NCBI GenBank assembly: GCA_963767165.1
Contig: CAVYCV010000003.1
Span: 986,509-1,050,508, forward strand
Length of the DNA stretch: 64,000 nucleotides
Source: an uncultured Chloroflexia bacterium
Lineage (GTDB): Bacteria > Chloroflexota > Limnocylindria > Limnocylindrales > CSP1-4
Direction of reading: 5' to 3'
Part shown: piece after piece, positions 1 through 64,000 of the stretch
How the letters are laid out: every line of letters begins with the position of its first letter
Numbering within the stretch: position 1 is the stretch's first letter
Notes under the pieces: generated by a model
What the model was told of the DNA's origin: nothing
Database searches by the model: none
The model's input: only the letters and a program-made list of their open reading frames with translations
Made by a program: the position numbers and the translations under genes

Positions 1-386
1 CGACGCTCGTCGGCTACGACCTTGCCAACGTCGTCGAGGTCACGGTGCGCGACCTGGCCGCGGTCGCGGTGGTCGTGGACGACGCCCTTCGGGCCGGCGC
101 GACCAGCCTCGATGGTCTCGTGTTCCAGGTCGACGATCCGACCGAGCCCGAACGGGCTGCGCGGGTCGCCGCCGTCGCCGCCGCCCGGGCGCGTGCCGAC
201 GTCCTGGCCGAGGCCGCCGGCGTGACCATCGCGGGCGTCTCGGGCATCGTCGAGGGCGGCCCGCCGCCGGCGTTCCCGCGCGCGAAGGCCGAGCGGATGA
301 TGCTCGCGGCCGATGCCGCGACGCCGGTCTCGGCCGGCACGACCGACGTCACGGTCACGGTGACGGTCACCTACCGGATCGCCTGA
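1..386 (+). CDS. SIMPL/DUF541-like domain protein, 5'-truncated at window edge
   Basis: In-frame ORF continues from position 3 to the stop at 386 (T/V-rich C-terminal beta region 'TDVTVTVTVTYRIA'); the listed ATG-initiated ORF 45..386 is only its tail. Resemblance to SIMPL/26-kDa periplasmic immunogenic protein family is by recall. Confidence 0.5.
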   Translation, partial: TLVGYDLANVVEVTVRDLAAVAVVVDDALRAGATSLDGLVFQVDDPTEPERAARVAAVAAARARADVLAEAAGVTIAGVSGIVEGGPPPAFPRAKAERMMLAADAATPVSAGTTDVTVTVTVTYRIA

Positions 387-415
387 GCCCCCGGGTCGGG
401 CGGCCGGGTCTGGCC

Positions 416-1678
416 TCAGCTCCCCGAGAGCACGCGCAGCAGTTCCCCGGATCCAGGGTCGACCATGTACACGGCACCGTCATCGGCCTGACCGATCGCG
501 CTGATGCTGCGCCCGCTTGCGAGGACCAGCGCTGGCTCGCGCCGGGCGTCGCCGGCCGGGTCCATCGTCCAGATGTTGCCCGAGCATTCGTCGGCGAACA
601 GGTACCGGCCGTCGAGGCTCGCCTGGGTCGGATCATGCACGACGACGCCGCCGACGACCGCGCACCCGAGGTCGTGGCCGTATGCCGCGAGGGGGAGCGT
701 CAGGCCGGTCTGGTCACAGCCCTCCGAGGGCTTGTAGCACTCGAAGCCCTCCATCGTGTTCCAGCCGAGGTCGAGCCCGCCCTGCCCGCTGCGCGAGACA
801 TCGATCTCCTCCCACGCGTTCTGGCCGACGTCCCCGATCCAGAGGTCGCCGGTGGCCGGATCGAAGCGGATCCGCCAGGGGTTGCGCACGCCGGTGTGCC
901 AGATCTCGGGGCGCGCGCCGGCCGTCGCGGTGAACGGGTTGTCCGACGGGACGTCATAGGCGGGGTCCTGGCCTGCGGGCACGTCGACGTCGATGCGCAG
1001 GATCTTCGCCAGGAGGGTGTCGAGGCGCTGTCCGTTGCCCTGCGGGTCGCCGCCGGAACCGCCATCGCCCATGGCGACGTACAGCATGCCGTCGGGGCCG
1101 AAGGCGACGGCCCCGCCGTTGTGGTTCGCGAACGGCTGCTCGATGTGCAACAGGACGCGCTCGCTCTCGGGGTCGGCCGAATCGGCGTCGAGGGACAGGT
1201 CGAACGACGAGACGACCGTGTTGCCGTCGACGTCGGTGTAGTCGACGAAGAAGCGCGGGTCGTCGGGGAACCGCGGGTGCAGTGCCAGGCCCAGGAGGCC
1301 TCGCTCGCCGCCTGCCGAGATGCGCGCGGCGATATCGAGGAACGGCTGCTCGACCAGGGCGCCGTCGCGCACGACCCGGATCCGACCTCCCTGCTCGACG
1401 ACGAAGATCCGCCCCGTCCCGTCGTCGGACGCCACGACGTCGACCGGGCTGTCGAGCCCCGACGCCACGACCTCCAGGCGCACGGTGGCGGCCGGCTCCG
1501 TCGGCTCGGGCGTGGCGCTCGCGGCGCTCGTCGGGGAAGGCGGGGCGATCGTCGGGACGGCGCTCGGCCCGCCAGACGGAGAGATCGTGGGCTGGCCGCA
1601 GGCCATCACGAGCGCGACCGACCCGATCAGGACGGCGCGCGGGAGCCGGCGCGGGGGACGAGGGTCGCGCGCCGTCAT
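416..1678 (-). CDS. PQQ-dependent sugar dehydrogenase (soluble glucose/sorbosone dehydrogenase family) lipoprotein
   Basis: 420-aa intact ORF. The N-terminus has a lipobox-like 'LVMAC' signal. Family motifs 'HNGG', 'GDGG' and 'GLRNPWR' are present, giving a beta-propeller sugar dehydrogenase signature. Confidence 0.85.
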   Translation of the reverse strand: MTARDPRPPRRLPRAVLIGSVALVMACGQPTISPSGGPSAVPTIAPPSPTSAASATPEPTEPAATVRLEVVASGLDSPVDVVASDDGTGRIFVVEQGGRIRVVRDGALVEQPFLDIAARISAGGERGLLGLALHPRFPDDPRFFVDYTDVDGNTVVSSFDLSLDADSADPESERVLLHIEQPFANHNGGAVAFGPDGMLYVAMGDGGSGGDPQGNGQRLDTLLAKILRIDVDVPAGQDPAYDVPSDNPFTATAGARPEIWHTGVRNPWRIRFDPATGDLWIGDVGQNAWEEIDVSRSGQGGLDLGWNTMEGFECYKPSEGCDQTGLTLPLAAYGHDLGCAVVGGVVVHDPTQASLDGRYLFADECSGNIWTMDPAGDARREPALVLASGRSISAIGQADDGAVYMVDPGSGELLRVLSGS

Positions 1679-1778
1679 GGCCCGATGCTACCAAGCATCG
1701 GTCGAGTGAGCGTGCGGGCCGGCCCGTGGCTCGGCTCGCTGGCCGTCCGCCCTGCTACCCTGCGCGCCGGGAGGATCC

Positions 1779-2912
1779 TTGCTCGATCGAACCATCTCCG
1801 GAGCCGGTGCCCTGACCGACCTGGCCGATCGGGCCGTGCGCCCTCTCGGCCAGCGGCGCGGCGCGAACCCGCTGGCGACGCGACCGGGGTCGGTCATCGT
1901 CGTCGTCCTGCTCGTGCTCCTCGCGATGCTGCTGGTGCTGGCCGGGCTCGAGGTGACCGACGATCCCTCGCCGCGCGTGCTCGCCGCAGGCGCGATCGTG
2001 ACCGACACGGGCCTCCCGGACCGTCTCTACGCGACCGTGTCAGGCAGCGTCTCACCCGACTACGTCGAGACGTTCTTCGACCTCAATGGCAACGGGACCA
2101 AGGAGGCCGGCGAGGTCACTGCCGAGTGGTACTACTTCCTCGTCGATCCCGACACGTTCGCAGGCGTGACCGTGCGATCGATGCGACCGCCGGAGGAGCT
2201 CGTCAGTGCCGACGACTTCGCGCTGGAGCCCGGCACGTTCACCGGGATGCTGAGGCGCGACGAGCGAGCCGTGAGCGACGCGAAGTCGACGTCGGGCCTG
2301 GGCTTCGACGACCGGGTCCTGACCGTGAGCGACCGCTATCTCCTCGACGACGGCGCATCGCCGGCCAACCCCTACCTCGCCTACGGGCTGGCCGGTTTGG
2401 TCGGCCTGCTGGCCGGTGCCATCCTCGTCGGCCTCGCCGGCGGGTACCTGATCTATCGCCGCGCCGGCGGGCGCCTCCCCGAGCCGGCGACGAGCCTGGC
2501 GGTCGGCGAGCGTGTCCCGGTCAAGGTCACCGGCATGTTGCGAACGACCGAGGGGCTCATCCACGTGCGGGAGGTCCCGGCCGACCTGGTGCGGTTCTCC
2601 CTGGCGGCGCGGCCGGAGCCCTCGGCGGTCGAGGTCGCCGCGCCCGCGCTCGAGCCGTCCTCGACGCTGATCATCGAGCGTCGCGGCCGGCCGGAAGGCG
2701 TCGCGCTGGGTCTCGGCCAGCTCGTGCGACTCACGTCCGGGGTCGTCCTCCCGTTCCGAGGTGCGCGTCCGGCGCTCCGGGCAGTGGCCGGCACGGGTCC
2801 GCTCCTGCTCTCCTTCGAGAGCGAAGGGGACCGCGACCGCGCCGCCGGCGACCTGCTGGACGAGACCGGCCTCGGGTCGGGTGTGGCCAGGAACGACCGC
2901 GTGGAGGGCTGA
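1779..2912 (+). CDS. hypothetical membrane protein (two predicted TM segments)
   Basis: 377-aa ORF with hydrophobic stretches 'VIVVVLLVLLAMLLVLAGL' and 'LAGLVGLLAGAILVGLAGG'. No recognisable domain. Confidence 0.45.
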   Translation: MLDRTISGAGALTDLADRAVRPLGQRRGANPLATRPGSVIVVVLLVLLAMLLVLAGLEVTDDPSPRVLAAGAIVTDTGLPDRLYATVSGSVSPDYVETFFDLNGNGTKEAGEVTAEWYYFLVDPDTFAGVTVRSMRPPEELVSADDFALEPGTFTGMLRRDERAVSDAKSTSGLGFDDRVLTVSDRYLLDDGASPANPYLAYGLAGLVGLLAGAILVGLAGGYLIYRRAGGRLPEPATSLAVGERVPVKVTGMLRTTEGLIHVREVPADLVRFSLAARPEPSAVEVAAPALEPSSTLIIERRGRPEGVALGLGQLVRLTSGVVLPFRGARPALRAVAGTGPLLLSFESEGDRDRAAGDLLDETGLGSGVARNDRVEG

Positions 2913-2915
2913 TCG

Positions 2916-3242
2916 ATGGACGCGTGGGAGCTTGGTGACGTCGAATCGACACGTGTCGCGGCCGGCCGGTCGTACGAGGAGTTCCTCCGGGTCCCCGACC
3001 TGTCGGCCGGGTTGTACGTCCTCGACGCGGGCGCCACCGACCCCCAGTCGCCACATACGGAGGACGAGCTCTATTACGTCGTCCGCGGCCGCGGCCAGGT
3101 GAGCGTCGGGCAGGAGACCCGGGACGTCGTGCCCGGGTCGCTCGTGTTCGTCGCCGCGCAGGTCCCGCACCGCTTCCACGACATCGTGGAGCGACTGGAG
3201 ATCCTGGTCGTCTTCGGTCCGGCCGAGGGCGATCGCGGCTGA
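2916..3242 (+). CDS. cupin domain protein
   Basis: 108-aa ORF with cupin-like motif 'HTEDELYYVVRGRGQVSVG...GSLVFVAAQVPHRF'. It starts 4 nt after the preceding gene, so the two are probably co-transcribed. Confidence 0.7.
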   Translation: MDAWELGDVESTRVAAGRSYEEFLRVPDLSAGLYVLDAGATDPQSPHTEDELYYVVRGRGQVSVGQETRDVVPGSLVFVAAQVPHRFHDIVERLEILVVFGPAEGDRG

Positions 3243-3249
3243 CCCCGGC

Positions 3250-3990
3250 TCAACCCCCGGCGCGACCGCCGGCCGTGACGGCGTCAGAGAGCTCGATGGC
3301 CAGCTCCGGTCCACGTCCGACCGGGTCGTGCCGGAAGAACACGTACGCATCCATCCCGGACGAGAGGAACGGCTCCAGCCGGGCCGCCCAGGCCGCGACC
3401 TCATCGGGCGTGTACTCGTGGCGGCGCAGTCGGAGGTAGAGGAACGTGCCGGTCGCTCGGATGGTCGGCGGCTCCGGGTCGTCGGGGAGCTCTGTTGCGA
3501 CGAGCGCGGCCCCGGCGCCGGCGAGTGCCGCGAACGTCTCGTCGACCAGCCACGCCGGGTCCTGGCACTCGACCGCCAGTGGCAGGTCGCGCGGCCACGC
3601 TGCGAGGAGGGCCGCGAGCCGATCGTCGTTCCGTGCGACACCGGTGGGAACGCGGAACAGGACGCAGCCGAGGCGCTCCCCGAACGCCCGGTACGGCCCG
3701 GTCAGCCACGGCACGCTGGTCGCCGGGTCGGCCAGGGACCGCGCCGATCCGCCACGCTGGGCCTTGACCGTGAAGCGGAAGCCGTCCGGCGTGGCCGCCA
3801 GCCAGGCCGCGACCTTGGCCGCGGACGGCTGCTGGTAATAGGTGTTGTTGAGCTCGACCGCATCGAGGCGGTTCGCGTAGTGCTCCAGGAGTCGGTCGGC
3901 GGCGAGCCCGGCCGGGTAGAAGCGCGGCGCCCACCCGGGATAGGCGAAGCCGCTCGTGCCGGTGAAGAGGCGGCCGGTCAGGCCTCGGGC
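3250..3990 (-). CDS. DUF72 (UPF0759/YecE-like) family protein; start codon unresolved
   Basis: The ATG-ORF 3250..3714 carries the DUF72 C-terminus. The same frame continues upstream without a stop and encodes the canonical DUF72 N-terminus 'LFTGTSGFAYPGWAPRFYP...VELNNTYY' up to about 3990. No in-frame ATG exists, so the start is a non-ATG codon or is affected by an indel. Confidence 0.65.
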   Translation of the reverse strand, partial: ARGLTGRLFTGTSGFAYPGWAPRFYPAGLAADRLLEHYANRLDAVELNNTYYQQPSAAKVAAWLAATPDGFRFTVKAQRGGSARSLADPATSVPWLTGPYRAFGERLGCVLFRVPTGVARNDDRLAALLAAWPRDLPLAVECQDPAWLVDETFAALAGAGAALVATELPDDPEPPTIRATGTFLYLRLRRHEYTPDEVAAWAARLEPFLSSGMDAYVFFRHDPVGRGPELAIELSDAVTAGGRAGG

Positions 3991-4510
3991 TCCGCCCCGC
4001 CATCGTCGGGCTGGGTCTGGCGTGGCTCGCTCGACCCGCTCCCGGCCCGGTCGGCGACGACCTGCATGGCCCGTCCCACCTCGGCGAGCTGTCCGTCGTC
4101 GAGGACCTCGAGGAAGTGGTCGGCGATGCCGCGCAGGTGCGTGGACGACGCCGCGCGCAGCCGGGCCAGGCCGGACTCGGTCAGGACCGCCTCCGCGCCG
4201 CGAGCGTCGGTCACGCAGGTGTCACGCGCGACGAGGCCGTCCGCGACCAGTCGATCGATGAGACGCGTCACGCCGCTCTTGCTGAGCAGCACCTGGTCGG
4301 CGAGCTGGCGCATCCGGACCCGGCGTCCCGGCGACGTGGCGATGGTCAGAAGGGCGTCGTACTCGGCGAACGAGAGGTCGTGCTCCGCGCGCAATTCGTC
4401 ATCGAGCCGGCGCGAGACCCGGGCGTGCGCCAGCATGAACGCTCGCCACGGGGCGAGGCGCGGGTCGTGGGCCGTCAGTGGCCGAGTGGCTGGGCGGGAA
4501 ACAACCATCG
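3978..4510 (-). CDS. MarR family transcriptional regulator
   Basis: C-terminal ~177 aa of ORF 3978..5216, initiating at 'MVVSRPAT'. Winged-HTH MarR motif 'LSFAEYDALLTI...VRMRQLADQVLLSKSGVTRLIDRLVADGLVAR'. The 5' part of the long ORF is an out-of-frame overlap with the neighbouring dehydrogenase gene. Confidence 0.8.
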
Positions 4511-4579
4511 TCGCCAGTGATGCTACCGCACTCGTGTTCGCGGGCTGGTTGCGTTGGCCGGCTCGCGCCGGCCGGCCGG

Positions 4580-5752
4580 TCAGGCCGTGACGCGGTAGAC
4601 CGTGCCGCCCAGGGAGACCATGAACAGCTCGCCGTTGTCGCCCTCGCCGAACGAGCTGATGTTCTGTGCCGTGTCCCGGAGCAGCGTCTTCGTCGCCGGG
4701 GTCTTGGCGCCGCGCGGGATCGACCAGATCTTGCCCGAGCAGAAGTCCGCGAAGATGTACTTGCCGACGAGCGGCGCCGACGGGCCGCGATAGACGTAGC
4801 CGCCGGTCACGGAGCAGTTGCCGCCACGACGTGGCCGTATTCCACGACCGGAACCACCTTGCCGCTCTTGTTGCAGCCGCTCGACGGCCGGTAGCAGTGC
4901 CGGCCCTCCACGACGCGCCAGCCGAAGTTGGAGCCGCGAGCGGCGGGGCCGCCCGTCGAGGTGACCTGCTTGCGGTTGATCTCCTCGTACCGGTTCTGGC
5001 CGACGTCGCCGATCCAGAGGTCGCCGCGGGTGCGATCGAACGAGAACTTCCACGGGTTGCGCAGGCCGTACGACCAGATCTCGTTGCGTCCAGCTCTCCC
5101 GACGAAGGGATTCGAGGCCGGGATCCTGTACTGGCGCGAGCCCATGGTGCCGTTGATGTTGATCCGCAGGATCTTGCCGAGCAGCCGGTTCTTGTTCTGC
5201 GCGTTGTTGGGCGCATCGCCGCTACCGCCGCCGTCGCCTGACGCCGATGTACAGGTAGCCGTCCGGGCCGAAGGCGAGCATGCCGCCGTTGTGGTTGCTG
5301 TTCGCGCTGTGCTCGATCGTCAGGATCCGCCGGCGGCTGGCCATGTCGGTGCGGTTGGGATTCGTCGTCGAGGCCTTGTACTCGTTGATCGCGATGTCGC
5401 CGCCCTTGCGCGTGAAGTAGACATAGAACTTGCGGTTCGTCTCGTAGTTCGGGTGGAACGCCAGGCCCAGCAGGCCCCGCTCGCCGCCCGAGGCGATCGA
5501 GCCGCTGATGTTGAGGAACGTCCCGAGCGAGGCGCCGGCCTGGGTGTAGGCCTTGATCCGCCCGCCCTGCTCGACGACGAACAGCCGGTTCGTGCCGTCT
5601 CGCGCGCCGGTGACGAAGACCGGGCTCGACAGGCCCGTGATGACCTCCGGCAGGCTGAGCGCGCTCGCGGGCGCCGGCGGCACCATCAGGGCAAGCGCGG
5701 CCAGAAGGGCGAGTGCGGCGCCGCGCGTCCGCCGGCGCGCGCTCAGCGCCAA
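4580..5752 (-). pseudogene. PQQ-dependent sugar dehydrogenase paralog, disrupted by two compensating ±1 frameshifts (pseudogene or assembly indels)
   Basis: The gene is split across three reading frames. The N-terminal part (frame of 5222..5815) has a signal peptide with AxA site, 'VVEQGGRI' and 'HNGGMLAFGPDGYLYIGV'. Frame switches at ~5225 and ~4815. The middle part (frame of 4807..5145) continues 'GDGGGSGD...LGKILRI...GLRNPWKFSFD', and the C-terminal part (4580..5053) has 'TGGYVYRG...IFADFCSGKIW'. Probable TTG start at 5750-5752. Confidence 0.75.
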
Positions 5753-6072
5753 CTCTCCGGGTCGAGCAGGAAGAACGTGGTCTGGCTGAGGTTCGCGGTC
5801 AACGAGTCCCACCACTCGACGAGTCGATCGTCGAAGGAACGCCCCACGAGATCCTCGGCGACGGGGCGTCGCTCGGATCCGGGGCTGGGCGCGAACGCAC
5901 TCATGAAGGAGCCTGGTGCGCCCGCTCGGCGAGGATGGGCTTCGCGGATCTGGGCCATCGCGGCGTAGCCTGACACGCGCACAGGGTAACCGCTACTGCC
6001 AAACGCACGCCACCCTGCGGCTCGGTCGGGTCACGCCTCCAGGGCCGGACAGGGGCCGGTATCCTCCTCGCC

Positions 6073-6940
6073 ATGAAGACGACGACGCGGCCCTTCGGCG
6101 GCCAGAGCATGTCCGCCCCGCTCCTCGATGTCCTCGTCAAGCGACCGGGGGCAGCGTTCGCGGCGGCGTTCGACGATCCCGACCATGGCTTCTTCCACGC
6201 GCCGGACCTCGACGTCGCCCAACGCGAGCACGACGTCTTCGCCGACACGCTCGCGCGCCTGGGCGCCACCGTCCACGTCCTGGAGACCGAGACCGAGAGC
6301 CCGGATCTCGTCTACACGTTCGACCCGCTGCTGGTGACGGATCGGGGGGCGATCCCGCTCCGGCCGGGGAAGGCGAATCGACTCGGCGAGCCCGCGGCGA
6401 TCGAGGCGTGGACGACGGCTGCCGGGATCCCGACGGTGGGCCGGATCGAGGCGCCCGGGACCGCCGAGGGCGGCGACACCCTCTGGCTCCGACCCGACCT
6501 GTTCTGCATCGGGCGATCGCTGCGGACCAATGACGCCGGGGCGCGGCAGCTCGCCGAGCTCGTGGGCGGTGACGTCCGGATCTTCGACGTCCCGTACTGG
6601 CGCGGGCCCGTCCAAGCTGGTCCACCTCATGTCGGTCATCTCGCCCATCGCAGACGACCTCGCGGTCGTCTACCTGCCGCTGCTGCCGGTCGGTCTCTGG
6701 GCGCTGCTCGGCGAACTCGGCATCCGGCTCGTCGAGGTGACCGACGAGGAGTACTGGACGCTCGGGTGCAACGTGCTCGCGGTCCGCCCGGGCGTGGTGA
6801 TCATCGCCGAGGGCAACCCGGTGGTCGCCGCGGCACTCGCCGCAGCCGGCTGCGAGGTCCACACCTACCCGGCCACCGAGATCGGCCTCAACGGCTCCGG
6901 CGGGCCGACCTGCATGGCGCGACCCATCCTTCGTGGTTGA
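6073..6940 (+). CDS. amidinotransferase/DDAH (dimethylarginine dimethylaminohydrolase)-like protein, one frameshift near 6605
   Basis: The N-terminal 180 aa (6073.. frame) are in family through 'DVPYWRGP'. The remainder is in frame 6530..6940 ('LVHLMSVISP...GGPTCMARPILRG', matching the family C-terminal catalytic Cys region). Confidence 0.7.
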
Positions 6941-8203
6941 GCCGCGGGCCGTGCCGCCCGTGACGCCCGTGATCGACCGGGCGCGCCTGGTCGAGGACCT
7001 GCGGACGCTCGTCGCGGTCCCGAGCGTCACCGGTTCCGAGGAGGCGGTCGCCGCCACGGCCGCGGATCTCCTCCGCGGGGTCGGCCTGGCGGTCGAGGTC
7101 GTCTCGCCCGACCCGGCCGCGGTCCGTGCCGACCCCGATTGGCCCGGGGAGGAGATGCCCCGGACCGCGCTGCCGGTCGTGATCGGGCGGGCCGGGCGGC
7201 CAGGGGGCCGGCGGATCATCCTGTCGGGTCATCTCGATGTCGTGCCTCCCGGCGATCCCGCCACGTGGACCGCCGATCCGTGGGGCGGGGAGATCCGAGG
7301 CGGCGCGCTCTTCGGCCGGGGTGCGTGCGACATGAAGGGCGGGGTCGCGGCGATCCTGGGCGCAGTCCGCGCGCTCGAGGCCTCGGGCGACCTCGACCGG
7401 CTGGATGGCGAGCTGATCGTCGCGCTCGTGCCGTCGGAGGAGGACGGCGGCCAGGGCACGCTCGCCGCGATCCGGGCCGGGGTGACCGGCGACCTCGCGA
7501 TCATCCCCGAGCCGTCAAACCTCGACATCGTCGTGGCGCACGCCGGCGCGATCACGTTCCGGTTGACCGTTCCGGGTCGCGCGGCCCATGCATCGCAGCG
7601 TCGCGAGGGCATCTCCGCCCTCGACAAGCTGTGGGTCCTCTCGAAGGCGCTGGAGGCGGACGAGACGCGTCGCAACGCCGCCGAGACCGACCCGCTGATG
7701 ACGGCCCTCGGGCTGCCGTACCCGACGATCATCGGGATCGTGTCGGGCGGGGAGTGGGCCTCGACCGTGCTCGACCGGGTCACCGCCGACGGCCGATATG
7801 GCGTGCGGCTCGGGCAGTCGGCTGCCGAGGCGGAGGCCGAGCTGCGCGCGGCGATCGCCGCGGCCTGCGCCGCCGACGACTTCCTGCGCGAGCATCCGGC
7901 GCGACGGTCGAGATCACCGGTGGCCGGTTCGGCTCGGCGCGCGTGGCGTCGGACCACCCGCTGCCGGTCGGCCTCGCGAACGTCGCCGAGAGCGTCACGG
8001 GACGCAGCCCAGCGCTGCTCGGCGAGCCGTACGGCGCCGACATGCAGATGTTCGTCAACGTCGGCGCGACGCCGTGCGTCATCTTCGGCCCGGGCGACGT
8101 GAAGGTTGCCCACAGCGCCGACGAGCATGTCCCGCTCGACGAGGTCGAGACCTGTGCGCGCGTGCTCGCGGCCTGGGTCCAGGCGGAGCTGATCGAGGCC
8201 TGA
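6933..8203 (+). CDS. M20 family metallopeptidase (ArgE/DapE-type deacylase), one frameshift near 7895
   Basis: M20 metal-binding motifs 'GHLDVVPPGD' and 'GRGACDMKGG' are present in frame 6933... The C-terminal dimerisation/catalytic part ('GADMQMFVNVGATPCVIFGPGDVKVAHSADEHVPL') is in frame 7139..8203. This gene overlaps the end of the DDAH-like gene by 8 nt. Confidence 0.75.
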
Positions 8204-8258
8204 CCGCCGCGCCATTTTCACCCCTTGACGCGACCGCGACCCGTGCGACGCTGGGGGC

Positions 8259-9323
8259 GTGAGGAAGATCACCGAGAAGACGCCCAAACGCGTCGTCGCC
8301 TGGTCCGGACATCCGGAGGAACGGATCCTCGGGATGGCCGAGGTCGCCGCACGGTTCGGGGTCACCCGCCAACGGGTCGGCCAGATCGCCAGGGCCGACC
8401 GGACGTTCCCGCGGCCGGGCCTGAACGACGGAGCCGGCGCGGCCTGGCTCGCCGCAGGCATCGAGGGCTGGGCGGCTGCGCACCGGCCGACGGCCGACAC
8501 CGGCCGCTTCGGGCCTGAGGTCGCAGCGCTCATCATCCACGCCGAGTCCATCGCCGGGCAGGTGGGTCACCCGTACGTCTCGAGCGTCCACGTCTGGCAC
8601 GCGCTGGCATCGGGCGTCGGCGGGACGGCGCTCGCAGATGCGATCCGCTCGATGGGTCTCGATCCGGCGACGATCGACGAGTGGTTCCGACGCGTCGATC
8701 CCGGGCTGGGCGCAAGCCGATCGAGACGGATGACGCCCGCCACACAGGACCGCCTGGAAGCGGCGGACAAGGTCGTCCGGACGGCGGGCCGGACGACCGT
8801 CCTTCCCACCGACGTCGCACTCGCCTTCGTGGATTCGCATCGATACCGCTGGGGCTCCGACGACCACCTGATCGCCTGCGGAGAGCGTCGCGGTCTCGAC
8901 ACGGCCGAACTCCGGCGCCGGATCACGGTCGTCGCCGCCGACCCCGATGCGCTCGTCGACTTCCCGTCCACGCCGCTCCCGAAGCGTCGGCCGCCGCGCC
9001 GCGGGGCAAGGAGGCCCACGTGGCTGGACCTCGCGCCGAACCCGCTCGGCCACGACCCGTGGGTACGCCGTCCGTGGGGCGCCGGCTTCGCGGTCACCCG
9101 CGAAGGGAAGCACCTCACCTTCGAGGACAGGCACTGGTTCTTCTTCATCGACGCCGACGGCTACTACGTCCGTGCGGCGGACGGGCGCCCGGTGGGTTAT
9201 CGATATCGCGTGCTCCACAAGATGCCCAAGCGGCTGCCGGGCCGGCCGAAGATGGAGATCCTGCCGATGCCGCCATTCCCGCTTCGGGACTGGCCGGACC
9301 GGCGCTACGTCCGCGAGGACTGA
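8259..9323 (+). CDS. HTH (excisionase/MerR-like) DNA-binding domain fused to Clp N-terminal domain repeats; uncharacterised C-terminal region
   Basis: GTG start. 'ILGMAEVAARFGVTRQRVGQIARADRTFPRP...WLAAGIEGW' resembles Xis/AlpA-type HTH. It is followed by two Clp_N-like repeats ('HPYVSSVHVWHALAS', 'TPATQDRLEAADKVVRTAGRTTVLPTDVALAFV'). The C-terminal 'HWFFFIDADGYYVRAADGRPVGYRYRVLH' is not recognised. Confidence 0.55.
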   Translation: MRKITEKTPKRVVAWSGHPEERILGMAEVAARFGVTRQRVGQIARADRTFPRPGLNDGAGAAWLAAGIEGWAAAHRPTADTGRFGPEVAALIIHAESIAGQVGHPYVSSVHVWHALASGVGGTALADAIRSMGLDPATIDEWFRRVDPGLGASRSRRMTPATQDRLEAADKVVRTAGRTTVLPTDVALAFVDSHRYRWGSDDHLIACGERRGLDTAELRRRITVVAADPDALVDFPSTPLPKRRPPRRGARRPTWLDLAPNPLGHDPWVRRPWGAGFAVTREGKHLTFEDRHWFFFIDADGYYVRAADGRPVGYRYRVLHKMPKRLPGRPKMEILPMPPFPLRDWPDRRYVRED

Positions 9324-10564
9324 GCGACGCCCCGTCGCGCGAGCGTGAGCGTGAGCGGGACGACGATCATCGCCGCGCCGATGAGGCCGAGGACCGCGAA
9401 CCCTGCGACGGCCATGATCACGCCCGAGCCGATGCTCGCTGCGGCGGCCGAGCTCCAGATCATGGCGTCCGTCACGCCCTGGAGTCGGGTGCGCTCGCCG
9501 AGCGACAGGCCTGTGGTCAGCAGGGCGGATCCGGCCACGTAGCCCAGGTTCCATCCGTACCCGAGCAGGAACAGCGCGACGAACAGCAGCACGCCGCCCT
9601 CGGGCGGCGCGGCCGCGGCCAGGACCGACGACCCGGCGATGACCATGAGCCCGGCGAGGATGACGGGCACGCTCCCGACCCGGTCGGTCAGCCGTCCGGA
9701 CAGCGGCGACAGGCCGAACATCCCGAACGTGTGACCGCTGATGACGATGCCCACCGCGCCCAGCGTGTGGCCGTGCTCGGTCATGTGGAGCGGCGTCATC
9801 GTCATGATCAGGACCATGACCACCTGGCCGGTCACGAGCGCCACGATCGCGACCGGGACGTGCGGCCGCCGGAGGACCGATCGAAGCGACACGGCGATCG
9901 ACGCATCGGCCGCCGGATCGGTCCGGGACGTCTCGTCGGCGAGCGCGTACGGATCGGGTCGCAGGAGCGTCCAGGACAGGATCGCCGCCGCACCGACGAA
10001 GATGATCGGGACGAAGTAGGGCCCCGCGAGCTCGGGCATGCCCAGGTTCGTCGCGAGGATCCCGGCCGGTGCGACGAGGTTCGGTCCGACGATGGCGCCG
10101 ACCGTGGCGCCCCAGACCACGAGGCCGATGGCCGAGGCGCGTCGCGCATCCGGGTACAGGTCCGCGGCCACGTATCGCGACAGTTGGTTGGACGAGTTGC
10201 CGAACCCGATGAAGAACATCCCGACGAGGAGCAGCGGCAACGAAGACACGAGGATCGCGGCGGTCGCAAGGATCGCGCCGCCGACGCCTGTGGCATAGCC
10301 AGCGGCCAGGCCGGGCCGACGCCCGCGGCGGACCATGAGCGCGGAGATCAGGACGGCACCACCGGCTGCCCCGAGGATGACTGCGGCGCCCGTGACGCCA
10401 CTCCACAGCGCCGAGCCCCCGAGGTGCTGGGCCACGATGGCAGCGACGGTGACCGCCGCGATGTGCCCGGTGCTGCCGAGCGCAACGCCGGCGACGAGCG
10501 TCCAGGTCGAGCGTCGTCGCGCGGCATCCATCCGAGCGGGCGAGAGCGTCGAGGCGACGTCCAT
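9305..10564 (-). CDS. MFS transporter
   Basis: 419-aa intact ORF with about 12 predicted TM helices, a Gly-rich MFS-like motif and 'GRLTDRVG'. It is convergent with the preceding gene and overlaps it by 19 nt. Confidence 0.85.
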   Translation of the reverse strand: MDVASTLSPARMDAARRRSTWTLVAGVALGSTGHIAAVTVAAIVAQHLGGSALWSGVTGAAVILGAAGGAVLISALMVRRGRRPGLAAGYATGVGGAILATAAILVSSLPLLLVGMFFIGFGNSSNQLSRYVAADLYPDARRASAIGLVVWGATVGAIVGPNLVAPAGILATNLGMPELAGPYFVPIIFVGAAAILSWTLLRPDPYALADETSRTDPAADASIAVSLRSVLRRPHVPVAIVALVTGQVVMVLIMTMTPLHMTEHGHTLGAVGIVISGHTFGMFGLSPLSGRLTDRVGSVPVILAGLMVIAGSSVLAAAAPPEGGVLLFVALFLLGYGWNLGYVAGSALLTTGLSLGERTRLQGVTDAMIWSSAAAASIGSGVIMAVAGFAVLGLIGAAMIVVPLTLTLARRGVAQSSRT

Positions 10565-10588
10565 GGGCGCCGATGATAGGCGCGCCGC

Positions 10589-13500
10589 TCAGTCCAGACC
10601 GAGCGTCAGCACCTCGATGCGCGGCGCGACCGGGTCCGCCGGAGGCGGCGTTACCGCGGCCATCTCCAGAAAGCGACAGAACGCGTTCGCCAACCGCATC
10701 TGCGCCGGATTCCGGGCGCGGACCCGCCACAGGTCGGGCGACCCGACCACCAGCGCCACGCATCGGGCCCGCGAGGTCGCGACGTTGAGTCTGTTCCGGC
10801 TGTAGAGGAAGTCCATCCCGCGCGGCGCGAGCTCCGGGCTCGACGTCGTCAGCGAGTAGATGCTGATCGGCGCCTCCTGGCCCTGGAACTTGTCGACGGT
10901 GCCGACCCGCGCCTCCGCGGGCAGCAGGCGCTTGATCGCCCCGACCTGCGCGTTGTATGGCGCGACGATGAGCACGTCGTCCCATCCGAGCGGTCGCGTG
11001 ACGCCATGGCGGTCCATCCATCGCGAGCCGCCGGCGGTCAGGGACCGGGCGATCGCCGCGACCCGTTCCGCCTCGACCGTCGACTCACTGTCGGCGCCGT
11101 CGGTGACGACCTCGATCAGGCGCGGTCCGACGCCGTCGAGGTCGGCCACGGTCGAGTCGAGCCGCTGGATCACGAGATGCGGTTCGGACTCCAGGCGGTC
11201 GTCGTAGAAGACCTCGGACGTGAAGGCGCACAGGGCCGGGTGCATCCGCCACGTGTGCTCGAGGAAGAGGCCACGTTCGGGTGGCATCGTCGCCCGACCG
11301 TCGAGGACGTGGGCCAGGGCCGATCGATCCGCGCCCGCGGGATGGGTTCCCTTGAGTGGCTGGTCGAGCTGTTGCGGGTCGCCAAGCAGGACGAGGTTCG
11401 CGGTCGCCCGGGCCATCGCGATGACGTTCGCGAGCGAGATCTGCCCCGCCTCGTCGACGAACAGCACGTGGACGGCGTCCGCCATCTTCGTCGACACCCA
11501 CAGCCATGCCGTGCCGGCCGCGAGGTTGGCCCGGCCGTCATCGAGACGCGACCGGACGTCCGAGGCGTCCTTCGCGTGCGCGACCGACGGATGATCGACC
11601 ACCTGGTCCTTCGGCCCGTGCTGGATGGCACGGACGTTACCGGGATCGCTGGCCTCGATCACCTCGCGGAGGAGATTGCCGATCACCTTGTGACTCGTGG
11701 CACTGATCCCCACGCGCTTGCCCGCGCGCAGGAGCGACACGATCATGCGGGCCCCGGTGTACGTCTTGCCGGCGTCCGGGTGGTCCCTGGATCGCGAGGG
11801 TGGTCGAGTCGAGCCGACCGGCCAGGCGGATCGCGGCTGCCTCGAGGTCCGCGTCTTCGGGGTCGACCAGCGGGCTGCCGGGCGCCTGCCCGACCCGTGG
11901 CGGGCGCCCGAGCAGTAGCTCCCTGGCGAGCCGGTGCGGGCCGTCGGCGTCGATGCCATGCTCGGCGACCCACTCGCCGAGCTCGAACAGTGACGCCTGA
12001 TGATCGACGGTCCGGACCCAGTCGAGGGCCACGACCGAGCGCGGGTGCGGCTTCTCGACCTCGCGGCGGATGTCGATCGTCAGACCCGCGAGGTCGACGG
12101 CGACCATCTTGCCCGTGTCCCACTCGAACGGGCTGACGCCGGGTGCGGCTTGACTGAGGGCGGGATCGAACAGCTCCCCACGCCCGAGGTCGAAGTCCTG
12201 GTCCGGGAAGGAGTACCGCCATGTCTGCTTGCCCCTCACGGGTTCGTCGAGCGGACCGATCGGCTCGAGCCCGCCAAGCGGCACGTTCTCCTCGATCGCC
12301 TGATCCTCGTCGAGTCCCATGTGGCGAAAGAAGTCCCACCACATCGCCTTGTCCTCGCGACGGTGCCAGCCAAGGAGCTGCGCCAGCAGCCAGCGGCCGT
12401 GCTGTTCGGGGTTTCGGTCGGCGGCGTCCGTCGGGACGATCTCCGGATCGGCCAGGCGGTCGGCGAGCGCCTGGATCCGCGCCTGCGCGTCGGTGACGTC
12501 CTCCGGCAGCGCCTGACGCTCGCCCGGGCGCGGGACCGGTCGGCCGGTCGCCTCGGCCAGCTCGCCACGCAGTGCCTCGAGCCAGTCGCGGAGCTGGCGG
12601 TTGCTGATGACGTCATCGCGGTTGTAGCGCTCGATGCGATCGAGGATCGTCGAGTCCGGACGCTCTCCCTCGCCGAGCTCCAGCCACTCCTCGAACGCGA
12701 CGATGCTCGATCCCGCGTCTCGAAGATCGACCTCGCGCGTGAACCCGTAGAACGCCTCCATCTTCTTGATCGAGTAGCTCTCGACCGAAGCCCGCAACGA
12801 CTGGCGCACGGCCCGCAGGAGGTCGACCAGCGTGCCGGCCCGCAGCAGGTCGTCGACCTCGTTCTCGCGGGTGCCATACCGACCCATGAGGCGCTTGAGC
12901 GCGGTCGGCTCGTACGGGGCGTAGTGGTAGATGTGCAGGTTCGGGTCCGCCCGGATCCGCTCGCCGATGAAGTCCATCACCGCCTCGAACGCGCGACGTT
13001 CGCCATCCAGGCTGAACTCGCCAGCCTCGTCGCGCGACCAGAACGCGTGAAACGTGCCGTCGACCTCGAGGATGCCGAACAGGTAGTCGAGGCCGTCGTC
13101 GAAGGCGTATGGGTCGCCCTCGAGATCGAGGAACAGGTCGCCCGGCGACGGCGGCGGGAGCGAGGCCAGGCCACGTTCCTGGCCGATCGGGTCCTCGCCC
13201 TGCGGAAGCAGGAGCTCGTAGCGGCCGGCCCCGGTGCGACGCCCCTCGAGCTGGATCCGCGCCTGCTCCCGGACCCGCAGGAGCGCCTCCTTGCTCGTCC
13301 CTTCGAGCTTCGGATCCATGGGCAGCGGCAGGTCGCCGAGCGCCTCGAGAGTCGGGCACGCCGCGGTCGATCAGGGCCCGTCGCTGGCGGGCCGAGATCC
13401 CGGCGACGAGGCTGAGGTGGTCGTCCGATCGTCGACGGGCGACGCACTCGGCTGCCCACCGGCAGACATCGCAATGCTCGACAGGTTCGGGATAGGTGGT

Positions 13501-14164
13501 CGCCGGCGGGTAGGTCGCGGCCACCTCGTCGGTCATGGTGGCGAGGAAGCGGGTTTTCGCGCTGCGGTAGTACGCCATGTAGTCGTCGACACGGAGCCGC
13601 TCGACCGCTCGGGCGCTGCCCCCCAACGCCACATGCATCCACTCCGGGCGGACACCCTGGATGAGCTCGAGCTGATCGACGTAGCTGCAGATCTGGAGGA
13701 CCGCGCTCGCCTTGACGTGTCGGGCGAGCTTGGTGTCCGCGACCTCGTAGTGCCACGGCCCCCAGACCGATGGACGTTCCGGGTCGTGAGACGCGCAGAA
13801 GGAAGTCCGCATGCCCGCGCCAGGTGCCGTCGAAGAACGTGGCCTGGAAGATGACGTCGTCGCCCCTGGCCATCGCGTCGATCGTCTCGTCCGCCGCGGC
13901 GCGGAGCTGGTCGCCCTGGTCCGCGATCGATCCGTCGAGCGTGATCGTGGTCGACGTCCGGCCGTCCGCCAGCAGGTCCGCGAGGAAGCGCCGCTCGTGC
14001 TCGAAGCCGCGCTTGCGGATGATGTCGAGCTCCGGGTCGTCGCGCATCGGTCGCTTGACCAGGCCAGCCAGCGCGGCCCGCTCGAGCTGGGTCAGGTGCT
14101 CACAGGCGAGGTAGGCGACGAGATCGGTGGCGGCGTAGACCGGTCGGCCGTCGATGGTCTGCAC
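10589..14164 (-). pseudogene. TM0106-family RecB-like (Cas4-type PD-(D/E)xK) nuclease fused to Superfamily-1 (Upf1/DNA2-like) helicase, ~1190 aa, interrupted by three frameshifts
   Basis: The gene is split across four frames. Frame 12977..14164 has the N-terminal nuclease ('ATDLVAYLACEHLTQLE...GHADFLLRV'). Frame 12613..13812 continues 'WHYEVADTKLARHVKASAVLQICSYV...CDVCRW'. Frame 11637..13319 carries the long linker ending 'LAIQGPPG'. Frame 10589..11959 carries the helicase Walker A and C-terminal domain ('GKTYTGARMIVSLL', 'VLFVDEAGQ', 'VDKFQGQEAPISIY', 'NRLNVATSRAR'). Frame switches occur at about 13790, 13320 and 11795. Confidence 0.8.
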
Positions 14165-14226
14165 GCCTGCACCTTACCGGCTGGCCGTGTCAGGTCGCCT
14201 GTCGCGAGGAGCGATACGCTTCGGCC

Positions 14227-14700
14227 ATGCCGGTCGAGCGACGAAACAGCGACGGATCGCGCCAGGTCGGCGCCGTCGTGGGAGAGCCTCGTCGAGCGCC
14301 AGATCCGCGAGGCGATGGAGGAGGGCGCGTTCAGCGACCTGCCGTTCCAGGGCCAGCCGCTGCCGATCGAGGATGACGCGGCCGCCGGGGAGTGGGCGAT
14401 GGCCCACCGGATCCTGCGCAACGCCGGCGCCGCCCCGCCGTGGATCGAGGCGGACAAGGAGGTCCGCCGGCTGCTCGCCCGTCGCGACGAGCTGGTCTCG
14501 CGGCCGCGTCGGACGACGCCGTCCGGGCAAGCGCGCGAACGGACCGAGCTGACCACCCTGGTCGCGTCGATCAACGAGGCGATCGCCCGGGTCAACGCCG
14601 AGGCGCCTACGATCCGCCAGCATCGTCGCGCCCTCGATCTCGAGACCGAGCTGGCGCGCCTCGACGCAGGCACGGCCGGACTAGGCACGCGCCCCCGGGA
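14227..14700 (+). CDS. DUF1992 (DnaJ-subfamily C28-like) domain protein; boundaries uncertain
   Basis: DUF1992 signature 'WESLVERQIREAMEEGAFSDLPFQGQPLPIED...WAMAHRILRNAGAAPPWIE' lies inside ORF 13811..15178. The nearest ATG (14227) is in another frame and there is no in-frame stop before the downstream VOC gene, so an indel at either end is suspected. Confidence 0.45.
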
Positions 14701-14821
14701 GGGCAGCCACCGGTCGCGAACGGGCGCCCGACGGACCGGTCAGGAATCGAGAAGCGCGGAGCGCGACGGTCTCCCTAGAGTGACCGGCATGGACATCACC
14801 ACCACGCTTCCAGGAGACGAT

Positions 14822-15178
14822 ATGACGACCTCGACGACACTCGGGATCAAGACCGTTCTGCATCCCGTGTCAGACCTCGCGGCGGCCAAGGCCGTGTACA
14901 CCGCCCTGCTCGGCATCGAGCCGCAGGCAGACGCGCCCTACTACGTCGGCTACGACGCCGAGGGACAGCACATCGGGCTGGTGCCCGGCGGCGGACCGCA
15001 GGGCATGACCACGCCGGTCGCCTACTGGCACGTTGCGGACATCGAGGCGAAGCTGGCCGAGGTCACTGCCGCGGGTGGCACCCTGCACGAGGCCGCGCAC
15101 GACGTCGGCGGCGGCCGCCTGGTGGCCACCTTCTCCGACCCCGACGGCAACGTCCTCGGCCTGGTCCAGGACCGCTGA
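14822..15178 (+). CDS. VOC family (glyoxalase/bleomycin-resistance/dioxygenase fold) protein
   Basis: ATG at 14822 is preceded by AGGAGACG. The 118-aa product 'TVLHPVSDLAAAKAVYTALLG...ATFSDPDGNVLGLVQ' is a typical VOC fold. Confidence 0.65.
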   Translation: MTTSTTLGIKTVLHPVSDLAAAKAVYTALLGIEPQADAPYYVGYDAEGQHIGLVPGGGPQGMTTPVAYWHVADIEAKLAEVTAAGGTLHEAAHDVGGGRLVATFSDPDGNVLGLVQDR

Positions 15179-15204
15179 GCGCGGGTCCCACCTAAGATTG
15201 CGAC

Positions 15205-17604
<2,400 letters not shown>

Positions 17605-17714
17605 CCGCGGCGCGGACAGCGTGAAGAGAGTCCTCACATGTGCCGTCACTGGACCCGACTCGTCGAGGGGCCGGTCGATCTCGCCGTGGTCGCCCGACGT
17701 GCCACAATCTCGCA

Positions 17715-18165
17715 CGTGACCATCAGATCCGCCCCGACGCAGAACCTGAGCGACCTCGCGTGGCTGCGCCGCGTCCGCGACCGGATCGACCGGGAGTACG
17801 AGCAGCCGCTGGACGTCGAGGCTCTCGCGCGCGGCGCACACATGTCGGCCGGGCACCTCAGCCGCGAGTTCAAGCTCGCCTACGGCGAGTCGCCGTACAG
17901 CTACCTGATGACGCGGCGCATCGAGCGCGCGATGGCCCTGCTCCGGCGCGGCGACATGAGCGTCACCGAGGTCTGTTTCGCCGTCGGCTGCTCGTCGTTG
18001 GGCACGTTCAGCACCCGCTTCACCGAGCTGGTCGGCGTGCCGCCGAGCGTCTATCGGCGTGACGGTGCCCGTGTGACGACGGGGATGCCGGCGTGCATCG
18101 CGAAACAGGTGACCAGACCGATCAGGAATTGGGAAGCGCCGATCGCGGAGCCTCGAACAGCGTGA
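17715..18165 (+). CDS. AraC family transcriptional regulator (HTH_18)
   Basis: AraC-type HTH 'LDVEALARGAHMSAGHLSREFKLAYGESPYSYLMTRRIERAMALL...SVTEVCFAVGCSSLGTFSTRF'. The ORF opens at 17638 (ATG); a GTG at 17715 is an alternative start. Confidence 0.7.
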
Positions 18166-18170
18166 CCAAG

Positions 18171-18578
18171 ATGAGCATCACCATCCACACGAGCGTTCTC
18201 CCGCACGACGACCCGGACGCGTCCCTGGCCTTCTATCGCGACACCCTTGGCTTCGAGGTTCGGAACGATGTCGGCAGCGGCAAGATGCGCTGGATCGAGG
18301 TCGGCCCCGTCGACCAGCCCGGTACGTCGATCCTCCTCGCGCCGCCGGCCGCCGACCCCGGCATCACCGAGGACGAGCGCCGCACCATCGCCGAGATGAT
18401 GGCCAAGGGCACCTACGGCTGGATCCTTCTGGCCACGCCCGACCTCGACGGCGTCTTCGAGCGAGTGCAGGCGATCGCAGAGGTCGTCCAGGAGCCCGCC
18501 GAGCAGCCCTACGGCGTTCGCGACTGTGCCGTCCGCGATCCCGCGGGCAACCTGATCCGCATCAAGGAGCTTCGCTGA
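18171..18578 (+). CDS. VOC family (glyoxalase-like) protein
   Basis: The 'MSITIHTSVLPHDDPDASLAFYRDTLGFEV...' start lies within ORF 18093..18578. It has VOC-fold hallmarks, and the C-terminus 'RDPAGNLIRIKE' is typical. Confidence 0.75.
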   Translation: MSITIHTSVLPHDDPDASLAFYRDTLGFEVRNDVGSGKMRWIEVGPVDQPGTSILLAPPAADPGITEDERRTIAEMMAKGTYGWILLATPDLDGVFERVQAIAEVVQEPAEQPYGVRDCAVRDPAGNLIRIKELR

Positions 18579-18585
18579 GCCCCCT

Positions 18586-19954
18586 TTAGCTGAACAGGGC
18601 CCCGATCGCCTCACGGAACGCGACGGTATGGCGATCCACGTCCGACCCGGTCGTCGCCGGCGACATCAGCGCCATGTTGTGGAACGGGGTCATCAGGACA
18701 CGCCGGTTCATCGCCCAGAGGTGCAGGAATCGCTCGAGATCCGGGTCGCTGTGGGCCCACTGCTCCGCGCCGGTCCGCGGCGGGTCGGGCATGAAGTGGT
18801 ACTCGGCGCGTGCCCCGAGCCGCGTCACGTGCCACGGGACGTCGGCCGCGCGCAGGACCTCGTTCACGCCCGCCTCCCAGCGCTCGGCCAGAGGGACCAT
18901 CCGTGCGAATGCTTCCTCGGTCAGGACCTCGCCCAGCGTGGCCCGCGTCGCGGCCAGCGACAACGCGTACCCCGCGAGCGTGCCGCCGATCCCGCCGACG
19001 TCCGAATCGACGACTTCGAGCGACGCGATGGATCCGGGCGCCGACCTCGTTCGTGAACCCGTAGGCCGCGACCGGGATGCCGCCGCCGATCGTCTTGCCG
19101 ATCACGAGCATGTCTGGGTCGAGCCCCCAGAGGCCCGTGGCGCCGCCCGGACCGGCGCAGATCGTGTGGGTCTCGTCGATGATCAGCAGCGTGCCGGTCC
19201 GACGGGTGATCTCGCGCACGGCCTCGAGATAGCCGGGCTCGGGCAGCACGATCCCGACGTTCGTCAGGGCGGGCTCGATGAGGACGGCCGCGACGTCACG
19301 GTCGGCGACTGCCGCCTCCAGCCCGTCGATGTCGTTGAACTCGACGACGCGCGTGGTCTCGGCGACGTCCACCTGCGGCCCGACCGAGCCGTGGACCGGC
19401 AGCACGGAACCGTCGATCGCCAAGGACCGCGATCGCCTCGTCCACCGACCCGTGGTAGCAGTGGTCGTGGACGACGACCTTGGAGCGGCCGGTGATGTGG
19501 CGAGCCAGCCGGAGCGAGAAGCGGTTGGCGTCCGTGGCCGACAGCGCGAACTGCCAGGACGGCAGCCCGAACCGCCGTCGTCAGCTCCTCGCCGACCCAG
19601 GCGGCGTCCTCGGTCGGGAGCATGTGGGTGATGCCGAGGCGCATCTGGCGCTCGACGGCAGCGATCGTCGGCGCGGGTCCGTGGCCGGCCATCGCGCCCG
19701 GTGTCGCCGAGGCAGAAGTCCACGTAGTCGTGGCCGTCGACGCAGCGGAACGACGCGCCCGACGCCGATTCGACGTAGGGCGGGAACGGGCCTGCCCACT
19801 TGACCATCCAGGGCATGGGCACGCCCTCGAGGAGCGACCCCATGGCGCGGGCGTGGAGATCGGCGGACCGCGGGTGTTCGGCCGCGAAGCGGCGGGTCTC
19901 GTCGGCCATCAGGGCCGCAAGGCGGCCGCGGTCGACGGATCGGCTGGACGTCAT
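18586..19954 (-). pseudogene. class III (PLP) aminotransferase, glutamate-1-semialdehyde aminomutase-like; multiple frameshifts
   Basis: The N-terminus (frame 18611..19954) reads 'GPFPPYVESASGASFRCVDGHDYVDFCLGDTG'. A middle piece is in frame 19264..19692 ('MAGHGPAPTIAAVERQMRLGITHMLPTEDAAWVGEEL'). The core returns to the first frame ('VLIEPALTNVGIVLPEPGYLEAVREITRRTGTLLIIDETHT...IGKTIGGGIPVAAYG'). The C-terminus is in frame 18586..18963 ('PFHNMALMSPATT...FREAIGALF'). Confidence 0.75.
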
Positions 19955-20023
19955 CCGAGCAGGATGGCCGCCTTCGTGTGGTGTGTCGGGCGCATCCCGG
20001 GGGACGCGACGACGCGATGGGCC

Positions 20024-20221
20024 CTAGTTCGGTCGGCGGACGTAGCCGCAGACCAGGCACTGGGCGACCCCGGTCGTCGGATCGACGTCGAGGAAGCTCG
20101 CACAGCCGTTGGTGCGGCAGTAGGGGCGGGTGGCCGTCGATGCGGCCGAGGCGCGGCGACGAAGGCGTCGCATCGCCGTGGCTCGTCCGGTGACGGACGA
20201 TGTGGTTGAACGATTCATCAT
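20024..20221 (-). CDS. small (65 aa) putative zinc-ribbon protein
   Basis: Tandem ATG-ATG start. The C-terminus 'CRTNGCASFLDVDPTTGVAQCLVCGY' has a CxxxxC...CxxC arrangement. No known family. Confidence 0.3.
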   Translation of the reverse strand: MMNRSTTSSVTGRATAMRRLRRRASAASTATRPYCRTNGCASFLDVDPTTGVAQCLVCGYVRRPN

Positions 20222-20593
20222 TGTGTCGTTGCTCGTGTGCTTTCTGGCGCGCCGGGAATGGCGTGATGGGCCATCGGCTGCGCGTCCGGTGCTCGCTCTA
20301 CGGCCTGATACGGACCGGAGCGGTTCTTTGATCGGTCCGGGCGGAGAACCGGGAGCCTCGGACGTACCGAGTGCTCGACCGGGCCGACACGACGGACCTG
20401 TAACGCGATTCACTATATCGCACGCATGTTCAATCGTCAACGTCGGTCGTGCCAGACGCGACCTGACGGTCCATGCGACGATGATTCAGGACTCTTCACA
20501 TTCGCTTGGTTGAATCCATACGCCGCACGTCGCAGATTGGCCCCCGTCCGCCAGAATGCGCACGGCAACACCTTGGAGGAGGTACCACTCGGG

Positions 20594-21787
20594 ATGGGAC
20601 GCCCCGGACTCGGCGCGGGCTCCGCTTCGCGCACGCACACCACGCATCGGATCGGCGCAGCCGGTCTCGTCGGCCTGCTGCTGACGCTCATGGTCGGCGC
20701 GTCCGTCGCTCACGCGGCCGGCGAGGTCACCATCACGACCCCGTATCCCGCTGTCGCGGTCGCGCCCGGCACGAAGGTCAGCTTCGATCTCTCGATCGAG
20801 ACCGACACGCCGGACCGGGTGAACCTGAAGCTGGAGCGCGTGCCGACCGGCTGGACGGCCGCCCTGTTCGGGGGCGGGTTCATCGTCGATGGCGTCCAGT
20901 CCGACGGGTCCAAGGCGACCACCGTCCGGCTCGACGTGACCCTGCCCGCTGACGCGGCCGCCGCGACGCAGCGGATCGATGTCGTCGCGACCGCCGGCGG
21001 CGCCATCGACCGCCTGCCGCTCGACATCCGGGTCACCCCGACCGCGGCCGGCGAAGTCAGCCTCACGACCGACTTCCCGGAGCTCAAGGGCACATCGACC
21101 ACCGACTTCACGTTCAACCTGACCCTGCACAACGACACGGCCGAGGACCTGACGTTCGGCGGGACCGCGACCGGCCCTGCAGGCTGGACCGTGACGGCCC
21201 AGGTGAGCTCCGAGAGCCAGGCCGCGAGCGCCATCGTCAAGGCCGGCAGCACGACCCCGGTGACCGTCAAGGCCACGCCGTCCGCCGATGTCACGGCGGG
21301 CTCGTACCCGATCAGCGTCGATGTCACGAGCGGCAGCCGGACCGCCCACGCCGACCTCAGCGTCGAGGTCACCGGCAGCTACACCATCAAGCTCACGACC
21401 CCGGATGCGCGTCTGAGCACCTCGGCGTCGGCCGGCTCGGCCTCCGACCTGACACTCGTCGTCCAGAACACGGGCACCGCGCCCGTCACCGGCGTGGTGC
21501 CGTCCGCAACGGCCCCCCAGGGCTGGACGATCAAGTTCGACCCGGAGACCGTCGATGTCGCATCCCAGGGGGAGGCGACGGTCGTCGCCAACATGACGCC
21601 GTCGAACGACGCGATCGCCGGTGACTACCTCGTCACGTTCAAGGCGACGTCGGACCTCGCCAGCAGCACGGCCGACATCCGCGTGACGATCCAGACCGGC
21701 CTCCTGGGTGGCGCGATCGGGCTCGGACTGATCGTGCTGGTCCTCGTCGGGCTGGGCTGGGTCTTCCTCCGCTACGGCCGACGATGA
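20594..21787 (+). CDS. NEW3 (NPCBM-associated) repeat-containing cell-surface protein with C-terminal TM anchor
   Basis: ATG at 20594 is preceded by GGAGGAGG. It has a signal peptide ('[14 protein letters not shown]'), four ~100-aa repeats rich in 'P.GWT', 'AG.Y.V.V' and 'V.VT' motifs, and a C-terminal hydrophobic helix followed by 'RYGRR'. The ORF formally opens at 20426. Confidence 0.7.
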
Positions 21788-22828
21788 CCCGGGAGGACCG
21801 CTCGGGTCCGCTCATCCGGACCAGGGCGCTGACGAAGCGCTACGACACGCTTGTCGCGGTCGACAAGCTCGACCTCGAGGTCCGGGCGGGCGAGATCTTC
21901 GGCCTGCTCGGGCAGAACGGCGCCGGCAAGACCACCACGATCCTCATGCTGCTCGGCCTCACGGAGCCGACGAGCGGCGAGGCCCGGGTGGTCGGGCTCG
22001 ATCCGGCCCGCCATCCGCGCGAGGTCAAGCGCCGGGTCGGGTACCTGCCCGACGCGGTCGGCTTCTACGGCGGGCTCACCGGTCGACAGAACCTGCGCTA
22101 TACCGCCCGGCTCAACGGCCTGAAGGGCAAGGAGGCCGAGTCCGCGATGGACGAGGTCCTCGAGCCAGGTCGGCCTGTCCGACCGGGCCGACGACCGGGT
22201 CGAGACCTATTCGCGCGGCATGAAGCAGCGCCTCGGCATCGCCGACGCGCTCGTGAAGTCACCCGACATCCTCATCCTCGACGAGCCGACGACGTCGATC
22301 GACCCGCTCGGCGTGGTCGAGATCCTCGACCTCCTCCGCTCTCTCGTCAACGAGCGCGGCCTGGCCATCCTGCTCTCGAGCCACCTGCTGACGCAGGTCC
22401 AGTCCGTCTGCGACCGGATCGGCATCTTCGCCTCCGGCCGGCTGGTCGGGGAGGGGACCGTCGCCCGTCTCGCGAGCCTGTTCGGTGACGGCGGCGCGAC
22501 CCTCGAGGTCGGCCTCGAGCTGCCGACGCCGGCCGACCGGGACCGGGCCGAGAAGGTGCTCGCCGCCCTGCACGGGGTCGCGTCCGTCCAACCGCCGGCC
22601 CCGCGGTCCGACGCCTGGCGGCTGACCGTCAAGCCGGCGAACGAGGAGCCCGCGGTCCGCCAGGCCGTCCTGGCCGCCGCGGTGGAGCACGGCCTGCACC
22701 TCAACGCCCTCCGGCCGATCGTGCCATCGCTCGACGACATCTACCGCACCGCCCTGCAGCGACGTGGTCTCGCGGACAAGTCGATCGGGCCCGGCGCCGC
22801 GAACGCGGGCGGGAGGACTGCCGCATGA
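21784..22828 (+). CDS. ABC transporter ATP-binding protein, one frameshift near 22170
   Basis: Walker A '[12 protein letters not shown]' and the Q-loop are in frame 21784... The signature and Walker B ('[15 protein letters not shown]...ILILDEPT') plus the C-terminal domain are in frame 22220..22828. This gene overlaps the NEW3 gene stop by 4 nt. Confidence 0.8.
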
Positions 22829-23868
22829 GCGCGAACGTCGCCCCCGCGTCGAAGGCCCCGGCGAAGACCGAAGAGCGAACCGAGCTCCGCAGGCTTCCCG
22901 CGGGCTGGCGGATCATCGCCGGCAAGGAGTTCGCGGACCACGTCGTCAGCGTCCGGTTCGTGATCGTGCTCCTGGTCCTGGGTCTCGCCGCGGCCATCCC
23001 GCTGTATTTCGCCTCGGATCAGATCCGGAATGCGGCCCAGACCGCGACGACCGTGCCCGCCGTCTTCCTGTACCTGTTCACGATCGGGCCCGAGAACATC
23101 GACATCCTGCGCGTCGATGCGTTCGTTGCGATCGTGGCGCCGCTGCTCGGGCTCGCGTTCGCCTTCGACGCCGTCAACAGCGAGCGGGCGGAGGGCACGC
23201 TGCCGCGCCTCCTCTCGCAGCCGATCTATCGCGACGACGTCATCAACGGGAAGTTCGTCGCCGGACTGGGCGTCATCGGCATCGTGCTGGTCTCGGTCGT
23301 CCTCCTGATCGCGGGCTTCGGGATGTTCCGCCTCGGGATCGTGCCGCACGGCCCTGAGATCCCACGGCTGATCGCGTGGGTGGCGGTGACCTTCCTGTAC
23401 GTGGCGCTCTGGCTGTCGTTCGGGCTGCTGCTGTCGGTCGCCATCCACCGGGCGGCGACGGCCGCGCTCGTCGGGTTCGGGGTCTGGCTGCTGCTGACGA
23501 TCTTCGGACCGCTCATCGTCGCGCTCGTGTCGGGATTCTTCACGCCGGCCGCCAACGCCACGGTGGACCAGCAGCTTGGCAGCATCCAGACCCAGGAATG
23601 GGTCGCACGGATCCTGCCCGGAACGCTCTACCAGGAGGTCACGCGAGTGATCCTCCACCCCAACCTGTCGCAGGTCTCCACGCCGGCGACGATCGGGCAG
23701 TTCATCCAGGGGCAGTCCCAGATCCCCCCGGAGTTCAACCCGGGCGTCTTCTCGCTCGACCAGAGCCTGCTCCTGGTCTGGCCGCAGCTCGTCGTGCTGG
23801 TCGCCCTGACCGTCGCGTGCTTCGCGGCCGCGTACGTCCTGTTCATGCGCCAGGAGGTCCGCGCCTGA
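22825..23868 (+). CDS. ABC-2 family transporter permease
   Basis: 347-aa intact ORF with six predicted TM helices. It overlaps the ATPase gene by 4 nt (ATGA), indicating translational coupling. Confidence 0.8.
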   Translation: MSANVAPASKAPAKTEERTELRRLPAGWRIIAGKEFADHVVSVRFVIVLLVLGLAAAIPLYFASDQIRNAAQTATTVPAVFLYLFTIGPENIDILRVDAFVAIVAPLLGLAFAFDAVNSERAEGTLPRLLSQPIYRDDVINGKFVAGLGVIGIVLVSVVLLIAGFGMFRLGIVPHGPEIPRLIAWVAVTFLYVALWLSFGLLLSVAIHRAATAALVGFGVWLLLTIFGPLIVALVSGFFTPAANATVDQQLGSIQTQEWVARILPGTLYQEVTRVILHPNLSQVSTPATIGQFIQGQSQIPPEFNPGVFSLDQSLLLVWPQLVVLVALTVACFAAAYVLFMRQEVRA

Positions 23869-24010
23869 GCTCGGGCGCCTGATCGTTCCCGGCCTCGCGG
23901 ATCGCGCTGACGCGCGAAATGGGCTGGTCGTCGAGCGTCGCGGCTCGTATGCTCAGTGCGCAGGAACGGGCGAACGTCCCGTCGACCTCAACGGCACGAG
24001 AGGGAGGACG

Positions 24011-24640
24011 ATGGATCAAAGCGGAAGTACCGGCTCCGAGGCGCCCCAGACCCCGCCGCCCGCGGAGCCCGCGCCCACGACCCAATGGGCCCCGCCGCCC
24101 GCCCCGGTGCAAGCCGGACCCGCCGGCTTCGTGTACGCGGACGTCCCCAACCGGGCGATCGCCTACATCCTCGACGCGATCCTGATCGGGATCGTCAACC
24201 TCATCGTCTTCGCGGTCCTGGCCGGGATCGGCCTCAGCATCGTCTCCGGGAATCTGACCACCGGGTTCGAGTACAACTACGTCGCCTCGATCATCCTCGG
24301 TCTCGTCGGCCTCCTGATCAGCGCGGCCTACTTCGTCTACACGTGGACCGCGATGCGCGGCACGCTCGGGATGAAGGTCCTCGGGATGCAGATCGGCAAC
24401 GCCGTTGACGGCAAGACCCTCACCACCAACCAGGCCATCCGACGGTGGGCGATCATCGCAGCCCCGTCCGTCATCGCCCAGGCGCTGCAGCCGCTGCCTG
24501 CGATCGGCTGGTTGCTCGGCATCGCCGCCTTCGCGTGGTTCATCTTCCTGCTCTACACGACCTGGAAGAGCCCGACCAAGCAGGGCTACCACGACATCTT
24601 CGCCAACACGATGGTCGTGAAGGCGACCCGCACCGCCTAG
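24011..24640 (+). CDS. RDD family membrane protein with Pro-rich N-terminus
   Basis: 'PNRAIAYILDAILIGIV' with the R-D-D arrangement, and three TM segments. Confidence 0.75.
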   Translation: MDQSGSTGSEAPQTPPPAEPAPTTQWAPPPAPVQAGPAGFVYADVPNRAIAYILDAILIGIVNLIVFAVLAGIGLSIVSGNLTTGFEYNYVASIILGLVGLLISAAYFVYTWTAMRGTLGMKVLGMQIGNAVDGKTLTTNQAIRRWAIIAAPSVIAQALQPLPAIGWLLGIAAFAWFIFLLYTTWKSPTKQGYHDIFANTMVVKATRTA

Positions 24641-24734
24641 CCTTCCGGAGCCCGTCCTCCGAGCGGACCAGGGCCGCCGGGTCCGGCCAACGGACCCCGG
24701 CGGCCTTGCCGTGTCCGGGGCCCCGAGCATCGCC

Positions 24735-25469
24735 CTAGAACGGCGGCCAGGGGATCGCGGGCCAGTTCGGCGAGGGGAGCGGGAAGCAGCCCTCGACGAG
24801 GAGCGCCTCGACCCGCCGACGCGTGGCCCGCAGCTCCGCGGCCGAGAGCAACGGTCGGAGCTGGTCGCCCAGCTCGCCGCCGAGAGCCGTCCGGACGCGG
24901 TCCAGGCCGTCGAGCTCGTCGGGCTCGAACGGCGTGCCGCGCCAGCCCCACAGGACCGTCCGCAGCTTCGGGACCGTCGAGAAGCAGACGCCGTGGTCGA
25001 CGCCGTGGACGTGCCGGCCGCCATCGACCGGCAGGATGTGGCCGCCCTTGCGGTCCGTGTTGTTCAGCGCGGCATCGAGCGTCGCCATGCGCCGCAGGCG
25101 GGCATCGTCGCCGAGGACCATCGCCACGACGTCGACGTCCGGGTCGGCCTCGATGAAGGCCTGGACCATCCCCTCGCCGAACGGACCGTCGCGCAGGATG
25201 GTCGGGGGGACGATCCCCCAACCGGTGGCCTCGGAGACGTGCCACGCGGCGACCTCGCGCCGGGTCAGCGTGCCGTGCGGGAAGTCGTCGAGGGGGCGCT
25301 CGCCGATCGTCGGCTTGTAGATGGCCTCGATGACGGTCGGCGGCTCGGGGTCGGGGCACGTCCGCGACACCCGGACGAGCAGGGCGTTGTTGCTCGATTC
25401 GACGATCCGCCCGACCACCTCCAAGTCGCCATCGCGCAGGACGGCCAGCGTCGTCGCCGGGTCGAGCAT
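24735..25469 (-). CDS. SCO1664 family protein (TIGR03843-like; PI3/4-kinase-like fold)
   Basis: Starts at 'MLDPATTLAVLRDGDLEVVGRI' and is about 244 aa. It sits immediately downstream of a DUF3090 gene, the conserved actinobacterial pairing. The listed ORF 24735..25547 includes a 5' overlap. Confidence 0.7.
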   Translation of the reverse strand: MLDPATTLAVLRDGDLEVVGRIVESSNNALLVRVSRTCPDPEPPTVIEAIYKPTIGERPLDDFPHGTLTRREVAAWHVSEATGWGIVPPTILRDGPFGEGMVQAFIEADPDVDVVAMVLGDDARLRRMATLDAALNNTDRKGGHILPVDGGRHVHGVDHGVCFSTVPKLRTVLWGWRGTPFEPDELDGLDRVRTALGGELGDQLRPLLSAAELRATRRRVEALLVEGCFPLPSPNWPAIPWPPF

Positions 25470-25480
25470 GCCGCTGGCGC

Positions 25481-26059
25481 CTAGTTGACGTAGTGCCCGT
25501 TGCGGCGTGGACAGATGTGGCCCGTCGGGTCGAGCGGCGCACCGCACAACGGGCAGGGCGGCCGGCCCGACGCCACGACCCGGACGGCCCGCGCGACGAA
25601 CGAGCGGGCGGCGTCGGCCGTCAGCCGCACCCGCAGCAGGTCCGGTCCGTCCTCGTCCTCGTCGTCATCGTCGTCGGGATCGATCGGCTCGCCGTCCTCG
25701 TCCTGGGCGCGTGCCTCGACCAGCACGCGCTCGGCGACCACGTCCCAGCCGAGGGTCAGCGAGCCGGCCCGAAAGGCCTCGTTGAGCGGCTCGTCCAGCG
25801 GCTCGGTGTCCGCCGCCGGATCCGACGACCCACCGGTCGCCTCGAGCCCGTGGGCCACCTCGACGCCACGCCGGTCCAGCTCGTTGAGGAGTTCGCCCAG
25901 ACGCTCGGCGAGGACGCTGACCTGGACCTTCTCGAGCGCCACGCTCACCACCCGGACGCCGTCGCGGGCCTGGAGGAAGAACGTCCGGTCGCCCGGTTCG
26001 CCGATGGTGCCGGCGACGAAGCGTTCCGGGGGATCGAAGATGAACCGCCGTCGAGCCAT
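25481..26059 (-). CDS. DUF3090 family protein (TIGR03847-like)
   Basis: 192-aa intact ORF with acidic linker 'PDDDDDEDEDGP' and C-terminal 'CPLCGAPLDPTGHICPRRNGH' Zn-ribbon-like motif. Family assignment by recall. Confidence 0.75.
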   Translation of the reverse strand: MARRRFIFDPPERFVAGTIGEPGDRTFFLQARDGVRVVSVALEKVQVSVLAERLGELLNELDRRGVEVAHGLEATGGSSDPAADTEPLDEPLNEAFRAGSLTLGWDVVAERVLVEARAQDEDGEPIDPDDDDDEDEDGPDLLRVRLTADAARSFVARAVRVVASGRPPCPLCGAPLDPTGHICPRRNGHYVN

Positions 26060-26098
26060 GGCCTGACTCTATACCGATTCGCCCTGCGACCGGGTCGC

Positions 26099-27650
26099 CT
26101 ACGAGACGTGCACGGTCGCGGTGTCCCAGCCACGGGCGCCGTCGGGGGCGGGTGGCGTCCGACGCTCCTCCTGGACGACGCCGTCGCCGTCGGTGGCACG
26201 GACCGAGAGCGTGTGGTCGCCTGGCGTCGCGTCCCAGTCGAGGACCCACTGGACCCACGTCGCGTCCGAGATCGGCCGCGACAGCCGGGCGTCGCGCCAG
26301 ACGCCGTCGACCGCGACCTCGACCTTGGAGACCCCCCGGTCGGGCGCCCAGGCGATCCCGGCGATCGGCACCCGGCCAGCCGTCACAGCGGCGCCGCCGG
26401 GCGGCGTGTCGATCCGCGACTGGGTCAGGATCGGCGCCTCCTTCGACCAGCCGCGCGGCACCCAGTAGGCGTCGAACGACTCGAGGGTCGTGAGCTCGAG
26501 CTCGGCGAGCCATTTCGTCGCCGACACGTACCCGTAGAGGCCGGGGACGATGAGGCGGGCCGGGAATCCGTGCTCGTCGGGCAGCGGCTCGTCGTTCATC
26601 TGGATCGCGATCATCGGCTCGCGGGCGGGGTCCATCACCCAGGCGGTCGGCATGCCGGCCGTCCAGCCGTCGACGGACCGTCCGACCAGCTGCGTGGCCG
26701 ATGCCTGGACACCCGCCATGTCGAGGACCTCGCGCAGCTTCACGCCGGTCCACTTCGCGTTGCCGACGAGCCTGCCGCCGACCTCGTTGCTCACGCAGGC
26801 GATCGTCACGTACTGCTCGAACATCGGCAGGCCCAGGAGCTCGTCCCAGGTGAGGGTCGTCTCGCGATCGACGAGACCGTGGATGCGCAGCGTCCAGTCG
26901 GCCGTGCCGGGCGTCGGGTAGAGGAGCGCGGTGTCGATGCGGTAGAAGTCCTCGTTGGGGACGACGAGCGGCGTGAGGCCCGCGATGGTCGTCGAGAGGT
27001 CCTGCGCCGGGTCGAGGACCGGGGCGAGCCCGGTCGCGGGCGGCAGGACGACGGCCTCGGACGGCCCACGCTGGCGCTCGAGGAGGGCCCGGCCGCCGAC
27101 CCCCGCGACGAGCGCCGCGACCCCGACCGAGCCGGCCCGGATGATGAAGGAGCGGCGCGACCAGTCGGGCATCGTCGCGGTGGGGCCCGTGGCCGCGGCC
27201 CGCCGGACGGCACGAGCCAGCCGAGGACCCAGAGCCCGACGCCGACCGACACTGCGGCAGCAGCCGCCACGATCGCGGGCGACGCCCCCGGATCGTCGAG
27301 CGCTGCGAGGAAGCCGAGCACGCCGAACGCCCCGAAGGCGAGGGACGCGACGCTGGGCCGGCGGGCCGCCAGGATGCCCGAGCCCGGCCCCGACGACCAG
27401 GGCGACCACGAGGACGATGAGGATCTCGAAGGCCAGCTTGTCGTTGGTCCCGAAGAGGGCCACCGCGACTTCCTTGGCACCGGCGGGCTGGTTGTCGATG
27501 ATGAGCTGACCGACCGCCGCCACCAGCGAGGTGGCGCCGGGCAGCAGGCCGGCGAGGAGTTCGGAGGTCCCGAGGGCGGCAGCGACGGCGATGGCGCCGC
27601 CGACCGCGGCGCGGCTGTTGGAGGTGGTCACGGGAGCAGCGTGCCGGTTT
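26099..27650 (-). pseudogene. sulfite-oxidase-family molybdopterin oxidoreductase with N-terminal polytopic membrane domain; two frameshifts in the membrane-domain region
   Basis: The C-terminal 330 aa have the Moco-binding and dimerisation domains ('FYRIDTAL', 'TIACVSNEVGG', 'GFPARLIVPGLYGYVSATKWL'). The N-terminal TM helices are partly in the main frame and partly in frame 26806..27480 ('ASLAFGAFGVLGFLAALDD...VGVGLWVLGWLV'). Probable GTG start near 27650. Confidence 0.7.
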
Positions 27651-28506
27651 CGTGTGACGCTGGCGTGTCGGACGGCCGGGCGGCCCCGTCGAGCCGTGCC
27701 CACGCGCGGCCGTCCCGCCGCTCGACCACGAGCGGCACCCCGTACGCCTCGGAGAGGACCGGCCCCGTCAGCACGCGCTCGCACGGCCCGGCCGCGACGA
27801 CACGTCCGCCCGAGAGCACGAGGGCGTGGTCGAAGCCGGGCGGGACCTCCTCGAGGTGGTGCGAGACCAGCACGATCGCGGCGGGCCGCGGCTCGGCGGC
27901 GATCGCGGTGAGGTCCGCAAGCAGGGTCTCGCGGGCCGCGAGGTCCAGGCTGGCGGCCGGCTCATCGAGCAGGAGCAGGTCCGGATCGGGCATCAGCGCG
28001 CGGGCGATCGAGACGCGCCGTCGCTCGCCGGCCGACAGGGTCCCGAACGGCTGCTCGGCACCCGCGGTCATCCCGACGCGTGCCAGCACGGCCCTGGCCT
28101 GGTCCCGGTCCGCCTCGTCGTATTCGTGCCACCACGGCTCGGTCGCCGCGTTGCGGGCCGTCATGACGAGGTCGACCGCACGCAGGTCCGGGCGGAGGAC
28201 GGCCTCGACGGCACTCCCCGCCGAGCCGACGCGCTTGCGGAGCTCGCGGACGTCGATCTTCCCGTAGCGCGAGCCGAGGACCTCGACCGTGCCCGCGGTC
28301 GGCCAGAGCGTCAACGCGACGACCGAGAGCAGCGTCGTCTTGCCCGAGCCGTTGGGGCCGAGGACGACCCAGCGCTCGCCGGCCCCGACGTGCCAGTCGA
28401 TCGGGCCGAGGATGGTGCGGCCGGCCCGTCGCACGACCAGGCCGCGAACGTCGACGATCACGTCCGCGATCGTAGCGGACCCCCGGTCGGCGAGGGCCTC
28501 AGCCAC
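27628..28506 (-). CDS. ABC transporter ATP-binding protein
   Basis: 292-aa intact ORF with Walker A 'GPNGSGKTT', signature 'LSAGERRR' and Walker B 'LLLLDEPAASLD'. Confidence 0.8.
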   Translation of the reverse strand: MAEALADRGSATIADVIVDVRGLVVRRAGRTILGPIDWHVGAGERWVVLGPNGSGKTTLLSVVALTLWPTAGTVEVLGSRYGKIDVRELRKRVGSAGSAVEAVLRPDLRAVDLVMTARNAATEPWWHEYDEADRDQARAVLARVGMTAGAEQPFGTLSAGERRRVSIARALMPDPDLLLLDEPAASLDLAARETLLADLTAIAAEPRPAAIVLVSHHLEEVPPGFDHALVLSGGRVVAAGPCERVLTGPVLSEAYGVPLVVERRDGRAWARLDGAARPSDTPASHETGTLLP

Positions 28507-31251
28507 GGACTACGGCGCGAGTGGTGTCGGCGTCGGGGTCGGCGGGACCGGGCGTCGGGGTCGGCGTCGGCGGCGCCGGGGTCGGTGTCGGCGGGACAGG
28601 CGTGGGCGTAGGTGTCGGTTCGGCGGTCGGTGATGGCGTCGCCTCCGATGTCGGCGAGGCGCTGTCTGACGGCGAGGCCGTCGGGGAGGCCGGCGGGCAT
28701 GGCAACGCAGCCACCTCCGACCCGGACGGCGACGGCAGCGCGAACGAGGGGATGACCCCGCTCTCGTCAGGCGTGGGCAGCGGGATGCACGACGGCGACG
28801 GGCTCGGCCCGCAGCCCTCCGCGCCGACGACGGCGCCCCACGACCCGCCGTAGGGCCGGAACGCGCCGTTGTAGAAGAACGCGGTGCGCGTCTTGTTCAC
28901 GCCGCCGGCCGTGCCTGGACCACGTTCCGCGCGCCGGATCCAGTTCCGGTCCGCCTCCATCCAGTTGCCGAAGCGCGTCTCGAAGGCGCCCGGCACCGCG
29001 CCGAGGACGTCGATGCCGCAGGTGTTCGCGGGCAGGGCGTCCTTGGGCTCCGTGCCGGAGATGAACCACTCGTTGACCGACTCGCCGCCGGCCCGTGCCT
29101 TGGTCCCGGTCCATGGGTCGATGGCGACGCGGGTCAGGCCGTCAGGCCGCGCGAACCGGGTCACCGGCCACTTGCGGCTGGCCTCCTGGAGGAAGCCCTG
29201 CCATACGTAGGTGGAAACGTCGATCGAGAACACCGGGCGTCCTGGCGTCGAGACCGGCGTGTTGTCGCTGTTGCCGTTCCACACGCCCACGGTCAGGGCG
29301 TAGGCGCCCGCGTCGCGGCCCTTCTTGGTGGGCGGGGCGATGTAGCCGTAGGCGTTGAGGTCCTTCGCGTCGTTGTTCGTGCCGGTCTTGAGCGTCGCGG
29401 GCCGGCGGGCGTTCTCGCCACGGATCGCGAACTTGCCCCAGTACGGGTTGACACTCGGGTTCGTGTTGCCGGCGAGGATGTCGGTCACGATGAACGCCGA
29501 CTGGGGCTTGATGACCTGGACGGCGGCGGGCGGCGTGTACGTCTCTTGGACGTCCGCGCCGTTTCGATCCTTGATGCTGATGATCGTGGTGTGGCCGACC
29601 TTCTTGCCGCCGTTGGCCAGCGTGGCGTAGGCGGTCACCAGGTCGACCGGGCGGACCTCCGCGACGCCCAGCGCCAGGGCGAGGCCCGCGTCGGTCTTGT
29701 CCTGCTGGAAGGTCATCCCGAAGTCCTTGGCCCGATCGAACACGTGGTCCGGCTTGTTGACCGCCATCGCCTTGACCGACGGGATGTTGAGCGAGAACTG
29801 GAGCGCGTTGCGGACGCGGACAGGTCCGCGCTCGAGGTTGTCGGCATCGCTGGGCGTGTAGCCGCCGCCGAAGTCCGCGGCGCTGTCCATGAACATCGAA
29901 CCGGCCGTGAGCGTGCCATCGTCGATGCCGGTCGCGTAGTTGAAGGGCTTGAAGGCCGAGCCCGGCTGGCGATAGCCCTTGCCGATGACGTCGTACTGCG
30001 GCTGGAACTCTGGTCGGCTCTCGCGTCGCGTAGTACTTGGCCGAGCCGACGTAGGCGACGAGCTCGCCGGTCTGGTAGTCCATGGCGACGAGCGCGCCGT
30101 TGCGCAGGTGCTTGCCCTCGAGGTTCCTGACCCAGTCCGGGTAGGAGTCGAAGTCGAGCGCCTTGGCCTCGGCCGCCCTATTCGCCTTGGGCCGGTGCGC
30201 CAGGAGCGCCGACGCCTCGACCCATTTCTCGGCGATCTTCTGGAGACGCAGGTCGAGGGTAGTCGTGATGCGCAGGCCGCCGCGCTCGAGCGATCGACAG
30301 CTCGTCGCGTCCGGGTCGCACAGGCGCGCGGTCAGCTCGTCGCGGACCGCCCACACGAAGTGCGGCGCGAGCCAGTGCGGCGTGACCTGGCTGGCGAGCA
30401 GGACAACGTCCTTCTTCGCGTTCCGGAATTGCTGGGCTGTGTACTGGCTGCCTGACTTGGGCGTGCGGCCTTCGGCGAGCAGGTCCAGCACGGAGTTGCG
30501 CCGGGCGACGATCGTCGTCGTCTCGGGGACGATGAGGTCCGCCTTCGGGCAATCGGCGTCCTCCGCCACGACCGTGGTGCACTGCTCGATGTGGTTGCGG
30601 ACCAGGTCGTAGTTCGACGGTGACTTGGGCAGGCTCGCGATGATGGCCGCCTCGGCCGGCGTGATGTCGGCGAGCGGCTTGCCGAAGTAGCCCTCGACCG
30701 CCGCCTTCACGCCGTAGCTCTGGTTGCCGTAGTAGTTCTGGTTGAGGTAGGCCGTGATGATGTCGCTGCTTGCCCGCTTCGCCCGCGAACACCTGGGTCA
30801 CCCGGATCGACTGGATGATCTCCTTGAGCTTGCGCTCGACCGTCCGGTTCGGGTCCTGGACGAGGTCTTCCGGAAGCAGCCGCGCCCGGACCAGCTGTTG
30901 GGTGATCGTCGAGGCGCCACGGCTGTTGCCGCGGATGGAATCGAGGCCGGCCGAGATGATCGCCATCGGGTCGAAGCCCGCGTTGTCCCAGAACGTCTTG
31001 TCCTCGATGGCGGTCGTCGCGTCGAGGAGGATCGGCGGGATCTCCTCGTAGGTCACGACCTCGCGACGCTCGTCGCCGAAGCGGGCCAGCTCGGTCTCGC
31101 CGGTCCGGTCGTAGATGATCAATTCCTCGACAGGCGTGATCGCGGTCAGGGCACGCACATCTGGCAGGCCGGAGGCGAGGCTGTTGTAGACGCCGACCAC
31201 GGCGAGCGCCCCGATCAGCCCGATCCCCGCCAGGAACAGCAGGATGATCAC
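28499..31251 (-). pseudogene. class A penicillin-binding protein (PBP1A-type transglycosylase/transpeptidase) with Pro/Thr-rich C-terminal tail; at least three frameshifts
   Basis: The GT51 domain (frame 30178..31251) has 'EDKTFWDNAGFDP' and 'GASTITQQLVR'. The linker and transpeptidase N-part are in frame 29142..30710. The transpeptidase core is in frame 28499..29896 ('KTGTNND' KTG motif). The tail is a 'PTPTPTP' low-complexity region. Confidence 0.8.
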
Positions 31252-31426
31252 GCCGATGATAGCCGCCCGTGGACGGGTTGGATCGCGGGGTGTGGACGCG
31301 ATGGACTGGCGAGGTGCGGGCGGAGGTCAAGGCGAGCGGACTCCAGTGGGATGGTCGGGGTCCCGCGCTCGCGATCGATGGATCGCGGGATGGCGCGAGC
31401 CGCACAAGGATGCCGCAACTCGCGGT

Positions 31427-32691
<1,265 letters not shown>

Positions 32692-32695
<4 letters not shown>

Positions 32696-33855
32696 CCGGG
32701 TTCGGTCGGAGCGTCGTCGCGCCGCTCCCAGCCCGGGCTGAACAGGCGGATGAGGTGCTGGCGCTGGTACGGATGGCCCTCGAGAGCGTCCCAGTCGAGC
32801 TCGATGCCGAGGCCGGGCGCGTCCGAGACCGTGACGTACCCGTCCACCGGGCGGATCGGCCGGTCCACGATCGACTGCGTCCAGTCGGCGTTGAACTCGT
32901 CGAAGGTCTCCTGCACGTAGAAGTTCGGGATGCAGGCGCCCAGCTGGACCGCCATCGCGCCGCAGACCGGGCCCTGCGCGTTGTGGGGCGCGACGACCGC
33001 GAGGTGGGCCTCGGCGAGCGAGGCGACCTGGCGGGTCCGCCACAGGCCGCCGAGGTGGAGCGGCTCGGGCTGGAGGATCTGCACGACATCGTGCGAGAGC
33101 AGGTCGGCGAACTGGCCGAGCGAGGTGAAGCTCTCGCCGGTGGCGATCGGGACCGGCGACCGGCGGGCCACCTCGACCATCGAGCCCATCTGCGAGTGGT
33201 GGACGGGCTCCTCCAGCCAGGCCGGGCGGAACTCGGCGAGGCGATCCGCGAGTCGGAGCGCAGTGGAGGCCGTGAAGCGGTTGTGCGCCTCGATCATCAG
33301 GTCGACGTCGGGCCCGACCGCGTCGCGGACCGCGCGCACGATGTCGATCGAGAGGTCCTCGTCGCGCCGGTCCTGGACGCGCCACGCCGAGCCGAACGGA
33401 TCGAACTTCATCGCCGTGTAGCCGCGCGCCGCGACCTCGCGGGCCTTCGCCGCGACTGCCTCGGGCACGCGGTCCGTCCGGTACCAGCCGTTCGCGTAGA
33501 CGCGGACGCGGTCGCGGACCTTCCCGCCGAGGAGCGCGTGGATCGGCTGCCCGGCGGCCTTGCCGACGATGTCCCAGCACGCGACCTCGATCGCGGCCAC
33601 GGCCGCCATGTGGATCTGGCCGCCGTCGGTGTAGACGTCGCGGACCATCCGCTGGAGGAGCAGCTCGACGTCGTGCGGATCGAGGCCGAGATACGCCTCC
33701 TGGAGCTCCTCGATGGCCGCGGCGACGGTCGCCGCGAAGCCGTTGACGGTGCCCTCGCCGAAGCCCGTGACGCCCTCGTCGGTGGAGACCCGGACGAAGA
33801 GCCAGTTCTTCCATGCGTTGCCCGCGATGCGCGTCTCGACGTTCGTGATTCGCAT
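32692..33855 (-). CDS. enolase-superfamily (mandelate racemase/muconate lactonizing enzyme) dehydratase, D-galactonate dehydratase-like
   Basis: Starts 'MRITNVETRIAGNAWKNWLFVRVSTDEGVTGFGEG'. Family motif 'YANGWY' and the metal-ligand region 'MIEAHNRF' are present. It overlaps the galK start by 4 nt. Confidence 0.8.
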
Positions 33856-33929
33856 TCGCGGAGCGTAGCGCCGTGGCAGGATGACGGCATGGCCCATCGG
33901 TGGCGGGCCGGGCGCGACGGAGGTGGCGG

Positions 33930-34818
33930 ATGTCGACCACGCGGCTGACGGCGGAGCTGGTCGTCGATGGGCGTTGGGAGCTCGGCGAGGGGCCGATCTG
34001 GGACACCCAGACCGAGTCGCTGGTCTGGGTCGACATCATGGGCCAGCTGGTGCTTCGGCATCGTCCGGGGGACGAGCGGGCGTCCGCTCTGCCGACGCCG
34101 CTGGACGTCGGATCGGTGGCCGTGCGGCAGGGCGGCGGCCTGGTCGCGGCGCTCGCCGATGGGTTCTGGATCACCGAGCCCGATTCCGAGGAATGGGTCC
34201 GCCACCGCCCGGTCGAGGCGGACCAGCCGGACCTGCGCTTCAACGACGGCAAGTGCGACCCGGCCGGCCGCTTCCTTGCGGGCTCGATGGCCTACGACAA
34301 GCGCACGGGCGCGGGCGCCCTGTACCGGCTGGATCCCGACGGGACCGTGGAGCAGCTCCTCGATGGTGTGACGATCTCCAACGGGCTCGCCTGGTCGCCC
34401 GGATGGCGGCACGCTCTACTACATCGACACGCCGCTGCACCGGGTGGACGCCTTCGACTACGACCTCGCGACCGGGCGGCTGTCGAACCGGCGCCCGCAC
34501 ATCACGTTCCCGGAGGGGCAGGCGGGCAGCCCGGACGGCATGACGATCGACACCGACGGCGGCCTATGGGTGGCGATGTGGAACGGCTGGGGCGTCCACC
34601 GCTACGCGCCCGATGGCACGCTTGACCTCGTCGTGGACGTGCCCGCGTCGCACGTCACGAGCGCGATCTTCGGCGGCCCGGACCTCACGGACCTCTACAT
34701 CACGTGCGCCTGGTCCGAGCTGACCGACGAGGAGCGGGCCGAACAGCCCCATGCCGGCAGCCTGTTCCGCGTGCGCCCCGGGTTCCAGGGCTATCCGCCG
34801 GTCGAGTTCGCGGGGTAA
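33930..34818 (+). CDS. SMP-30/gluconolactonase/LRE-like lactonase, one frameshift near 34400
   Basis: The N-part (frame 33900..) has 'ELGEGPIWD', 'NDGKCDPAGRF' and 'GALYRLDPDG'. The C-part (frame 34444..34818) has 'PDGMTIDTDGGLWVA' and 'ITCAW'. It is divergent from the dehydratase gene. Confidence 0.75.
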
Positions 34819-34974
34819 GCCCTCGTAAGGTAGGTGCTTGTGGCGCGCCAGCGAGATTGAGGGCGCTGGGGTCTTCGCGACGGGCCGCCCGCCCGATGGA
34901 CGGAGCGCTGCCAAACGCGAGTCTGCAGCCATCGAACCGACGAGAGGACCGTCGGTCGACGAAGGAGCAGACCG

Positions 34975-35292
34975 ATGAACCGACAGGACGAGAACAACGG
35001 ACACTCAGCGACGTCCCGGCGACCGTGCCTCGTGGGCGGATGCACCTGCAAGGACGCGCGGATCGTGTCCCGCCGTCGCGCGGCCTACTTCGCGGCGCGG
35101 GCGCGGGTGACCGGCCAAACGGCGGATCGGGTCGTCCGGGGTGAGTCAGGCTGGCATCTGCCGGGCTCGACAGAGCGTGACGTCGTCGTCTCGGCGCCGA
35201 CGTGGCACATGGGCGAGCTCAGCCTGTCGATCACGGGCCGACGACTGACGGACTTACGACAGGTCCCGCAGGGCTTCGCCAAGGAGCCATAG
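34975..35292 (+). CDS. hypothetical small protein (105 aa)
   Basis: ATG at 34975 with strong SD GAAGGAG 7 nt upstream. Cys-cluster 'CLVGGCTC'. No family recognised. Its 3' end overlaps the convergent kynureninase stop by ~38 nt. Confidence 0.35.
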   Translation: MNRQDENNGHSATSRRPCLVGGCTCKDARIVSRRRAAYFAARARVTGQTADRVVRGESGWHLPGSTERDVVVSAPTWHMGELSLSITGRRLTDLRQVPQGFAKEP

Positions 35293-36500
35293 ATCCTGGA
35301 ACGAGTTGTGGAGCGCGGTCGGAGAGACCCGGATGATGTCGGGCGCTCGGAAGTCGGCGATGACGCCGCGGCGATACAGGCTCTCGAGGACCGCCGGCGC
35401 GTTCGCGAATCGTAGTGACAGCTGGGCTCCCCGGGCGTTCGGATCGGCGGGTGTAAGGACCTCGACGCCCGTGTCCCGTAGCAGCCGCTCGAGGTAGCCG
35501 GTCAGGCGGACCGAGCGCTCGCGCAGGGCCGGCATGCCGACCTCGTCGAAGATCGCGAGCGACGCCGCCAGGGGGACCATGTTGAGGAGCGGCGAGGTCG
35601 ACATCTTCCAGGCGGCGGCACCGACGTCCGGCACGAACGGCCCCGCGGGGTCGAACCGGTGGGCGGGCACGGCGCCCCACCAGACCGTCAAGGCGCGGCA
35701 CGTCGGTCCCGGGCCCGAGGTGGCGCTCGTGGATGAAGATCGCGCCGACCGAGCCCGGGCCGCCGTTGAGGTACTTGTACGTGCACCACACGGCGAAGTC
35801 GACGCCGTCGTCGTGCAGGGCCAGCGGGACGTTGCCCGCGGCATGCGCGAGCTGCCAGCCGACCACCGCGCCGACCTCGTGGGCCGCCGCCGTCAGCCGC
35901 GCCACCGGCAACGCCTGACCGGTCGCGAAGTTCACGCCATCGAAGAGCGCGAGCGCCAAATTCGGGCCGTGCTCGGCGATCGCGCCCTCGAGATCCTCGA
36001 TGCGGACCGTGTCCTCGCCCGTTCGGGGCCCGACGACCACGAGATCCGCCTCCGGATCGAGTCCTCGCCACGCCAGGTGGCTCGTGAGCGCGTGCCGGTC
36101 GGACGGGAAGAGGGGGGCGTCGGTCAGGATCTTCCGCCGCGTGCCGTCCGGCCGGAAGAACGAGGCCAGCATCAGATGCAGGTTCACGGTCAGCGTGTTG
36201 AGGATCGCGACCTCGGCCGGTCTCGCGCCGACGATCCGTGCCATCGGCTCGCGGAATGTCTCGTCGTACGTGAACCACGGCTCGCCAGGGGCGAACCAGC
36301 CCTCGACCCCGAGATGCGCCCATCGGTCGAGCAGGGCCTCGATCGCCGGCCGGACGCCCTTCGCCTGGAGCCCCAGCGAGTTGCCGGCGAGGTAGATCGC
36401 GGGCGGCCCATCGGGTCCCTCGGGGCCATCGGGGAGCAGGAACCGGTCGCGGTAGACGCTGAGCGGATCGGCGGCGTCGAGCGCGAGCGCCTCCGCCTCC
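35254..36500 (-). CDS. kynU: kynureninase, one frameshift near 35840
   Basis: The N-terminal and core regions are in frame 35231..37528 ('LSVYRDRFLLPDG...IYLAGNSLGLQ', 'VDFAVWCTYKYLNGGPGSVGAIFIHE'). The C-terminus is in frame 35254..35844 ('STSPLLNMVPLAASLAIFDEVG...GVIADFRAPDIIRVSPTALHNSF'). Confidence 0.8.
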
Positions 36501-36510
36501 GTCGCCACGG

Positions 36511-37490
36511 TCAGCGGATGGTGTCCTGGCCGTCGTCGGCGATCAGCCGGGCGAGCTCGATCCGCGTCGGCAGGCCCGAAAGATCGCCAACAGCCGCGAC
36601 GGCCGCCGCTCCGCAGGCATTGGCCATCTTGAGCGCCGTCGCGAGGTCGTCGCCTTCGATCCGCGAGGCGATGAACCCGGCACAGAACCCGTCGCCGGCC
36701 CCGACCGGGTCGACGACGCTCGGGATGGCAGTGGCCGGGCTCCAGACGGGCTCGCCGCCGCGTTCGAGGGCGAGCGCCCCTTCGGCACCGCGCTTGACGA
36801 CCGCGAGTCCCGGGCCGAGAGCCAGGACGGCCGTCGCGAGCGCGACCGGGTCGGTCTCGTCGGTCCCGGTCACCACGGCGAGCTCGTCCGGGCTGCCGAA
36901 GACGATGTCCGAGCGCTCGACGAGCGGTCGCAAGACCGGGGCTGCCGCCTCGTCGGACCAGAGCCGACGGCGGAGGTTGACGTCGAAGCTGACGGTCATG
37001 CCCGCCTCCCTGGCGAGGTCGATCGCGAGAGCCGTCGCCGCTCTGGCCGTGTCGGACAGCGCCGGGGTGATCCCGGTCAGGTGCAGCCAGCGGCCCTCGC
37101 CGAACACGCCGTCGGCCTGGGCGCGCCGGACGTCGTCGGGAGTGACGCGCGAGCCGGCCGAGCCGGTCCTCGCGTAGACGACCTCGGCGGCGCCGAGCAC
37201 CCGCCGCTCGCGAAGCATCAATCCGGTCGTCGCGGCCGGATCGACCTCGAGCTGGCTGACGTCGACGCCCTCGCCTCGAAGTCGACGGACGATGGCGGCG
37301 CCGAACCCGTCGCCACCGACGCGACCGATGTAGACCGCGGTATGGCCGAGTCGAGCCAGACCGACCGCGACATTCGCCTCGGCGCCGGCGATGTGGCGCT
37401 CGAACAGCGCGGCCTCGGCAAGCGAGCCCGGTTGTGACGCGATCAACGAGATGAGGCACTCGCCGAGGGTCACGACCTCGGGGGTGGTCA
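36511..37490 (-). CDS. PfkB-family sugar kinase (2-dehydro-3-deoxygluconokinase/ketodeoxygalactonate kinase-like)
   Basis: Probable GTG start 'VTTPEVVTLGECLI'. Ribokinase-family motif 'TGLMLRER' and the C-terminal 'DPVGAGDGFCAGFI' anion hole/GAGD motif are present. Confidence 0.8.
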
Positions 37491-38110
37491 CGTCGCGCGA
37501 CCCGCCCGAGCCGCCGCGACGACCGCAACGACCTGGCGGGCGCGGGCTGTCACGCCCGCGGGATCCGCGTCGCCGACGAGCCAGCTGCCCAGCCCGACGG
37601 CGACCGCGCCGGCCGCGATGAACGAGCCGGCCGTCTCGGCGGTCACCCCGCCGGTCGGCACGACCGGGATGTCGGGGAACGGCCCGGCGAGTTCGCGGAT
37701 GAAGCTCGGTCCGAGCGACGATGCCGGGAAGAGCTTCACGGCCGCGGCACCCGCCCGCCACGCGGCGAGGACCTCGGTCGGGGTCGCGGCGCCCGGGAGG
37801 GTGGGGATCCCGCGCTCGGCGGCCCACGCGACAAGCTCGGCGTCGGTGTGCGGCATGACCAGGAACGTGGCTCCCGCGTCGACCGCGTTCCGGGCGGCCG
37901 AGATCGAGAGCACCGTGCCGGCCCCGATCGCGAGGCCCGCGCTCCGTGACCCGCCGGCGACCGCCGCGATGGCGCGGTAGGCGCGCACGACCGGCTCGTT
38001 GAGCGTGATCTCGAAGGCCCGGACGCCGCCTTCGGCCAGGGCTGACGCCACGTCGGGCGCGTGGGCCGGGTCGAGGCGCCGGGCGATGGCGACGACCCCG
38101 CCCGCCATCA
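37488..38110 (-). CDS. eda: KDPG/KDPGal aldolase (Eda family)
   Basis: 'GGVVAIARRLDP', 'GVRAFEITLNEP', 'IGAGTVLS', 'GATFLVMPH' and 'VKLFPAS' are typical class I KDPG aldolase motifs. Its stop overlaps the kinase start, consistent with an operon. Confidence 0.75.
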
Positions 38111-38532
38111 GGCCGGCCGGGATCGCCGGTCGCGATGTCGAAACGGTCACGCGGTCCGATCCTCCCTCGTGGTGTCGCTGGTCCGCGGACAGCGTAGCGC
38201 CGACCGGGCTGCCCCACGTGACCTCCGGCGAGCACCGTCGGGACCATCGGATTCGGTCGCCTGGGCGCCTCGCGGGCGAAGATGCAGGCATGGATCGAGA
38301 GCCCGCCATCGAACCGACGAGCGACGAGAGTCGCGAGCGCCTGCTGGCGACGCTGCTGCCCGTGCTCGTCGCGTACGAGGCCAGATACGACCTTCCGTCC
38401 GCCAGCGTGCCGGCCGAGCTCCGGGCCGGCCGCCTGCGCGAGACCGAGGACGTCCGCGACTGGCTCGAGATCTGGCAGACGTGCCGCGCCCTCGTCCGAG
38501 GGTCGACGACGCACGGCTGACCGGCCCGCGGC

Positions 38533-38745
38533 TCAGCCGCGCAGGAACGCCTTGAGCGCTCGGGTGACCGGGCGGATGAGGATCAGCCCCACGACCACGG
38601 CGGCGACCCCGACCAGTCCGTGGGGCATCCCGTTGATCGTCTCGAAGTTGCCGACCCCCTGACCGATCGTGGCCACGTCGATCGGCCCCTCATCTGCGGT
38701 CGGTGGCGGCTCTGTCCGGGGTGGGACCCGCTTCTGTCGTGCCAT
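38533..38745 (-). CDS. hypothetical small membrane protein (70 aa)
   Basis: Single hydrophobic helix 'GLVGVAAVVVGLILI'. No homology recognised. Confidence 0.3.
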   Translation of the reverse strand: MARQKRVPPRTEPPPTADEGPIDVATIGQGVGNFETINGMPHGLVGVAAVVVGLILIRPVTRALKAFLRG

Positions 38746-38774
38746 CGGTCGAGCCTACGCCTGACGATCGGGGG

Positions 38775-38822
38775 TTGACAACGTCACGTCGCGGCGTATA
38801 GTACCGATAGGTTATATAACCA
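38775..38822 (+). promoter_or_regulatory. putative sigma70-type promoter (TTGACA-16nt-TATAGT) followed by a perfect 12-bp palindrome GGTTATATAACC (candidate ArsR operator)
   Basis: TTGACA at 38775-38780, TATAGT at 38797-38802, and the palindrome at 38810-38821 immediately before the ArsR start at 38827/38830. Locally AT-rich in a ~72% GC background. Confidence 0.5.
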
Positions 38823-38826
38823 AGAA

Positions 38827-39192
38827 GTGATGGACATGCAGCAGACCGACCCCCTCAGCACGACGTTCGCCGCCCTGGCCGATCCGACTCGGCGGGCGAT
38901 CCTGGCCAGACTCGCCACAGGCGAGGCCTCGGTCACGGAGCTCGCCGCGCCGTTCGACATGAGCCAGCCCGCCATCTCGAAGCATCTCCGGGTGCTGGAA
39001 CGGGCAGGGCTCATCGAGCAGGGTCGCCAGGCGCAGTGGCGGCCGCGGCGTCTGAAGGCCGGACCGCTGCGGGACATCGCGGACTGGGTCGATCAGTACC
39101 GCCGACATTGGGAGGAGAGCTTCGAACGGCTGGACGCATATCTCCGCGACCTTCAGGAAACGCAGGAACCGCACGAGCAGGAAAAGGGGTAA
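38827..39192 (+). CDS. ArsR/SmtB family transcriptional regulator
   Basis: 'ALADPTRRAILARLATGEASVTELAAPFDMSQPAISKHLRVLERAGLI' is a canonical ArsR HTH. Confidence 0.85.
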   Translation: MMDMQQTDPLSTTFAALADPTRRAILARLATGEASVTELAAPFDMSQPAISKHLRVLERAGLIEQGRQAQWRPRRLKAGPLRDIADWVDQYRRHWEESFERLDAYLRDLQETQEPHEQEKG

Positions 39193-39194
39193 CG

Positions 39195-39698
39195 ATGATG
39201 ACCGCGACGCGAATCGACCGGGGCAGCACCGACACGACGACCATCTACTCGGAGGGCGGCGACCTCGTCTTCGAGCGCACCTTCGACGCACCGCGCGAGT
39301 GGGTCTGGCAGGCCCTGACGGACCCGACGCAGATCCCGCGCTGGTGGGGCCCGCATGGCACCACCACCAGGGTGGCCGAGATGGACGTCCGGCAAGGTGG
39401 CAAATGGCGCTACGTCAGCTCCGCACCGGATCGGGAGGACGTCGAGTTCTTCGGGGAGTACCTGGAGATCGACCCGCCCAAGGGCTTCAAGTGGACGTTC
39501 ATGTTCGAAATCGAGGGTCTCGGCGCCCAGGGTGGCCCCGAGACGTTCACCCTCGAGGATCTCGGTGGGCGGACGAAGGTCCGCTCGGTCGGCCATATGG
39601 GCTCGGCGGAGATCATCGATGGCGCACTGGCGACCGGCATGGTCGGCGGCGCGATCGAGACCTGGGACCGCCTCGCGGCCCTCCTCGCCGAACGCTAG
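39195..39698 (+). CDS. SRPBCC family, AHSA1 (activator of Hsp90 ATPase homolog)-like domain protein
   Basis: Starts 3 nt after the ArsR stop. 'FERTFDAPREWVWQALTDPTQIPRWWGP' is a typical AHSA1/START-like N-terminus. Confidence 0.8.
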   Translation: MMTATRIDRGSTDTTTIYSEGGDLVFERTFDAPREWVWQALTDPTQIPRWWGPHGTTTRVAEMDVRQGGKWRYVSSAPDREDVEFFGEYLEIDPPKGFKWTFMFEIEGLGAQGGPETFTLEDLGGRTKVRSVGHMGSAEIIDGALATGMVGGAIETWDRLAALLAER

Positions 39699-39773
39699 GA
39701 CACTTCCGGCGCCGGTCGTTCCCTCAGCGAGGGACGGTCGGCGCCTCCGCATGTGCGGCTGCCGCCGGGCGGG

Positions 39774-40742
39774 TCACGACGGCGCCGGATCCGACGAGGT
39801 GGGGGATTGCGGCACCTTGATGACGATGGCCGAGTCGTCGGCGTCGGTGACCTCGAGCCGGACGTGGAAGCCTCGGTCGTGTGGCCAGGTCGGGGTCTCC
39901 TGGCCGGGCGAGGCCTTGGGGTCGGGCGTCGGGAGGGGCTTGGGCGTGCAGTCGATCGTGACCGCCAGCAGGTAGCCGCCGTCGGTCGCGACCCACACGT
40001 CGGCGCTCCACTTCCCCTGCATCTTGATCGTCGACTCGTAGGCCTTCAGGCCGGCCTTGGTCGCGCGGTAGTGGATCGCGTCCACGCCTGCGTGCCGTTC
40101 CGGTCCGACGCGGACATACGCATCGGCGAAGGGCGCGACGACGCGGGTCGCGATCCCCTCGGGCATGAAGACCGCGGACACGATGTCGAGCGTTTCATCG
40201 GTCATCTTCATCGACACCGCGTCCTTGCCGGGCATGATCCCCCAGCCGAGATCCCCGATGACGACGTATCGGGACGAGAAGCCGGTGGCGCCATCGAAGG
40301 CGGATTCGAGCATGCGGGTCCCTGCCTCGATGTCGAAGGCCGTCACCGGTGCCGTGGTGAGTGAACCTCGTGCGCCGACATCGAGATACCGATCGGCGCC
40401 CAGCTCGATCATGACCCGGCCGGTCGAGGAGAGTTCGAACCGGTAAGCGCGCAGGCCCGCGAGGTTCTGTGTCGCGTCGATGACCTCGGCGGCGGCCGCC
40501 GGGTCGCCGCCCTCGATCGCGATCGGCGACGGGCCGGGCGGGACCGTTTGTGGGGCCTGGGTGGGGCGCGGCTTCGTGGTCGGGGTCGGGACCGGTCGCT
40601 GGGTCGGCCGGGGGGTCGGCCTTGAGGTCAGCGCGGGGACCGGGGTCAACGGGGCGGCGGTCGTGGCGGTAGGCGTCTCGACACAGGCGGCGACCAGCGC
40701 CGTGCACAGGAGGAAGGTGAGGATGGGCCACCGCGATCGCAT
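39774..40742 (-). CDS. hypothetical lipoprotein with Pro/Thr-rich linker
   Basis: Signal peptide plus lipobox 'LVAAC', a 'PTPRPTQRPVPTPTTKPRPTQAP' linker, then a ~230-aa globular domain with no recognised family. Confidence 0.5.
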   Translation of the reverse strand: MRSRWPILTFLLCTALVAACVETPTATTAAPLTPVPALTSRPTPRPTQRPVPTPTTKPRPTQAPQTVPPGPSPIAIEGGDPAAAAEVIDATQNLAGLRAYRFELSSTGRVMIELGADRYLDVGARGSLTTAPVTAFDIEAGTRMLESAFDGATGFSSRYVVIGDLGWGIMPGKDAVSMKMTDETLDIVSAVFMPEGIATRVVAPFADAYVRVGPERHAGVDAIHYRATKAGLKAYESTIKMQGKWSADVWVATDGGYLLAVTIDCTPKPLPTPDPKASPGQETPTWPHDRGFHVRLEVTDADDSAIVIKVPQSPTSSDPAPS

Positions 40743-40886
40743 CGACCGAGGCTAGGTGCGAATCGCGCCGGTGAAGATGGCCCGGAAGTTTGGCGGCTCG
40801 GCGGTCCCGTGCGAGGTTCCGGTGATGCCCGCCCCGAAACGGTTCGATCTCGGCCGGACGAAGCGTCCGACCGAGTCATCTCGGAA

Positions 40887-41135
40887 CTAGACGCCTGGCT
40901 CCACCTTGTAGAGCGTGTGGGCCTCGAGGCCGTGGGCCTCACGGTGGACGCGTGTCGCTGTCTCGCGATCGGGGGCATCGACAAGGCAGAAGACCTTGCC
41001 GGACTCCTCGTCGACCCAGTACTGCTTGTAGTCGACGCCGTAGTCGCCCTGGACGCGAACGTCGGCGGCGTGGGCTCCAGCCACGTCTTCGGCCTTCACA
41101 CCCGGAAGGTCATGGATATCGATGTAGGTGGGCAC
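40887..41135 (-). CDS. DUF4242 domain protein
   Basis: 82 aa, 'MPTYIDIHDLPGV...'. Family assignment by recall of the characteristic N-terminus. Confidence 0.55.
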   Translation of the reverse strand: MPTYIDIHDLPGVKAEDVAGAHAADVRVQGDYGVDYKQYWVDEESGKVFCLVDAPDRETATRVHREAHGLEAHTLYKVEPGV

Positions 41136-41265
41136 GTCGAGTGTCTCCTGTCGGGTGGGGTGCGCGTTGGTTGCGCTGGCAACTTGCCACGTGATCGATT
41201 ACGCCCCAATTCGAGTGCCGGTTTCGGTCGGTGCGAGGGTCGCGACGCCGTACGATGCGTCGCGA

Positions 41266-41849
41266 TGTTCGAGATCGAGGAAGCGATCGAGATCGGATGC
41301 TCGGCCGCCGAGGCATGGGCGATGCTCATCGACTTCCCGGGTGTCCCGGCCTGGGAGGACGGCGTCCTCGAGGTGCGTCAGACATCGCCAGGTCCGCCAT
41401 CGGTCGGGACGACGCTCGTCGCGCGTCGCGCCTACGGACCCTGGCAGACCGACGTCGACTGCCGTATCACCGATTGGCAGGAGGGCCGCTCGGTGACGAT
41501 GGAGATCCTGGGCGGACCGACGACTCGCGCGACCGCCCGCTACGCCGTGGAACCGATGGGCGACGGAGCTTGCCTCGTCACATACACAGGCAGCGGCCAG
41601 ATGCGGCCGCTGCTGGTGGCTCTCGCCGATCATCCCGTCCGCGGGCCGACGGCTGGTTCGCTCGAACCTCGAGAGGCTGAAGCTCCGGCTCGGAGAAGCG
41701 CTACAGGTGGCTGGTTAGGCGGTCCGGGTCGTGCGACGAGCCGCGGAAGGCTTCAACTGAGCGGCTCGCTACGATGTCGACATGGCGATCGGCCGGTTGT
41801 CCGCTGGTGGGCGGCCGCGCTTCGCCGGATCGCCTCTGAGGTTCTCTAG
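41266..41849 (+). CDS. SRPBCC (polyketide cyclase/dehydrase-like) domain protein; C-terminal extent uncertain
   Basis: 'MFEIEEAIEIGCSAAEAWAMLIDFPGVPAWEDGV' is a START/Bet v1-like N-terminus. The ORF runs to 41849, but the last ~50 aa are low complexity. Confidence 0.55.
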
Positions 41850-41867
41850 ACTCGTCGGCGCTCGTGC

Positions 41868-42545
41868 CTAGTCGACGTACTGCAGCGGCGTGACCACGAA
41901 GTCGTCCGGGAGCCTCACCCCGGTCGAGTGATTCGGGCAGTAGCCGCGGGGATTCTTGTCGAGGTACTGCTGGTGGTAGTCCTCGGCGTAATAGAACGGG
42001 TAGTCCTTGGCGTCGACGATCTCGGTCGTGATCGTGCCGTAGCCCGCCTTCGACAGCTGTTCCTGGTACATCGCCTCGGAGGCTTCGGCCGCAGCCCGCT
42101 GCTCGTCGTCGGCGACGATGATGATCGAGCGGTAGCTGGTGCCCGTGTCGTTGCCCTGACGCATGCCCTGGGTGGGGTCGTGCGCCTCCCAGAAGGTCTT
42201 GAGCAGCTGCTCGTAGGTGATCCTGGTGGGGTCGTAGGCGACCTGGACGACCTCGGCGTGACCGGTCCGCTCCGAGCAGACCTCCTCGTACGTCGGGTTC
42301 GGGGTGTGGCCACCGGCATAGCCGACGGCCGTCGTCACGACGCCGGGGAGCTGCCAGAAGTCCTTCTCATCACCCCAGAAGCAGCCAAGGCCGAAGACTG
42401 CGGTCTTCGTGCCCGCGGGCCATGGGCCGGCGATCGGCGTGCCGAGGACCCGGTGGAGACCGGGCTTCATGATCGGTGCGGAGCGGCCGGGGAGGGCTTC
42501 GGCGGGGGAGGGGATGGACTTGGAGCTGGCGTTGAAGAACCTCAT
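41868..42545 (-). CDS. msrA: peptide methionine sulfoxide reductase MsrA
   Basis: Active site 'GLGCFWG' and a conserved C-terminal region. The true start may be the internal Met at ~42470 ('MKPGLHRV'). Confidence 0.9.
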
Positions 42546-42784
42546 GCCGGAAGTCTAGTCCGGGTCCGTGACGAGGTCGTGACGAGCAGGGCCGATCGGG
42601 CGCGGTGGCTGAGAGCCAGCGATTCGCGACCGAAGCTCGTCAGCACGGGTCGGACACGTCGTTCCGGTGGCGCTCCGCCAGCGGCAGGCGGGGAGGGTGT
42701 GCGACTCGAGGGCTTGCGCCCAGAATCGTTGGTGCCCAGCCAGCACGCGGCGTCCGCGTCAGGATCTCCGCCAGATATCCGTCG

Positions 42785-42928
42785 GGTGACTGTTAGGCGG
42801 CCTCCGGGCGCACGGACGGGGTCGGTTCCCGGCTCGATCGGCTGCAATATGCAGGCCGACGCATGAAGACACGACGGCTGAGCGGCCAGCAACCCCGTTC
42901 GGCGTCGGGACAATGCCTAACAGTCACC
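42785..42928. repeat. 144-bp element bounded by perfect 14-bp inverted repeats (GGTGACTGTTAGGC ... GCCTAACAGTCACC) with a nested 7-bp IR (CCGACGC/GCGTCGG); candidate structured RNA or miniature IR element in the msrA upstream / carboxypeptidase downstream intergenic region
   Basis: Direct reading gives IR arms at 42785-42798 and 42915-42928, with the inner IR at 42856-42862 and 42902-42908. Confidence 0.4.
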
Positions 42929-42968
42929 TGGTGAGAATCTGGCAAAGAAAGGGCGCCCCCCGCCGCGC

Positions 42969-44583
42969 CTACGACCCGCGCGTCACCCGCACGTCGTCGA
43001 TCTCGGCCTCGACCAGGTTGGCCACCCCGCCATCGGTCGCGACGAACCGGATCCGCACGGTCTGGCCCGCGAACGCATCCAGCCCGATCGACGCGGTCCG
43101 CCAGGCCCCATCGACATCCGCCGCGCTCCCGAGCCGCGTCCACACGACCGTCTGCACGCCGCCGACCTCCACGATCGCCCGCAGCGAATCGGCGGACGAC
43201 GACTTCGCATCGTGCGCGAACACGTACCGGAAGGTCAGCCGCTGGCCGAGGGTCGCCGGGAGAACGATCGCAGGCGACCGCAGCGTCGTGACCCCGTCGA
43301 GGTCGCCACTCGTCGCCTTCGCGCCCGCCTTCGCACCCGTCACGAACGCCTTCGAACCCGATGTCGTCGTGCCGCGCTGCTTCGGGCCGGACCGGGACGT
43401 CGGCTCCGGGTTGGTCCGGCTGAAGTGCGCGGCCGCCGGCGCGGTGTCCGTCCCGTCCGGGTCGCGCGACCACCCACGTGCGACCTCGAGATCGTCATCG
43501 AACGCGCCGCATCGTGCCGCCCGGATGGTCGCGCCCAGCGCCCCCAGCGGACACCACGCCCGCTCCAGGAGATACAGCACGGTCCCCTTGTTCCGTCCCG
43601 TCTCGCTCGCGATCTTCGAGGGCTTCGGGTAGGCCGTCACCGACATCTCGATCGTGTACGCGAAGATCCGGTACGTCCCGTACTCGAAGTCGCGCGAGGT
43701 GCCCGAGCTGATGTACAGGTCGCTCGCCTGCTCGGGCTTGTAGCCGCTGAACGAGGCCATCTTTCGACCGATCCGGGCGAGCGCCGCGCGATCGTCGGTG
43801 GTCATGTCGCTCGGCACATTGGTCTTCGTGTAGCCGTACGGCCACATCACGAGCCGCCCGGTCTCGTGGAAGCTGATGCCCATCCGGATCTGCTGGCGGC
43901 CACCGATGACCCGGCTCGCGAGGAAGTCGCGGAACGCCCGGGCCTCGGGAGTCGAGAACGCCTTGGTGCCGCGATAGGTGATCGCCCGCGGGTTCGAGCT
44001 GGTCCGCCCGCCACCGCCCCAGCGGTAGCCGAAGTTCCGGTTCAGGTCCGTGCCTTTCGCGGTCGTGCCCGGGTTCGGCTGGCGGTTCTTGCGCCAGTTG
44101 TGGAACTTGCCACCCGCGATGTCGTGCGCCACGCCGTCGGGGTTGATCATGAAGACGATCCAGACCTCGCGCGTGTCGACGATGTTCGTGATCCGCGGAT
44201 CGACTCCGTAGCCGTCGGCCAGCCAATGCAGGATCTTGAGCGTCATCTCGACGCCCATGTGCTCGTCGGCGTGGATCCCACCGTCGAAGAGCACCTCGGG
44301 CTCGTCCTCGTCGACGCCGACGTTGTCCGAGATCTTGGCGGCCCACAGCTGTCGTCCGAGGTAGCTCTCGCCGATCGAGAACCGCTCGACGATCCCGGGG
44401 TGGGCGGTCTGGACCGCGGCAACGTCCGCCCCGACCTCGGCGTACGTGTGATAGGCCTCGTAGCCGGCCGGGAATTCGGCGGCGGCCAGTGCCGTCCCCG
44501 GCGCGAGGAGAGTGAGGATCAGCAGGCCGAGGGCCAGCGACGGAGGCGCGACCTTGGGCAGACAGCCGGAAGCCATGGGTTTC
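42969..44583 (-). CDS. secreted M14 family zinc carboxypeptidase (carboxypeptidase T-like) with C-terminal beta-sandwich domain
   Basis: Signal peptide present. Zn-ligand motifs 'HADEHMG' and 'NRNF', plus 'FHETG' (third His), are intact. The ORF formally extends to 44672. Confidence 0.85.
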
Positions 44584-44665
44584 ATGGTGACCGCTGGAGT
44601 CCCATGGCGCCATCCCGCCCTTCGGCCCATGCACACGGGCCGGTCGTCCCGGTAGCATCCTTGCC

Positions 44666-45491
44666 ATGCCACCCGATATCGAATCCGTCCTGTCCGTCAT
44701 CGACGCCTTCGGGGCCGAGCACGCGGCCGCCGCCCTCGTCGGTCCCGACGGGGTCATCGCGACCCACGGCGAGCCGGGCCACCGCTACGACTGGGCCTCG
44801 GTGACGAAGCCGTTCACCGCGATGACCGTGCTGATCGCGGCCGAGCGCGGCCTGCTCGACCTCGACGAGCCGGCCGGTCCGCCGGACTCGACCGTCCGGC
44901 ACCTCCTGTCGCACGCGTCCGGGCTGCCGTTCGAAGGCGAGGCGCTCCTCGGCGCCCCCGGGCGCAAGCGCATCTACTCGAACCCCGGCTTCGACCTGCT
45001 GGGCGACCTCGTGGCGTCGCGCTCGCGCAAGAGCTTCGAGTCGGCGCTCGTCACCTGGATCCTGCGGCCGCTCGAGATGGACCGGACGTTCCTGGAGGGT
45101 CGGCCCTCCGAAGGGCTGGCCGGCCCGATCCTCGACCTCGCCGCGTTCGCCCGGGAGCTGCTGCAGTCCGACGCTGCTCTCACCGGCCGGCGCCGCCGCG
45201 ATGCGCGAGGTGGCGTTCCCGGGCATCTCGGGCGTGGTCCCCGGGGTCGGCCGGTTCGACCCATGCGACTGGGGCCTCGGTGTCGAGATCCATAACGGCA
45301 AGCGGCTGCACTGGATGGGCGCGAACAACAGCCCCGCCACGTTCGGGCACTTCGGCGGCGCGGGCACGTTCCTCTGGGTCGATCCGGCCGTGGACCGCGC
45401 CCTGGTCGTCCTGACCGACCGCGGTTTCGGCGCCTGGGCCCTCGCGGCGTGGCCTGCCTTCTCCGACGCGGTGCTGACGACCCTCGTCTAA
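44666..45491 (+). CDS. serine hydrolase, beta-lactamase-related family, one frameshift near 45190
   Basis: 'WASVTKPF' (S-x-x-K active site) is in frame 44666... The C-terminal region ('FGHFGGAGTFLWVDP') is in frame 45201..45491. Confidence 0.7.
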
Positions 45492-45949
45492 CCCGGCGCG
45501 GCATCCTCGCGTCGCTCGGCGAGCGCGACGAAATGGGGCAGGAGCGTCGCCCAGCCGCCGTGATTGCGATCGCGCCATGTCTCGCCCTCGGCCCCCAGCC
45601 GCTCCCAGCCCGCGTGCTCGATCTCGACGCGGGTCGTGCCGTCGTCGAGTGGGACGAACCGGACCTCGACGTCGGTCGCATCGGAGCGGTCGCGGTGCAG
45701 GTGCCACAGGTACGCGAAACGCGCGGGTGGCTCCCAGACCGTGACCTCTCCCCAGTCGTGCTCGACGCCTGACGCGGTCCGCTCGAAGATCCGACCTCCA
45801 GGCCGACCCTCGAGCACGACCGTCAGGTCGTCCGCCCCGGTCACCGTGTGGTCGGCCGGCCACCAACGGTCGATCCGGCCGGTCCACGTCGCGAAGGCGT
45901 GGTCGGGCGGGCAATCGACCTCGAACGACAGCCGGATCGGCTCGATCAC
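45488..45949 (-). CDS. SRPBCC/AHSA1-like domain protein
   Basis: 153-aa intact ORF, 'FEVDCPPDHAFATWTGRIDRWWP'. This is the second ArsR-AHSA1 pair in the window. Confidence 0.8.
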   Translation of the reverse strand: MIEPIRLSFEVDCPPDHAFATWTGRIDRWWPADHTVTGADDLTVVLEGRPGGRIFERTASGVEHDWGEVTVWEPPARFAYLWHLHRDRSDATDVEVRFVPLDDGTTRVEIEHAGWERLGAEGETWRDRNHGGWATLLPHFVALAERREDAAPG

Positions 45950-46302
45950 CGCTTGGCGGGCTCCATCCGCTCAGCCGGGGGCGTGTTCTCGGCCACGAGC
46001 CGGAATCGGGCGGCAGCCTCGCCCCAGACCCGCTCGAGGTAGGCGCGGACCGCCTCCACGCCCTCGTCATGCAGGCGATAGATCCGCCGGGTGCCGCGCG
46101 GCTCCTCGACGACCAGGCCGGCGTCCTTCAGGAGACGCAGGTGGCGCGAGACGGCCGGGCGGCTGATCGGCAGCGCGTCGGCCAGTTGCTGGACGGACCG
46201 GCCGCCGGAGCCGAGCAGCTCCACGATCGCCCGCCGATTCGGATCGCCGAGGGCCTCGAACGCGTCTCCCGGATGGGCGGGTCGCGGGGTCCCGGGCGAC
46301 AT
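45946..46302 (-). CDS. ArsR/SmtB family transcriptional regulator
   Basis: 'LGDPNRRAIVELLGSGGRSVQQLADALPISRPAVSRHLRLLKDAGLV'. It overlaps the downstream AHSA1 gene by 4 nt. Confidence 0.85.
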   Translation of the reverse strand: MSPGTPRPAHPGDAFEALGDPNRRAIVELLGSGGRSVQQLADALPISRPAVSRHLRLLKDAGLVVEEPRGTRRIYRLHDEGVEAVRAYLERVWGEAAARFRLVAENTPPAERMEPAKR

Positions 46303-46712
46303 CAGCGGGCGCGCATCCGATTGTTCTTCGCGTCGTGGGTCAGTTCGGCGAGTCCGAGCGCCTCGAGCAGCGGCGGCATGTACACCCCGAACCGTCCGCG
46401 CAGGCCCTTCTTCATCCCGTACCAGCCGCCGACGGGGTTGCTGTCCGACCGACCCCAGGCCTCGACCGTCCCGTCTGGTGCCGGCTTCTGCTCGTCGGCG
46501 CCGCCGAGCGACATCCAGTCACCGTGGGCCTTGAGCATCGCGTGCAGGTCCTCGACGGCCCGCCACTGGTACTTCAGCTGGGTCGAGCCCACCTGGCAGT
46601 ACAGCGTCGGGGGGTCGGCGGACTCATCGCGCCACATCTGGTAGTCGGACGTACCCGGCGGGGTCTTGAGGACCCACGGGTCGTCCTTGGTGCCGGTGCC
46701 GGTCGCGGCCAT
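46302..46712 (-). CDS. hypothetical protein (136 aa), first gene of the ArsR-AHSA1 operon
   Basis: Intact ORF whose stop overlaps the ArsR start. No family recognised. Confidence 0.45.
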   Translation of the reverse strand: MAATGTGTKDDPWVLKTPPGTSDYQMWRDESADPPTLYCQVGSTQLKYQWRAVEDLHAMLKAHGDWMSLGGADEQKPAPDGTVEAWGRSDSNPVGGWYGMKKGLRGRFGVYMPPLLEALGLAELTHDAKNNRMRAR

Positions 46713-46835
46713 CGCTCACTCCTCCTCCGCGTCGCTCCCGAGTCGTGCTCGGTAACAGGATGGCTACGGTAACAGCCGCGTCACCGAGGCGCAACGGCCG
46801 CACTCGATGCATCATGCTTACCGAACGGAGGACCA

Positions 46836-47102
46836 ATGAGCGGTTGTCAGCACCTGGACATGATCCGTGACGTGGCCCCGTCCTCGACGGCCGGCTGCGA
46901 GGACTGCCTGCGCATCGGCAGCATATGGGTCCACCTGCGCATGTGCCTGACCTGCGGGTACGTCGGCTGTTGCAATTCCTCGCCGAACCGGCACGCCTCC
47001 GCGCACGCCCGGACAGTCGCCCACCCGCTCGTCCGATCTTTGGAGCCCGGCGAGGACTGGGCCTGGTGCTATATCGACGAGCTGGTCCTCGAGCCCGTAT
47101 GA
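46836..47102 (+). CDS. UBP-type zinc finger (zf-UBP) domain protein
   Basis: 'CQHLD...CEDCL....WVHLRMCLTCGYVGCCNSSPNRHASAHA' has the Cys/His spacing of zf-UBP. Confidence 0.7.
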   Translation: MSGCQHLDMIRDVAPSSTAGCEDCLRIGSIWVHLRMCLTCGYVGCCNSSPNRHASAHARTVAHPLVRSLEPGEDWAWCYIDELVLEPV

Positions 47103-47608
47103 CCGACGTGTCCCAGCCCCGACCGATGCACCCGGGCGAGCCGATCCCGGCCGGCATGCCGTTCGCCGAAGCCGTGGAGGCCGAGCGCGTCGGCTGGTAC
47201 GAGGTCGTGGAGCTGGTCCGGTCCGTGACGCCGAGCGAGTGCCTGGTGCCGGGCTACTACGAGGACCCCGACTGGACGATCCGCGACATGGTCGCGCACG
47301 TCGGCACGTGGCTCGCCGAGGCCGCGACGCAGTTCCAGCGCCTGAGCGCCGGCACGTACGAGGGCCACGACATCGACATCGAGGCGACTAACGCCGCGCT
47401 GCTCGCGGGGATGGCCGGCCAGCCCTGGTCGGTCGCGTGGACCCAGGCCAACGCCGGTCGGACCCGGATGATCGATGAGTGGTACAGGCTCACAGAACGG
47501 ACAGACGAAGCCGCCTGGTGGATCCGCAAGTCCGGGCCGGAGCACTACGGAGAGCATCTGCCCAGGCTTGCCGAGTGGGTCGCGGAGCTGCGTCGCCGAC
47601 GAGCCTGA
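47099..47608 (+). CDS. DinB/mycothiol-dependent maleylpyruvate-isomerase N-terminal domain-like protein
   Basis: The start overlaps the zf-UBP stop (ATGA). 'TIRDMVAHVGTWLAEAA' is a DinB_2/MDMPI_N-like helix with a His. Moderate-confidence recall. Confidence 0.55.
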   Translation: MTDVSQPRPMHPGEPIPAGMPFAEAVEAERVGWYEVVELVRSVTPSECLVPGYYEDPDWTIRDMVAHVGTWLAEAATQFQRLSAGTYEGHDIDIEATNAALLAGMAGQPWSVAWTQANAGRTRMIDEWYRLTERTDEAAWWIRKSGPEHYGEHLPRLAEWVAELRRRRA

Positions 47609-47744
47609 CCCGACGCGCGGCCCGATGTCGCCCTCGGTCGTCGCACATCGATCGGGATGACCGTCCCAGGGGGGCGCGTTCGACTGGGGCATCATTGCCG
47701 GCGTCGACCGGCCGCCCCACGACCCCTCAGGAGACCCAGACCCC

Positions 47745-48314
47745 GTGCTCGCACAGCCCGTGCTCTCCTTCAACCCGATCGCCGTCGCGGGCACGATCCT
47801 CGAGCTGATCGGCAACACCCCGCTCCTGATCCCGGGCGTGGCCATCGCGATCATCGTCGGTGTCGGTCTGGCCCCGGCGGTGGCGGCACGGACCGGTCTC
47901 TCGACGTTGCTCGCCGGGATGCTCGTGTTCGCCGTCGGGGCGATCCTCGCCATCACGTTGACCCCCGGCAGTGGCGCCGGGTTCTTCGGCCGCTCGTGGT
48001 GTGGCGGCCTCTTCCCGACGCCCCGCCTCGGACAGCTGGTGTCGCTCTCGAGCGAGCACGGTCTGAACGTGGTCCTGTTCGTCCCGCTCGGCATCCTCAT
48101 CGGGCTGATCCCGCGGGCGCGGCCGTTCGCCATCGCCGCCGTGGGCGCACTCGCGATGCCGATCGTCATCGAATGGATCCAGTACAGCGTCCCGCGACTC
48201 GATCGGATCTGCCAGACCTGGGACGCGCTGGAGAACCTGATCGGGCTGGCGATCGGCATCGGCCTGGGCGTGGCCATCGCGTTCGGTCGTCGGTCGGTCC
48301 GGCGGGCAGGATGA
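47745..48314 (+). CDS. VanZ family membrane protein
   Basis: 189 aa with four TM helices. 'HGLNVVLFVPLGILIG' and 'EWIQYSVPRL' resemble VanZ-like motifs. Confidence 0.7.
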   Translation: MLAQPVLSFNPIAVAGTILELIGNTPLLIPGVAIAIIVGVGLAPAVAARTGLSTLLAGMLVFAVGAILAITLTPGSGAGFFGRSWCGGLFPTPRLGQLVSLSSEHGLNVVLFVPLGILIGLIPRARPFAIAAVGALAMPIVIEWIQYSVPRLDRICQTWDALENLIGLAIGIGLGVAIAFGRRSVRRAG

Positions 48315-48603
48315 GGCGCGCACAGGCCAGGGACGGCAACGATCCCCGGCACGAAAGGGCGTTGCGGCCTTCGCGCCGAGGATCTGGTGGTTACCGTCGC
48401 CCGTGGGGTCCCAGCGGTCAATGGGCCGAAGGTCGGCATTCGGGCCAGTACGCAGCCGGGCGCCCGCACAGCCGCCGATGCTCCCCATCGAATTCCGGTG
48501 CGTCCGCGCAGCGTGGTCCGGTGCGGGTCATTGCGTGCCCCACCGGCGGCGCGTACCGTCAGGAGCGCCGTCGCACACCCAGCGCCGACGTAGACGTCGC
48601 ACC

Positions 48604-50514
48604 ATGCCGTTCTTCGCCGATCGGCTCGAGGAGTCCCACCCCGTGACCACCCACCCGCGCCGGCTCACCGCCTTCCTCCTTGCCCTTGCGTTGGGTCTGG
48701 TCGCCACCCTCCCGGTCGCCGCTGCGGCTCCGCGGGTCCGCGCGGCCGATGCCGCCGCGCCCGGTGGGCGCTTCATCGTGGCGTGGCGTGGCGTGGCCCC
48801 GGACCGCGTGTCGATCTCAGGCGTCAGGCGGACCGACTCCGCGTCCGCCGGCCAGCGCAGCATCGTCGTCGCGAAGAAGGGTGAGGCGGGCAAGGTCGGC
48901 GCGGCCCTTCGCGCAGACCCGCGGGTCCTCTTCGTCGTGCCCGACGCGGTCGTCAAGGCGTCCGCCTGGCCCGCCGATGGCGCCCCGTCAGATCCCCTGT
49001 ACGCAGACCAGGAGGACCTCGAGCAGGTTCGGGTCCCGGAAGTCTGGCCGACGACCATCGGCGACCCGGGCGTCGTCGTCGCCGTGCTCGACTCGGGCGT
49101 GGACCTGGCCCATCCGGATCTCGCGGGCGTGAACGTCGTCGCGCCGCGGAACGAGATGTGGAACAACACCGACGTCACCGACGACAACGGCCACGGCACG
49201 CACGTTGCCGGCACGATCGTCGCGCAGACCGACAACGCGACGGGCATCGCGGGCATCGCCCCCGGCGCCTCGCTGATGCCGGTCAAGGTGCTCGACGAGT
49301 CCGGCATGGGCTTCTTCTCGGACATCCTCGATGGCGTGGACTGGGCTCGCACGCACGGCGCCGACATCATCAACCTCTCGCTCGGCGGCATCCTCGAGCC
49401 GGCCCAGGTGGCCTTGATCCAGCCCACGTTCACCGCGGCGCGAGCCGCCGGGATCCTAGTCGTGGCCGCCTCGGGCAACAGCGGGTCGCCGATCATGGAA
49501 TACCCGGCCGGCCTGCACGGCGTCGTGTCCGTGGCCGCCGTCGACGCGACCGACATCCAGGCCGACTTCTCGACCTTCAACCGCGGCGTCGACATCGCGG
49601 CGCCCGGCGTGGACATCCTCTCGACCACCGCGGGCGAATACGAGGAGGAGAGCGGCACGAGCATGGCCTCGCCGCACGTCGCGGGCATCGCAGCCCTGAT
49701 CTGGTCGGCGCGACCGGGCCTGGGCGTCACCGAGCTCGAAGCGGTCCTTCGGGCGAGCGCCGTGGACCTCGGGGACCCCGGGCGCGACAACGTCTACGGC
49801 TCGGGTCGCGTGGATGCCGAGGCGGCCCTCGCAGAGGCTGTCCCGAGCCCGCTGCCCGACCTCGAGCCTGCGCCAGGCTTCACCGATCCCCTGACGATCA
49901 CGTTCAGCGCGCCGGCGAGTTCAAGGACGCAGACCTCGAGGACGGTCAATGTGGCGTTCACGACCAGCCATGCCGTGATCGACGGGATCGTCCTGCGTCT
50001 GTCATGGCGGCTCGACAACGGCCACTGCCCGAATCCCGAGTTCGAGCCGTACGACGACGTCGTCCTGCTTGACTTCACGAGTCCCATCCACGAGACGGGT
50101 CTTCGGGCCGGTTTCTGCTACCGCTGGGACGCCCTCGCGATCGACGAGGAGGCCCAGCTCGCAGAGACCCTCAGCCAGCGGGTCTCGATCGTCGACCACA
50201 TCCGCCCGGCCATCAAGGCGCGGAGCCCGAGGCCGGGCGCGACAGGCGTCTCGACGCATGTCTCGGTCAAGGTCGTCTTCTCCGAGTCGGTCAGGGGTGT
50301 ATCGGGATCGACGCTTCGGCTCAAGAACCTGACCACCGGTCTCTGGGTGCGGGCGAAGGTCACGTACAACGCCTCGAAGCGGACGGCCACGATCGACCCC
50401 ACCAAGTCGATGTTCCACGGTCGCCGCTATGCCGTCGTCGTGGTCCGCGGCATCCGGGACCCGTCGGGCAACCGACTAAGCCCGACGACCTGGTCGTTCC
50501 GAACCAGCCGCTGA
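48604..50514 (+). CDS. secreted S8 family subtilisin-like serine peptidase with C-terminal Ig-like (SbsA-type) domains
   Basis: Start 'MPFFADRL...' with signal peptide. Catalytic triad motifs 'VAVLDSGVD', 'HGTHVAGTI' and 'GTSMASPHVAG' are present. The ORF formally opens at 48403. Confidence 0.85.
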   Translation: MPFFADRLEESHPVTTHPRRLTAFLLALALGLVATLPVAAAAPRVRAADAAAPGGRFIVAWRGVAPDRVSISGVRRTDSASAGQRSIVVAKKGEAGKVGAALRADPRVLFVVPDAVVKASAWPADGAPSDPLYADQEDLEQVRVPEVWPTTIGDPGVVVAVLDSGVDLAHPDLAGVNVVAPRNEMWNNTDVTDDNGHGTHVAGTIVAQTDNATGIAGIAPGASLMPVKVLDESGMGFFSDILDGVDWARTHGADIINLSLGGILEPAQVALIQPTFTAARAAGILVVAASGNSGSPIMEYPAGLHGVVSVAAVDATDIQADFSTFNRGVDIAAPGVDILSTTAGEYEEESGTSMASPHVAGIAALIWSARPGLGVTELEAVLRASAVDLGDPGRDNVYGSGRVDAEAALAEAVPSPLPDLEPAPGFTDPLTITFSAPASSRTQTSRTVNVAFTTSHAVIDGIVLRLSWRLDNGHCPNPEFEPYDDVVLLDFTSPIHETGLRAGFCYRWDALAIDEEAQLAETLSQRVSIVDHIRPAIKARSPRPGATGVSTHVSVKVVFSESVRGVSGSTLRLKNLTTGLWVRAKVTYNASKRTATIDPTKSMFHGRRYAVVVVRGIRDPSGNRLSPTTWSFRTSR

Positions 50515-50538
50515 CCGACCGGGTCGGCGCGGCGCGCG

Positions 50539-51891
50539 TCAGGCCGGGTTCTCGACCGCCGCATCCTGACCGCGCCCGGCGCCCGTCGGCGCGGGATGGC
50601 GGCCGGCACGAAGGGCCTCCTGCGACAGGTCGAACGCGCCACGCAGGTCGCCCTGCTCGGCCTTGATCTCGGCCCATTCGCCAAGCACGGCCTGGAGCTG
50701 ACCCCGACGGCCCTGCGATCGCGCGACCCCGGCGGTCTCCTCGAGGATCGCCGACGCCTCGTCGAGGTCGCCCTGGGCGCGCCGCGCCTGCGCGAACGTC
50801 AGTGACGCACTGATCGCGGCCTTGCGGTTGCCGCTCTGCTCGGCCAGTCGGCGCGCCTCGAGCGCCCGGGCGGCGGCCGCGTCGCCCGCACCGCGTGCGA
50901 GGTCCACGCGGGCTTCGGTGTCGATGACGTGGGCGAGGGAGCGGTCGCTCCCGAGCCGTTCGAACCCGACGCGCGCGGCCGCGACGTGCTCTGCAGCCCG
51001 ATCGACCTGACCGAGGGCGAGGAACACCAGCGCAAGCTCGTTCTCGATCGAGGCGACCTCGCGTTCGGCATCGGCCGCGCGGAAATGGGTCAGGCTCTGC
51101 GAGCCGGTCGTCAGGGCGGCCTCGAGGTCGCCGAGCTCGTGGTAGCTCATCGCCAGCGAGAACAGGAACGTGGCGCGACGGCGGTCGTCGAGCAGGCCGA
51201 CCATCGCCCGGGCCTGCTCGAGGTAGCCGAGCGCGCGTTCCGGCTGGTCGTCGCGCGAATCGATGGTCGCGAGCGCGATGAGGATCCGCAGGCGAAGCTC
51301 GGAATCGACGTTCAGGCCCTGGGCGATCTCGTCGAGCACGCGGAGGAGGAGCTCGCGGGCGCCGTCGCCCAGTTCGAGCTCGTGCAGCGCGCTCGCCTCC
51401 CAGTACGTCGCCCACGCGGCGTCGGCGTGGCGGCCCTGCCGGCGGAACAGCTCGGCTGCCTCGGAGGCGACGCGGATGGCCTCGGCGCCCTGCTCGAGAC
51501 GGCAATAGCCCTCGGCGAGCGCCCGCAGGAGCTCCGGCCGGACGGAGTCGGACGGGCCGTCGTCCAGCAAGGCCGTGAAGGCGTCGACCGCCCGCTGCCA
51601 CTCGCCACTGGCGAGGTGCACATCGGCCTCGAGCCTCGTCCAGGCCGGCTCGTCTGCCGCGAGCAGCCTCGTCACCGGGACCCCCAGTCGACCGGCGAGG
51701 AAGTTGAGCGCGGCCAGCGATGGCTTCGCGAGGCCGTTCTCGAGGGCGCTCACGTACGCCTTCGTGTACCGGCCCTCGGCCAGCTGCGATTGGGTCATGT
51801 TCGAGCGAAGGCGCTCAGACCGGATGACCGCCCCGATTCGGCGGGCGAGTGGACGATCCGCGGCGGCGTGGGAGCGGGTGACTCGTGGCAT
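50539..51891 (-). CDS. XRE-family HTH transcriptional regulator with C-terminal TPR-like repeat domain
   Basis: 450-aa intact ORF. The N-terminal HTH is 'IRSERLRSNMTQSQLAEGRYTKAYVSALENGLAKPSLAALNFLAGRLGV'. The remainder consists of Ala/Leu-rich helical repeats typical of TPR. Confidence 0.75.
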   Translation of the reverse strand: MPRVTRSHAAADRPLARRIGAVIRSERLRSNMTQSQLAEGRYTKAYVSALENGLAKPSLAALNFLAGRLGVPVTRLLAADEPAWTRLEADVHLASGEWQRAVDAFTALLDDGPSDSVRPELLRALAEGYCRLEQGAEAIRVASEAAELFRRQGRHADAAWATYWEASALHELELGDGARELLLRVLDEIAQGLNVDSELRLRILIALATIDSRDDQPERALGYLEQARAMVGLLDDRRRATFLFSLAMSYHELGDLEAALTTGSQSLTHFRAADAEREVASIENELALVFLALGQVDRAAEHVAAARVGFERLGSDRSLAHVIDTEARVDLARGAGDAAAARALEARRLAEQSGNRKAAISASLTFAQARRAQGDLDEASAILEETAGVARSQGRRGQLQAVLGEWAEIKAEQGDLRGAFDLSQEALRAGRHPAPTGAGRGQDAAVENPA

Positions 51892-52170
51892 GTGCGTCAG
51901 TGTACTCCCCGGTCCAACACCGGTTGACAGCGAGCAGCAGCACCGCCGGCGAGGTCTGGAGGCGGTCCGCGATCAAGCCGAGGCTCGGCAGGGAGGGAAC
52001 TACCCGGCCGTGCTCGATGAGCGACACGAAGGACTTGCTCAGGGGGTCGGCCAGTTGGACCTGGCTCAATCCGAGCTCGATCCGGCGGCGGCGGATCTCG
52101 GCGCCGAGGAGGCACGCGAAGTCGGAATCCGGGCCGAAAGCGCGATGTTTAGCAATAGTTGACGACCGCA
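51815..52170 (-). CDS. small XRE-family HTH protein (118 aa)
   Basis: 'LLGAEIRRRRIELGLSQVQLADPLSKSFVSLIEHGRVVPSLPSLGLIADRL' is a Cro/C1-type HTH. Its 3' end overlaps the start of the TPR-XRE gene by ~75 nt. Confidence 0.45.
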
Positions 52171-52236
52171 TGACAGGGAGCCTAGCATGTCGGTGGGTGA
52201 AGCCAGCACGCGGCGTGCGACGGGAAGGAGTTCCCG

Positions 52237-52362
52237 ATGACCCGTTCACGAGCTGCTCGACTTCGCACGGTCGTCTTCGCCAGCGCGACGGCCCTGATCG
52301 CCCTGGCCGCGATGGCCTCCACCGTCTTTGCCGATAGCACGGGAGGTTGGTTTCCCAAGTAG
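52237..52362 (+). CDS. 41-codon ORF encoding a Sec-type signal peptide followed by a 9-residue C-terminal peptide (MTRSRAARLRTVVFASATALIALAAMASTVFA|DSTGGWFPK); candidate exported signalling pro-peptide
   Basis: ATG at 52237 is preceded by GGAAGGAG at optimal spacing. The product has n-h-c signal peptide architecture with an AxA-like site and ends in TAG at 52360. It is divergent from, and 67 bp away from, the XRE genes. It is below the 60-aa cutoff of the supplied ORF track. Confidence 0.35.
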   Translation: MTRSRAARLRTVVFASATALIALAAMASTVFADSTGGWFPK

Positions 52363-52461
52363 CCCATCCACCGCCTCAGACACTCGTCGTCCTGAGTTAG
52401 CGTCACGCGCCGCAGGCTTCGCCCAACCCCCAGAACGTGCGCGCAGACCCTGGACCGGGGA

Positions 52462-54162
52462 TCAACTGCCGCCGGAGAGGGCTCCAAGGCGCTCCGTGAG
52501 GCGCAGGTTCTCCCGATAGTCGATCGGGACCTCGACCAGCGCCGGGCCGGGATGTTCGATGGCCCGCATGAGCGTCGGGTAGAGCTCAGCCGCCGACGAA
52601 GGCCGGTACGCCGCCATCCCGAATGACTGCGCGTAGGCGATGAAGTCCGGGTTCGTGAACGCCACGCCGAACGGCCGCTCGAACTCGCTCTGCTGCTTCC
52701 AGTCGATCAGCCCGTAGCCGTCATCGCGCCACACGACCACCGTGATGTCGGCGCCGATCCGCCGGGCCGTCTCGAGCTCCTGGCTGTTCATCAGGAACCC
52801 GCCGTCCCCACACAATGCGATGGCATGCCGGTCCGGGTGGACGAGCTTGGCCGCGATCGCGCCGGGCAGCGAGATGCCCATCGCCGCGAACCCGTTCGAG
52901 ATGATGACCGTGTTGGGTTCGTACGCCTGGTAGAGGCGGGCCACCCAGATCTTGTGCGCACCGACGTCGCTCACGACGATGTCGGTCGGGCCGAGCGCTC
53001 GCCGGAGGTCAGCGATGGCCTTCTGGGGCTTGATCGGCCAGCCGTCATCCTGGTCGTAGGCACCCAGGTCGGCGAGCAGGGCGGTCCGCAGGTCCTGGTG
53101 CACGAGGGTCTCGCGCGTCGCATGGCGCTCGCTCGCGTTGCGACCCCCGATGCCCTGCGGCAGCAGGGCCGCGAGCAGTCGGTGGAGGGTCCCGTCGATG
53201 TCGCCGACGAGCTCGACCTCGGGCTGGTACGCGGCGTCAACATCGGCGGGTTGCGTGTCGATGTGGACGATCCGCTTGCGGCCGTCGGGGTTCCAGCGCG
53301 ACGGCGCGTATTCGACGAGGTCATATCCGACGCAGACGACGAGATCCGACCGATCGAACCCGGACAACACGTGGTCGCGGGCCTGCAGTCCGACCGCCAT
53401 CAGCGAGAGATGGCTCCGGTCGTCGATCGCGCCCTTGCCCATGAACGTGACCGCGACCGGCACGTGGAGGCCCTTCGCGAATGCCCGAAGCGCATCCGAC
53501 GCGCTCCGCCGGAGCACGCCGTTGCCGGCGAGGACGAGCGGTCTCGCCGAGCCCGCGATGAGCCCCGCGGCATGGGCGATCGCCTCATCCGTGGGCTCCG
53601 GCAGGTACGCGCGGGTCGGCATGATGGGTCGGAGGTCGTCGGGGATCGGCGTCGCGGCGAGGTTCTCCGGCAGCTCGATGTGCGTGGGACCGGGCTTCTC
53701 GAGCTGCGCCAGCCGGAACGCCTTGCGCGCGATCTCGGGCAGCGCCTCCACCTGCTCGACCCGTTGGTTCCACTTCGTGACGGGCTCGAGCATGCGGACG
53801 ATGTCGACGAACTGGTGGGCCTCGCGGTGGACCTTGTCGAGACCGGTCTGGCCGGTGATCGCGACCATCGGGGCGTGGTCGAGGAACGCGTCGGCGATGC
53901 CCGTCACGAGGTTCGACGCGCCTGGCCCGAGGGTCGCCATCGCGACGGCGGCGCGCCCGGTGAGCCGGCCGTACACGTCCGCCATGAATGCCGCGCCCTG
54001 CTCGTGGCGCGTGGTGATGTGGCGCACGACGTCCTGCCGGCTCAGGGCGTCGAGGATGTCGAGGGTCTCCTCGCCCGGGACGGAGAAGACATACGCGCAG
54101 CCCTCGGCGGCGAGCGACTCGACGAGCAGGGAGGCGGCGGTCCGGACCGGCGTGGTGCCCAT
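52462..54162 (-). CDS. thiamine pyrophosphate-dependent enzyme (acetolactate synthase large subunit / benzoylformate decarboxylase family)
   Basis: Start 'MGTTPVRTAAS'. TPP-binding motif 'GDGGFLMNSQELETA' and the N-terminal Pyr domain 'FSVPGEETLDILDAL' are present. The ORF formally opens at 54384. Confidence 0.8.
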   Translation of the reverse strand: MGTTPVRTAASLLVESLAAEGCAYVFSVPGEETLDILDALSRQDVVRHITTRHEQGAAFMADVYGRLTGRAAVAMATLGPGASNLVTGIADAFLDHAPMVAITGQTGLDKVHREAHQFVDIVRMLEPVTKWNQRVEQVEALPEIARKAFRLAQLEKPGPTHIELPENLAATPIPDDLRPIMPTRAYLPEPTDEAIAHAAGLIAGSARPLVLAGNGVLRRSASDALRAFAKGLHVPVAVTFMGKGAIDDRSHLSLMAVGLQARDHVLSGFDRSDLVVCVGYDLVEYAPSRWNPDGRKRIVHIDTQPADVDAAYQPEVELVGDIDGTLHRLLAALLPQGIGGRNASERHATRETLVHQDLRTALLADLGAYDQDDGWPIKPQKAIADLRRALGPTDIVVSDVGAHKIWVARLYQAYEPNTVIISNGFAAMGISLPGAIAAKLVHPDRHAIALCGDGGFLMNSQELETARRIGADITVVVWRDDGYGLIDWKQQSEFERPFGVAFTNPDFIAYAQSFGMAAYRPSSAAELYPTLMRAIEHPGPALVEVPIDYRENLRLTERLGALSGGS

Positions 54163-54181
54163 GGCTGGCGAGGCTAGCAGG

Positions 54182-55072
54182 TCAGGGGATCGCGACCGCG
54201 TTGCCTGAGACGCGGATGCCCCTCTCCCCGGCGACGATGGTGACGATGAGTCGGCTGGGTCGTCCCATCTCCACGCCCTGGGCGATCTCGAATGACCCAG
54301 GGGCGACGCTGTCGCCACGAGCCCGCAGGTACGCCCCGAGCGCCGCGGCCGCGGCGCCCGTTGCCGGATCCTCGACGACGCCACCCACCGGGAACGGATC
54401 GCGCGCCCGGAACCGATCAGGCGCCTCGCGCCACACGAGCTGGAGCGTCGTGAGGTCGTGCTCGAGCATGAGCGCCTTGAGCGTCTCGAACGGGTACTCC
54501 AGCCTGGCGAGGCGCTCGCGACGCCCGGCGGCGAGGATGAGGTGGCTCACCCCGGCGAACGCGACCGCCGGCGGCAGCTCGGGGTCGAGCTCGTCGGTCC
54601 GCCAGCCAAGGATGTCCAGCGCGCTCGCGAGGAGTGCAGGGGAGGGCTCGCGGACCCGGGGCGCGACCGATGTCAGCGTGGCCCGGATCAGCCCATCGGC
54701 GCCGGGCGTGACGCCGACCTCGACCGGCCCGCCGTTGGTCTCGAGCACGATCTCGCCGGGTCCGTCCTCGCCGGCGGGTCGTGCCATCCGCCCGAGCTCG
54801 GCGAGCGCGACGCCCGCGGCGATCGTGGCGTGGCCGCAGAACTGGACTTCGGCGAGCGGGCTGAAGTACCGGACCCGAAAGCGGCCGGCGCCACCCGATG
54901 GGTCGGGCGCGAGGAACGCCGTCTCCGAGTAGCCCACCTCTGCGGCGATCCGCTGCATCTGCGCGTCATCGGGCAGCGTCTCGCCGATCCAGACCCCGGC
55001 CGGATTGCCGCCGCCCGGGTCGGTCGTGAACGCGGCCAGGCGCATGAGCGTGCCGAGCGTCGGTTCGGACAT
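54182..55072 (-). CDS. PhzF family phenazine biosynthesis-like isomerase
   Basis: 296-aa intact ORF. The 'GGNPAGVW' start motif and 'FCGHATIAAGVAL' are characteristic of PhzF/DAP-epimerase-like proteins. Confidence 0.85.
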   Translation of the reverse strand: MSEPTLGTLMRLAAFTTDPGGGNPAGVWIGETLPDDAQMQRIAAEVGYSETAFLAPDPSGGAGRFRVRYFSPLAEVQFCGHATIAAGVALAELGRMARPAGEDGPGEIVLETNGGPVEVGVTPGADGLIRATLTSVAPRVREPSPALLASALDILGWRTDELDPELPPAVAFAGVSHLILAAGRRERLARLEYPFETLKALMLEHDLTTLQLVWREAPDRFRARDPFPVGGVVEDPATGAAAAALGAYLRARGDSVAPGSFEIAQGVEMGRPSRLIVTIVAGERGIRVSGNAVAIP

Positions 55073-55166
55073 CGATCGAGTATGCCGTGGCGACTGGTCC
55101 CGTGGCGAAGGGTCCGTTCGGCACGGGCTCGATATCGTTCCACGCCCTAGAGTTGCCGCCGGATGG

Positions 55167-55724
55167 ATGTCATCGGGACCGTCGAACTCTTCTACGCGAT
55201 GCTCGCCGATCGCGGCGAATATCTTCGTGATCGGCCTGCTGGGGTTGGCCCTGGCCAGCCGCGGCTCGCCGTCCGCGCAGGGCTGGCTGGCCGCCGCCCG
55301 GTCCGGCCTTGGCTCGAGCGCATTGGCTGGTGCATTCGTCGTGGCCGTGCTGGCGACCGCCGGCAGTCTCTACTTCTCGGAGATCGCCCATTTCGAGCCG
55401 TGCAAGTTGTGCTGGTACCAGCGCATCGCGATGTACCCGCTCGTCGTGATTCTGGGCATCGCGGCGTGGCGCAGCGACCCGGGCGTCCGGCGCTACGCCG
55501 CGCCGATCGCGGTGATCGGCGCCGTCATCTCCACATACCACTACCTGCTCGAGTGGTTCCCGGCACTCGACTCCGGCGTCTGCTCAGCGACCACGCCATG
55601 CTCGGTCGTCTGGTTCCGTCAGCTCGGGTTCGTGAGCCTGCCGTACCTCGCGCTCTCGGCCTTCCTGCTCATCCTGTCGCTGCTCTGGCTCGCCAGAGTC
55701 CCGGACCCTGATCGAGGACCCTGA
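55167..55724 (+). CDS. DsbB-family (BdbC-like) disulfide bond formation protein B
   Basis: 'SLYFSEIAHFEPCKLCWYQRIAMYP' (CxxC in first periplasmic loop), a second Cys pair 'CSATTPC', and four TM helices. Confidence 0.7.
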   Translation: MSSGPSNSSTRCSPIAANIFVIGLLGLALASRGSPSAQGWLAAARSGLGSSALAGAFVVAVLATAGSLYFSEIAHFEPCKLCWYQRIAMYPLVVILGIAAWRSDPGVRRYAAPIAVIGAVISTYHYLLEWFPALDSGVCSATTPCSVVWFRQLGFVSLPYLALSAFLLILSLLWLARVPDPDRGP

Positions 55725-56392
55725 TGACCAAGACCAAGCCATCGCGCCGATCCGCGCCGCCGCCGCGCAAGGGTGCGTCGCCCTCGACGCTCATCCTCGG
55801 ACTGGCGGGGCTCGTCATCGCCGGAGCCGCCGTGGCGGCCATCGTGCTGACCCAGTCCGGGACCGCGGCCGTCGCGAGCGCGTCCCCGAGCGGGGTCGCG
55901 CCTTCGACGGCGGTGACCGGAAAGGCATTGCCGGCCTTCGATCCCGGCGTCGTCGATCGCGGCCGTCGGCCAGCCGGCGCCGCAGGTCGATGGTGCGTCG
56001 TTCGACGGCACGCCGGTCAGCATCAAGGCCGACGGCCGGCCGAAGCTCGTCCTGTTCATCGCCCACTGGTGCCCGCACTGCCAGCGCGAGGTGCCGGTCG
56101 TGCAGAGCTGGCTCGACGCCGGTGGGTTGCCCGACGGCGTGGACCTCATCTCGGTCGCTCCGCGAACGACCCGACGCTGCCGAACTATCCGCCGGACGCG
56201 TGGCTGGCGCGCGAACGCTGGTCATCGCCGGTCATCGTCGATGGCGATCGAGCGATCGGGACCGACTACGGCCTGACCGCCTTCCCGTACTGGGTCGCGG
56301 TGGGTGCCGACGGGAACGTGGTCGGTCGCCTGAGCGGTGAGCTGACCGCCGCCCAGCTCGACGCGCTGGTGGCCTCGATCAGCGGGAGCTGA
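55724..56392 (+). pseudogene. TlpA/ResA-like thioredoxin-fold thiol:disulfide oxidoreductase, two frameshifts
   Basis: The signal/TM anchor and 'KALPAFD' are in frame 55724... The redox motif 'FIAHWCPHCQREVPVVQSWL' is in frame 56091... The C-terminus 'GLTAFPYWVAVGADGNVVGRLSGELTAAQL' is back in frame 55724... The start overlaps the DsbB stop. Confidence 0.65.
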
Positions 56393-56401
56393 CCCTGGAG
56401 C

Positions 56402-57486
56402 CTAGTCCGACGCGTGGTGTCGGAGCTTGACCTCGAGCATGGCCGCGTCGGCTCGCTCGGTCAGCTGATCGGCCGTGTCCCCGGCCGCCAGTGCGGCGAA
56501 CCCGACGCTGATGCCGATCTCGGCCTCGGCCTCGAGCGTGAGAGCGATCGCCTCGAACCGGCGTTCGGCCTCCGCGAGGTCGGTCCCCGTGAGCCCGCAC
56601 ACGAACTCGTCGCCGCCGTAGCGAACGATCGGGTCGAATGAGCGCAGCCGTCCGCGGATCGCGCGGACGACGGACTGCAGGATGCGATCGCCCGCCGCGT
56701 GGCCGTCGCGATCGTTGACGAGCTTGAGCCGATCCACATCCACGAACGCGAGCACGAACCGCCCGTCCGAGCGGCGTGCCCGATCGATCTCGTGCGAGAG
56801 CGCCATGCGGCCCATCTCGCGGCGATAGGCGCCGGTCAGCTGGTCGAGGTGCGCCGAGCGCAATTCCGATTCGAGACGCGCGCGCTCGCGGGCCGCATCG
56901 GCACGCTCGAGCCTGGCTCGCTCGCGATCGCGGCGGCCCGCGCGCGATCGACGGCGGCCCTGGCGGCGAGCTCCTCGAGCTGGTGCAGGAGATCGGCCTC
57001 GGCGCCGTTCATCGACTCGGTCATGTGGGCCGCGCGCGCCTCGCGGTCGTTGGTCGCATGGTCCCGGGCCGTCGCTGTCCGATCCCGCTTGGCCGACGTC
57101 AGGTCGCGGTCGTGCGCGGTCCCGGCCCGCTTGAGGCGATCCACGATCCGCTCGAACGAGCCGCTCGCCCGCTGCTCGCGCGAGGTGTCGTACGCCCGCT
57201 CCTCGGCGGGCGTCAGGTTCGACCGGCCGGCCCGATCGAGGTCCGCGGCCGCCTGGTCCTTGTCCGACGCGCGCTGATCGCGCTCGGAGGTCGTCTGGTC
57301 GGTGCCTGACGACGTCTGATCGGCGTCGGAGGCCGTCTGGTCGGCGTCGGAGGCCGACTGGTCCGCATCGGCCGCCGCCTGGTCGGACTCGACGGCCCGG
57401 CGAGCCTCGAGCACGGTCTCGCGGACCTCGAAGACAGGGTCGCCGACCGACTCGGGGCCATGGATCTCGATATCGGGGTTCTTCAT
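56402..57486 (-). CDS. GGDEF domain diguanylate cyclase with N-terminal coiled-coil / heptad-repeat region, one frameshift near 56945
   Basis: The GGDEF domain (frame 56402..56863) has the 'RYGGDEF' active site. The N-terminal part (frame 56836..57750, starting 'MKNPDIEIHG') contains the 'DADQSASDADQTASDADQTSSGTDQTT' repeats. Confidence 0.65.
57295..57399. repeat. five imperfect 21-bp tandem repeats (consensus CTGGTCGGCGTCGGAGGCCGT on + strand) encoding heptad 'SDADQTA' repeats in the GGDEF protein
   Basis: Direct reading of 57295-57399. Confidence 0.7.
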
Positions 57487-57747
57487 GTGTCGCCTCGGGC
57501 CGGCGCTGCGCGTGCCCGGCTGTGCGCGGATCCGCGCGCGCACCGACACAAACCTACCGCCGGGTCGGGGACCTTCGCAATCGATGAAAACCCTGCATAT
57601 CCGGTCCGCACCATGCGTGCGGCGCGGCGGTCGCGGGATCGGTCGCGGGCCGATCCGACCGGGCCTGGGAGTCGAAAGGGTCCTTGTCCGGAGTGGCGGT
57701 AGACTGCCCCCACGCCCGCCACCCATCGGCGCATCCGTGGCAGGAGA

Positions 57748-58604
57748 CATGGCTGAGGAGATCCCGGCTCGAGGACCAGGCTCGCCGCCGTCAGGCCGTC
57801 TGCGGACGCGTCTCGGACGTTCGGTGCCGTTCGTCTCGGGTGCCGCGGTCGCGCTGGTGGCCGTGTTCCTCTACGGCGTCCTCGTTCCCGGGTACGCCGC
57901 CATTGACCCAGCGTGACGTCAACGACACCATCGCGAGCGCCCTGGCGTCCGTCACGCCTCCGCCGGCGTTCTCGGAGCTGGTCTACCAGGCCGTGCAGCC
58001 ATCGCTGGTGCTGATCCAGACGAACCAGCCCCACGGGCAGGCAGCACAGGACGCGACACCGGAGGAGGACGGCGGCCTCGGCAGCGGCGTCGTCGTCAGC
58101 CTCGACGGCGACATCCTGACCAGCCTCCACGTGATCGCCGACGCGACCGAGATCAAGCTGACGTTCGCCGACGGCACCACGTCGGGTGCCGACGTCGTGG
58201 CCCGCCAGCCCGAGCACGACATCGCTGTGCTGCGGGCGACCCGGCCCCCGGCCAACCTCGTGCCGGCGGTCCTGGGCAATCCCGGCGCCGTCCGGCAGGG
58301 GAGCGAGGCCTACGCGATGGGCAGTCCCTTCGGGCTCTACGGCTCGATGAGCGCCGGCGTCATCTCCGGGCTCGACCGATCGTTCCAGATGCCTGACAGC
58401 GACCGGGTGCTCACGGGGCTCTTCCAGATCGACGCCGCCGTCAATCCAGGGAACTCCGGCGGCGCGCTGACCGACCGCGACGGGCATGTGATCGGGATCG
58501 TCACGGCCCTCATCAACCCCACCGAGGACGACGTCTTCATCGGCATCGGCCTCGCGGTCCCGATCGATGTCGCCGGCGGCGCCGCCGGCCTGCCCCCGTA
58601 CTAG
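57748..58604 (+). CDS. trypsin-like serine protease (S1C/HtrA-like, no PDZ recognised), one frameshift near 57900
   Basis: The N-terminal TM anchor ('VALVAVFLYGVLVPGYA') is in frame 57485... The protease domain (frame 57684..58604) has the 'GNSGGAL' serine motif and the His region 'LTSLHVIADA'. SD CAGGAGAC lies before the ATG at 57748. Confidence 0.7.
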
Positions 58605-58617
58605 AGGAGAGTCGCGA

Positions 58618-59628
58618 GTGGAACAGCCAGACGTCGCCGACCGCGCCGCTCCGATGGAGCGACTCCTGTACGAGGTCAAGAAGGTCATCGTCGGCCAGGA
58701 CCACCTCCTCGAGCGATTGATCGTCGCGCTCCTGGCGCGTGGCCACATCCTCGTCGAAGGCGTGCCGGGCCTGGCCAAGACCATGGCCATCAAGACCCTG
58801 GCCGAGGCGATCGGCGGGGAGTTCAAGCGGATCCAGTTCACGCCGGACCTCGTCCCCGCGGACTTGATCGGCACCCGCATCTACAACCAGAAGAGCGGCG
58901 AGTTCGGGACATCGCTCGGCCCGGTCTTCACCAACCTGCTGCTCGCGGACGAGATCAACCGCGCCCCGGCCAAGGTCCAGAGCGCCCTGCTCGAGGTCAT
59001 GCAGGAACGCCAGGTGACGATCGCGCGCGAGACCTACAAGGTCCCCAACCCGTTCCTCGTGCTCGCCACCCAGAACCCGATCGAGACCGAGGGGACCTAC
59101 GCTTTGCCCGAGGCGCAGATCGACCGGTTCATGATGAAGGTCCTCGTCGGCTACCCGAGCCCGTCGGAGGAGTTCGTGATCGTCGAGCGGATGACCGGCC
59201 TGCTGCCGGTCGTCGGGCAGGTGCTCACGACCGACGGGCTGCTCGCGATGCAGCAGGGCGCGGACCGGGTCTATGCCGATCCGGCGCTGTTCGAATACGC
59301 CGTGCGTCTGGCGACCGCGACCCGCGCCCCCGAGGCCCACGGCCTGGCGGAGCTGAAGCGCTACATCACCTACGGCGCCAGCCCGCGCGCCTCGATCAAC
59401 CTGATCCTCACCGCGCGGGCGCTCGCGTTCGTCCGCGGGCGCGACTACGTCCTGCCCGAGGACGTGACCGACATGGCGCTCGACGTCCTGCGCCATCGCA
59501 TCGTGCTCTCGTTCGAGGCCCTCTCGGACGATGTCACCAGCGACGCCATCCTCAAGACCCTTCTCGACCGGATCCCCGTCCCGGTCGTGCCACTGCGAGA
59601 GCATGGCAACGTCCACGTCAGCGCCTGA
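58618..59628 (+). CDS. MoxR family AAA+ ATPase
   Basis: Walker A 'GVPGLAKT' and Walker B 'LLADEINRA'. The MoxR-specific 'VLATQNPIE' is present. GTG start is preceded by AGGAGA. Confidence 0.85.
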   Translation: MEQPDVADRAAPMERLLYEVKKVIVGQDHLLERLIVALLARGHILVEGVPGLAKTMAIKTLAEAIGGEFKRIQFTPDLVPADLIGTRIYNQKSGEFGTSLGPVFTNLLLADEINRAPAKVQSALLEVMQERQVTIARETYKVPNPFLVLATQNPIETEGTYALPEAQIDRFMMKVLVGYPSPSEEFVIVERMTGLLPVVGQVLTTDGLLAMQQGADRVYADPALFEYAVRLATATRAPEAHGLAELKRYITYGASPRASINLILTARALAFVRGRDYVLPEDVTDMALDVLRHRIVLSFEALSDDVTSDAILKTLLDRIPVPVVPLREHGNVHVSA

Positions 59629-60502
59629 GCGCATCCTCCAGCGCCTCGACTGGCAGGTCATCCGCCGGCTCGATGGCCTGCTTCAGGGCGACTATCGGAG
59701 CCTCTTCCACGGCCAGGGCGTGGACTTCGCCGACCTGCGCGAGTACCAGTACGGCGACGACGTGCGCTACATCGACTGGAGCGTCACCGCGCGGATGGAC
59801 ACGCCGTACGTCCGCGAGTACGTGGAGGACCGCGAGATCACCGCGTGGTTCCTGCTCGACCTGAGCCCCTCGGTCGACTTCGGGACCGCGGAGTCCGAGC
59901 GCCTGAAGCGTGGCGTCCTGGTCGACTTCGTCACGACGCTCGCGCGCCTGCTCACCCGGCACGGCAACCGCGTCGGGGCCGTGTTCTATGGCGGCGAGGT
60001 CGGCCGGACGATCCCGGCGCGCGGTGGGCGGATCCAGGTCCTGCGACTCCTCAACGACCTGCTCGGCCAACCCCGCCTGGCGACGGCGCCGTTCACCGAC
60101 CTGACGCCCCTGCTGGAGGCGGCACAGCACTCGATGAAGGGCCGCTCGCTCGTGTTCGTCATCTCGGACTTCATCAGTGCGCCCGGTTGGGAGAAGCCCC
60201 TGAACCTGCTGACGCAGCGACATGAGGTCATGGCGGTCCGCCTCTTCGACCGGCGCGAGGTCGAGCTCCCGGACGTGGGCCCGCTCATCATGGAGGACTC
60301 GGAGACCGGCGAACAGCTCTACGTCGACACGCACGACAAGGGCTTCCGACGCAGGTTCCGGGAGGCCGCAGACCGGCGGGAGGCCGACCTGACCGAGGCC
60401 TTCCGGCGCTCCGGGGTCGACGCCGTGTCGCTCTCCACCGACGACGATCTCGTCACGGCCATCGTCCGCATGGCGAAGCTCCGCCAGAAGCGTCGGAACT
60501 GA
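59606..60502 (+). CDS. DUF58 domain protein
   Basis: 'GDYRSLFHGQGVDFADLREYQYGDDVRYIDW' is the DUF58 signature. It overlaps the MoxR 3' end. Confidence 0.8.
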   Translation, partial: ATSTSAPERILQRLDWQVIRRLDGLLQGDYRSLFHGQGVDFADLREYQYGDDVRYIDWSVTARMDTPYVREYVEDREITAWFLLDLSPSVDFGTAESERLKRGVLVDFVTTLARLLTRHGNRVGAVFYGGEVGRTIPARGGRIQVLRLLNDLLGQPRLATAPFTDLTPLLEAAQHSMKGRSLVFVISDFISAPGWEKPLNLLTQRHEVMAVRLFDRREVELPDVGPLIMEDSETGEQLYVDTHDKGFRRRFREAADRREADLTEAFRRSGVDAVSLSTDDDLVTAIVRMAKLRQKRRN

Positions 60503-60505
60503 CGC

Positions 60506-61522
60506 GTGACGTTCATCTGGCCGGCGATGCTGCTGCTCATCCTCACGATCCCCCTCGGGGCAGCCGGCTATCTCGCGCTCGAGCGCCGGCGCCGGCGCCG
60601 GGTGGCGGCCTACGGGATCACGGCCGGTCCCGGGTCGGCCGGCGTCCCGAAGCGGCAGGCTGGTCTGCGGCGCCGGATCGCGTCCGCGTTCATCCTCGTG
60701 GGCCTGGCCATGCTCGTGGTCGCGATGGCCCGTCCCCAGAGCGTCGTCAGCGTGCCGCGGGTCGAGGGCACCGTGATCCTCGCGTTCGACGTGTCCGGCA
60801 GCATGGCCGCCGACGACCTCGAGCCGACCCGGATGGAGGCGGCCAAGGCCGCGGCTCGCGCGTTCGTCGAGCGCCAGCCGACATCGATCCTGATCGGGGT
60901 GGTCGCATTCAGCGACAGCGGCTTCTCGATCCAGGTGCCGACCAGCGATCCGACCCCGGTGCTCGCCGCGATCGACCGGCTCGCGCCGGAGCGTGGCACG
61001 TCCCTCGGCCGCGGCATCCTGACCTCGCTCACGACCATCGCCGCCGCCGAGGCCGATCCGGCGGAGGGCTACTACACCAACCGCTCGCCCGACCCGACGC
61101 CCGACCCGACACCCGTGCCGGCCGGGACTCACGCCCCGGCCGCGATCGTGCTGCTGACCGACGGCGAGAACAACCAGTCCCCGGATCCGCTGGAGGCGGC
61201 CGGCGTCGCAGCCGATCGTGGCGTGCGGATCTTCACCGTCGGCATCGGCAGCGCCGCGGGGGCGACGCTCGAGGTCGAGGGCTTCATGGTCCACAGCCAG
61301 CTCGACGAGCCCTTGCTCCGGCAGATCTCGGATTCGACCGGTGGCGCCTACTACGCCGCCACCGACCCCGACGAGCTCGCCGCGATCTACGCGGGCATCG
61401 ATACCCGTCTCACCGTCAAGCCGGAGGCGATGGAGGTCACCTCGCTGTTCGCGGGCGCCGGGGCGTTGATCCTGCTGATCGGTGCCGTCGCCTCGCTGAC
61501 CTGGCTGGGCCGGCTGCCATGA
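60506..61522 (+). CDS. VWA domain-containing membrane protein (BatA-like)
   Basis: Two N-terminal TM helices. The VWA MIDAS motif 'ILAFDVSGSM' and 'LLTDGENN' are present, with a C-terminal TM helix. Confidence 0.8.
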   Translation: MTFIWPAMLLLILTIPLGAAGYLALERRRRRRVAAYGITAGPGSAGVPKRQAGLRRRIASAFILVGLAMLVVAMARPQSVVSVPRVEGTVILAFDVSGSMAADDLEPTRMEAAKAAARAFVERQPTSILIGVVAFSDSGFSIQVPTSDPTPVLAAIDRLAPERGTSLGRGILTSLTTIAAAEADPAEGYYTNRSPDPTPDPTPVPAGTHAPAAIVLLTDGENNQSPDPLEAAGVAADRGVRIFTVGIGSAAGATLEVEGFMVHSQLDEPLLRQISDSTGGAYYAATDPDELAAIYAGIDTRLTVKPEAMEVTSLFAGAGALILLIGAVASLTWLGRLP

Positions 61523-62586
61523 GCTGGCTGTCGCCGGGGTTCCTCCTCCTGCTCGGCATCCTGCCGGTCCTCGTCGCGATCCGCATCTGGGCGCTGCGCC
61601 GCCGGAAGTCGGGGCTGCGCTACTCGAGCCTGTCGCTCGTGCGCGAGGCGCAGCCACGGTCGTCGCGCATCCGCCGCCATCTGCCCTTCGCCCTGTTCGT
61701 CCTGGCCATCGGCAGCCTCGTGGTGGCGATGGCGCGGCCGGTCGACATCGTCAGCCTCCCGGCCGGCCAGACGACGGTCATCCTAGCGTTGGACGTGTCC
61801 CGGAGCATGTGCGCGACCGACATCCCACCCAACCGACTCATCGCGGCGGAGGCCGCGGCGTCGTCGTTCGTCCAGCGCCAGGGATCGAGCACCCAGATCG
61901 GGGTGGTGGCGTTCGCCGGCTTCGCCGAGATCGTCCAGACGCCGACCACCGACCAGGAAGTGCTGCTCGACGTCATCGAGAGCCTGACGACGGGACGGCG
62001 GACCGCGGTCGGCAGCGCGATCCTCACGTCGCTCGACGCGATCGCCGAGATCGACCCCAACGTCGCGCCGAGCCTGTCCGAGGACGACCCGCCCGACTCC
62101 GCGCCGGAGCCGGTGCCGAACGGCGCGTATGCCCCCGCGATCATCGTCCTGCTGACCGACGGCGCAAGCAATGCCGGGCCCGAGCCGGTCGAAGCCGCCG
62201 GCCAGGCGGCGGCCCGGGGCGTCCGGGTCTACACGATCGGGTTCGGGACCGCCAACCCGGCTGCCGGCAGCGCCCTGTGCGGGCAGCAGTTCATCGGCCG
62301 CGAGCCCGTGGGCAACCCGAACGGGTTCGGTGGGGGCGGCGGTGGTGGCGCCGGATTCCGCCGCGCGATCGACGAGGCGACGCTCACCGCCGTCGCCGAC
62401 GCGACCGGCGGTACCTACTACCCGGCCGAGAGTGCCGACGAGTTGCACACGGTCTTCCAGAACCTCCCCACGAACCTGATCATGCGCCACGAGGTGATGG
62501 AGATCAGCGTCGCGTTCGCGGCCCTCGGGGCGCTGCTCGTCGCGCTGGCGATCCTGCTCGGTCAGGCCTGGCGGCCGCTGCCGTAG
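61519..62586 (+). CDS. VWA domain-containing membrane protein (BatB-like)
   Basis: 'ILALDVSRSM' (MIDAS) and 'LLTDGASN', with a Gly-rich 'GGGGGGAG' loop. The start overlaps the previous stop (ATGA). Confidence 0.8.
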   Translation: MSWLSPGFLLLLGILPVLVAIRIWALRRRKSGLRYSSLSLVREAQPRSSRIRRHLPFALFVLAIGSLVVAMARPVDIVSLPAGQTTVILALDVSRSMCATDIPPNRLIAAEAAASSFVQRQGSSTQIGVVAFAGFAEIVQTPTTDQEVLLDVIESLTTGRRTAVGSAILTSLDAIAEIDPNVAPSLSEDDPPDSAPEPVPNGAYAPAIIVLLTDGASNAGPEPVEAAGQAAARGVRVYTIGFGTANPAAGSALCGQQFIGREPVGNPNGFGGGGGGGAGFRRAIDEATLTAVADATGGTYYPAESADELHTVFQNLPTNLIMRHEVMEISVAFAALGALLVALAILLGQAWRPLP

Positions 62587-62606
62587 TTCGCGCCCTCAGC
62601 GGGCGG

Positions 62607-64000
62607 TCACCTGAAGTAGCCGGTCACGTCGAACACCAGGTGGGTCGTGGCCCCGGCCTTGGCCTTGTACACGGCGTTGAGCGTGCCGCCGCTGCCCAGG
62701 GCCACGGTCACCCCGTTGGCCCGCGTGTCGCCGGCCGGGAAGTTGATGGTCGAGGTCGAGCCGCCGGCGGCCGGGGCCAGGACGACGTAGCCGCCCCTGG
62801 TCTGGCGGGTGACGGTCAGGTTGCCGGTGACCGCGACCGCGTTGGCCGGGATCGGCGTGCCGTCGGCGACGACGAAGCTCCGGGCCGTGTTGGCGTGGAA
62901 CACGCCACTCAGGCCCAGGTTCGAGCGGGTGTCGAGGCTGCGCTCGGGGGTGAGCGGGAAGAAGGACGCTCCGGTGGGCCCGTCGAGGTAGTAGCCGGTC
63001 ACGTCGAACACCAGGTGGGTCGTGGCCCCGGCCTTGGCCTTGTACACGGCGTTGAGCGTGCCGCCGCTGCCCAGGGCCACGGTCACCCCGTTGGCCCGCG
63101 TGTCGCCGGCCGGGAAGTTGATGGTCGAGGTCGAGCCGCCGGCGGCCGGGGCCAGGACGACGTAGCCGCCCCTGGTCTGGCGGGTGACGGTCAGGTTGCC
63201 GGTGACCGCGACCGCGTTGGCCGGGATCGGCGTGCCGTCGGCGACGACGAAGCTCCGGGCCGTGTTGGCGTGGAACACGCCGTTGAGCCCGATGTTGCTC
63301 CGGCTGTCGAGCACCCGGACCGGGCTGATGGCATGGAACCGCGAGCCACTGCTGCTGGTGGTGTAGTAGCCGGTCACGTCGAACACCAGGTGGGTCGTGG
63401 CCCCGGCCTTGGCCTTGTACACGGCGTTGAGCGTGCCGCCGCTGCCCAGGGCCACGGTCACCCCGTTGGCCCGCGTGTCGCCGGCCGGGAAGTTGATGGT
63501 CGAGGTCGAGCCGCCGGCGGCCGGGGCCAGGACGACGTAGCCGCCCCTGGTCTGGCGGGTGACGGTCAGGTTGCCGGTGACCGCGACCGCGTTGGCCGGG
63601 ATCGGCGTGCCGTCGGCGACGACGAAGCTCCGGGCCGTGTTGGCGTGGAACACGCCGTTGAGCCCGATGTTGCTCCGGCTGTCGAGCACCCGGACCGGGC
63701 TGATGGCATGGAACCGCGAGCCGGGCGGAGGCGAGACGTGGATGTAGTCGGTCCTCGTCATCGTGTTGCTGCCGGCCGCATTGGTCGCCGTCAGCTTCAC
63801 GGTGTACGTGCCGGGGTTGTACGTGTGGCTCGGCGTCGCCTCGGTCGAGGTGCCGCCATCGCCGAAGTCCCACGAGTACGTCAAGGGGCCGGTCCCGGTC
63901 GATGTGTTGGTGAACGTGACCGCCAATGGCGACGTTCCCGAGGTCGGCGACCCGGCGAAGTTCGCATCCGGTGGCGTCGGAGCCGTCACCTTGATGTAGT
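62607..64000 (-). CDS. secreted PKD-domain protein with three near-identical ~125-aa tandem repeat modules; 5' end (N-terminus) lies beyond the window
   Basis: PKD signature 'LTYSWDFGDGGTSTEATPSHTYNPGTYTVKLTATNAAGS' near 63850-63989, followed by 3x repeats 'RFHAISPVRVLDSRSN...THLVFDVTGYY'. The stop is at 62607. Confidence 0.7.
   Translation of the reverse strand, partial: YIKVTAPTPPDANFAGSPTSGTSPLAVTFTNTSTGTGPLTYSWDFGDGGTSTEATPSHTYNPGTYTVKLTATNAAGSNTMTRTDYIHVSPPPGSRFHAISPVRVLDSRSNIGLNGVFHANTARSFVVADGTPIPANAVAVTGNLTVTRQTRGGYVVLAPAAGGSTSTINFPAGDTRANGVTVALGSGGTLNAVYKAKAGATTHLVFDVTGYYTTSSSGSRFHAISPVRVLDSRSNIGLNGVFHANTARSFVVADGTPIPANAVAVTGNLTVTRQTRGGYVVLAPAAGGSTSTINFPAGDTRANGVTVALGSGGTLNAVYKAKAGATTHLVFDVTGYYLDGPTGASFFPLTPERSLDTRSNLGLSGVFHANTARSFVVADGTPIPANAVAVTGNLTVTRQTRGGYVVLAPAAGGSTSTINFPAGDTRANGVTVALGSGGTLNAVYKAKAGATTHLVFDVTGYFR
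62620..63744. repeat. three direct tandem copies of a 375-bp unit (about 285 bp identical core plus about 90 bp variable linker) inside the PKD-protein gene
   Basis: Unit starts at 62620, 62995 and 63370, each beginning CCGGTCACGTCGAACACCAGGTGGGTCGTGGCCCC. Identical short ORFs at 62809, 63184 and 63559 in the ORF track confirm the 375-bp period. Confidence 0.9.

Follow-up and report, generated by a model that had tools for sequence, protein, structure and literature searches.

Twenty-seven frame-breaking events interrupt 17 genes in the stretch of DNA analyzed here (64 kb; hereafter, the window), about one event per 2.4 kb in DNA alignments to syntenic relatives. We conclude that these frameshifts are very likely errors in the consensus of a metagenome assembled from long reads only, and not mutations in the organism. 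All 17 genes are almost certainly intact in the source organism, an uncultured Chloroflexota bacterium that lies close to Candidatus Limnocylindria, judging by the names that its protein homologs bear. Because the evidence favors consensus errors over gene decay, the frameshifts matter solely for the annotation of genes in this stretch. An earlier, sequence-only reading had counted about 25 frameshifts, one per ~2.5 kb, in at least 15 split genes. The observation is borne out, and the 17 genes comprise those that it listed together with the genes for DsbB, galactokinase (GalK), and a DJC28-like protein. Twelve of the 13 coordinates that it gave lie within ~35 nt of an event; the remaining one, 35840, was wrong, as the event is really at 35683. 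It had also held that other long genes are unbroken, which is true of the genes for GSDH (419-1678), a UvrA-like protein (15205-17601), M14, S8, and a TPP enzyme, and likewise of MoxR/DUF58/BatA/BatB.

The comparators were syntenic relatives, with one to four available per site. The JGI contigs (L082, L083, L084, L168, L169, and L170) together span ~67 kb of this gene set and are presumed to be short-read assemblies. L081, L085, and L086 are ENA contigs with Flye-style “contig_N” names, their assembly technology being assumed from naming and source. Between 39.7 and 56.6 kb, the sole comparator is itself error-prone. At all 27 sites, the frame is kept in one to four syntenic relatives, and each event occurs in the window alone. 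Their base-level positions are as follows.

4825-4826, minus strand: +2 nt (CA) insertion in a GSDH (glucose/sorbosone dehydrogenase) paralog, gene ~4580-5752; not in L085, L086; HMM switch at 4820
5239, minus strand: +1 nt (T) insertion in the GSDH paralog; not in L085, L086
6604, plus strand: +1 nt (G, GG to GGG) insertion in a DDAH/arginine-deiminase-like gene, 6073-6940; not in L085, L086, flanks identical
7899-7900, plus strand: +2 nt (GC) insertion in an M20/ArgE-like peptidase gene, 6933-8203; not in L085, L086
11775, minus strand: +1 nt (T) insertion in a TM0106-type RecB-like nuclease-helicase gene, 10589-14164; not in L085, L086
13354, minus strand: +1 nt (G) insertion in the nuclease-helicase gene; not in L085, L086; HMM switch at 13349
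13788, minus strand: +1 nt (G) insertion in the nuclease-helicase gene; not in L085, L086
14271, plus strand: probable +1 nt (C) insertion in a DJC28_CD-domain gene, ~15 codons in, native start ~14227
19028, minus strand: +1 nt (A) insertion in a class-III aminotransferase gene, 18586-19954; not in L082, L085
19417, minus strand: +1 nt insertion in the aminotransferase gene; not in L082, L085
19577, minus strand: +1 nt insertion in the aminotransferase gene; not in L082, L085
19701, minus strand: +1 nt (G) insertion in the aminotransferase gene; not in L082, flanks identical
22166, plus strand: +1 nt (C) insertion in an ABC-transporter ATPase gene, 21784-22828; not in L082, L085
27204, minus strand: -1 nt deletion (net, low-complexity stretch) in a molybdopterin (Moco) oxidoreductase gene, 26099-27631; frame kept in L082, L084, L085
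27376, minus strand: +1 nt (G) insertion in the Moco oxidoreductase gene, 172 nt from 27204, which it offsets; not in L082, L083, L084, L085
30009-30025, minus strand: net +1 nt in the PBP1A gene, ~28502-31330, between the transglycosylase and transpeptidase parts; frame kept in L082, L083, L084
30764, minus strand: +1 nt (C) insertion within the PBP1A transglycosylase domain; not in L082, L083, L084
31259, minus strand: +1 nt (A) insertion close to the PBP1A N-terminus; not in L082, L083, L084, flanks identical
31523, minus strand: +1 nt (G) insertion in the GalK gene, 31486-32695, 12 codons ahead of the stop; not in L082, L084
34395, plus strand: +1 nt (T) insertion in an SMP-30/gluconolactonase gene, 33930-34818; not in L082, L084
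35683, minus strand: +1 nt (G) insertion in a kynureninase gene, 35254-36508; not in L082, L084
45163, plus strand: +1 nt (G) insertion in a beta-lactamase-like hydrolase gene, 44666-45488; not in L081
55208, plus strand: +1 nt insertion in the DsbB gene, 55163-55727, 15 codons in; not in L167, L168, L169, L170
55950, plus strand: +1 nt (T) insertion in a TlpA/AhpC-TSA-like thioredoxin gene, 55724-56392; not in L167-L170
56158, plus strand: -1 nt deletion in the TlpA-like gene, 208 nt on from 55950, which it offsets; one more base in L081/L167, L168, L169, L170
56930, minus strand: -1 nt deletion (GG to G) in a GGDEF diguanylate cyclase gene, 56405-57486; extra G in all of L167-L170
57885, plus strand: +1 nt insertion in an HtrA-like trypsin-fold protease gene, 57824-58605, 20 codons in; not in L168, L169, L170

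Of these, the event at 14271 is the weakest: the only comparator there is L085, which keeps the frame, and a hidden Markov model (HMM) of codon-position GC places the start of the coding frame at 14281. Because L081 is itself broken elsewhere in the beta-lactamase-like gene, support for the event at 45163 comes from a single comparator. Aligned to L084, the event at 27204 is a single 1-nt gap and that at 30009-30025 a single +1 at 30023, with the Pfam domains of PBP1A lying in different frames. Further events, at 58603, 55113, and 57490, hit a stop codon and intergenic sequence. By the HMM, coding on one strand switches directly from frame to frame 45 times in the window (0.70 per kb), compared with ~0.4 per kb in JGI relatives that share its gene order. 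The switches had been described as often compensating, but a true pair occurs in only two of the 17 genes, those for the Moco oxidoreductase (-1 then +1) and the TlpA-like protein (+1 then -1). In the helicase, PBP1A, and aminotransferase genes, one +1 event instead follows another, so that the reading passes through the frames in turn.

Pfam scans of per-frame fragments demonstrate that single domains are cut across adjacent frames. This is the case for GSDH (8-131 and 134-241), Peptidase_M20 (1-117 and 114-205), ABC_tran (2-92 and 88-137), Transgly (4-102 and 105-163), and SGL (1-143 and 142-245), and the Beta-lactamase profile is found as 16-189 and 265-313 in two frames. Also cut are Aminotran_3, kynureninase (Aminotran_5 versus KYNU_C), the helicase (AAA_11/AAA_12), and ADI, whose profile spans two frames of the DDAH-like gene before repair. 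The Pfam match of DsbB is in frame +2, with the ATG at 55163 in frame +1, and tblastn of HtrA-like protease orthologs changes subject frame at ~57890.

When 25 of the events are deleted or padded, 15 single ORFs result from native starts, each within 0-8 aa of the ortholog’s size. The repaired ORF equals its ortholog for the GSDH paralog with both events removed (389 aa), the DDAH-like gene (288 aa), the nuclease-helicase with all three removed (1190 aa), the aminotransferase with all four removed (454 aa), the ABC ATPase (347 aa), the gluconolactonase (295 aa), kynureninase (417 aa), and the HtrA-like protease (259 aa). The others, with the ortholog given second, are M20/ArgE-like (422 and 419 aa), Moco oxidoreductase (510 and 513 aa), PBP1A with all three events removed (942 and 934 aa), GalK (402 and 401 aa), DsbB (186 and 187 aa), TlpA-like (222 and 225 aa; unbroken in relatives at 204-225 aa), and GGDEF (361 and 368 aa). 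Proteins stitched across the frames give the same picture for the nuclease-helicase (1193 aa; 100% coverage of 1190-aa homologs at 92% identity), PBP1A (99% coverage of 934-939-aa homologs), and the GGDEF protein (360 aa; 100% coverage of 361-368-aa homologs at 85% identity). In GalK, the insertion alters only the C-terminus and yields a product of 422 aa, as opposed to 400-402 aa in all relatives. This shifted 422-aa form is present in a public protein collection, on a 1,079,347-bp contig; thus, the GalK event at least is in the deposited sequence.

Frameshift frequency follows assembly type and not lineage when the ENA “contig_N” and JGI contigs are compared, their technologies being assumed. 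The JGI contigs (sample ids in this contrast, 3300035178 and 3300035693) have one private shift in their ~67 kb, and L082 has all 19 genes unbroken over 22.8 kb. The ENA contigs, on the other hand, have private shifts of their own: at least nine in 23 kb of L085, at least two to three in 13 kb of L086, and at least four in 20 kb of L081. These fall in other genes that are unbroken in the window, including M14 (split 412+124 aa), GSDH, M20, and Aminotran_3. The unbroken proteins of the window sit on the one 1,079,347-bp contig, which is deposited at NCBI and ENA. The related long contigs follow the Flye naming style and carry neighboring ENA analysis accessions; in GTDB, records named in this way are Microflora Danica MAGs. 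The long-read catalogue of that project was built from complex soil metagenomes by Nanopore-only sequencing, Flye assembly, and one round of Medaka polishing (PMC12313526). Freedom from gene-fragmenting indels in Nanopore-only assemblies needs ~40x coverage (PMC9262707).

We envision an origin of the following kind. The source would be a modestly covered, Nanopore-only assembly made with Flye and Medaka, of the type in the Microflora Danica long-read catalogue. Single extra bases, at times two extra or one missing, were very likely written into the contig at consensus, and low coverage and/or mixed strains at that step would be the proximate cause. Gene callers take each error as a frame switch, so that each gene shows as two to five fragments or as one ORF with a scrambled segment.

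The nature of the lesions bears on whether the genes are dead. No internal stop codon was found in ~50 genes (~15,000 codons) of the window projected onto the comparators’ frames. All lesions are 1-2 nt indels, with no large deletion seen in the window, and its Pfam matches include no transposase, every match being to an ordinary cellular protein family. The dN/dS values of broken genes (0.08-0.36; helicase 0.083, aminotransferase 0.082, ABC 0.079, SGL 0.13, PBP1A 0.20) fall in the same range as those of unbroken genes (0.015-0.33). This unchanged ratio excludes old pseudogenes, though not very recent ones. Among relatives at 85-92% identity there are no shared lesions; no conspecific genome (>95% ANI) was found. 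The indel spectrum of bacterial pseudogenes is biased toward deletions. The window has 23 insertions and four deletions (85% insertions), and the insertion:deletion counts in L085, L086, and L081 are 9:0, 2:0, and at least 3:0.

The sequence context of the events is less familiar. The sequence-only reading had pointed to G/C homopolymers, but only six of 22 single-base insertions copy a neighboring base, and the longest run is three. The 27 sites have no slippery heptamer, homopolymer, or other motif in common, and no motif shows enrichment (GATC, P=0.25). About eight of 20 insertions adjoin a substitution relative to the comparators, as judged by eye, with ~23% expected at 12% divergence. The textbook Nanopore signature is deletions within homopolymers (PMC12007338). 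Nanopore-only (Flye + Medaka) genomes and MAGs subjected to IDEEL-type truncation tests (PMC9262707, PMC12007338, PMC12313526) are like the window in their scattered 1-2 nt indels (~1 per 2-3 kb), in conserved genes cut into adjacent ORFs that single-base correction restores to full length, and in events that are private to the assembly, here a megabase-scale metagenomic contig, and missing from the presumed short-read JGI contigs. They differ in that their classical errors are deletions in homopolymers of at least four, whereas the window, whose source technology we infer, has 85% insertions and no run above three.

The artefact could also stem from strain mixture and not from read error: the consensus would have been drawn over co-existing strains, with polishing writing both alleles at polymorphic sites to give extra bases. 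Such a mixture would suit events that are mostly insertions and non-homopolymeric, the adjacency to substitutions (somewhat above expectation), an uneven density that could track local strain diversity, and the complex soils of the presumed source project (PMC12313526). The excess of adjacency is weak and by eye, however, and low coverage by itself would account for the data just as well; we consider strain mixture a minority possibility.

Pseudogene-rich reductive genomes, such as those of Mycobacterium leprae, Sodalis, and recent host-restricted pathogens, offer another comparison. As in the window, many conserved and even housekeeping-type genes are interrupted, some by several lesions. The window could thus represent very recent pseudogenes, in which reductive decay or a mutator episode fixed real +1 insertions in 17 genes. 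Several genes with two to four hits, the regionally uneven density, fewer genes hit than under random placement (17 versus 20.7 expected, P=0.045), the location of events off homopolymers (the classical place of sequencing errors), and the shifted GalK in the public record all accord with this idea. It is nonetheless improbable in our estimation. There are no nonsense codons to set beside the 27 frameshifts, constraint is unchanged, and, in contrast to the reductive genomes, large deletions and transposase matches are missing. The 23:4 bias runs contrary to the deletion bias of bacteria, and no event is common to any relative. Further, three other long-read-style contigs have private insertions in different genes where the JGI contigs of the locus are clean, and the genes hit include those for PBP1A and DsbB. 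The earlier preference for uncorrected long-read indels over true pseudogenes is favored by this same insertion bias, by the private events, the contrast between assembly types, the lack of nonsense codons and of relaxed constraint, and the single 1.08 Mb NCBI/ENA contig.

We give still less credence to the notion that the +1 insertions are real products of an insertion-prone mutational process in wild Limnocylindria-like Chloroflexota populations, for example, a replication or repair defect that would add single bases at non-repetitive sites. If true, it would explain the private, insertion-biased shifts in four related long contigs and the clustering of hits in certain genes and regions, and it would mean that a number of related lineages in the environment each have many newly broken genes. 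Programmed recoding, in which ribosomal +1/-1 frameshifting or transcriptional slippage would express these genes, has a negligible chance of being correct. As in prfB, dnaX, and IS3-family transposases, a full-length product needs a change of frame; here those products are conserved at full length, and each frame is resumed exactly. Yet the 27 sites have no conserved slippery site or other shared motif, and the orthologs in every relative are unbroken at the same codons; that no relative conserves the shift in effect refutes recoding. Moreover, the shifts are spread over many unrelated genes, several to a gene, with up to four in one 1.4-kb gene, and events occur in a stop codon and intergenic DNA as well.

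Consensus errors remain our preferred explanation, although the predominance of insertions outside homopolymers counts against them. So does the uneven distribution of the events along the window: 21 lie in 1-36 kb, one in 36-55 kb (eight expected, P=0.003), and none in 58-64 kb. We also note that the multi-hit genes present a pattern that real dead genes would give as well.

The window is 71% G+C over its entire span, and long spurious ORFs consequently occur in all frames. Segmentation by a small hidden Markov model (HMM) of codon-position GC content, in which stop codons were penalised, returned 45 direct same-strand frame switches. Many of them simply mark where one gene ends and the next begins, with complete domains to either side (for example PfkB, KDPG aldolase, MR_MLE, GalK and MoxR/DUF58/BatA/BatB). 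By the same HMM, switches occur at 0.70 per kb in the window, at 0.68 and 0.81 per kb in two long ENA contigs, and at ~0.4 per kb in the JGI relatives. The last figure is what ordinary gene boundaries should yield, leaving an excess of ~0.3 per kb in the window.

The sequence-only reading held that conserved genes here are frameshifted while other long genes are intact, and both parts of that claim are borne out. When the translated frame segments were scanned separately against Pfam, neighbouring same-strand segments in different frames were found to match successive parts of one profile.

Profiles split across frames in the per-frame Pfam scan (profile positions where noted)
GSDH (glucose/sorbosone dehydrogenase): 8-131, then 134-241
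ADI (arginine-deiminase-like gene, DDAH): 183-219, then 295-377
Peptidase_M20: 1-117, then 114-205
ABC_tran: 2-92, then 88-137
Transgly: 4-102, then 105-163, then Transpeptidase in a third frame
SGL: 1-143, then 142-245
Beta-lactamase: 16-189, then 265-313
Aminotran_3: several pieces
Kynureninase: Aminotran_5, then KYNU_C
Nuclease-helicase: RNase_H_2 and AAA_11/AAA_12

Long genes that are unbroken include those for a second GSDH, a UvrA-like ATPase, peptidases M14 and S8, and a TPP enzyme.

Relatives were gathered from cluster members and by three homology searches with stitched proteins. Stitched PBP1A covers 99% of homologs of 934-939 aa at 87-88% identity; the stitched nuclease-helicase, of the TM0106 RecB-like family, covers 100% of 1190-aa homologs at 92%; and the stitched GGDEF protein covers 100% of homologs of 361-368 aa at 85%. 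Close homologs bear names that point to Chloroflexota, Candidatus Limnocylindria or Limnocylindrales. Syntenic comparators were the JGI contigs (presumed short-read) L082, L083 and L084 for 18.5-39.7 kb and L168, L169 and L170 for 52-62.6 kb. For 1-28 kb and 39-57.6 kb, we used ENA contigs with Flye-style names (presumed long-read): L081, also labelled L167 (ERZ25039469 contig_5403, 334 kb), L085 (ERZ25039555 contig_1444, 321 kb) and L086 (ERZ25039492 contig_80807). The window aligns with these comparators over long collinear stretches at 81-88% nucleotide identity. A search of metagenome contigs with MoxR returned relatives of only 68-76% nucleotide identity, which back the shift in the HtrA-like gene at the protein level but are too distant for the base level.

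Frame-breaking events were called by listing alignment gaps, merging those within 45 nt and retaining those whose net length is not divisible by three; for each, the partner with the changed coding frame was determined. This yielded 27 window-specific events, each matching an HMM switch. The sequence-only reading had proposed a comparison with orthologs, and at all 27 sites one to four comparators keep the gene in frame. There are 21 single-base insertions, two two-base insertions (CA at 4825 and GC at 7899) and four single-base deletions (27204, 56158, 56930 and one member of a cluster at 30009-30025 that amounts to +1 overall); when each event is scored by its net change, 23 are insertions and 4 are deletions. 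The coordinates proposed from the sequence alone all fall at HMM switches, and 12 of 13 lie within ~35 nt of a base-level event; the position put at 35840 moves to 35683 in the comparator alignment. Events beyond that list affect DsbB (55208), PBP1A (a third event, 31259) and the C-terminus of GalK (31523). A further probable event, at 14271 in a DJC28-like gene, is seen against one comparator.

Correcting 25 events, by deleting extra bases and padding missing ones, produced 15 single ORFs from native start codons. The low-complexity C-terminal tail of PBP1A (28480-28629; eight gaps, net +8) was left out of the event count, and its frame is open to the orthologous stop.

Lengths (aa) of the repaired ORFs and, in the same order, of their matching orthologs
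Repaired: 389, 288, 422, 1190, 454, 347, 510, 942, 402, 295, 417, 186, 222, 361, 259
Orthologs: 389, 288, 419, 1190, 454, 347, 513, 934, 401, 295, 417, 187, 225, 368, 259

Outside coding sequence, too, the window differs from three or four comparators by single-base indels, at 58603, 55113, 57490 and 57735, as position-blind errors would produce. The indel at 58603 falls within a stop codon, which reads TAG in the window and TGA in relatives.

Five independent lines of evidence make it very probable that the frameshifts are assembly errors, the reading that the sequence-only account had preferred to pseudogenisation: the events are private, they divide by type of assembly, they are biased toward insertion, nonsense codons do not accompany them, and dN/dS is unchanged. 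No event is common to the window and any relative. In the JGI contig L082, 19 of 19 genes are intact over 22.8 kb, and the JGI contigs combined (~67 kb) hold one private shift, in the kynureninase of L084. The ENA contigs, by contrast, each carry private shifts affecting genes left unbroken in the window: at least nine in L085, at least two to three in L086 and at least four in L081, among them an M14 peptidase split into 412 and 124 aa. Where a third sequence is present at these sites, it sides with the window. The private insertion problem is systematic in the ENA long-contig data source. The ratio of insertions to deletions is 23:4 for the window, 9:0 for L085, 2:0 for L086 and at least 3:0 for L081. 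Natural indels in bacterial pseudogenes are biased toward deletion; that four lineages should independently favour +1 insertions against this bias points to a pipeline signature.

Two observations on individual comparators may be recorded here. The private 1-nt deletion in L084 (L084:5234-6486, JGI 3300081966; window position 36102) splits kynureninase into 156 and 260 aa, and may be real or an error. Among the genes broken by private single-base insertions in L085, L086 and L081/L167 are those for a 367-aa protein, DUF72, an NPCBM-associated protein, the M14 peptidase, GSDH, M20, DDAH and Aminotran_3.

Had 17 genes truly been inactivated, mutation spectra would lead one to expect several nonsense substitutions among the lesions. 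With the window projected onto the comparators' frames, however, we found no internal nonsense codon in ~50 genes (~15,000 codons); the two stops met in the projection are natural C-termini. Further, dN/dS is 0.08-0.36 in broken genes and 0.015-0.33 in their intact neighbours. These ranges are indistinguishable, implying that purifying selection has acted essentially up to the present. Reductive decay would thus have to have proceeded here with no mixture of lesions, no relaxation of selection and no deletion bias, and the notion that the frameshifts are genuine, very recent mutations strikes us as decidedly improbable. Programmed recoding is far less credible still, as neither a conserved slippery site nor conservation of the shifts in orthologs was found. 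The frame breaks are not a biological feature, and the 17 genes, including those for PBP1A, DsbB, the HtrA-like protease and the 1190-aa nuclease-helicase, should be counted as intact.

In every respect tested but homopolymer association, the window resembles a known class, the gene-fragmenting consensus indels of long-read-only assemblies. Its events differ from classical Nanopore errors, which are homopolymer deletions (PMC12007338). Indeed, the homopolymer origin suggested by the sequence-only reading must be rejected: of the 22 single-base insertions, just 6 repeat the base beside them, and the longest resulting run is 3. Methylation motifs fare no better, as none of those tested (GATC, CGATCG, CCGG, GGCC, GCGC, CGCG, TCGA and three 6-mers) is enriched near events after correction for multiple testing (GATC, P=0.25; CGATCG, P ~0.03 uncorrected among twenty tests). 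The inserted bases are strand-asymmetric: read on the plus strand, 17 of the 22 are G or T (G 11, T 6, C 3, A 2). The events are also unevenly spread: 21 lie in 1-36 kb, whereas the stretch 36-55 kb has a single one where 8 would be expected (P=0.003); 55-58 kb has five, and 58-64 kb is free of them. They hit 17 genes, slightly fewer than the 20.7 given by random placement (P=0.045). Within the reading as assembly error, both the insertions and their patchiness could have arisen when the consensus was built, from local coverage or from heterogeneity among strains.

The megabase contig, the Flye-style names, the neighbouring ENA analysis numbers and similarly styled Microflora Danica MAG records suggest that the source is a Nanopore-only metagenome project. 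The Microflora Danica long-read catalogue is Nanopore-only, assembled with Flye and polished by one round of Medaka (PMC12313526). In assemblies from Nanopore R10.4 reads, ~40-fold coverage is needed before gene-fragmenting indels vanish (PMC9262707).

By exact look-up, seven intact window proteins are present in a public protein collection, all of them placed on one contig of 1,079,347 bp with NCBI and ENA as sources. A C-terminally shifted GalK of 422 aa is present as well; at least the GalK event therefore exists in the deposited record. For the broken genes, nine N-terminal fragment ORFs, six indel-corrected proteins and three M-start variants were looked up in the same way, with no match in that collection; the source genes may have been flagged as pseudogenes, or other starts called. 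The idea that the window had been planted or edited was rejected, since the shifted GalK product is public and corrected proteins were not found. Two database proteins encoded on other long NCBI/ENA contigs, P0041 of 1095 aa and P0124 of 1242 aa, join an ABC_tran ATPase to the transglycosylase and transpeptidase of PBP1A. Since the two genes adjoin in this locus, these fusions are probably indel artefacts in which a stop codon has been removed.

The value of these results lies in a warning to annotators rather than in new biology. CDS boundaries as called are wrong in all 17 affected genes, and pseudogene counts, pathway-completeness calls and gene-fusion claims drawn from this contig would mislead, with PBP1A and DsbB, for example, scored as lost. 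Errors of the same kind occur privately in related public long-read contigs. Some database "proteins", such as the ABC-PBP1A fusions of 1095-1242 aa and the 422-aa GalK, look like their products, so the problem propagates into protein catalogues. As a practical matter, correction tools weighted toward homopolymers will miss these insertion-biased, non-homopolymer events.

Several local features merit separate mention. Four genes at 14666-18587, encoding a glyoxalase, a UvrA-like double ABC ATPase (15205-17601), an AraC regulator and a second glyoxalase, are absent from L085 and contain no frameshifts. They have 75-89% protein identity to loci of Nocardioides, Micromonospora, Streptomyces and others, where the same small cluster is kept. 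A search of genome contigs with the UvrA-like protein returned only actinobacterial-type loci, whose common part is the UvrA/AraC/glyoxalase cluster alone and which offered no usable comparator. The block looks like a horizontally acquired island of drug-resistance type. At 13811-15175, one ORF of 455 aa joins DJC28_CD and glyoxalase domains, and the DJC28-like gene of relatives stands alone (151 aa); the ORF reads through at the island's left boundary, and a real fusion is unlikely. At 8246-9303, between the M20 peptidase and an MFS transporter, lies a 364-aa ORF (8229-9320) whose only match is a weak one to Clp_N; both L085 and L086 lack it, making it a lineage-specific insertion. ARAGORN calls a "tRNA-???" at 39631-39719, where it overlaps the 3' end of an AHSA1-like gene; the anticodon assigned to it has four bases (ggga). 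This call is probably a false positive, as an Rfam scan of the whole window at gathering thresholds returned no RNA family. Finally, 47 nt that lie between BatA and BatB in L168 are absent from the window at 61524. BatA and BatB consequently abut or overlap in the window, with a stop codon at 61520-61522 and the following start at 61519.

Follow-up and report, generated by a model that had tools for sequence, protein, structure and literature searches.

Described proteins that resemble the nuclease-helicase studied here include Dna2, the bacterial Dna2-like protein Bad and the staphylococcal protein Nhi (nuclease-helicase immunity). For Bad from Geobacillus stearothermophilus, 5'-3' translocation, a 5'-flap preference and nuclease activity were shown by Dillingham and colleagues, and Bad adjoins a Type III-like methyltransferase (PMC7430649). 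Furthermore, the TM0106/COG2251 family was described as a combination of PF13482, DUF83 and tandem AAA domains with a presumed 3'-5' exonuclease activity (Majorek 2014); no function is assigned to this family, and none of its members has been studied. As for Clp_N-domain proteins, mycobacterial ClpC2 is a known transcription factor (PMC10030653, PMC13345244), the DNA binding of which was assigned by Taylor et al. to the Clp_N-like domain and not to an HTH.

Here, we analyzed a 64,000-nucleotide stretch of DNA (the window; GCA_963767165.1 CAVYCV010000003.1:986509-1050508) from a soil metagenome-assembled genome (MAG) of Limnocylindria (Chloroflexota), and not of Actinobacteria, the framing adopted in an earlier sequence-only reading. 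The span 8259-14164 of the window contains three genes, encoding an HTH-Clp_N protein (plus strand), a major facilitator superfamily (MFS) transporter (minus strand) and a TM0106/COG2251 nuclease-helicase (minus strand). Our analysis indicates that these three genes probably evolve separately within a conserved chromosomal block and do not form a two-gene system.

Gene organization of the locus

The gene block is collinear among relatives of the source genome, with the order DJC28-like / helicase - MFS - (HTH-Clp_N) - M20 peptidase - arginine-deiminase-like (ADI), and the neighbours found in the window are genes for GSDH, cupin, DUF72, ADI-like, M20, MFS, DJC28-like, UvrA-like ABC ATPase, AraC and glyoxalase proteins. 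Near the helicase gene, this metabolic block of the window contains no gene for a methyltransferase, toxin or integrase and no other gene of defence; judged by its window neighbours, the helicase gene of the source genome is not surrounded by known defence genes or mobile genes.

The MFS transporter gene (419 aa; 9305-10564, minus strand; Pfam MFS_1, 3.7e-34) is intact, and its product shares 70-72% identity with the orthologues from loci L003 and L004. It lies downstream of the helicase gene on the same strand, 24 nt from the stop codon of the latter, and the two genes are probably co-transcribed; an MFS gene follows the helicase gene in many, not all, Limnocylindria loci. The MFS and HTH-Clp_N genes meet tail to tail, with an overlap of 19 nt at their 3' ends. 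The sequence-only reading, from which the MFS gene was absent, took the helicase and HTH-Clp_N genes to be neighbours; they are not adjacent, as the MFS gene stands between them.

Domain architecture of the nuclease-helicase

The helicase gene (10589-14164, minus strand) starts with GTG at 14164 and stops at 10589-10591, can be read through only with three changes of frame and encodes a nuclease-exonuclease-helicase of 1190 aa when three inserted bases are removed. An Fe-S PD-(D/E)xK nuclease (aa ~1-270, nt ~13353-14164) is followed by an RNase_H_2/PolB-like 3'-5' exonuclease domain (aa 343-528, nt ~12579-13136; 3.4e-22), a middle region without domain assignment (aa 530-780) and an SF1B helicase core (aa 783-1142, nt ~10736-11816; AAA_12, 1.7e-24; AAA_11, 6.3e-12; AAA_30), all on the minus strand. 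The protein scored 263 bits against TIGR03491 (TM0106, NCBIfam; cut-off 97.45) over aa 11-528 and is thus a member of this family; its orthologues and plasmid homologues bear the TM0106 name in PGAP annotation. PDB profile matches were to SF1B helicase cores only, those of Upf1, IGHMBP2, Sen1 and DNA2 (5eax, 1.3e-13). The TIGR03491, AAA_11 and AAA_12 matches confirm the earlier proposal of a ~1190-aa minus-strand fusion of a Cas4-like Fe-S nuclease and an Upf1/DNA2-like helicase of the TM0106 family; the nuclease and helicase had been correctly named, and the RNase_H_2 exonuclease module had been missed.

Among orthologues, the nuclease residues D120, K145 and C231/C234/C240 are invariant and C21 and E140 are at least 90% conserved, and the cysteines fit the C...CX2CX5C pattern of Cas4/AddB/Dna2. 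Both parts of the cysteine cluster first noticed in the sequence, 'YLACEH' and 'CDVCRW', are indeed present. D346/E348 and Y513/D517 of the RNase_H_2 domain are also invariant, as are the helicase motifs, Walker A GPPGxGKT (793-800) and DEAGQ (903-907).

With a DUF83-like PD-(D/E)xK domain, PF13482 and tandem AAA domains, the protein is a direct member of TM0106/COG2251 and shows no structural difference from this family. It shares with Bad and Dna2 the same module order, namely an N-terminal four-cysteine Fe-S RecB-family nuclease, a central region and a C-terminal SF1B helicase, and with Bad also a similar size (1190 versus 1245 aa) and a sporadic distribution. Different from Bad, compared here by its description, in which the central domain has no detectable homology (PMC7430649), the window protein contains a recognizable RNase_H_2 domain. 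Dna2 is without this exonuclease module. Nhi is likewise a single polypeptide with a nuclease and an SF1 helicase and, unlike the window protein, has to our knowledge no RNase-H-like module. No PADLOC model named Nhi was among the helicase matches at E <= 0.01, and the PADLOC library presumably includes such a model. The nuclease-exonuclease-helicase architecture is spread over more than 595 species genomes, at least seven phyla and thousands of protein clusters, and cultured carriers of homologues include Rhizobium, Bradyrhizobium, Sphingobium and Modestobacter.

Frame breaks in the helicase gene

All three frame breaks of the helicase gene are single-base (+1) insertions on the minus strand. 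Break 1 (13786-13790, ~13788) is an extra base in the nuclease domain (LLRV/HDPERPS), recognized by three-frame reading, as a one-base insertion relative to loci L029 and L001 and by a tblastn frame switch at 13781/13782. Break 2 (13352-13356, ~13354) is an additional C within a CCC run (IDRGV/PTLEALG), and break 3 (11772-11776, ~11774) is an extra base in the Walker A codons (GPPG-A-GKT); both are likewise supported by the comparison with L029 and L001 and by tblastn. The breaks stand in the deposited sequence and one of them strikes an essential motif, which would fit a true pseudogene, inactivated in the source strain by three frameshifts. We consider this very unlikely, as single-base indels likewise break the nearby ADI, M20 and GSDH paralogue genes, which also switch frame relative to the intact L003 proteins (7 breaks in total in ~8 kb of coding sequence in the window). 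Moreover, the window and its nearest relative, L001, are collinear over 20 kb with 86-91% nucleotide identity and differ by 64 indels of lengths not divisible by three, mostly of a single G/C, and L001 is itself broken at other sites. Locus L029 has its own +1 insertions elsewhere in the helicase gene. The close relatives with fragmented helicase genes (L001 and L008) are ENA 'contig_N' assemblies; those of L003 and L004 are intact, with 1194 and 1199 aa.

The helicase aligns end to end with intact orthologues of 1190-1199 aa, with no gaps at the junctions, and its four reading segments all retain 72-80% identity, every catalytic residue and a steady third-position GC of 0.86-0.90, with no in-frame stops. 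Because the neighbouring genes are broken in a similar manner and the closest related assembly is broken at other positions, the frame breaks are most likely long-read assembly or consensus errors and the real helicase gene is most likely intact. The three frameshifts reported earlier are present, and the doubt then cast on the function of the gene is not borne out, the breaks being most likely artefacts and the orthologues intact. Since approximately one frame-breaking indel per kilobase is present in the window, as in its sister long-read MAGs, 'pseudogene' calls in the window are to be distrusted.

Two helicase types at one chromosomal slot

The helicase slot holds two gene types, which are 46% identical and distributed independently of flank phylogeny; the window helicase shares 46% identity with the truncated type-B sequence of L002. 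Pairwise helicase identities are bimodal, with 143 pairs at 40-50% and 82 pairs at 65-85%, while M20 identities are unimodal and correlate with helicase identity at r = 0.17. In 31 pairs, the M20 proteins are at least 78% identical, yet the helicases are less than 55% identical. On the M20 tree, loci of the two types are interspersed, all trees being single-gene NJ trees from metagenomic contigs. When L169 and L170 were compared, both flanks showed 80-82% identity, with a collapse of similarity inside the helicase gene. Within a type, helicase identity is 69-84%, on par with that of the flanking enzymes. The helicase gene of the Limnocylindria lineage is a fixed occupant of its slot, with two deeply diverged and interchangeable types.

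Linkage between the HTH-Clp_N and helicase genes

In the sequence-only reading, the HTH-Clp_N protein was proposed as a regulator or sensor of the nuclease-helicase, the two constituting a phage-defence system. The distance between the two genes is indeed at most 1.3 kb in the window, L001, L002, L003, L004 and L008, and the helicase gene is equally close in every locus with an HTH-Clp_N protein of at least 46% identity. In addition, defence nuclease-helicases often occur with DNA-binding regulators, such as the WYL protein beside plasmid-borne TM0106. Nevertheless, the genes are convergent, the MFS gene lies between them and the HTH-Clp_N gene is preceded by a promoter of its own (see below). 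The HTH-Clp_N gene was found in only one of 80 species genomes anchored on the helicase gene, 63 of which had at least 3 kb of downstream sequence, and in two of 39 loci for which the flanking M20 peptidase gene served as the anchor; it is thus missing from the other 79 genomes and 37 loci, whereas the helicase gene is present in all 20 M20-anchored loci that have 3 kb or more of downstream sequence. Co-occurrence of the two genes is seen only in a minority of Limnocylindria, as part of a long collinear block of housekeeping genes, so the co-occurrence proposed as a check speaks against the pairing.

Comparison of individual loci also argues against a two-gene system. In the close relative L016 (84-86% amino acid identity in the flanks), the MFS gene abuts the M20 gene and the HTH-Clp_N gene is cleanly missing; the MFS gene also abuts M20 in L009, L010 and L058, and the helicase gene abuts M20 in L011, L012 and L071. 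The HTH-Clp_N gene accompanies both helicase types, type A in L003 and type B in L002, and its distant homologues P0070 (40% identity) and P0080 (31%) are found in unrelated surroundings. The HTH-Clp_N protein also evolves much faster than the helicase, with 46-48% versus 72% identity to L003/L004, and no PADLOC match places either protein in a known system. The two-gene defence reading is largely refuted by this distribution, and we regard it as highly improbable. The HTH-Clp_N gene is instead an independent, rare accessory insert between the MFS and M20 genes with its own conserved promoter, and it does not appear to control the helicase; a lineage-specific link is unlikely rather than impossible.

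Features of the HTH-Clp_N gene

The HTH-Clp_N gene (8259-9323, plus strand, GTG start) encodes a 354-aa protein identical to the public gene call P0001. It consists of an AlpA/excisionase-type winged HTH (aa ~22-76, nt 8322-8486), a double Clp_N repeat (aa ~82-230, nt 8502-8948) and an unassigned beta-rich C-terminal domain (aa ~248-354, nt 9000-9320). This architecture, already recognized in the sequence-only reading, was confirmed at the family level (~125 representative clusters) and by structure. The statement that it had not been described holds for the three-domain family, which is uncharacterized, and does not hold for Clp_N-domain transcription factors as such, ClpC2 being already known.

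A promoter-like element precedes the gene (8216-8252, plus strand), with the sequence TTTCACCCC-TTGACG (-35-like, 8225-8230) followed by TGC-GACGCT (extended -10-like, 8244-8252). Across five orthologous loci, the proteins of which are only 46-85% identical, 24 of its 37 positions are invariant. This conservation suggests that the element is probably a promoter, and as the start codon lies ~7 nt after the -10-like element, the transcript is probably leaderless. The motif TTCACCCCTTGAC occurs once in the window, and no similar motif within 3 mismatches was found upstream of the helicase gene, a negative result that is weak evidence.

By analogy with ClpC2, the 354-aa protein may be a transcription factor in which the AlpA-type winged HTH would bind DNA and the Clp_N module, perhaps together with the novel C-terminal domain, would bind a ligand or drive oligomerization. 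The analogy is loose, because in ClpC2 the assigned DNA-binding part is the Clp_N-like domain rather than an HTH. Like ClpC2, the protein has a ClpC-N-domain-like double repeat without AAA+ modules, and ClpC N-domains outscore ClpC2 (1e-19) against it. The N-terminal dimerization domain and ~250-aa two-domain layout of ClpC2 are not seen in this protein, which has an AlpA-type HTH and a further conserved C-terminal domain of ~105 aa with an unassigned fold; the hosts also differ, being mycobacterial or actinobacterial for ClpC2 and Chloroflexota here. The canonical repeat-1 phosphoarginine site of ClpC/ClpC2 (Thr; T99 in Mtb ClpC2) shows no conservation in the HTH-Clp_N family, where 33 of 44 members carry G, A or P at the equivalent position and the counterpart of E32 varies; T/S/N and D are kept only at repeat-2 positions. 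Compared with AlpA/excisionase proteins (HTH_17, MerR-superfamily winged helix), the 354-aa protein is six times larger, and its gene has no integrase or mobile element beside it in the window; only the 31%-identity branch (P0080) adjoins integrase and transposase genes.

Genomic contexts of helicase homologues

Outside the lineage, full-length helicase homologues were found on at least 59 plasmids, 26 of them conjugative. Among the plasmid cassettes are WYL / TM0106 - SbcD-like - SbcC/LmuB-like - Type III-like methyltransferase, DrmD-like - TmtA-like - TM0106, and one in which TM0106 lies beside a ubiquitin-like E1/E2 system. On chromosomes of other phyla, a raw listing showed ZorA, SngC, DrmD, HerA, Type I MTase, GmrSD, Type III Res, Mrr-NACHT and a DUF4011 Hhe-like helicase as neighbours. 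These contexts, together with the two-type locus, lend some support to the earlier defence hunch for the helicase alone, not for a two-gene module. The helicase might accordingly be read as a dedicated anti-phage or anti-plasmid effector, either stand-alone like Nhi or a restriction-like motor-nuclease as proposed for Bad, which also adjoins a Type III-like methyltransferase; the two types would then reflect an arms race, and bimodal, flank-independent divergence at a fixed slot does resemble that of conflict genes. We find this reading rather unlikely, since in the lineage of the window the gene is invariably retained in a metabolic block without defence genes and is, within a type, as conserved as the flanking enzymes. 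Furthermore, no full-length PADLOC match was found for the helicase, only partial matches of the C-terminal helicase core to MkoA, MkoC and DpdJ, and NCBIfam anti-phage models scored far below their cut-offs (PLuB, 57 bits versus 999; ProA, 20 versus 1500; Hhe, 14 versus 2000). No phage-encoded TM0106 copies were found, and no neighbour family was common to more than three of the 117 nearest neighbours.

Discussion

By analogy with Dna2 and Bad, the helicase protein may act on DNA ends without a partner. Its SF1B motor at the C-terminus would load on a 5' single-stranded tail and move 5'->3', feeding the translocated strand to the N-terminal Fe-S PD-(D/E)xK nuclease, and the central DEDD-type RNase-H-like domain would trim 3' ends. 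We infer that the helicase belongs to the core enzymes of DNA-end processing and, like RecBCD and AddAB, also encounters foreign DNA; a role in defence only and a role in repair only are both live alternatives.

A more far-reaching reading can be offered tentatively. TM0106/COG2251 may be a conflict gene, present in a Limnocylindria housekeeping slot as two ancient, 46%-identical types exchanged by recombination and on proteobacterial plasmids as the motor-nuclease of uncatalogued restriction-like cassettes; separately, the HTH-Clp_N protein may be a new Clp_N-based, ligand-responsive transcription factor with a new C-terminal fold.

Showing that the locus holds no two-gene defence module saves follow-up effort. 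The HTH-Clp_N family is a rare transcription-factor lead that takes the ClpC2 idea, Clp_N as a sensor module, beyond Actinomycetota. TM0106 itself is a very widespread, unstudied nuclease/3'-5' exonuclease/SF1B helicase family, the role of which is directly testable in its cultured carriers, and what makes it a lead is the unusual occurrence of two types at one fixed slot of the chromosome, together with its defence-like plasmid cassettes. If the tentative reading is true, TM0106/COG2251 would represent a widespread, unrecognized class of anti-mobile-element nuclease-helicases with a logic akin to that of Bad and Nhi.

Gene content of the locus and nature of the frame breaks

Because the window has a G+C content of ~71%, at which raw ORF lists are useless, genes were located by third-position-GC (GC3) filtering, and three were found within 8259-14164. 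The 354-aa HTH-Clp_N protein is encoded at 8259-9323 on the + strand with a GTG start, identical to the public gene call P0001. It is followed by a gene for a 419-aa Major Facilitator Superfamily (MFS) transporter (9305-10564, - strand; MFS_1, 3.7e-34), which is convergent with it and overlaps it tail-to-tail by 19 nt. The nuclease-helicase gene (10589-14164, - strand) is readable only as four frame segments, and its stop lies 24 nt from the MFS gene on the same strand. The sequence-only reading had described the 354-aa gene as neighbouring the helicase; the MFS gene, which it did not report, stands between the two.

Divergent from the helicase gene lies a DJC28_CD-domain gene (14174-14685, + strand), which is its conserved upstream neighbour in the related loci L003, L004, L010, L015, L016, L018 and L025. 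A cluster at 15196-18578 (+ strand), also conserved in L001, encodes an 802-aa UvrA-like ABC ATPase containing a UvrA DNA-binding domain, together with an AraC-type regulator and a protein of the glyoxalase/bleomycin-resistance fold, and looks like a DNA-damaging-drug resistance module. At 4056-4466 (+ strand), only ~137 of the 562 residues of the L003 DAO/FAD-oxidoreductase are detectable; either a remnant of the gene is left or the region is rearranged compared with L003.

The three breaks in the helicase gene are one-base insertions relative to its nearest relative, at ~13788, ~13354 and ~11774, and lie inside the nuclease domain, in a CCC run and within the Walker A codons. Compared with the intact L003 proteins, the arginine-deiminase-like (ADI-like) gene (~6606), the M20 peptidase gene (~7902) and a GSDH paralogue (~4826 and ~5243) likewise switch frame, for a total of 7 breaks in ~8 kb of coding sequence. 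Over 20 kb, contig L001 is collinear with the window (86-91% of nucleotides identical) and differs from it there by 64 non-3n indels, mostly of a single G or C. In L001/L029, the same helicase and MFS gene are broken at different positions, and the helicase genes of L003 (1194 aa) and L004 (1199 aa) are intact. The relatives with MFD isolate names in the species collection are MAG assemblies with contigs named 'contig_N'. Since neighbouring genes and the sister contig L001 carry similar single-base breaks while L003 and L004 are intact, the helicase breaks are most likely consensus errors of long-read assembly in a gene that is actually intact. Pseudogenisation is unlikely in light of the breaks in neighbouring genes, the 64 non-3n indels and the relative broken elsewhere, and the doubt about function previously attached to the frameshifts loses its ground. 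Frame-breaking single-base indels are pervasive at 4589-8203 and generally at 1-20000, and therefore any apparent pseudogene in the window is suspect.

The helicase belongs to the TM0106 family and carries three catalytic modules

Joining the four segments yields a 1190-aa protein that matches TIGR03491, 'TM0106 family RecB-like putative nuclease', at aa 11-528 (263 bits, cut-off 97), Pfam RNase_H_2 (PF13482) at aa 343-528 and Pfam AAA_11/AAA_12/AAA_30 at aa 783-1142. It aligns end-to-end with intact orthologues of 1190-1199 aa at 72-80% identity, with gap-free junctions. Among the orthologues, the cysteines C21 ... C231-X2-C234-X5-C240 in Cas4/AddB/Dna2 spacing, the PD-(D/E)xK residues D120, E140 and K145, the DEDD-type exonuclease residues D346/E348 and Y513/D517, and the Walker A (GPPGxGKT) and DEAGQ motifs are all invariant or at least 90% conserved. 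A PDB search with the family profile returned SF1B helicase cores alone (Upf1, IGHMBP2, Sen1 and DNA2, the last at 1.3e-13). Together, these data bear out the domain reading and the TM0106 assignment made from the sequence alone, in which the nuclease and helicase were correctly recognized and a third catalytic module, RNase_H_2, was overlooked.

This architecture had been recorded before for COG2251, an uncharacterised family that combines PF13482, a DUF83-like PD-(D/E)xK nuclease and tandem AAA domains and includes a presumed 3'-5' exonuclease (Majorek et al. 2014). A literature search on 'TM0106' retrieved nothing but corrosion-standard papers. The helicase adds one more member to a known family in which none has been studied. 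NCBI names its close orthologues, and one homologue of the 354-aa protein, 'Candidatus Limnocylindrales bacterium' or 'Chloroflexota bacterium', and the best helicase loci in the species collection come from Limnocylindria/Chloroflexia MAGs, showing that the actinobacterial setting presumed earlier for a refutation test was wrong.

Co-location of the two genes reflects shared ancestry

All HTH-Clp_N orthologues of at least 46% identity (those of L001-L004 and of L008, which is full of errors) share one gene block, with the ADI-like, M20 and HTH-Clp_N genes followed by the opposing MFS and helicase genes, and the flanks of this block are long, collinear and housekeeping in content. A homologue of 40% identity is found amid acyl-CoA carboxylase and HMG-lyase genes, and a branch of 31% identity adjoins integrase and transposase genes, with no helicase near either. 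When one genome was scanned for each species, at least 595 helicase relatives were obtained; among the best 80 of these loci, 63 of which have at least 3 kb of downstream sequence, a homologue of the 354-aa protein occurs in just one, the L001 contig. We also used an independent sample anchored on neither gene, comprising 80 metagenomic loci found via the M20 protein, in which all 20 loci whose downstream sequence extends for at least 3 kb contain the helicase, and 2 of the 39 that extend for at least 1.2 kb contain the HTH-Clp_N gene. The co-occurrence across genomes that had been proposed as a check is therefore rare in both the helicase-anchored and the M20-anchored loci.

The helicase, MFS and M20 genes of L016 are 84-86% identical to those of L003, and its MFS gene abuts M20 with a 6-bp spacer, an arrangement also seen in L009, L010 and L058; in L011, L012 and L071 the helicase directly abuts M20. 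The HTH-Clp_N gene accompanies both of the helicase types described below, type A in L003 and type B in L002.

The start codon of the HTH-Clp_N gene is immediately preceded by a -35/extended -10-like element (8216-8252), TTTCACCCCTTGAC-N13-GTGCGACGCT, which is strongly kept across loci whose proteins are just 46% identical. Only ~7 nt separate it from the start codon, suggesting that the gene is leaderless and independently transcribed. The TTTCACCCC stretch preceding the -35 is a possible operator. The motif occurs once in the window and is missing from the region upstream of the helicase, and no palindromes are conserved between the two upstream regions; no operator common to both genes was thus found.

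With an MFS gene in between, a promoter of its own and co-occurrence at 1/80 and 2/39 loci, the HTH-Clp_N protein does not emerge as a functional partner of the helicase. Because co-occurrence is rare, distant homologues have other contexts, the promoter is separate and no match was found on plasmids or phages, we conclude that the two genes lie together because a minority of genomes have inherited the same ancestral chromosomal block. The earlier observation is confirmed in part, and the functional pairing proposed with it is not supported.

Two diverged helicase types occupy one slot

In Limnocylindria the slot is always occupied by a helicase, which belongs to one of two types so far diverged that they share just 46% identity. 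Each type is full length, and the catalytic residues are kept in the aligned type-B sequence; the window's gene is type A. Pairwise identities were compared at the 24 loci where M20 is complete and the helicase spans at least 900 aa. Those of the helicase are bimodal (143 pairs at 40-50%, 82 pairs at 65-85%), those of M20 are unimodal, and the two correlate at 0.17. In 31 pairs, M20 is at least 78% identical yet the helicase is below 55%, as in L169/L170 (85% versus 46%) and L154/L010 (86% versus 46%). In single-gene neighbour-joining trees of metagenomic contigs, the two types are intermixed on the M20 tree, and type B stands apart from type A on a rough family tree. Between L169 and L170, both DNA flanks are 80-82% identical, and the similarity breaks down within the helicase gene, chiefly over the 5' two-thirds of the gene. 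This pattern resembles that of a fixed locus whose gene has been replaced repeatedly by alleles or xenologues, and it is commoner in conflict genes than in plain housekeeping genes. On the family tree, the helicase of L082, a contig binned as Steroidobacteraceae, nests within type B of Limnocylindria, which may reflect a mis-binned short contig or a recent transfer.

Defence-like contexts and the likely role of the helicase

Whether the helicase is a dedicated defence gene was weighed against its surroundings. Its window neighbours (GSDH, cupin, DUF72, ADI-like, M20, MFS, DJC28-like, UvrA-like ABC ATPase, AraC and glyoxalase) are metabolic or repair-like, and no restriction, toxin, integrase or transposase genes were found around it in the window. 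PADLOC and NCBIfam gave partial helicase-core matches only, far below cut-offs.

Elsewhere, full-length TM0106 homologues are carried by at least 59 plasmids, 26 of them conjugative, and by no phage record. Plasmid p1 of Sphingobium sp. CAP-1 (L090, 5910-16068) carries a WYL regulator gene beside TM0106, followed by genes for an SbcD-like exonuclease, an SbcC/LmuB-like ATPase and a Type III-like methyltransferase (MTase_III, 1.6e-124). On an Ensifer plasmid, DrmD-like SNF2 and TmtA-like genes precede TM0106, and on a Phenylobacterium plasmid a ubiquitin-like E1/E2 set (multiubiquitin/E2/ThiF/DUF6527) does so. Such cassettes, seen at L090, L091 and L095, are possible uncatalogued defence systems. 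The bacterial DNA2-like helicase-nuclease Bad, whose cellular role is not established, also neighbours a Type III-like methyltransferase (PMC7430649).

All-against-all clustering of stop-to-stop ORFs at 80 helicase loci gave mostly spurious antisense clusters without Pfam matches and was replaced by GC3 filtering of nearest neighbours. Among 117 nearest chromosomal neighbours at 67 non-Limnocylindria loci, no family occurs more than three times. They include ZorA, SngC, DrmD, HerA, GmrSD and a Type I methyltransferase. At three loci a large neighbour encodes an SbcC-like ATPase; other large neighbours include a Type III Res, an Mrr-NACHT-HEAT protein and a DUF4011 Hhe-like helicase. Being raw neighbour counts, these are only suggestive of defence-gene enrichment. 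In L035 and L041 (Vicinamibacterales) and L046 (Actinomycetes), SbcC/Rad50-like ATPases of 1100-1230 aa lie immediately upstream of the TM0106 homologue on the same strand, echoing the SbcC-like gene of the Sphingobium cassette.

The plasmid and chromosomal contexts elsewhere and the two-type locus thus speak for dedicated defence, but the metabolic or repair-like neighbourhood, the partial PADLOC/NCBIfam matches and the fixation in the lineage make it rather unlikely. A plain repair enzyme is a live alternative. By analogy with Dna2 and Bad biochemistry, and from the conserved motifs, the helicase most likely acts as a stand-alone DNA-end processor, in which the SF1B motor would thread a 5' tail and move 5'->3', the Fe-S PD-(D/E)xK nuclease would cleave the tracked strand and the RNase-H-like module would remove 3' ends. 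We read it as a core enzyme of DNA-end processing that attacks foreign DNA as well and, as is the case for RecBCD and AddAB, is exposed to counter-measures, which would reconcile lineage fixation, the two-type locus and defence-like contexts elsewhere.

The 354-aa protein defines a rare Clp_N-based family

The 354-aa protein has 90 homologues, almost all of 330-380 aa, and no match on plasmids or phages. Clp_N is sub-threshold in the window's protein taken singly; among 45 family members, 26 match Clp_N at E <= 0.01 and 10 match HTH_17 or AlpA. Against structures, the family profile matches ClpC N-domains (1e-19) and ClpC2 (~1e-10). The most conserved part is the last ~105 residues (LAPNPLGHDP ... 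WFF.ID.DGF.VR..DGRPVGY), for which no Pfam family was found at or above threshold. These results uphold the proposed architecture of HTH, Clp_N and novel C-terminal domain.

A profile of the C-terminal domain found only 125 matches among 1.84 billion representative proteins. Of ten longer matching proteins scanned, eight contain Clp_N, four of these with HTH_17 or MerR as well; the other two are P0307, an unrelated repeat protein, and a protein lacking any Pfam match. Homology to giant repeat proteins was rejected, the weak matches being taken as compositional (D-x-D-G motifs); P0307, the sole such protein scanned, has MopE-type metal-binding repeats. In P0236, P0254, P0262, P0252 and P0226 (560-870 aa), duplicated Clp_N/HTH_17 (or MerR) modules precede the same C-terminal domain, showing that Clp_N paired with this domain is what stays constant across the family.

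Among proteins that have been studied, mycobacterial ClpC2 comes closest; it is a Clp_N-like repressor of its own gene, and cyclomarin A, rufomycin or phosphoarginine releases it from DNA (PMC10030653; PMC13345244). Both share a Clp_N-like module, but the 354-aa family has a different N-terminal domain, an extra C-terminal domain and G or A in place of the repeat-1 phosphoarginine threonine, and is therefore not a ClpC2 orthologue; repeat 2 retains T/S/N and D. Canonical phosphoarginine binding was dropped as a firm claim, the repeat-1 residues being unconserved. By analogy, the 354-aa protein may nevertheless work like ClpC2, as an autoregulated, ligand-responsive transcription factor of similar build, combining an excisionase-type HTH, Clp_N and an extra domain without a recognised fold. 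The residual interest of the locus thus lies in this rare Clp_N-based regulator and in the biology of the helicase family, rather than in a two-gene system.

Follow-up and report, generated by a model that had tools for sequence, protein, structure and literature searches.

The question raised by this locus is whether a 41-codon open reading frame (the mini-ORF), divergent from a regulator with a helix-turn-helix (HTH) and TPR-like repeats, encodes the exported peptide that this regulator senses, in the manner of RRNPP quorum-sensing systems. The locus lies in a window (the whole stretch of DNA that was analysed) of 64,000 nucleotides, which comes from a metagenome assembly in which some genes are frameshifted, as for example the regulator at L025. 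An earlier note, made from the letters alone, had proposed a signalling module made up of the regulator, a small XRE protein and the mini-ORF, and all three genes were found where it placed them. It had also taken the host for a high-GC actinobacterium; the relatives of the locus instead all belong to the Chloroflexota, class Limnocylindria, an abundant soil and freshwater class of which nearly all members are uncultured.

The mini-ORF and its conservation

The mini-ORF occupies positions 52237..52362 of the forward strand, and its product, MTRSRAARLRTVVFASATALIALAAMASTVFADSTGGWFPK, comprises a predicted signal peptide (residues 1 - 32) followed by the tail DSTGGWFPK (residues 33 - 41). A Shine-Dalgarno sequence, GGAAGGAG (52223..52230, forward strand), as read from the sequence, ends 6 nt before the ATG. 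Synteny, proposed earlier as the check on the pairing, showed the mini-ORF to be kept alongside regulator homologues as distant as 47% identity: of 82 related loci (regulator identity 47 - 100%), 74 have an equivalent ORF that passed the filter, and the other eight are mostly explained by tblastn matches or cut contigs. The mini-ORF is always divergent from and upstream of the regulator, is 37 - 41 codons long in most loci, and in nearly all of them begins with ATG behind an AAGGAG/GGAGG-type ribosome-binding site at the same spacing.

Several features point to translation. Among the more divergent pairs of close relatives pN/pS is 0.26 - 0.51, and at the best-conserved positions, Gly(-3), Pro(+1) and Ala(-7), all four synonymous codons occur. 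Relative to the motif, the stop codon keeps its position in more than 70 species, and with a convergent gene beginning some 100 nt further on a longer protein would have no room; together these exclude the possibility, raised earlier as a caveat, that a secreted-protein gene has been cut short here to leave only its 5' end. No Rfam family matched the region, and a search of 5.8 billion predicted proteins returned a single counterpart. On this comparative evidence the mini-ORF is a genuine gene under amino acid-level selection, and its long-term linkage is, as judged from the related loci, exclusive to the TPR-HTH regulator.

Anatomy of the predicted pre-peptide

The product opens with the n-region MTRSRAARLR, followed by an h-region and the c-region STVFA. 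The shape of a signal peptide with a short tail, first read from this one sequence, is conserved position by position among orthologues; a cleavage-type site is likewise present, reading V-F-A in the window and not the AxA described before. In the residue-position table, compiled from 71 loci, V or A at -3 and A or G at -1 are found in 70/71, with small polar residues at -5 and -4, and the basic n-region carries a near-invariant Arg (65/70). The best-conserved segment of the mini-protein follows the cleavage-type motif, with Gly in 70/71 and Pro in 71/71, and the shared plan is a basic n-region, a hydrophobic core, (V/A)-x-(A/G) and x-[STG]-G-G-G-x-[FWY]-P-[KRH]. Two other export classes were considered and rejected: a Tat signal (RR or KR occurs in some orthologues and the motif is not conserved) and a lipoprotein (Cys follows the cleavage-type motif in two loci only). 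A RiPP precursor or double-glycine leader seems unlikely, as the neighbourhood has neither a C39/PCAT gene nor a modifying enzyme and the leader has the character of a hydrophobic signal peptide.

The regulator and the small XRE protein

The regulator (50539..51891, reverse strand; 450 aa in the window, about 428 - 455 aa in most intact orthologues) appears to be a cytoplasmic, receptor-like protein with an N-terminal XRE HTH followed by some nine TPR-like helix pairs (nine helix pairs in the AF2 model). Residues 23 - 74 match HTH_3 (Pfam, E 1.3e-7), and TPR_12, scoring above the Pfam cut-off (E 4e-17), confirms the TPR content; the RNPP-type receptor architecture (XRE HTH plus TPR) ascribed to this protein is supported. 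Membership of a MalT-like or NsdA-like family is not supported, as all three profiles fall short of their curated cut-offs (TPR_MalT, 34.8 bits versus 45; NsdA_fam_reg, 35.6 versus 75; MalT equivalog, 19 versus 537). The best PDB sequence match is the HTH of PlcR (E 1.2e-7), and outside the HTH the regulator shows no sequence likeness to RRNPP receptors. In structural comparison Rap with bound pheromone and AimR rank among the top matches; MalT domain III and TPR proteins of generic type resemble the regulator at least as well as Rap, NprR, AimR and PlcR do, with APPBP2, MalT domain III and LGN scoring equal to or above the RRNPP receptors. These generic structural matches, together with the HTH-limited sequence similarity, count against an RRNPP assignment.

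The small XRE-family HTH protein (51815..52171, reverse strand; 118 aa from the ATG; Pfam HTH_31/HTH_3) is found as an exact 118-aa sequence in the protein collection. The 3' part of its gene overlaps the regulator start by 77 nt, which corresponds to its last 25 or so codons, out of frame, and its conserved core stops near an 'EYTDAHA' motif. All loci whose regulator exceeds about 54% identity have the gene, as do some of those below; the whole 'GGGDFPR' clade lacks it. Of the three-part module envisaged in the earlier note, the syntenic link between peptide ORF and regulator holds, whereas the small XRE gene is clade-limited and stands outside the core. In the window it separates the peptide gene from the receptor gene, which are not direct neighbours, and this too counts against an RRNPP reading.

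A conserved element at the divergent promoter

A consensus scan placed a promoter-like site for the mini-ORF, TTGACG-18 nt-TAGCAT, at 52159..52188 on the forward strand (one site, versus a mean of 0.0 over 50 shuffles), and TTGAC and TA.C.T are kept in an alignment of 38 intergenic regions. The -35 of this promoter is spanned by an ultra-conserved DNA element, TGTTTAGCAATAGTTGAC (52146..52163, forward strand; one site in the window, 0 expected), that sits within codons 3 - 9 of the small XRE gene. Its exact 16-mer core occurs once in each of 21 loci whose regulators are 54 - 93% identical. A metagenome scan with the 16-mer gave 120 matches, of which 109 are chance occurrences in AT-rich DNA; the same module is present at 9 of the 11 high-GC matches. 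The remaining two (L110 and L164) are near-identical loci with a TetR-family regulator and an acyl-CoA-synthetase-like gene, where the 16-mer is probably there by chance. Dyad symmetry of the element is weak (8/17, palindrome check by eye). The promoter region containing TGTTTAGCAATAGTTGAC appears specific to the peptide-regulator module and is a candidate operator.

Neighbouring genes

An S8 subtilase gene adjoins the regulator in the window. It was considered as a dedicated processing protease and rejected as a core part of the module, being syntenic only in eight related loci (regulator identity at least 79%). Proteases and MoxR/VWA genes are also found in the window. Among the neighbours examined, none apart from the mini-ORF is kept throughout the regulator family, and no transporter, sensor or modifying enzyme is co-conserved; by eye the clade-B neighbours look like housekeeping genes (e.g., a LigD-like ligase and a NifU-like protein). 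A scan of ten nearby ORFs in the window and an inspection of conserved neighbour families in clade B turned up no oligopeptide permease, an absence that counts against an RRNPP reading.

A possible peptide signalling module

The reading preferred here, at a probability of roughly 0.5, is an RRNPP-type peptide signalling module of two genes (three in this window) that is vertically conserved in Limnocylindria. The mini-ORF, expressed from a promoter of its own, would yield a 41-aa pre-peptide, which Sec would export and signal peptidase I would cut after V-F-A, freeing DSTGGWFPK; tails longer than the consensus, such as ...DFPRLR, may be trimmed further. The released peptide would build up outside the cell, be re-imported, and bind in the concave TPR groove of the cytoplasmic HTH regulator, altering its DNA binding. 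One likely site of action for the regulator is the mini-ORF promoter, at the conserved element spanning its -35, so that the loop would be autoregulatory. In the clade with the small XRE gene, its product, which is a paralogue of the regulator HTH, might modulate the same operator. Export, cleavage site, import, receptor binding and the sign of regulation are all inferred.

Support for such a module comes from the co-conservation, the signs of translation, the signal peptide, the conserved element, and a weak covariation between peptide and regulator. In the clade whose peptides have Asp before the aromatic residue, the regulators carry clade-specific Arg at positions 281, 352 and 394, the first of these one helical turn from the invariant N284, and have lost an acidic residue at position 232. 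This charge covariation, which represents a single evolutionary event, weakly suggests that the two proteins are partners. The locus can also be compared with the five-criterion RRNPP signature of Bernard et al. (2023; PMC10075063). Against a pro-peptide range of 10 - 100 aa, the mini-ORF encodes 41 aa (37 - 41 in most loci); the 450-aa regulator falls within the 250 - 500 aa of receptors and contains TPRs, as the signature asks; the signal-sequence anatomy, assessed heuristically, is conserved, with V/A at -3 and A/G at -1 in all but one of the 71 orthologues; and where the signature asks for direct neighbours at a distance of -60 to 400 bp, the divergent genes adjoin each other, mostly 145 - 207 bp apart, in the clade without the small XRE gene, whereas in the window that gene lies between them.

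Comparison with known systems

The RRNPP literature cited here (PMC10075063, PMC9765709, PMC12700828) places these systems, PlcR-PapR, Rap-Phr and AimR-AimP among them, solely in Bacillota and the mobile elements of that phylum. Full-text literature searches combining RRNPP or quorum sensing with Chloroflexi, Chloroflexota or Limnocylindria returned nothing relevant. Known RRNPP systems evolve fast, are often carried on mobile elements and show strain-specific pherotypes, and PlcR-PapR, Rap-Phr and AimR-AimP are, besides, often multi-copy. The peptide scaffold here, unlike these, is conserved class-wide, chromosomal and apparently single-copy, which counts against an RRNPP reading.

PlcR-PapR, Rap-Phr and AimR-AimP combine a cytoplasmic TPR receptor with an adjoining Sec-exported pro-peptide of about 40 - 48 aa, with the signal in its C-terminal 5 - 8 residues, and the present pair, with its predicted export signal, resembles them. 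Rap has no HTH, unlike the regulator here. Phr peptides are matured by subtilisin-type proteases, and an S8 subtilase likewise lies beside the present regulator, although it keeps its place only in close relatives. The NprR-NprX system of the Bacillus cereus group differs in that NprR has no significant TPR-domain sequence similarity to the regulator, in that nprX lies downstream of and co-directional with nprR while the peptide gene here is divergent, and in that the present system belongs to another phylum, with a peptide scaffold conserved across a class.

In gene arrangement there is a likeness to Rgg-SHP of streptococci and PrgX-PrgQ of enterococcal pCF10, where a short peptide gene is likewise divergent from an XRE-HTH repeat-domain receptor. 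Their promoters overlap or face each other and the receptor operator lies at the peptide promoter, recalling the conserved 52146-52188 region, which overlaps the small XRE gene start. No Rgg or PrgX homology of the regulator was detected. SHP and PrgQ have no classical Sec signal peptide, are exported by PptAB and yield hydrophobic active peptides (PMC10075063), in contrast to the Sec-type signal, signal peptidase I motif and Gly-rich, aromatic-Pro-basic tail seen here. Finally, MalT domain III and the TPR_MalT region of actinobacterial LAL, AfsR and NsdA-type regulators occur in proteins of other composition, the present regulator being without a STAND ATPase, LuxR or SARP domain; to our knowledge, LAL, AfsR and NsdA-type regulators are not paired with an exported mini-peptide.

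Alternative explanations

The alternative that survives best, and which is nevertheless rather unlikely, is that the regulator responds to a protein partner or, like MalT domain III, to a small molecule, and simply controls the divergent mini-gene, with the secreted peptide acting elsewhere, for example on a distant membrane sensor or as an antimicrobial, surface or metal-binding factor. An unmodified 9-residue peptide, however, has few plausible stand-alone functions, and among the neighbouring genes examined no further sensor, transporter or modifying enzyme has been co-conserved. TPR grooves typically bind peptides, the peptide-bound forms of Rap and NprR are equally good structural matches, and the charges of the peptide and of TPR residues covary.

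Distinctly less probable is an uncleaved small membrane protein, whose hydrophobic segment is a signal anchor (N-in, C-out) and whose last nine residues form an external tail. Such a protein might, for example, act together with a membrane protease or transporter, modulate one, or report on envelope state. The roughly 22 residues between the near-invariant Arg and the tail would suit it, as would the tightly fixed length (37 - 41 aa in most loci), and Ala at -24 and -20 in 61/71 loci gives an A-xxx-A, helix-packing-type spacing; these conserved small residues in the h-region hint at a sequence-specific membrane role and count against signalling. The h-region proper, however, is just 17 or so residues, rich in Ala, Ser, Thr and Gly, conservation peaks in the extracytoplasmic tail, and the near-universal V/A at -3 and A/G at -1 after small polar residues form a signal peptidase I pattern that an anchor does not need. 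That there is no functional peptide gene at all (a chance ORF, a truncated secreted protein, or a cis-regulatory DNA or RNA element) might be argued from its absence from nearly all gene calls and from an assembly with frameshifted genes, and is already refuted by the comparative data, namely the stop position and ribosome-binding site, the pN/pS below 1 and full synonymous codon usage at the top-conserved Gly, Pro and Ala, the convergent gene, and the missing Rfam match.

Implications

In summary, the RRNPP-type module stands as the preferred reading. The broader proposal, that Limnocylindria have a class-wide, vertically inherited peptide signalling system in which a Sec-exported, Gly-rich nonapeptide ending in aromatic-Pro-Lys/Arg is sensed by an HTH-TPR receptor, is a little more tentative, and such a system may have arisen independently from MalT-like TPR sensors. 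If true, this would be the first RRNPP-like system outside the Bacillota, and genetically encoded peptide quorum sensing would be no speciality of that phylum; a receptor and pro-peptide pair in another phylum would widen the known range of RRNPP signalling logic. It would also show that a whole gene family has been overlooked, since gene callers discard ORFs as short as about 40 codons. For organisms not yet grown, the pair would provide a testable ligand and receptor (a synthetic 9-mer and a soluble 450-aa protein), and would open a way into the physiology or social behaviour of a lineage that is abundant in the environment.

Gene organization and host lineage

The ORF listing and sequence place the 450-aa regulator, an HTH_XRE and TPR protein, at 50539-51891 on the minus strand, overlapped by 77 nt at its start by the 118-aa small XRE ORF (51815-52171, minus strand), whose start at the ATG at 52171 is backed by homologues. 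Divergent from both is the 41-codon mini-ORF (52237-52362, plus strand; product MTRSRAARLRTVVFASATALIALAAMASTVFADSTGGWFPK), and GGAAGGAG, read from the sequence on the same strand, ends 6 nt before its ATG. The regulator has a convergent neighbour, the gene for an S8 subtilase that also carries a Big_5 domain (48403-50514, plus strand), and so does the mini-ORF, in its case a TPP enzyme gene (52462-54384, minus strand); G+C of the window is 71%. In Pfam, the regulator matches HTH_3 at residues 23-74 and TPR_12 (E 4e-17), with TPR_MalT below threshold, the small XRE matches HTH_31/HTH_3, and the mini-ORF has no match. NCBIfam gave only sub-threshold matches, e.g., NsdA_fam_reg and MalT, and Rfam no family over the module region.

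The TPP-dependent (acetolactate-synthase-like) gene sits between PhzF and the mini-ORF and is found only in the window and L002-L005, being missing from the related loci L001, L006 and L008; its listed ORF has a long N-terminal extension overlapping PhzF that is probably spurious. Likely secreted proteases (M14 carboxypeptidase, the S8 subtilase, trypsin-like peptidase) are clustered round the module at 42969-44696 (minus), 48403-50514, 57588-58604 and 58492-61522 (all plus), close to a MoxR-DUF58-VWA set, with synteny in close relatives only; trimming of a basic peptide C-terminus by the carboxypeptidase or a trypsin-like enzyme is speculation. Frameshifts occur in some relatives' genes (as in L025, whose regulator is garbled over its C-terminal half), and parts of the window, e.g., 34818-38533 and 54546-56393, lack a clean ORF in GC3-based gene calls, consistent with an earlier remark on indels in this metagenome assembly.

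The host, previously taken for a high-GC actinobacterium, belongs elsewhere. Among 8000 candidates scored, 979 regulator homologues were found at E<=1e-5, many about 60% identical, and their named sources are Limnocylindrales or Chloroflexota. When genomes were scanned, with each species represented by one, 424 stretches proved to encode a relative; the 80 best are from metagenome-assembled genomes titled Limnocylindria (a class of Chloroflexota), Limnocylindrales, Chloroflexi or 'uncultured Chloroflexia', besides a few with placeholder names or names that probably reflect mis-binning. A few homologues are labelled 'quorum sensing regulator NprR' by JGI automatic annotation.

Conservation of the mini-ORF and its partners

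The 41-codon ORF with Shine-Dalgarno and ATG described in the earlier note is present and conserved beside the regulator: a divergent upstream ORF of its shape passes the filter in 74 of 82 loci, and of the eight that fail, two are contigs cut near the regulator and four have tblastn matches to the mini-ORF. Most are 37-41 codons long, and with start codons assigned almost all have an ATG with an AAGGAG/GGAGG-type site ahead. In L001, where the regulator is 79% identical, the regulator, small XRE and mini-ORF (MSRPRFARFRTVVVASASALVALASIVTAVLADSSGGPFPK) are all there, with the stop at the same position as in the window. Selection acts on the mini-ORF protein, since pN/pS is 0.26-0.51 (more divergent pairs among close relatives) and the loci between them use all four synonymous codons at each of Gly(-3), Pro(+1) and Ala(-7). 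These data and the conserved stop refute the concern that the mini-ORF is the truncated 5' end of a secreted protein, and on comparative grounds non-gene explanations are excluded. A 5.8-billion-protein collection held one counterpart (P0122, 41 aa, 83% identical); the gene is essentially unannotated.

Every locus whose regulator is more than about 54% identical has the small XRE, as do some of the less similar ones. It is missing from the clade with peptides ending GGGDFPR(LR), where the mini-ORF adjoins the regulator directly and divergently across a gap of mostly 145-207 bp. The three-gene module proposed earlier is thus kept as to regulator and mini-ORF, but not as to the small XRE. The S8 protease was demoted as a module part, since it, like PhzF and other window neighbours, is syntenic only in the eight related loci of at least 79% regulator identity; conserved neighbours in the GGGDFPR clade are, by eye, unrelated housekeeping genes (e.g., a LigD-like ligase and a NifU-like protein). 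The sole lasting partnership is that of mini-ORF and regulator. The conserved core of the small XRE has STIAKH at its N-terminus and includes the HTH and an EYTxxHA motif. The tail of the small XRE probably has no function, because its out-of-frame overlap with the regulator start varies by genus from -11 to +308 nt (window 51815-51891, L009, L018, L021, L044); 118 aa probably overstates the functional protein in the window, the conserved part stopping at EYTxxHA.

Promoter and candidate operator

A consensus scan found one promoter-like site pointing at the mini-ORF, TTGACG-18-TAGCAT at 52159-52188 (shuffle mean 0.0). Its -35 is included in an 18-mer, TGTTTAGCAATAGTTGAC (52146-52163), that is almost invariant in the intergenic alignment of loci with the small XRE and is followed about 17 nt downstream by TA(G/C)CAT. 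Exact copies of the 16-nt core occur in 21 loci (at 5729-5744 in L001) with regulator identity of only 54-93%, and the 16-18-mer persists between species with proteins just about 55-60% identical. The element has one copy in the window versus 0 expected. It overlaps small XRE codons 3-9 (STIAKH), and that these end in A or T despite a genome GC3 of about 88% indicates constraint at the DNA level. The element may be an operator, but its palindrome is only weak. In JGI metagenomes, 9 of 11 high-GC-context matches to the 16-mer carry the module, with new mini-ORF variants; 109 low-GC matches were dismissed as chance. The 16-mer also occurs at 1620-1635 of L110 and in the near-identical L164, probably by chance given the database size. 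There, at 64% GC, it is flanked by a TetR-family regulator and an acyl-CoA-synthetase-like gene, which likewise begins MSTIAK.

The start of the small XRE-regulator transcript must lie within or beyond the mini-ORF 5' region, so that the two transcription units face each other, as do those of prgQ and prgX. Loci without the small XRE (L029, L039, L041, L058 and others) have a long leader from a TTGAC...GTAC promoter-like pair to the mini-ORF, with conserved blocks about 100 nt upstream of the ATG, e.g., GACCG.CGGGTCATTG and GACGGTG, that could be 5'-UTR structure or the regulator's own promoter/operator.

Peptide, receptor and the RRNPP comparison

Anchoring 71 mini-ORF sequences on their aromatic-Pro pair revealed Arg at -29 (65/70), bounding n-region and hydrophobic core; Ala at -24 and -20 (61/71 each), an A-xxx-A spacing inside the core; small polar c-region residues at -11 and -10; V/A at -9 and A/G at -7 (70/71 each), the signal peptidase -3 and -1 positions; and, from -6 to +2, the tail [D/G/V/A/S]-[S/T/G]-G-G-G-[P/D/W]-[F/W/Y]-P-[R/K/H], with Gly at -3 in 70/71 and Pro in 71/71. 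The pattern is that of the signal peptidase I -3/-1 rule, and the segment after it is the best conserved of the mini-protein. Some tails are extended by 2-4 residues, mainly basic. In L033 and L064, Cys directly follows the A-x-A-like site (VMA|C, VAA|C), a lipobox-like variant, and tails ending ...GGPW or ...PGPW without the aromatic-Pro-basic ending (L023, L054, L153) indicate some diversity in the C-terminal motif.

The AF2 model of the regulator (116-sequence alignment) is confident, with mean pLDDT 88.8; beyond an HTH and a linker, its 18 helices make up nine TPR-like pairs. Foldseek against the PDB ranked LGN/Pins first, with matches including the pheromone-bound Rap of phage phi3T (target TM about 0.65), PlcR-PapR and RapF. 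Structural matches to the model scored 26.7 for APPBP2 bound to a C-terminal degron, 25.8 for MalT domain III, 24.7 for LGN, 23.8 for Rap105 with peptide, 22.2 for AimR, 21.4 for Rap pLS20, 21.0 for NprR-NprX and 19.2 for PlcR. The predicted fold is a TPR superhelix of the peptide-binding type, and its nearest bacterial neighbours include RRNPP receptors. At the sequence level, a profile search of the PDB found PlcR via the HTH only (E 1.2e-7) and RapH at E 0.011; common descent with RRNPP receptors cannot be claimed.

Asp just precedes the aromatic residue (GGGDFPR) in 26 loci, and only 11 regulator columns separate these from their five nearest non-Asp relatives (65-74% identical). In three of these columns (13, 281 and 352 in window-equivalent numbering) Arg has been gained; residue 281 is in the sixth A-helix, a single turn away from invariant N284. 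Another column, 394, has Arg or Lys only in the Asp clade, which has also lost an acidic residue at 232. These changes would fit charge complementarity with the peptide Asp in the groove but, as a single evolutionary event, are weak evidence.

According to Bernard et al. 2023 (PMC10075063), the RRNPP signature comprises a small pro-peptide, Sec secretion, a 250-500-aa receptor, receptor TPRs and direct adjacency of the two genes, spaced by -60 to 400 bp. Pro-peptide size, receptor size and TPRs are all found in the mini-ORF/regulator pair, Sec secretion is suggested by the conserved anatomy, and adjacency holds for the clade that lacks the small XRE but is looser in the window. RRNPP has been treated as a family of Bacillota and their mobile elements (PMC10075063; Felipe-Ruiz et al. 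2022, PMC9765709; Moi et al. 2025, PMC12700828), and full-text literature searches for RRNPP or quorum sensing with Chloroflexi, Chloroflexota or Limnocylindria returned nothing relevant. The observation of the earlier note is thus borne out and much strengthened, and its peptide-signalling interpretation is supported in part: it retains its conserved pair, with the peptide as a candidate ligand, and loses its taxonomy and the small XRE as a core part.

The most parsimonious reading, with a probability of about one half, is an RRNPP-like loop in which the mini-protein would be exported by Sec and cut by SPase I after V-F-A, freeing a Gly-rich 9-mer that would be re-imported and bound in the regulator's TPR groove, altering regulator binding at the conserved promoter element. 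In the main rival reading, which is rather unlikely, the regulator would sense something else and merely control the mini-gene; that it fits MalT domain III closely, and that the peptide is, unusually, conserved across the class, speak for this. That the product stays uncleaved as a small membrane protein would suit the A-xxx-A within the hydrophobic segment, but not the conserved -3/-1 pattern, and is distinctly improbable. If the mini-ORF/regulator pairing is functional, it would bring a known kind of system to a new phylum in which none has been described, and would offer an immediately testable peptide-receptor pair.

Follow-up and report, generated by a model that had tools for sequence, protein, structure and literature searches.

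A C-terminal triplet of beta-sandwich modules, apparently old, fixed in number and homogenised by gene conversion, in a predicted secreted protein of Limnocylindria

Introduction

A gene that runs off the end of a 64,000-nucleotide stretch of DNA from an uncultured Chloroflexia bacterium (contig CAVYCV010000003.1; the whole stretch is hereafter called the window) closes with three nearly identical tandem modules, which raises the question of how three parts of one protein come to share the same nucleotide sequence and what such a triple unit might do. The original prediction, made from the letters of the window, described a PKD-domain secreted protein whose repeats arose by very recent expansion, named gene conversion and a collapsed or expanded assembly as alternatives, and expected a hypervariable repeat number with phase or length variation. 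The analysis described below indicates that the modules probably form an old triplet of fixed number, homogenised by gene conversion, which may serve as a glycan- or envelope-binding unit on a secreted protein of about 950 aa.

Results

The repeat gene and its protein

The gene lies on the minus strand, in a frame that is closed by a TGA codon at 62607-62609 and stays open to the window end at 64000 (463 aa/codons), and this frame is unbroken across the whole repeat array. The visible 463-aa fragment starts in the tail of a PKD domain, which is followed by a complete one and by three 125-aa modules, and the protein ends ('...DVTGYFR*') directly after the last module, at the stop codon. The features of the gene are the following.

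62607..62609, minus strand: stop codon TGA (sequence and translation)
62610..62984, minus strand: module 3, C-terminal, 125 aa (alignment; HMM domain 3)
62907-62984, minus strand: first 26 codons of module 3, 'DGPTGASFFPLTPERSLDTRSNLGLS', position-specific and not homogenised (alignment)
62985..63359, minus strand: module 2, 125 aa (alignment; HMM)
63360..63734, minus strand: module 1, 125 aa (alignment; HMM)
62615..62906, minus strand, with the other copies at 62990-63281 and 63365-63656: putative conversion tract, core of 292 nt (identical runs)
62988..63347, equal to 63363-63722, minus strand: longer tract of 360 nt in modules 2 and 1 only (identical runs)
63735..63974, minus strand: PKD domain, aa 9-88 of the visible fragment (Pfam PF18911, PF00801)
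63975..64000, minus strand: end of the preceding PKD domain, 'YIKVTAPT' (comparison with loci L002, L004, L005, L006 and L013)

The PKD domain that had been predicted is borne out by Pfam matches above the curated cut-offs, both to PF18911 (PKD_4; 68.1 bits against 27, E = 7.1e-19) and to PF00801 (47.7 bits against 23.5, E = 1.6e-12). To see the whole protein, the full-length frames of the orthologues at L002, L004, L005, L006 and L013 were compared, and L006:7820-10747 was scanned with Pfam. These frames open with a sequence that resembles a signal peptide ('RALGASLLLLVLAGAGVAAAADIG'), followed by about 400 aa of unannotated domain, by two PKD domains and by the three modules, in agreement with the idea that the protein is secreted. 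No match to the ~400-aa domain, which in L006 is encoded at 7970-9100 ('GSKPESKLWFNDG.WWASMW...DDISSIIAF...GVFWSNQ...ADDH.NLKTDSSGKVY'), was found in Pfam or among PDB sequences. Next to the module it is a second unannotated domain of the protein, and its counterpart in the window gene lies past position 64000.

The module family

The module peptide quoted in the original prediction, which could not name its family, was found in the translation, and the family proved to be nameless in the databases as well: no credible match was obtained against Pfam-A, NCBIfam or PDB sequences, either with a single sequence or with a profile. The diphtheria toxin R domain (PF01324) was rejected as a candidate, its 38 bits being the sum of three partial matches and a single module reaching 15 bits where the cut-off is 25; the SAMP2 and nanobody candidates were likewise sub-threshold or summed partial matches only.

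When 1.84 billion representative proteins were screened with a family profile (A2), built from an alignment of 52 single modules, 31,734 of them (clusters at 50% identity) matched at E<=1e-3, and of these 22,033 also at E<=1e-10. The family shows the motif 'LDTR...NLTVT...STxNFP.GDxRAN...DVTGYF'; the window modules are recognised as three domains of 188-192 bits each, and they carry the invariant or near-invariant residues R15, D18, R20, N55, T57, S78, N81, D86, R88, N90 and D119-F124. In a scan of one genome per species the relatives came almost entirely from metagenome-assembled genomes (MAGs) labelled Chloroflexota, Limnocylindria or Limnocylindrales, the closest at 90% amino acid identity. 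Look-ups of identical proteins for the gene fragment and for two genes beside it gave no match, an exact 35-mer of linker 2 had none among metagenome contigs, and a protein-based metagenome scan, swamped by generic PKD patterns, returned no close relative. P0001, the top match of the first protein search, was set aside, as its locus (L001) is not syntenic with the window. Taken together, the module represents a domain family that is very large, has no name in the databases and is centred on the Chloroflexota class Limnocylindria.

Number and position of the modules

The copy number among relatives, which the original prediction had proposed to compare, did not vary as a hypervariable, phase- or length-variable locus would. 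All eight close relatives compared (L002-L007, L009 and L013, five of them syntenic) have three copies. When 144 top-scoring representatives were re-scanned, three modules were counted in 135, six in 6, nine in 1 and five in 2, that is, a multiple of three in 142 of 144, and the last module ended no more than 10 aa from the C-terminus in 125. The proteins with six and nine modules indicate that the triplet may also occur internally or twice in a protein. Moreover, the fetched genomic loci contain 82 clean three-module genes, in which the nearest neighbour outside the own gene occupied the same position for 74 of the first modules, 61 of the second and 57 of the third. Since the triplet is family-wide and its positions keep their identity, these comparisons suggest that it is ancient rather than a recent expansion, and that the three C-terminal modules constitute an old, fixed architectural unit.

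The N-terminal partners of this unit are varied and include fn3, CarboxypepD_reg, RCC1 propellers, purple acid phosphatase, subtilase S8, SpoIID, glucose/sorbosone dehydrogenase (GSDH), Big_1/invasin, BNR and PKD, and the N-termini of family members resemble signal peptides. Downstream of the last strand no other anchor motif was found, and the proteins stop there. Paralogues with the triple module are clustered, with six genes in 20 kb in each of L061 and L054; dense clusters also occur in the Limnocylindria MAGs of L018 (four), L033 and L049. Many frameshifted module fragments were seen in L049, L026 and L020, which may be sequencing errors or pseudogenised copies.

Predicted structure

The fold prediction suggested with the original prediction was carried out with AlphaFold2, which modelled the single module (A2 alignment) as an eight-stranded beta-sandwich with a pLDDT of 89.5. 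The 375-aa triple unit, modelled with an alignment of 81 sequences (A3), reached a pLDDT of 95.5 and a pTM of 0.92, a value that flexibly linked domains would not reach, and the three modules are therefore predicted to form one rigid body. That this body would have three-fold symmetry is suggested by the pTM, by the short linkers and by the best structural match of the module, which is trimeric. A Foldseek search of the triple model against the PDB gave no global match.

The best fold match of the module is the tip adhesin of the Bdellovibrio prey-recognition fibre, Bd2133 (PDB 8OND and 8OK3; PMC10769870), and further matches were the C-terminal domain of a phage depolymerase and CBM6/35/36. 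The module shares the beta-sandwich fold of the Bd2133 MAT fibre tip of Bdellovibrio bacteriovorus, but the two have 11% sequence identity and PDB sequence searches missed Bd2133. In addition, Bd2133 is a three-chain homotrimer that ends a beta-helix fibre, whereas in the window protein a single chain bears all three modules, in tandem behind PKD domains; Beta_helix was found in 1 of 55 family members. The beta-jelly-roll modules CBM6, CBM35 and CBM36 have no match to the module at the sequence or profile level. Carbohydrate-binding modules are mostly found alone or in varying numbers, and an obligatory triplet is not their usual arrangement. The obligatory rigid triplet suggests that a homotrimeric fibre-tip fold may have been converted into a single-chain pseudo-trimer.

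Possible function of the triple unit

The window locus would be the 3' part of a gene for a protein of about 950 aa in which a signal peptide and a ~400-aa domain precede two PKD domains and three beta-sandwich modules. We propose that the triple unit, as a single-chain pseudo-trimer packed into one rigid body, probably binds a glycan, most likely one of the producer's own envelope, and that it would keep a variety of secreted proteins, enzymes as well as adhesin-like ones, at the cell surface or direct them there. The anchoring role is suggested by the diversity of the partners, which include the wall-active SpoIID and nutrient-scavenging enzymes, by the clustered paralogues and the lack of any other anchor, and by the lectin-like and fibre-tip fold relatives. 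By analogy, the triple unit would be a glycan- or envelope-binding module that works like the SLH or CWB2 triplets. SLH trimers offer an anchoring logic to which the triple unit can be likened (PMC6081394), and tandem CWB2 motifs anchor Clostridium difficile wall proteins to PSII (PMC4973711). The SLH (PF00395) and CWB2 (PF04122) triplets of Firmicutes have the same layout, with tandem copies at one end of varied secreted proteins, but they are unrelated to the module in sequence and fold, with no Pfam match at E<=1. The SLH fold is helical and the CWB2 fold is alpha/beta. A more specific version, which we put forward tentatively, is that the triplet could be an unrecognised anchoring device of Limnocylindria and related Chloroflexota in which three fused sandwiches, similar to the Bd2133 tip, bind an envelope glycopolymer.

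A related MAG (L001) encodes an SLH-domain protein, so that another anchoring system may already exist in the lineage. In a paper on Limnocylindria, PKD, S-layer, cell wall and adhesins go unmentioned.

The main alternative is that the triple unit faces outwards, as a lectin or adhesin head for external polysaccharides (plant or microbial) or for other cells. This is a possibility to be taken seriously, although we do not regard it as probable. It agrees with the fold matches, the best of which belongs to a prey-recognition fibre and the others to the phage depolymerase and the carbohydrate-binding modules (PMC10769870), and with the PKD, fn3 and Big stalk domains that precede the triple unit. 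However, the partners of the unit also include enzymes whose targets are the producer's own wall or soluble nutrients (SpoIID, subtilase, purple acid phosphatase, GSDH), and the module sequence is conserved across dozens of paralogues whose N-termini differ, which fits a common ligand better; neither point is decisive.

It is improbable that the unit, rather than binding a ligand, is a C-terminal secretion or sorting signal, similar to the CTD of the T9SS, or a self-assembling domain of an S-layer lattice. A strictly C-terminal unit common to many secreted paralogues would suit such a role, as would the beta-sandwich nature of the modules; but 375 aa in three modules far exceed the known sorting CTDs, no sorting-domain model of Pfam or NCBIfam matches, no dedicated secretion genes were seen beside the gene within the window, and in the proteins with six and nine modules the triplet may be internal or double.

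Genomic neighbourhood

The repeat gene converges with an operon at 58567-62586 on the plus strand, whose genes have overlapping stop and start codons, and a peptidase gene lies just upstream of this operon.

57684-58604, plus strand: trypsin-like peptidase (Pfam Trypsin_2, E 1e-30)
58567-59628, plus strand: MoxR AAA+ ATPase
59531-60502, plus strand: DUF58 protein
60506-61522, plus strand: BatA-N/VWA protein
61519-62586, plus strand: BatA-N/VWA protein

The MoxR-DUF58-VWA-VWA operon is kept beside the orthologous gene in L002, L003, L004, L006 and L013. The Trypsin_2 peptidase gene is also kept in the syntenic loci L003, L006, L002 and L013. The stops of the repeat gene and of the converging VWA gene are separated by 20 nt (62587-62606) that contain a small inverted repeat, CGCCC-TCAGC-GGGCG, without a T-run, and a scan of this gap for a consensus terminator found none. 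In the window, as in L006 and L013, these two genes are direct neighbours; between the repeat-gene stop and the VWA gene there are 4-5.5 kb of extra DNA in L002/L003 (~10750-14790) and L004 (~11115-16630). Elsewhere in the window, ARAGORN called a 'tRNA-???' with a four-base anticodon (ggga) at 39631-39719 on the plus strand; this call is probably a false positive, since no RNA family of Rfam reached the gathering threshold anywhere in the window.

Origin of the identical repeats

The three near-identical 375-bp tandem modules of the original prediction are real. Tandem Repeats Finder reported a single array at 62615-63753 (period 375, 3.0 copies, score 1930), which is the sole large tandem repeat of the 64-kb window, and a repeat search gave three copies of 300 nt spaced by 375 nt with 99-100% identity. 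Short imperfect tandem repeats in GC-rich sequence were seen at 57247-57386 (period 42, ~2.5 copies) and 28526-28594 (period 21/28, ~3 copies). The predicted identical core exists as well, although base-by-base comparison gave it a length of 292 bp instead of about 285. Copies 1 and 2 share a longer identical run of 360 nt, with their differences confined to a linker of about 12 nt. Copy 3 has 42 mismatches, concentrated in the linker and in its first 78 nt (the 5', N-terminal part, 62907-62984), which are ~59% identical to the other two copies. The identical tracts of 292-360 nt include all synonymous sites, and identity over such a length rules out chance; the GC3 of 0.97 narrows the synonymous choice, yet it leaves 97 consecutive identical codons in triplicate unexplained.

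The comparison with orthologues points to the process behind this identity. In the loci that share the downstream MoxR-DUF58-VWA-VWA genes (L002, L003, L004, L006 and L013) the linkers keep their positional identity, with 'T.SS.GSRFH' for linker 1 and 'L[DE]GPTGAS[FY]F' for linker 2. In a nucleotide identity matrix, the opening 75 nt of the modules sort by position across genomes, and the N-part of window module 3 is 83% identical to that of module 3 in L002 and 76% to that in L006, against 59% to that of window module 1; this grouping by position indicates that the triplication is old. In contrast, the remaining cores of about 290 nt group by gene and not by position, with 100% identity inside the window, inside L002 and inside L003 and 94-97% between these genomes. 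The other orthologues show different patterns: modules 1 and 3 are 100% identical in L004 and L013, with module 2 at 85-87%; modules 1 and 2 are identical in L005, with module 3 at 90%; and all three modules are diverged in L006 (78-81%). More widely, about 15 of the 82 three-module genes have two or more modules with at least 93% nucleotide identity, and the rest stand at 60-80%.

Because the identical modules of L004 and L013 are not adjacent, tandem duplication or simple unequal crossing-over cannot be their source; cycles in which unequal crossing-over shortens the array and extends it again could imitate conversion of neighbouring modules, but not the pattern in which module 1 equals module 3. 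These sequence comparisons indicate that the identity of the cores comes from repeated intragenic gene conversion, with tract boundaries within the module and a copy number held at three, so that the alternative offered in the original prediction is the one that stood. According to this mechanism, repeated non-reciprocal exchange among three old modules would have homogenised the cores, the position-specific N-terminal segments and linkers would have stayed diverged, and selection would hold the module count at three. All highly homogenised relatives are MAGs of one project (MFD isolates), apparently long-read assemblies, as the fragmented protein matches at several MFD loci suggest frameshift errors, and polishing could have erased a few differences between their modules.

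The first choice of the original prediction, a very recent double duplication of one module within the gene, with a copy number as free as that of a length-variable adhesin, is very unlikely and already largely refuted by these comparisons. It would account for the nucleotide identity of the 292-360-nt tracts, synonymous sites included, and for the near-identical modules of the ~15 related genes, but it conflicts with the three modules that are ancestral family-wide (135 of 144 representatives, with multiples of three in 142) and present in each of the eight close relatives, with the linkers and N-parts that are positionally orthologous between genomes, with the three old, diverged modules of the syntenic L006, and with the non-adjacent identical modules of L004 and L013.

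Also very unlikely is an array collapsed, expanded or homogenised by an assembler or polisher: identical repeats of 300-360 nt do exceed the short-read length, and many database relatives are fragments broken inside modules, as short-read assemblies break in near-identical repeats, but the order PKD, module 1, linker 1, module 2, linker 2, module 3, stop and converging VWA gene is, linker by linker, that of independently assembled orthologues, the reading frame runs unbroken through the array, three is exactly the expected number, and a misassembly would not leave module 3 alone with an N-part that is diverged and orthologous. The copy number of three in the window is supported by its colinearity with the orthologues.

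Discussion

The proposed history of the gene, repeated conversion among three old modules whose number stays constant, resembles in part that of Gram-positive surface proteins of the Rib/alpha C, Esp and Aap type, which have long in-frame, DNA-identical repeats homogenised by recombination. The window gene also has DNA-identical in-frame repeats, but strains differ in the number of repeats of the Gram-positive proteins, and these repeats build an extended stalk, whereas the number here is fixed at three, the modules keep old positional identities and their packing is predicted to be globular. The family falls among known kinds, the tandem-triplet surface modules and the beta-sandwich glycan binders, and no new principle is demonstrated by it.

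Near-identical repeats within a gene, as at 62607-64000, are not in this case a sign of misassembly. The orthologue series, in which all modules are diverged, modules 1 and 2 are equal, modules 1 and 3 are equal or all are identical, offers a clean case of concerted evolution at a fixed copy number.

Limnocylindria are an abundant, uncultured class of soil and freshwater bacteria, and for the module family neither Pfam nor NCBIfam offers a model, nor is there a structure of the triplet. If the family were named, a large share of the secreted proteins in this class would gain an annotated C-terminus. If the proposed function is true, each genome would use the anchoring triplet for dozens of secreted enzymes and adhesin-like proteins, in the manner of SLH and CWB2 in Firmicutes, and intragenic gene conversion would repeatedly reset the three subunits of the triplet to near-perfect three-fold symmetry.
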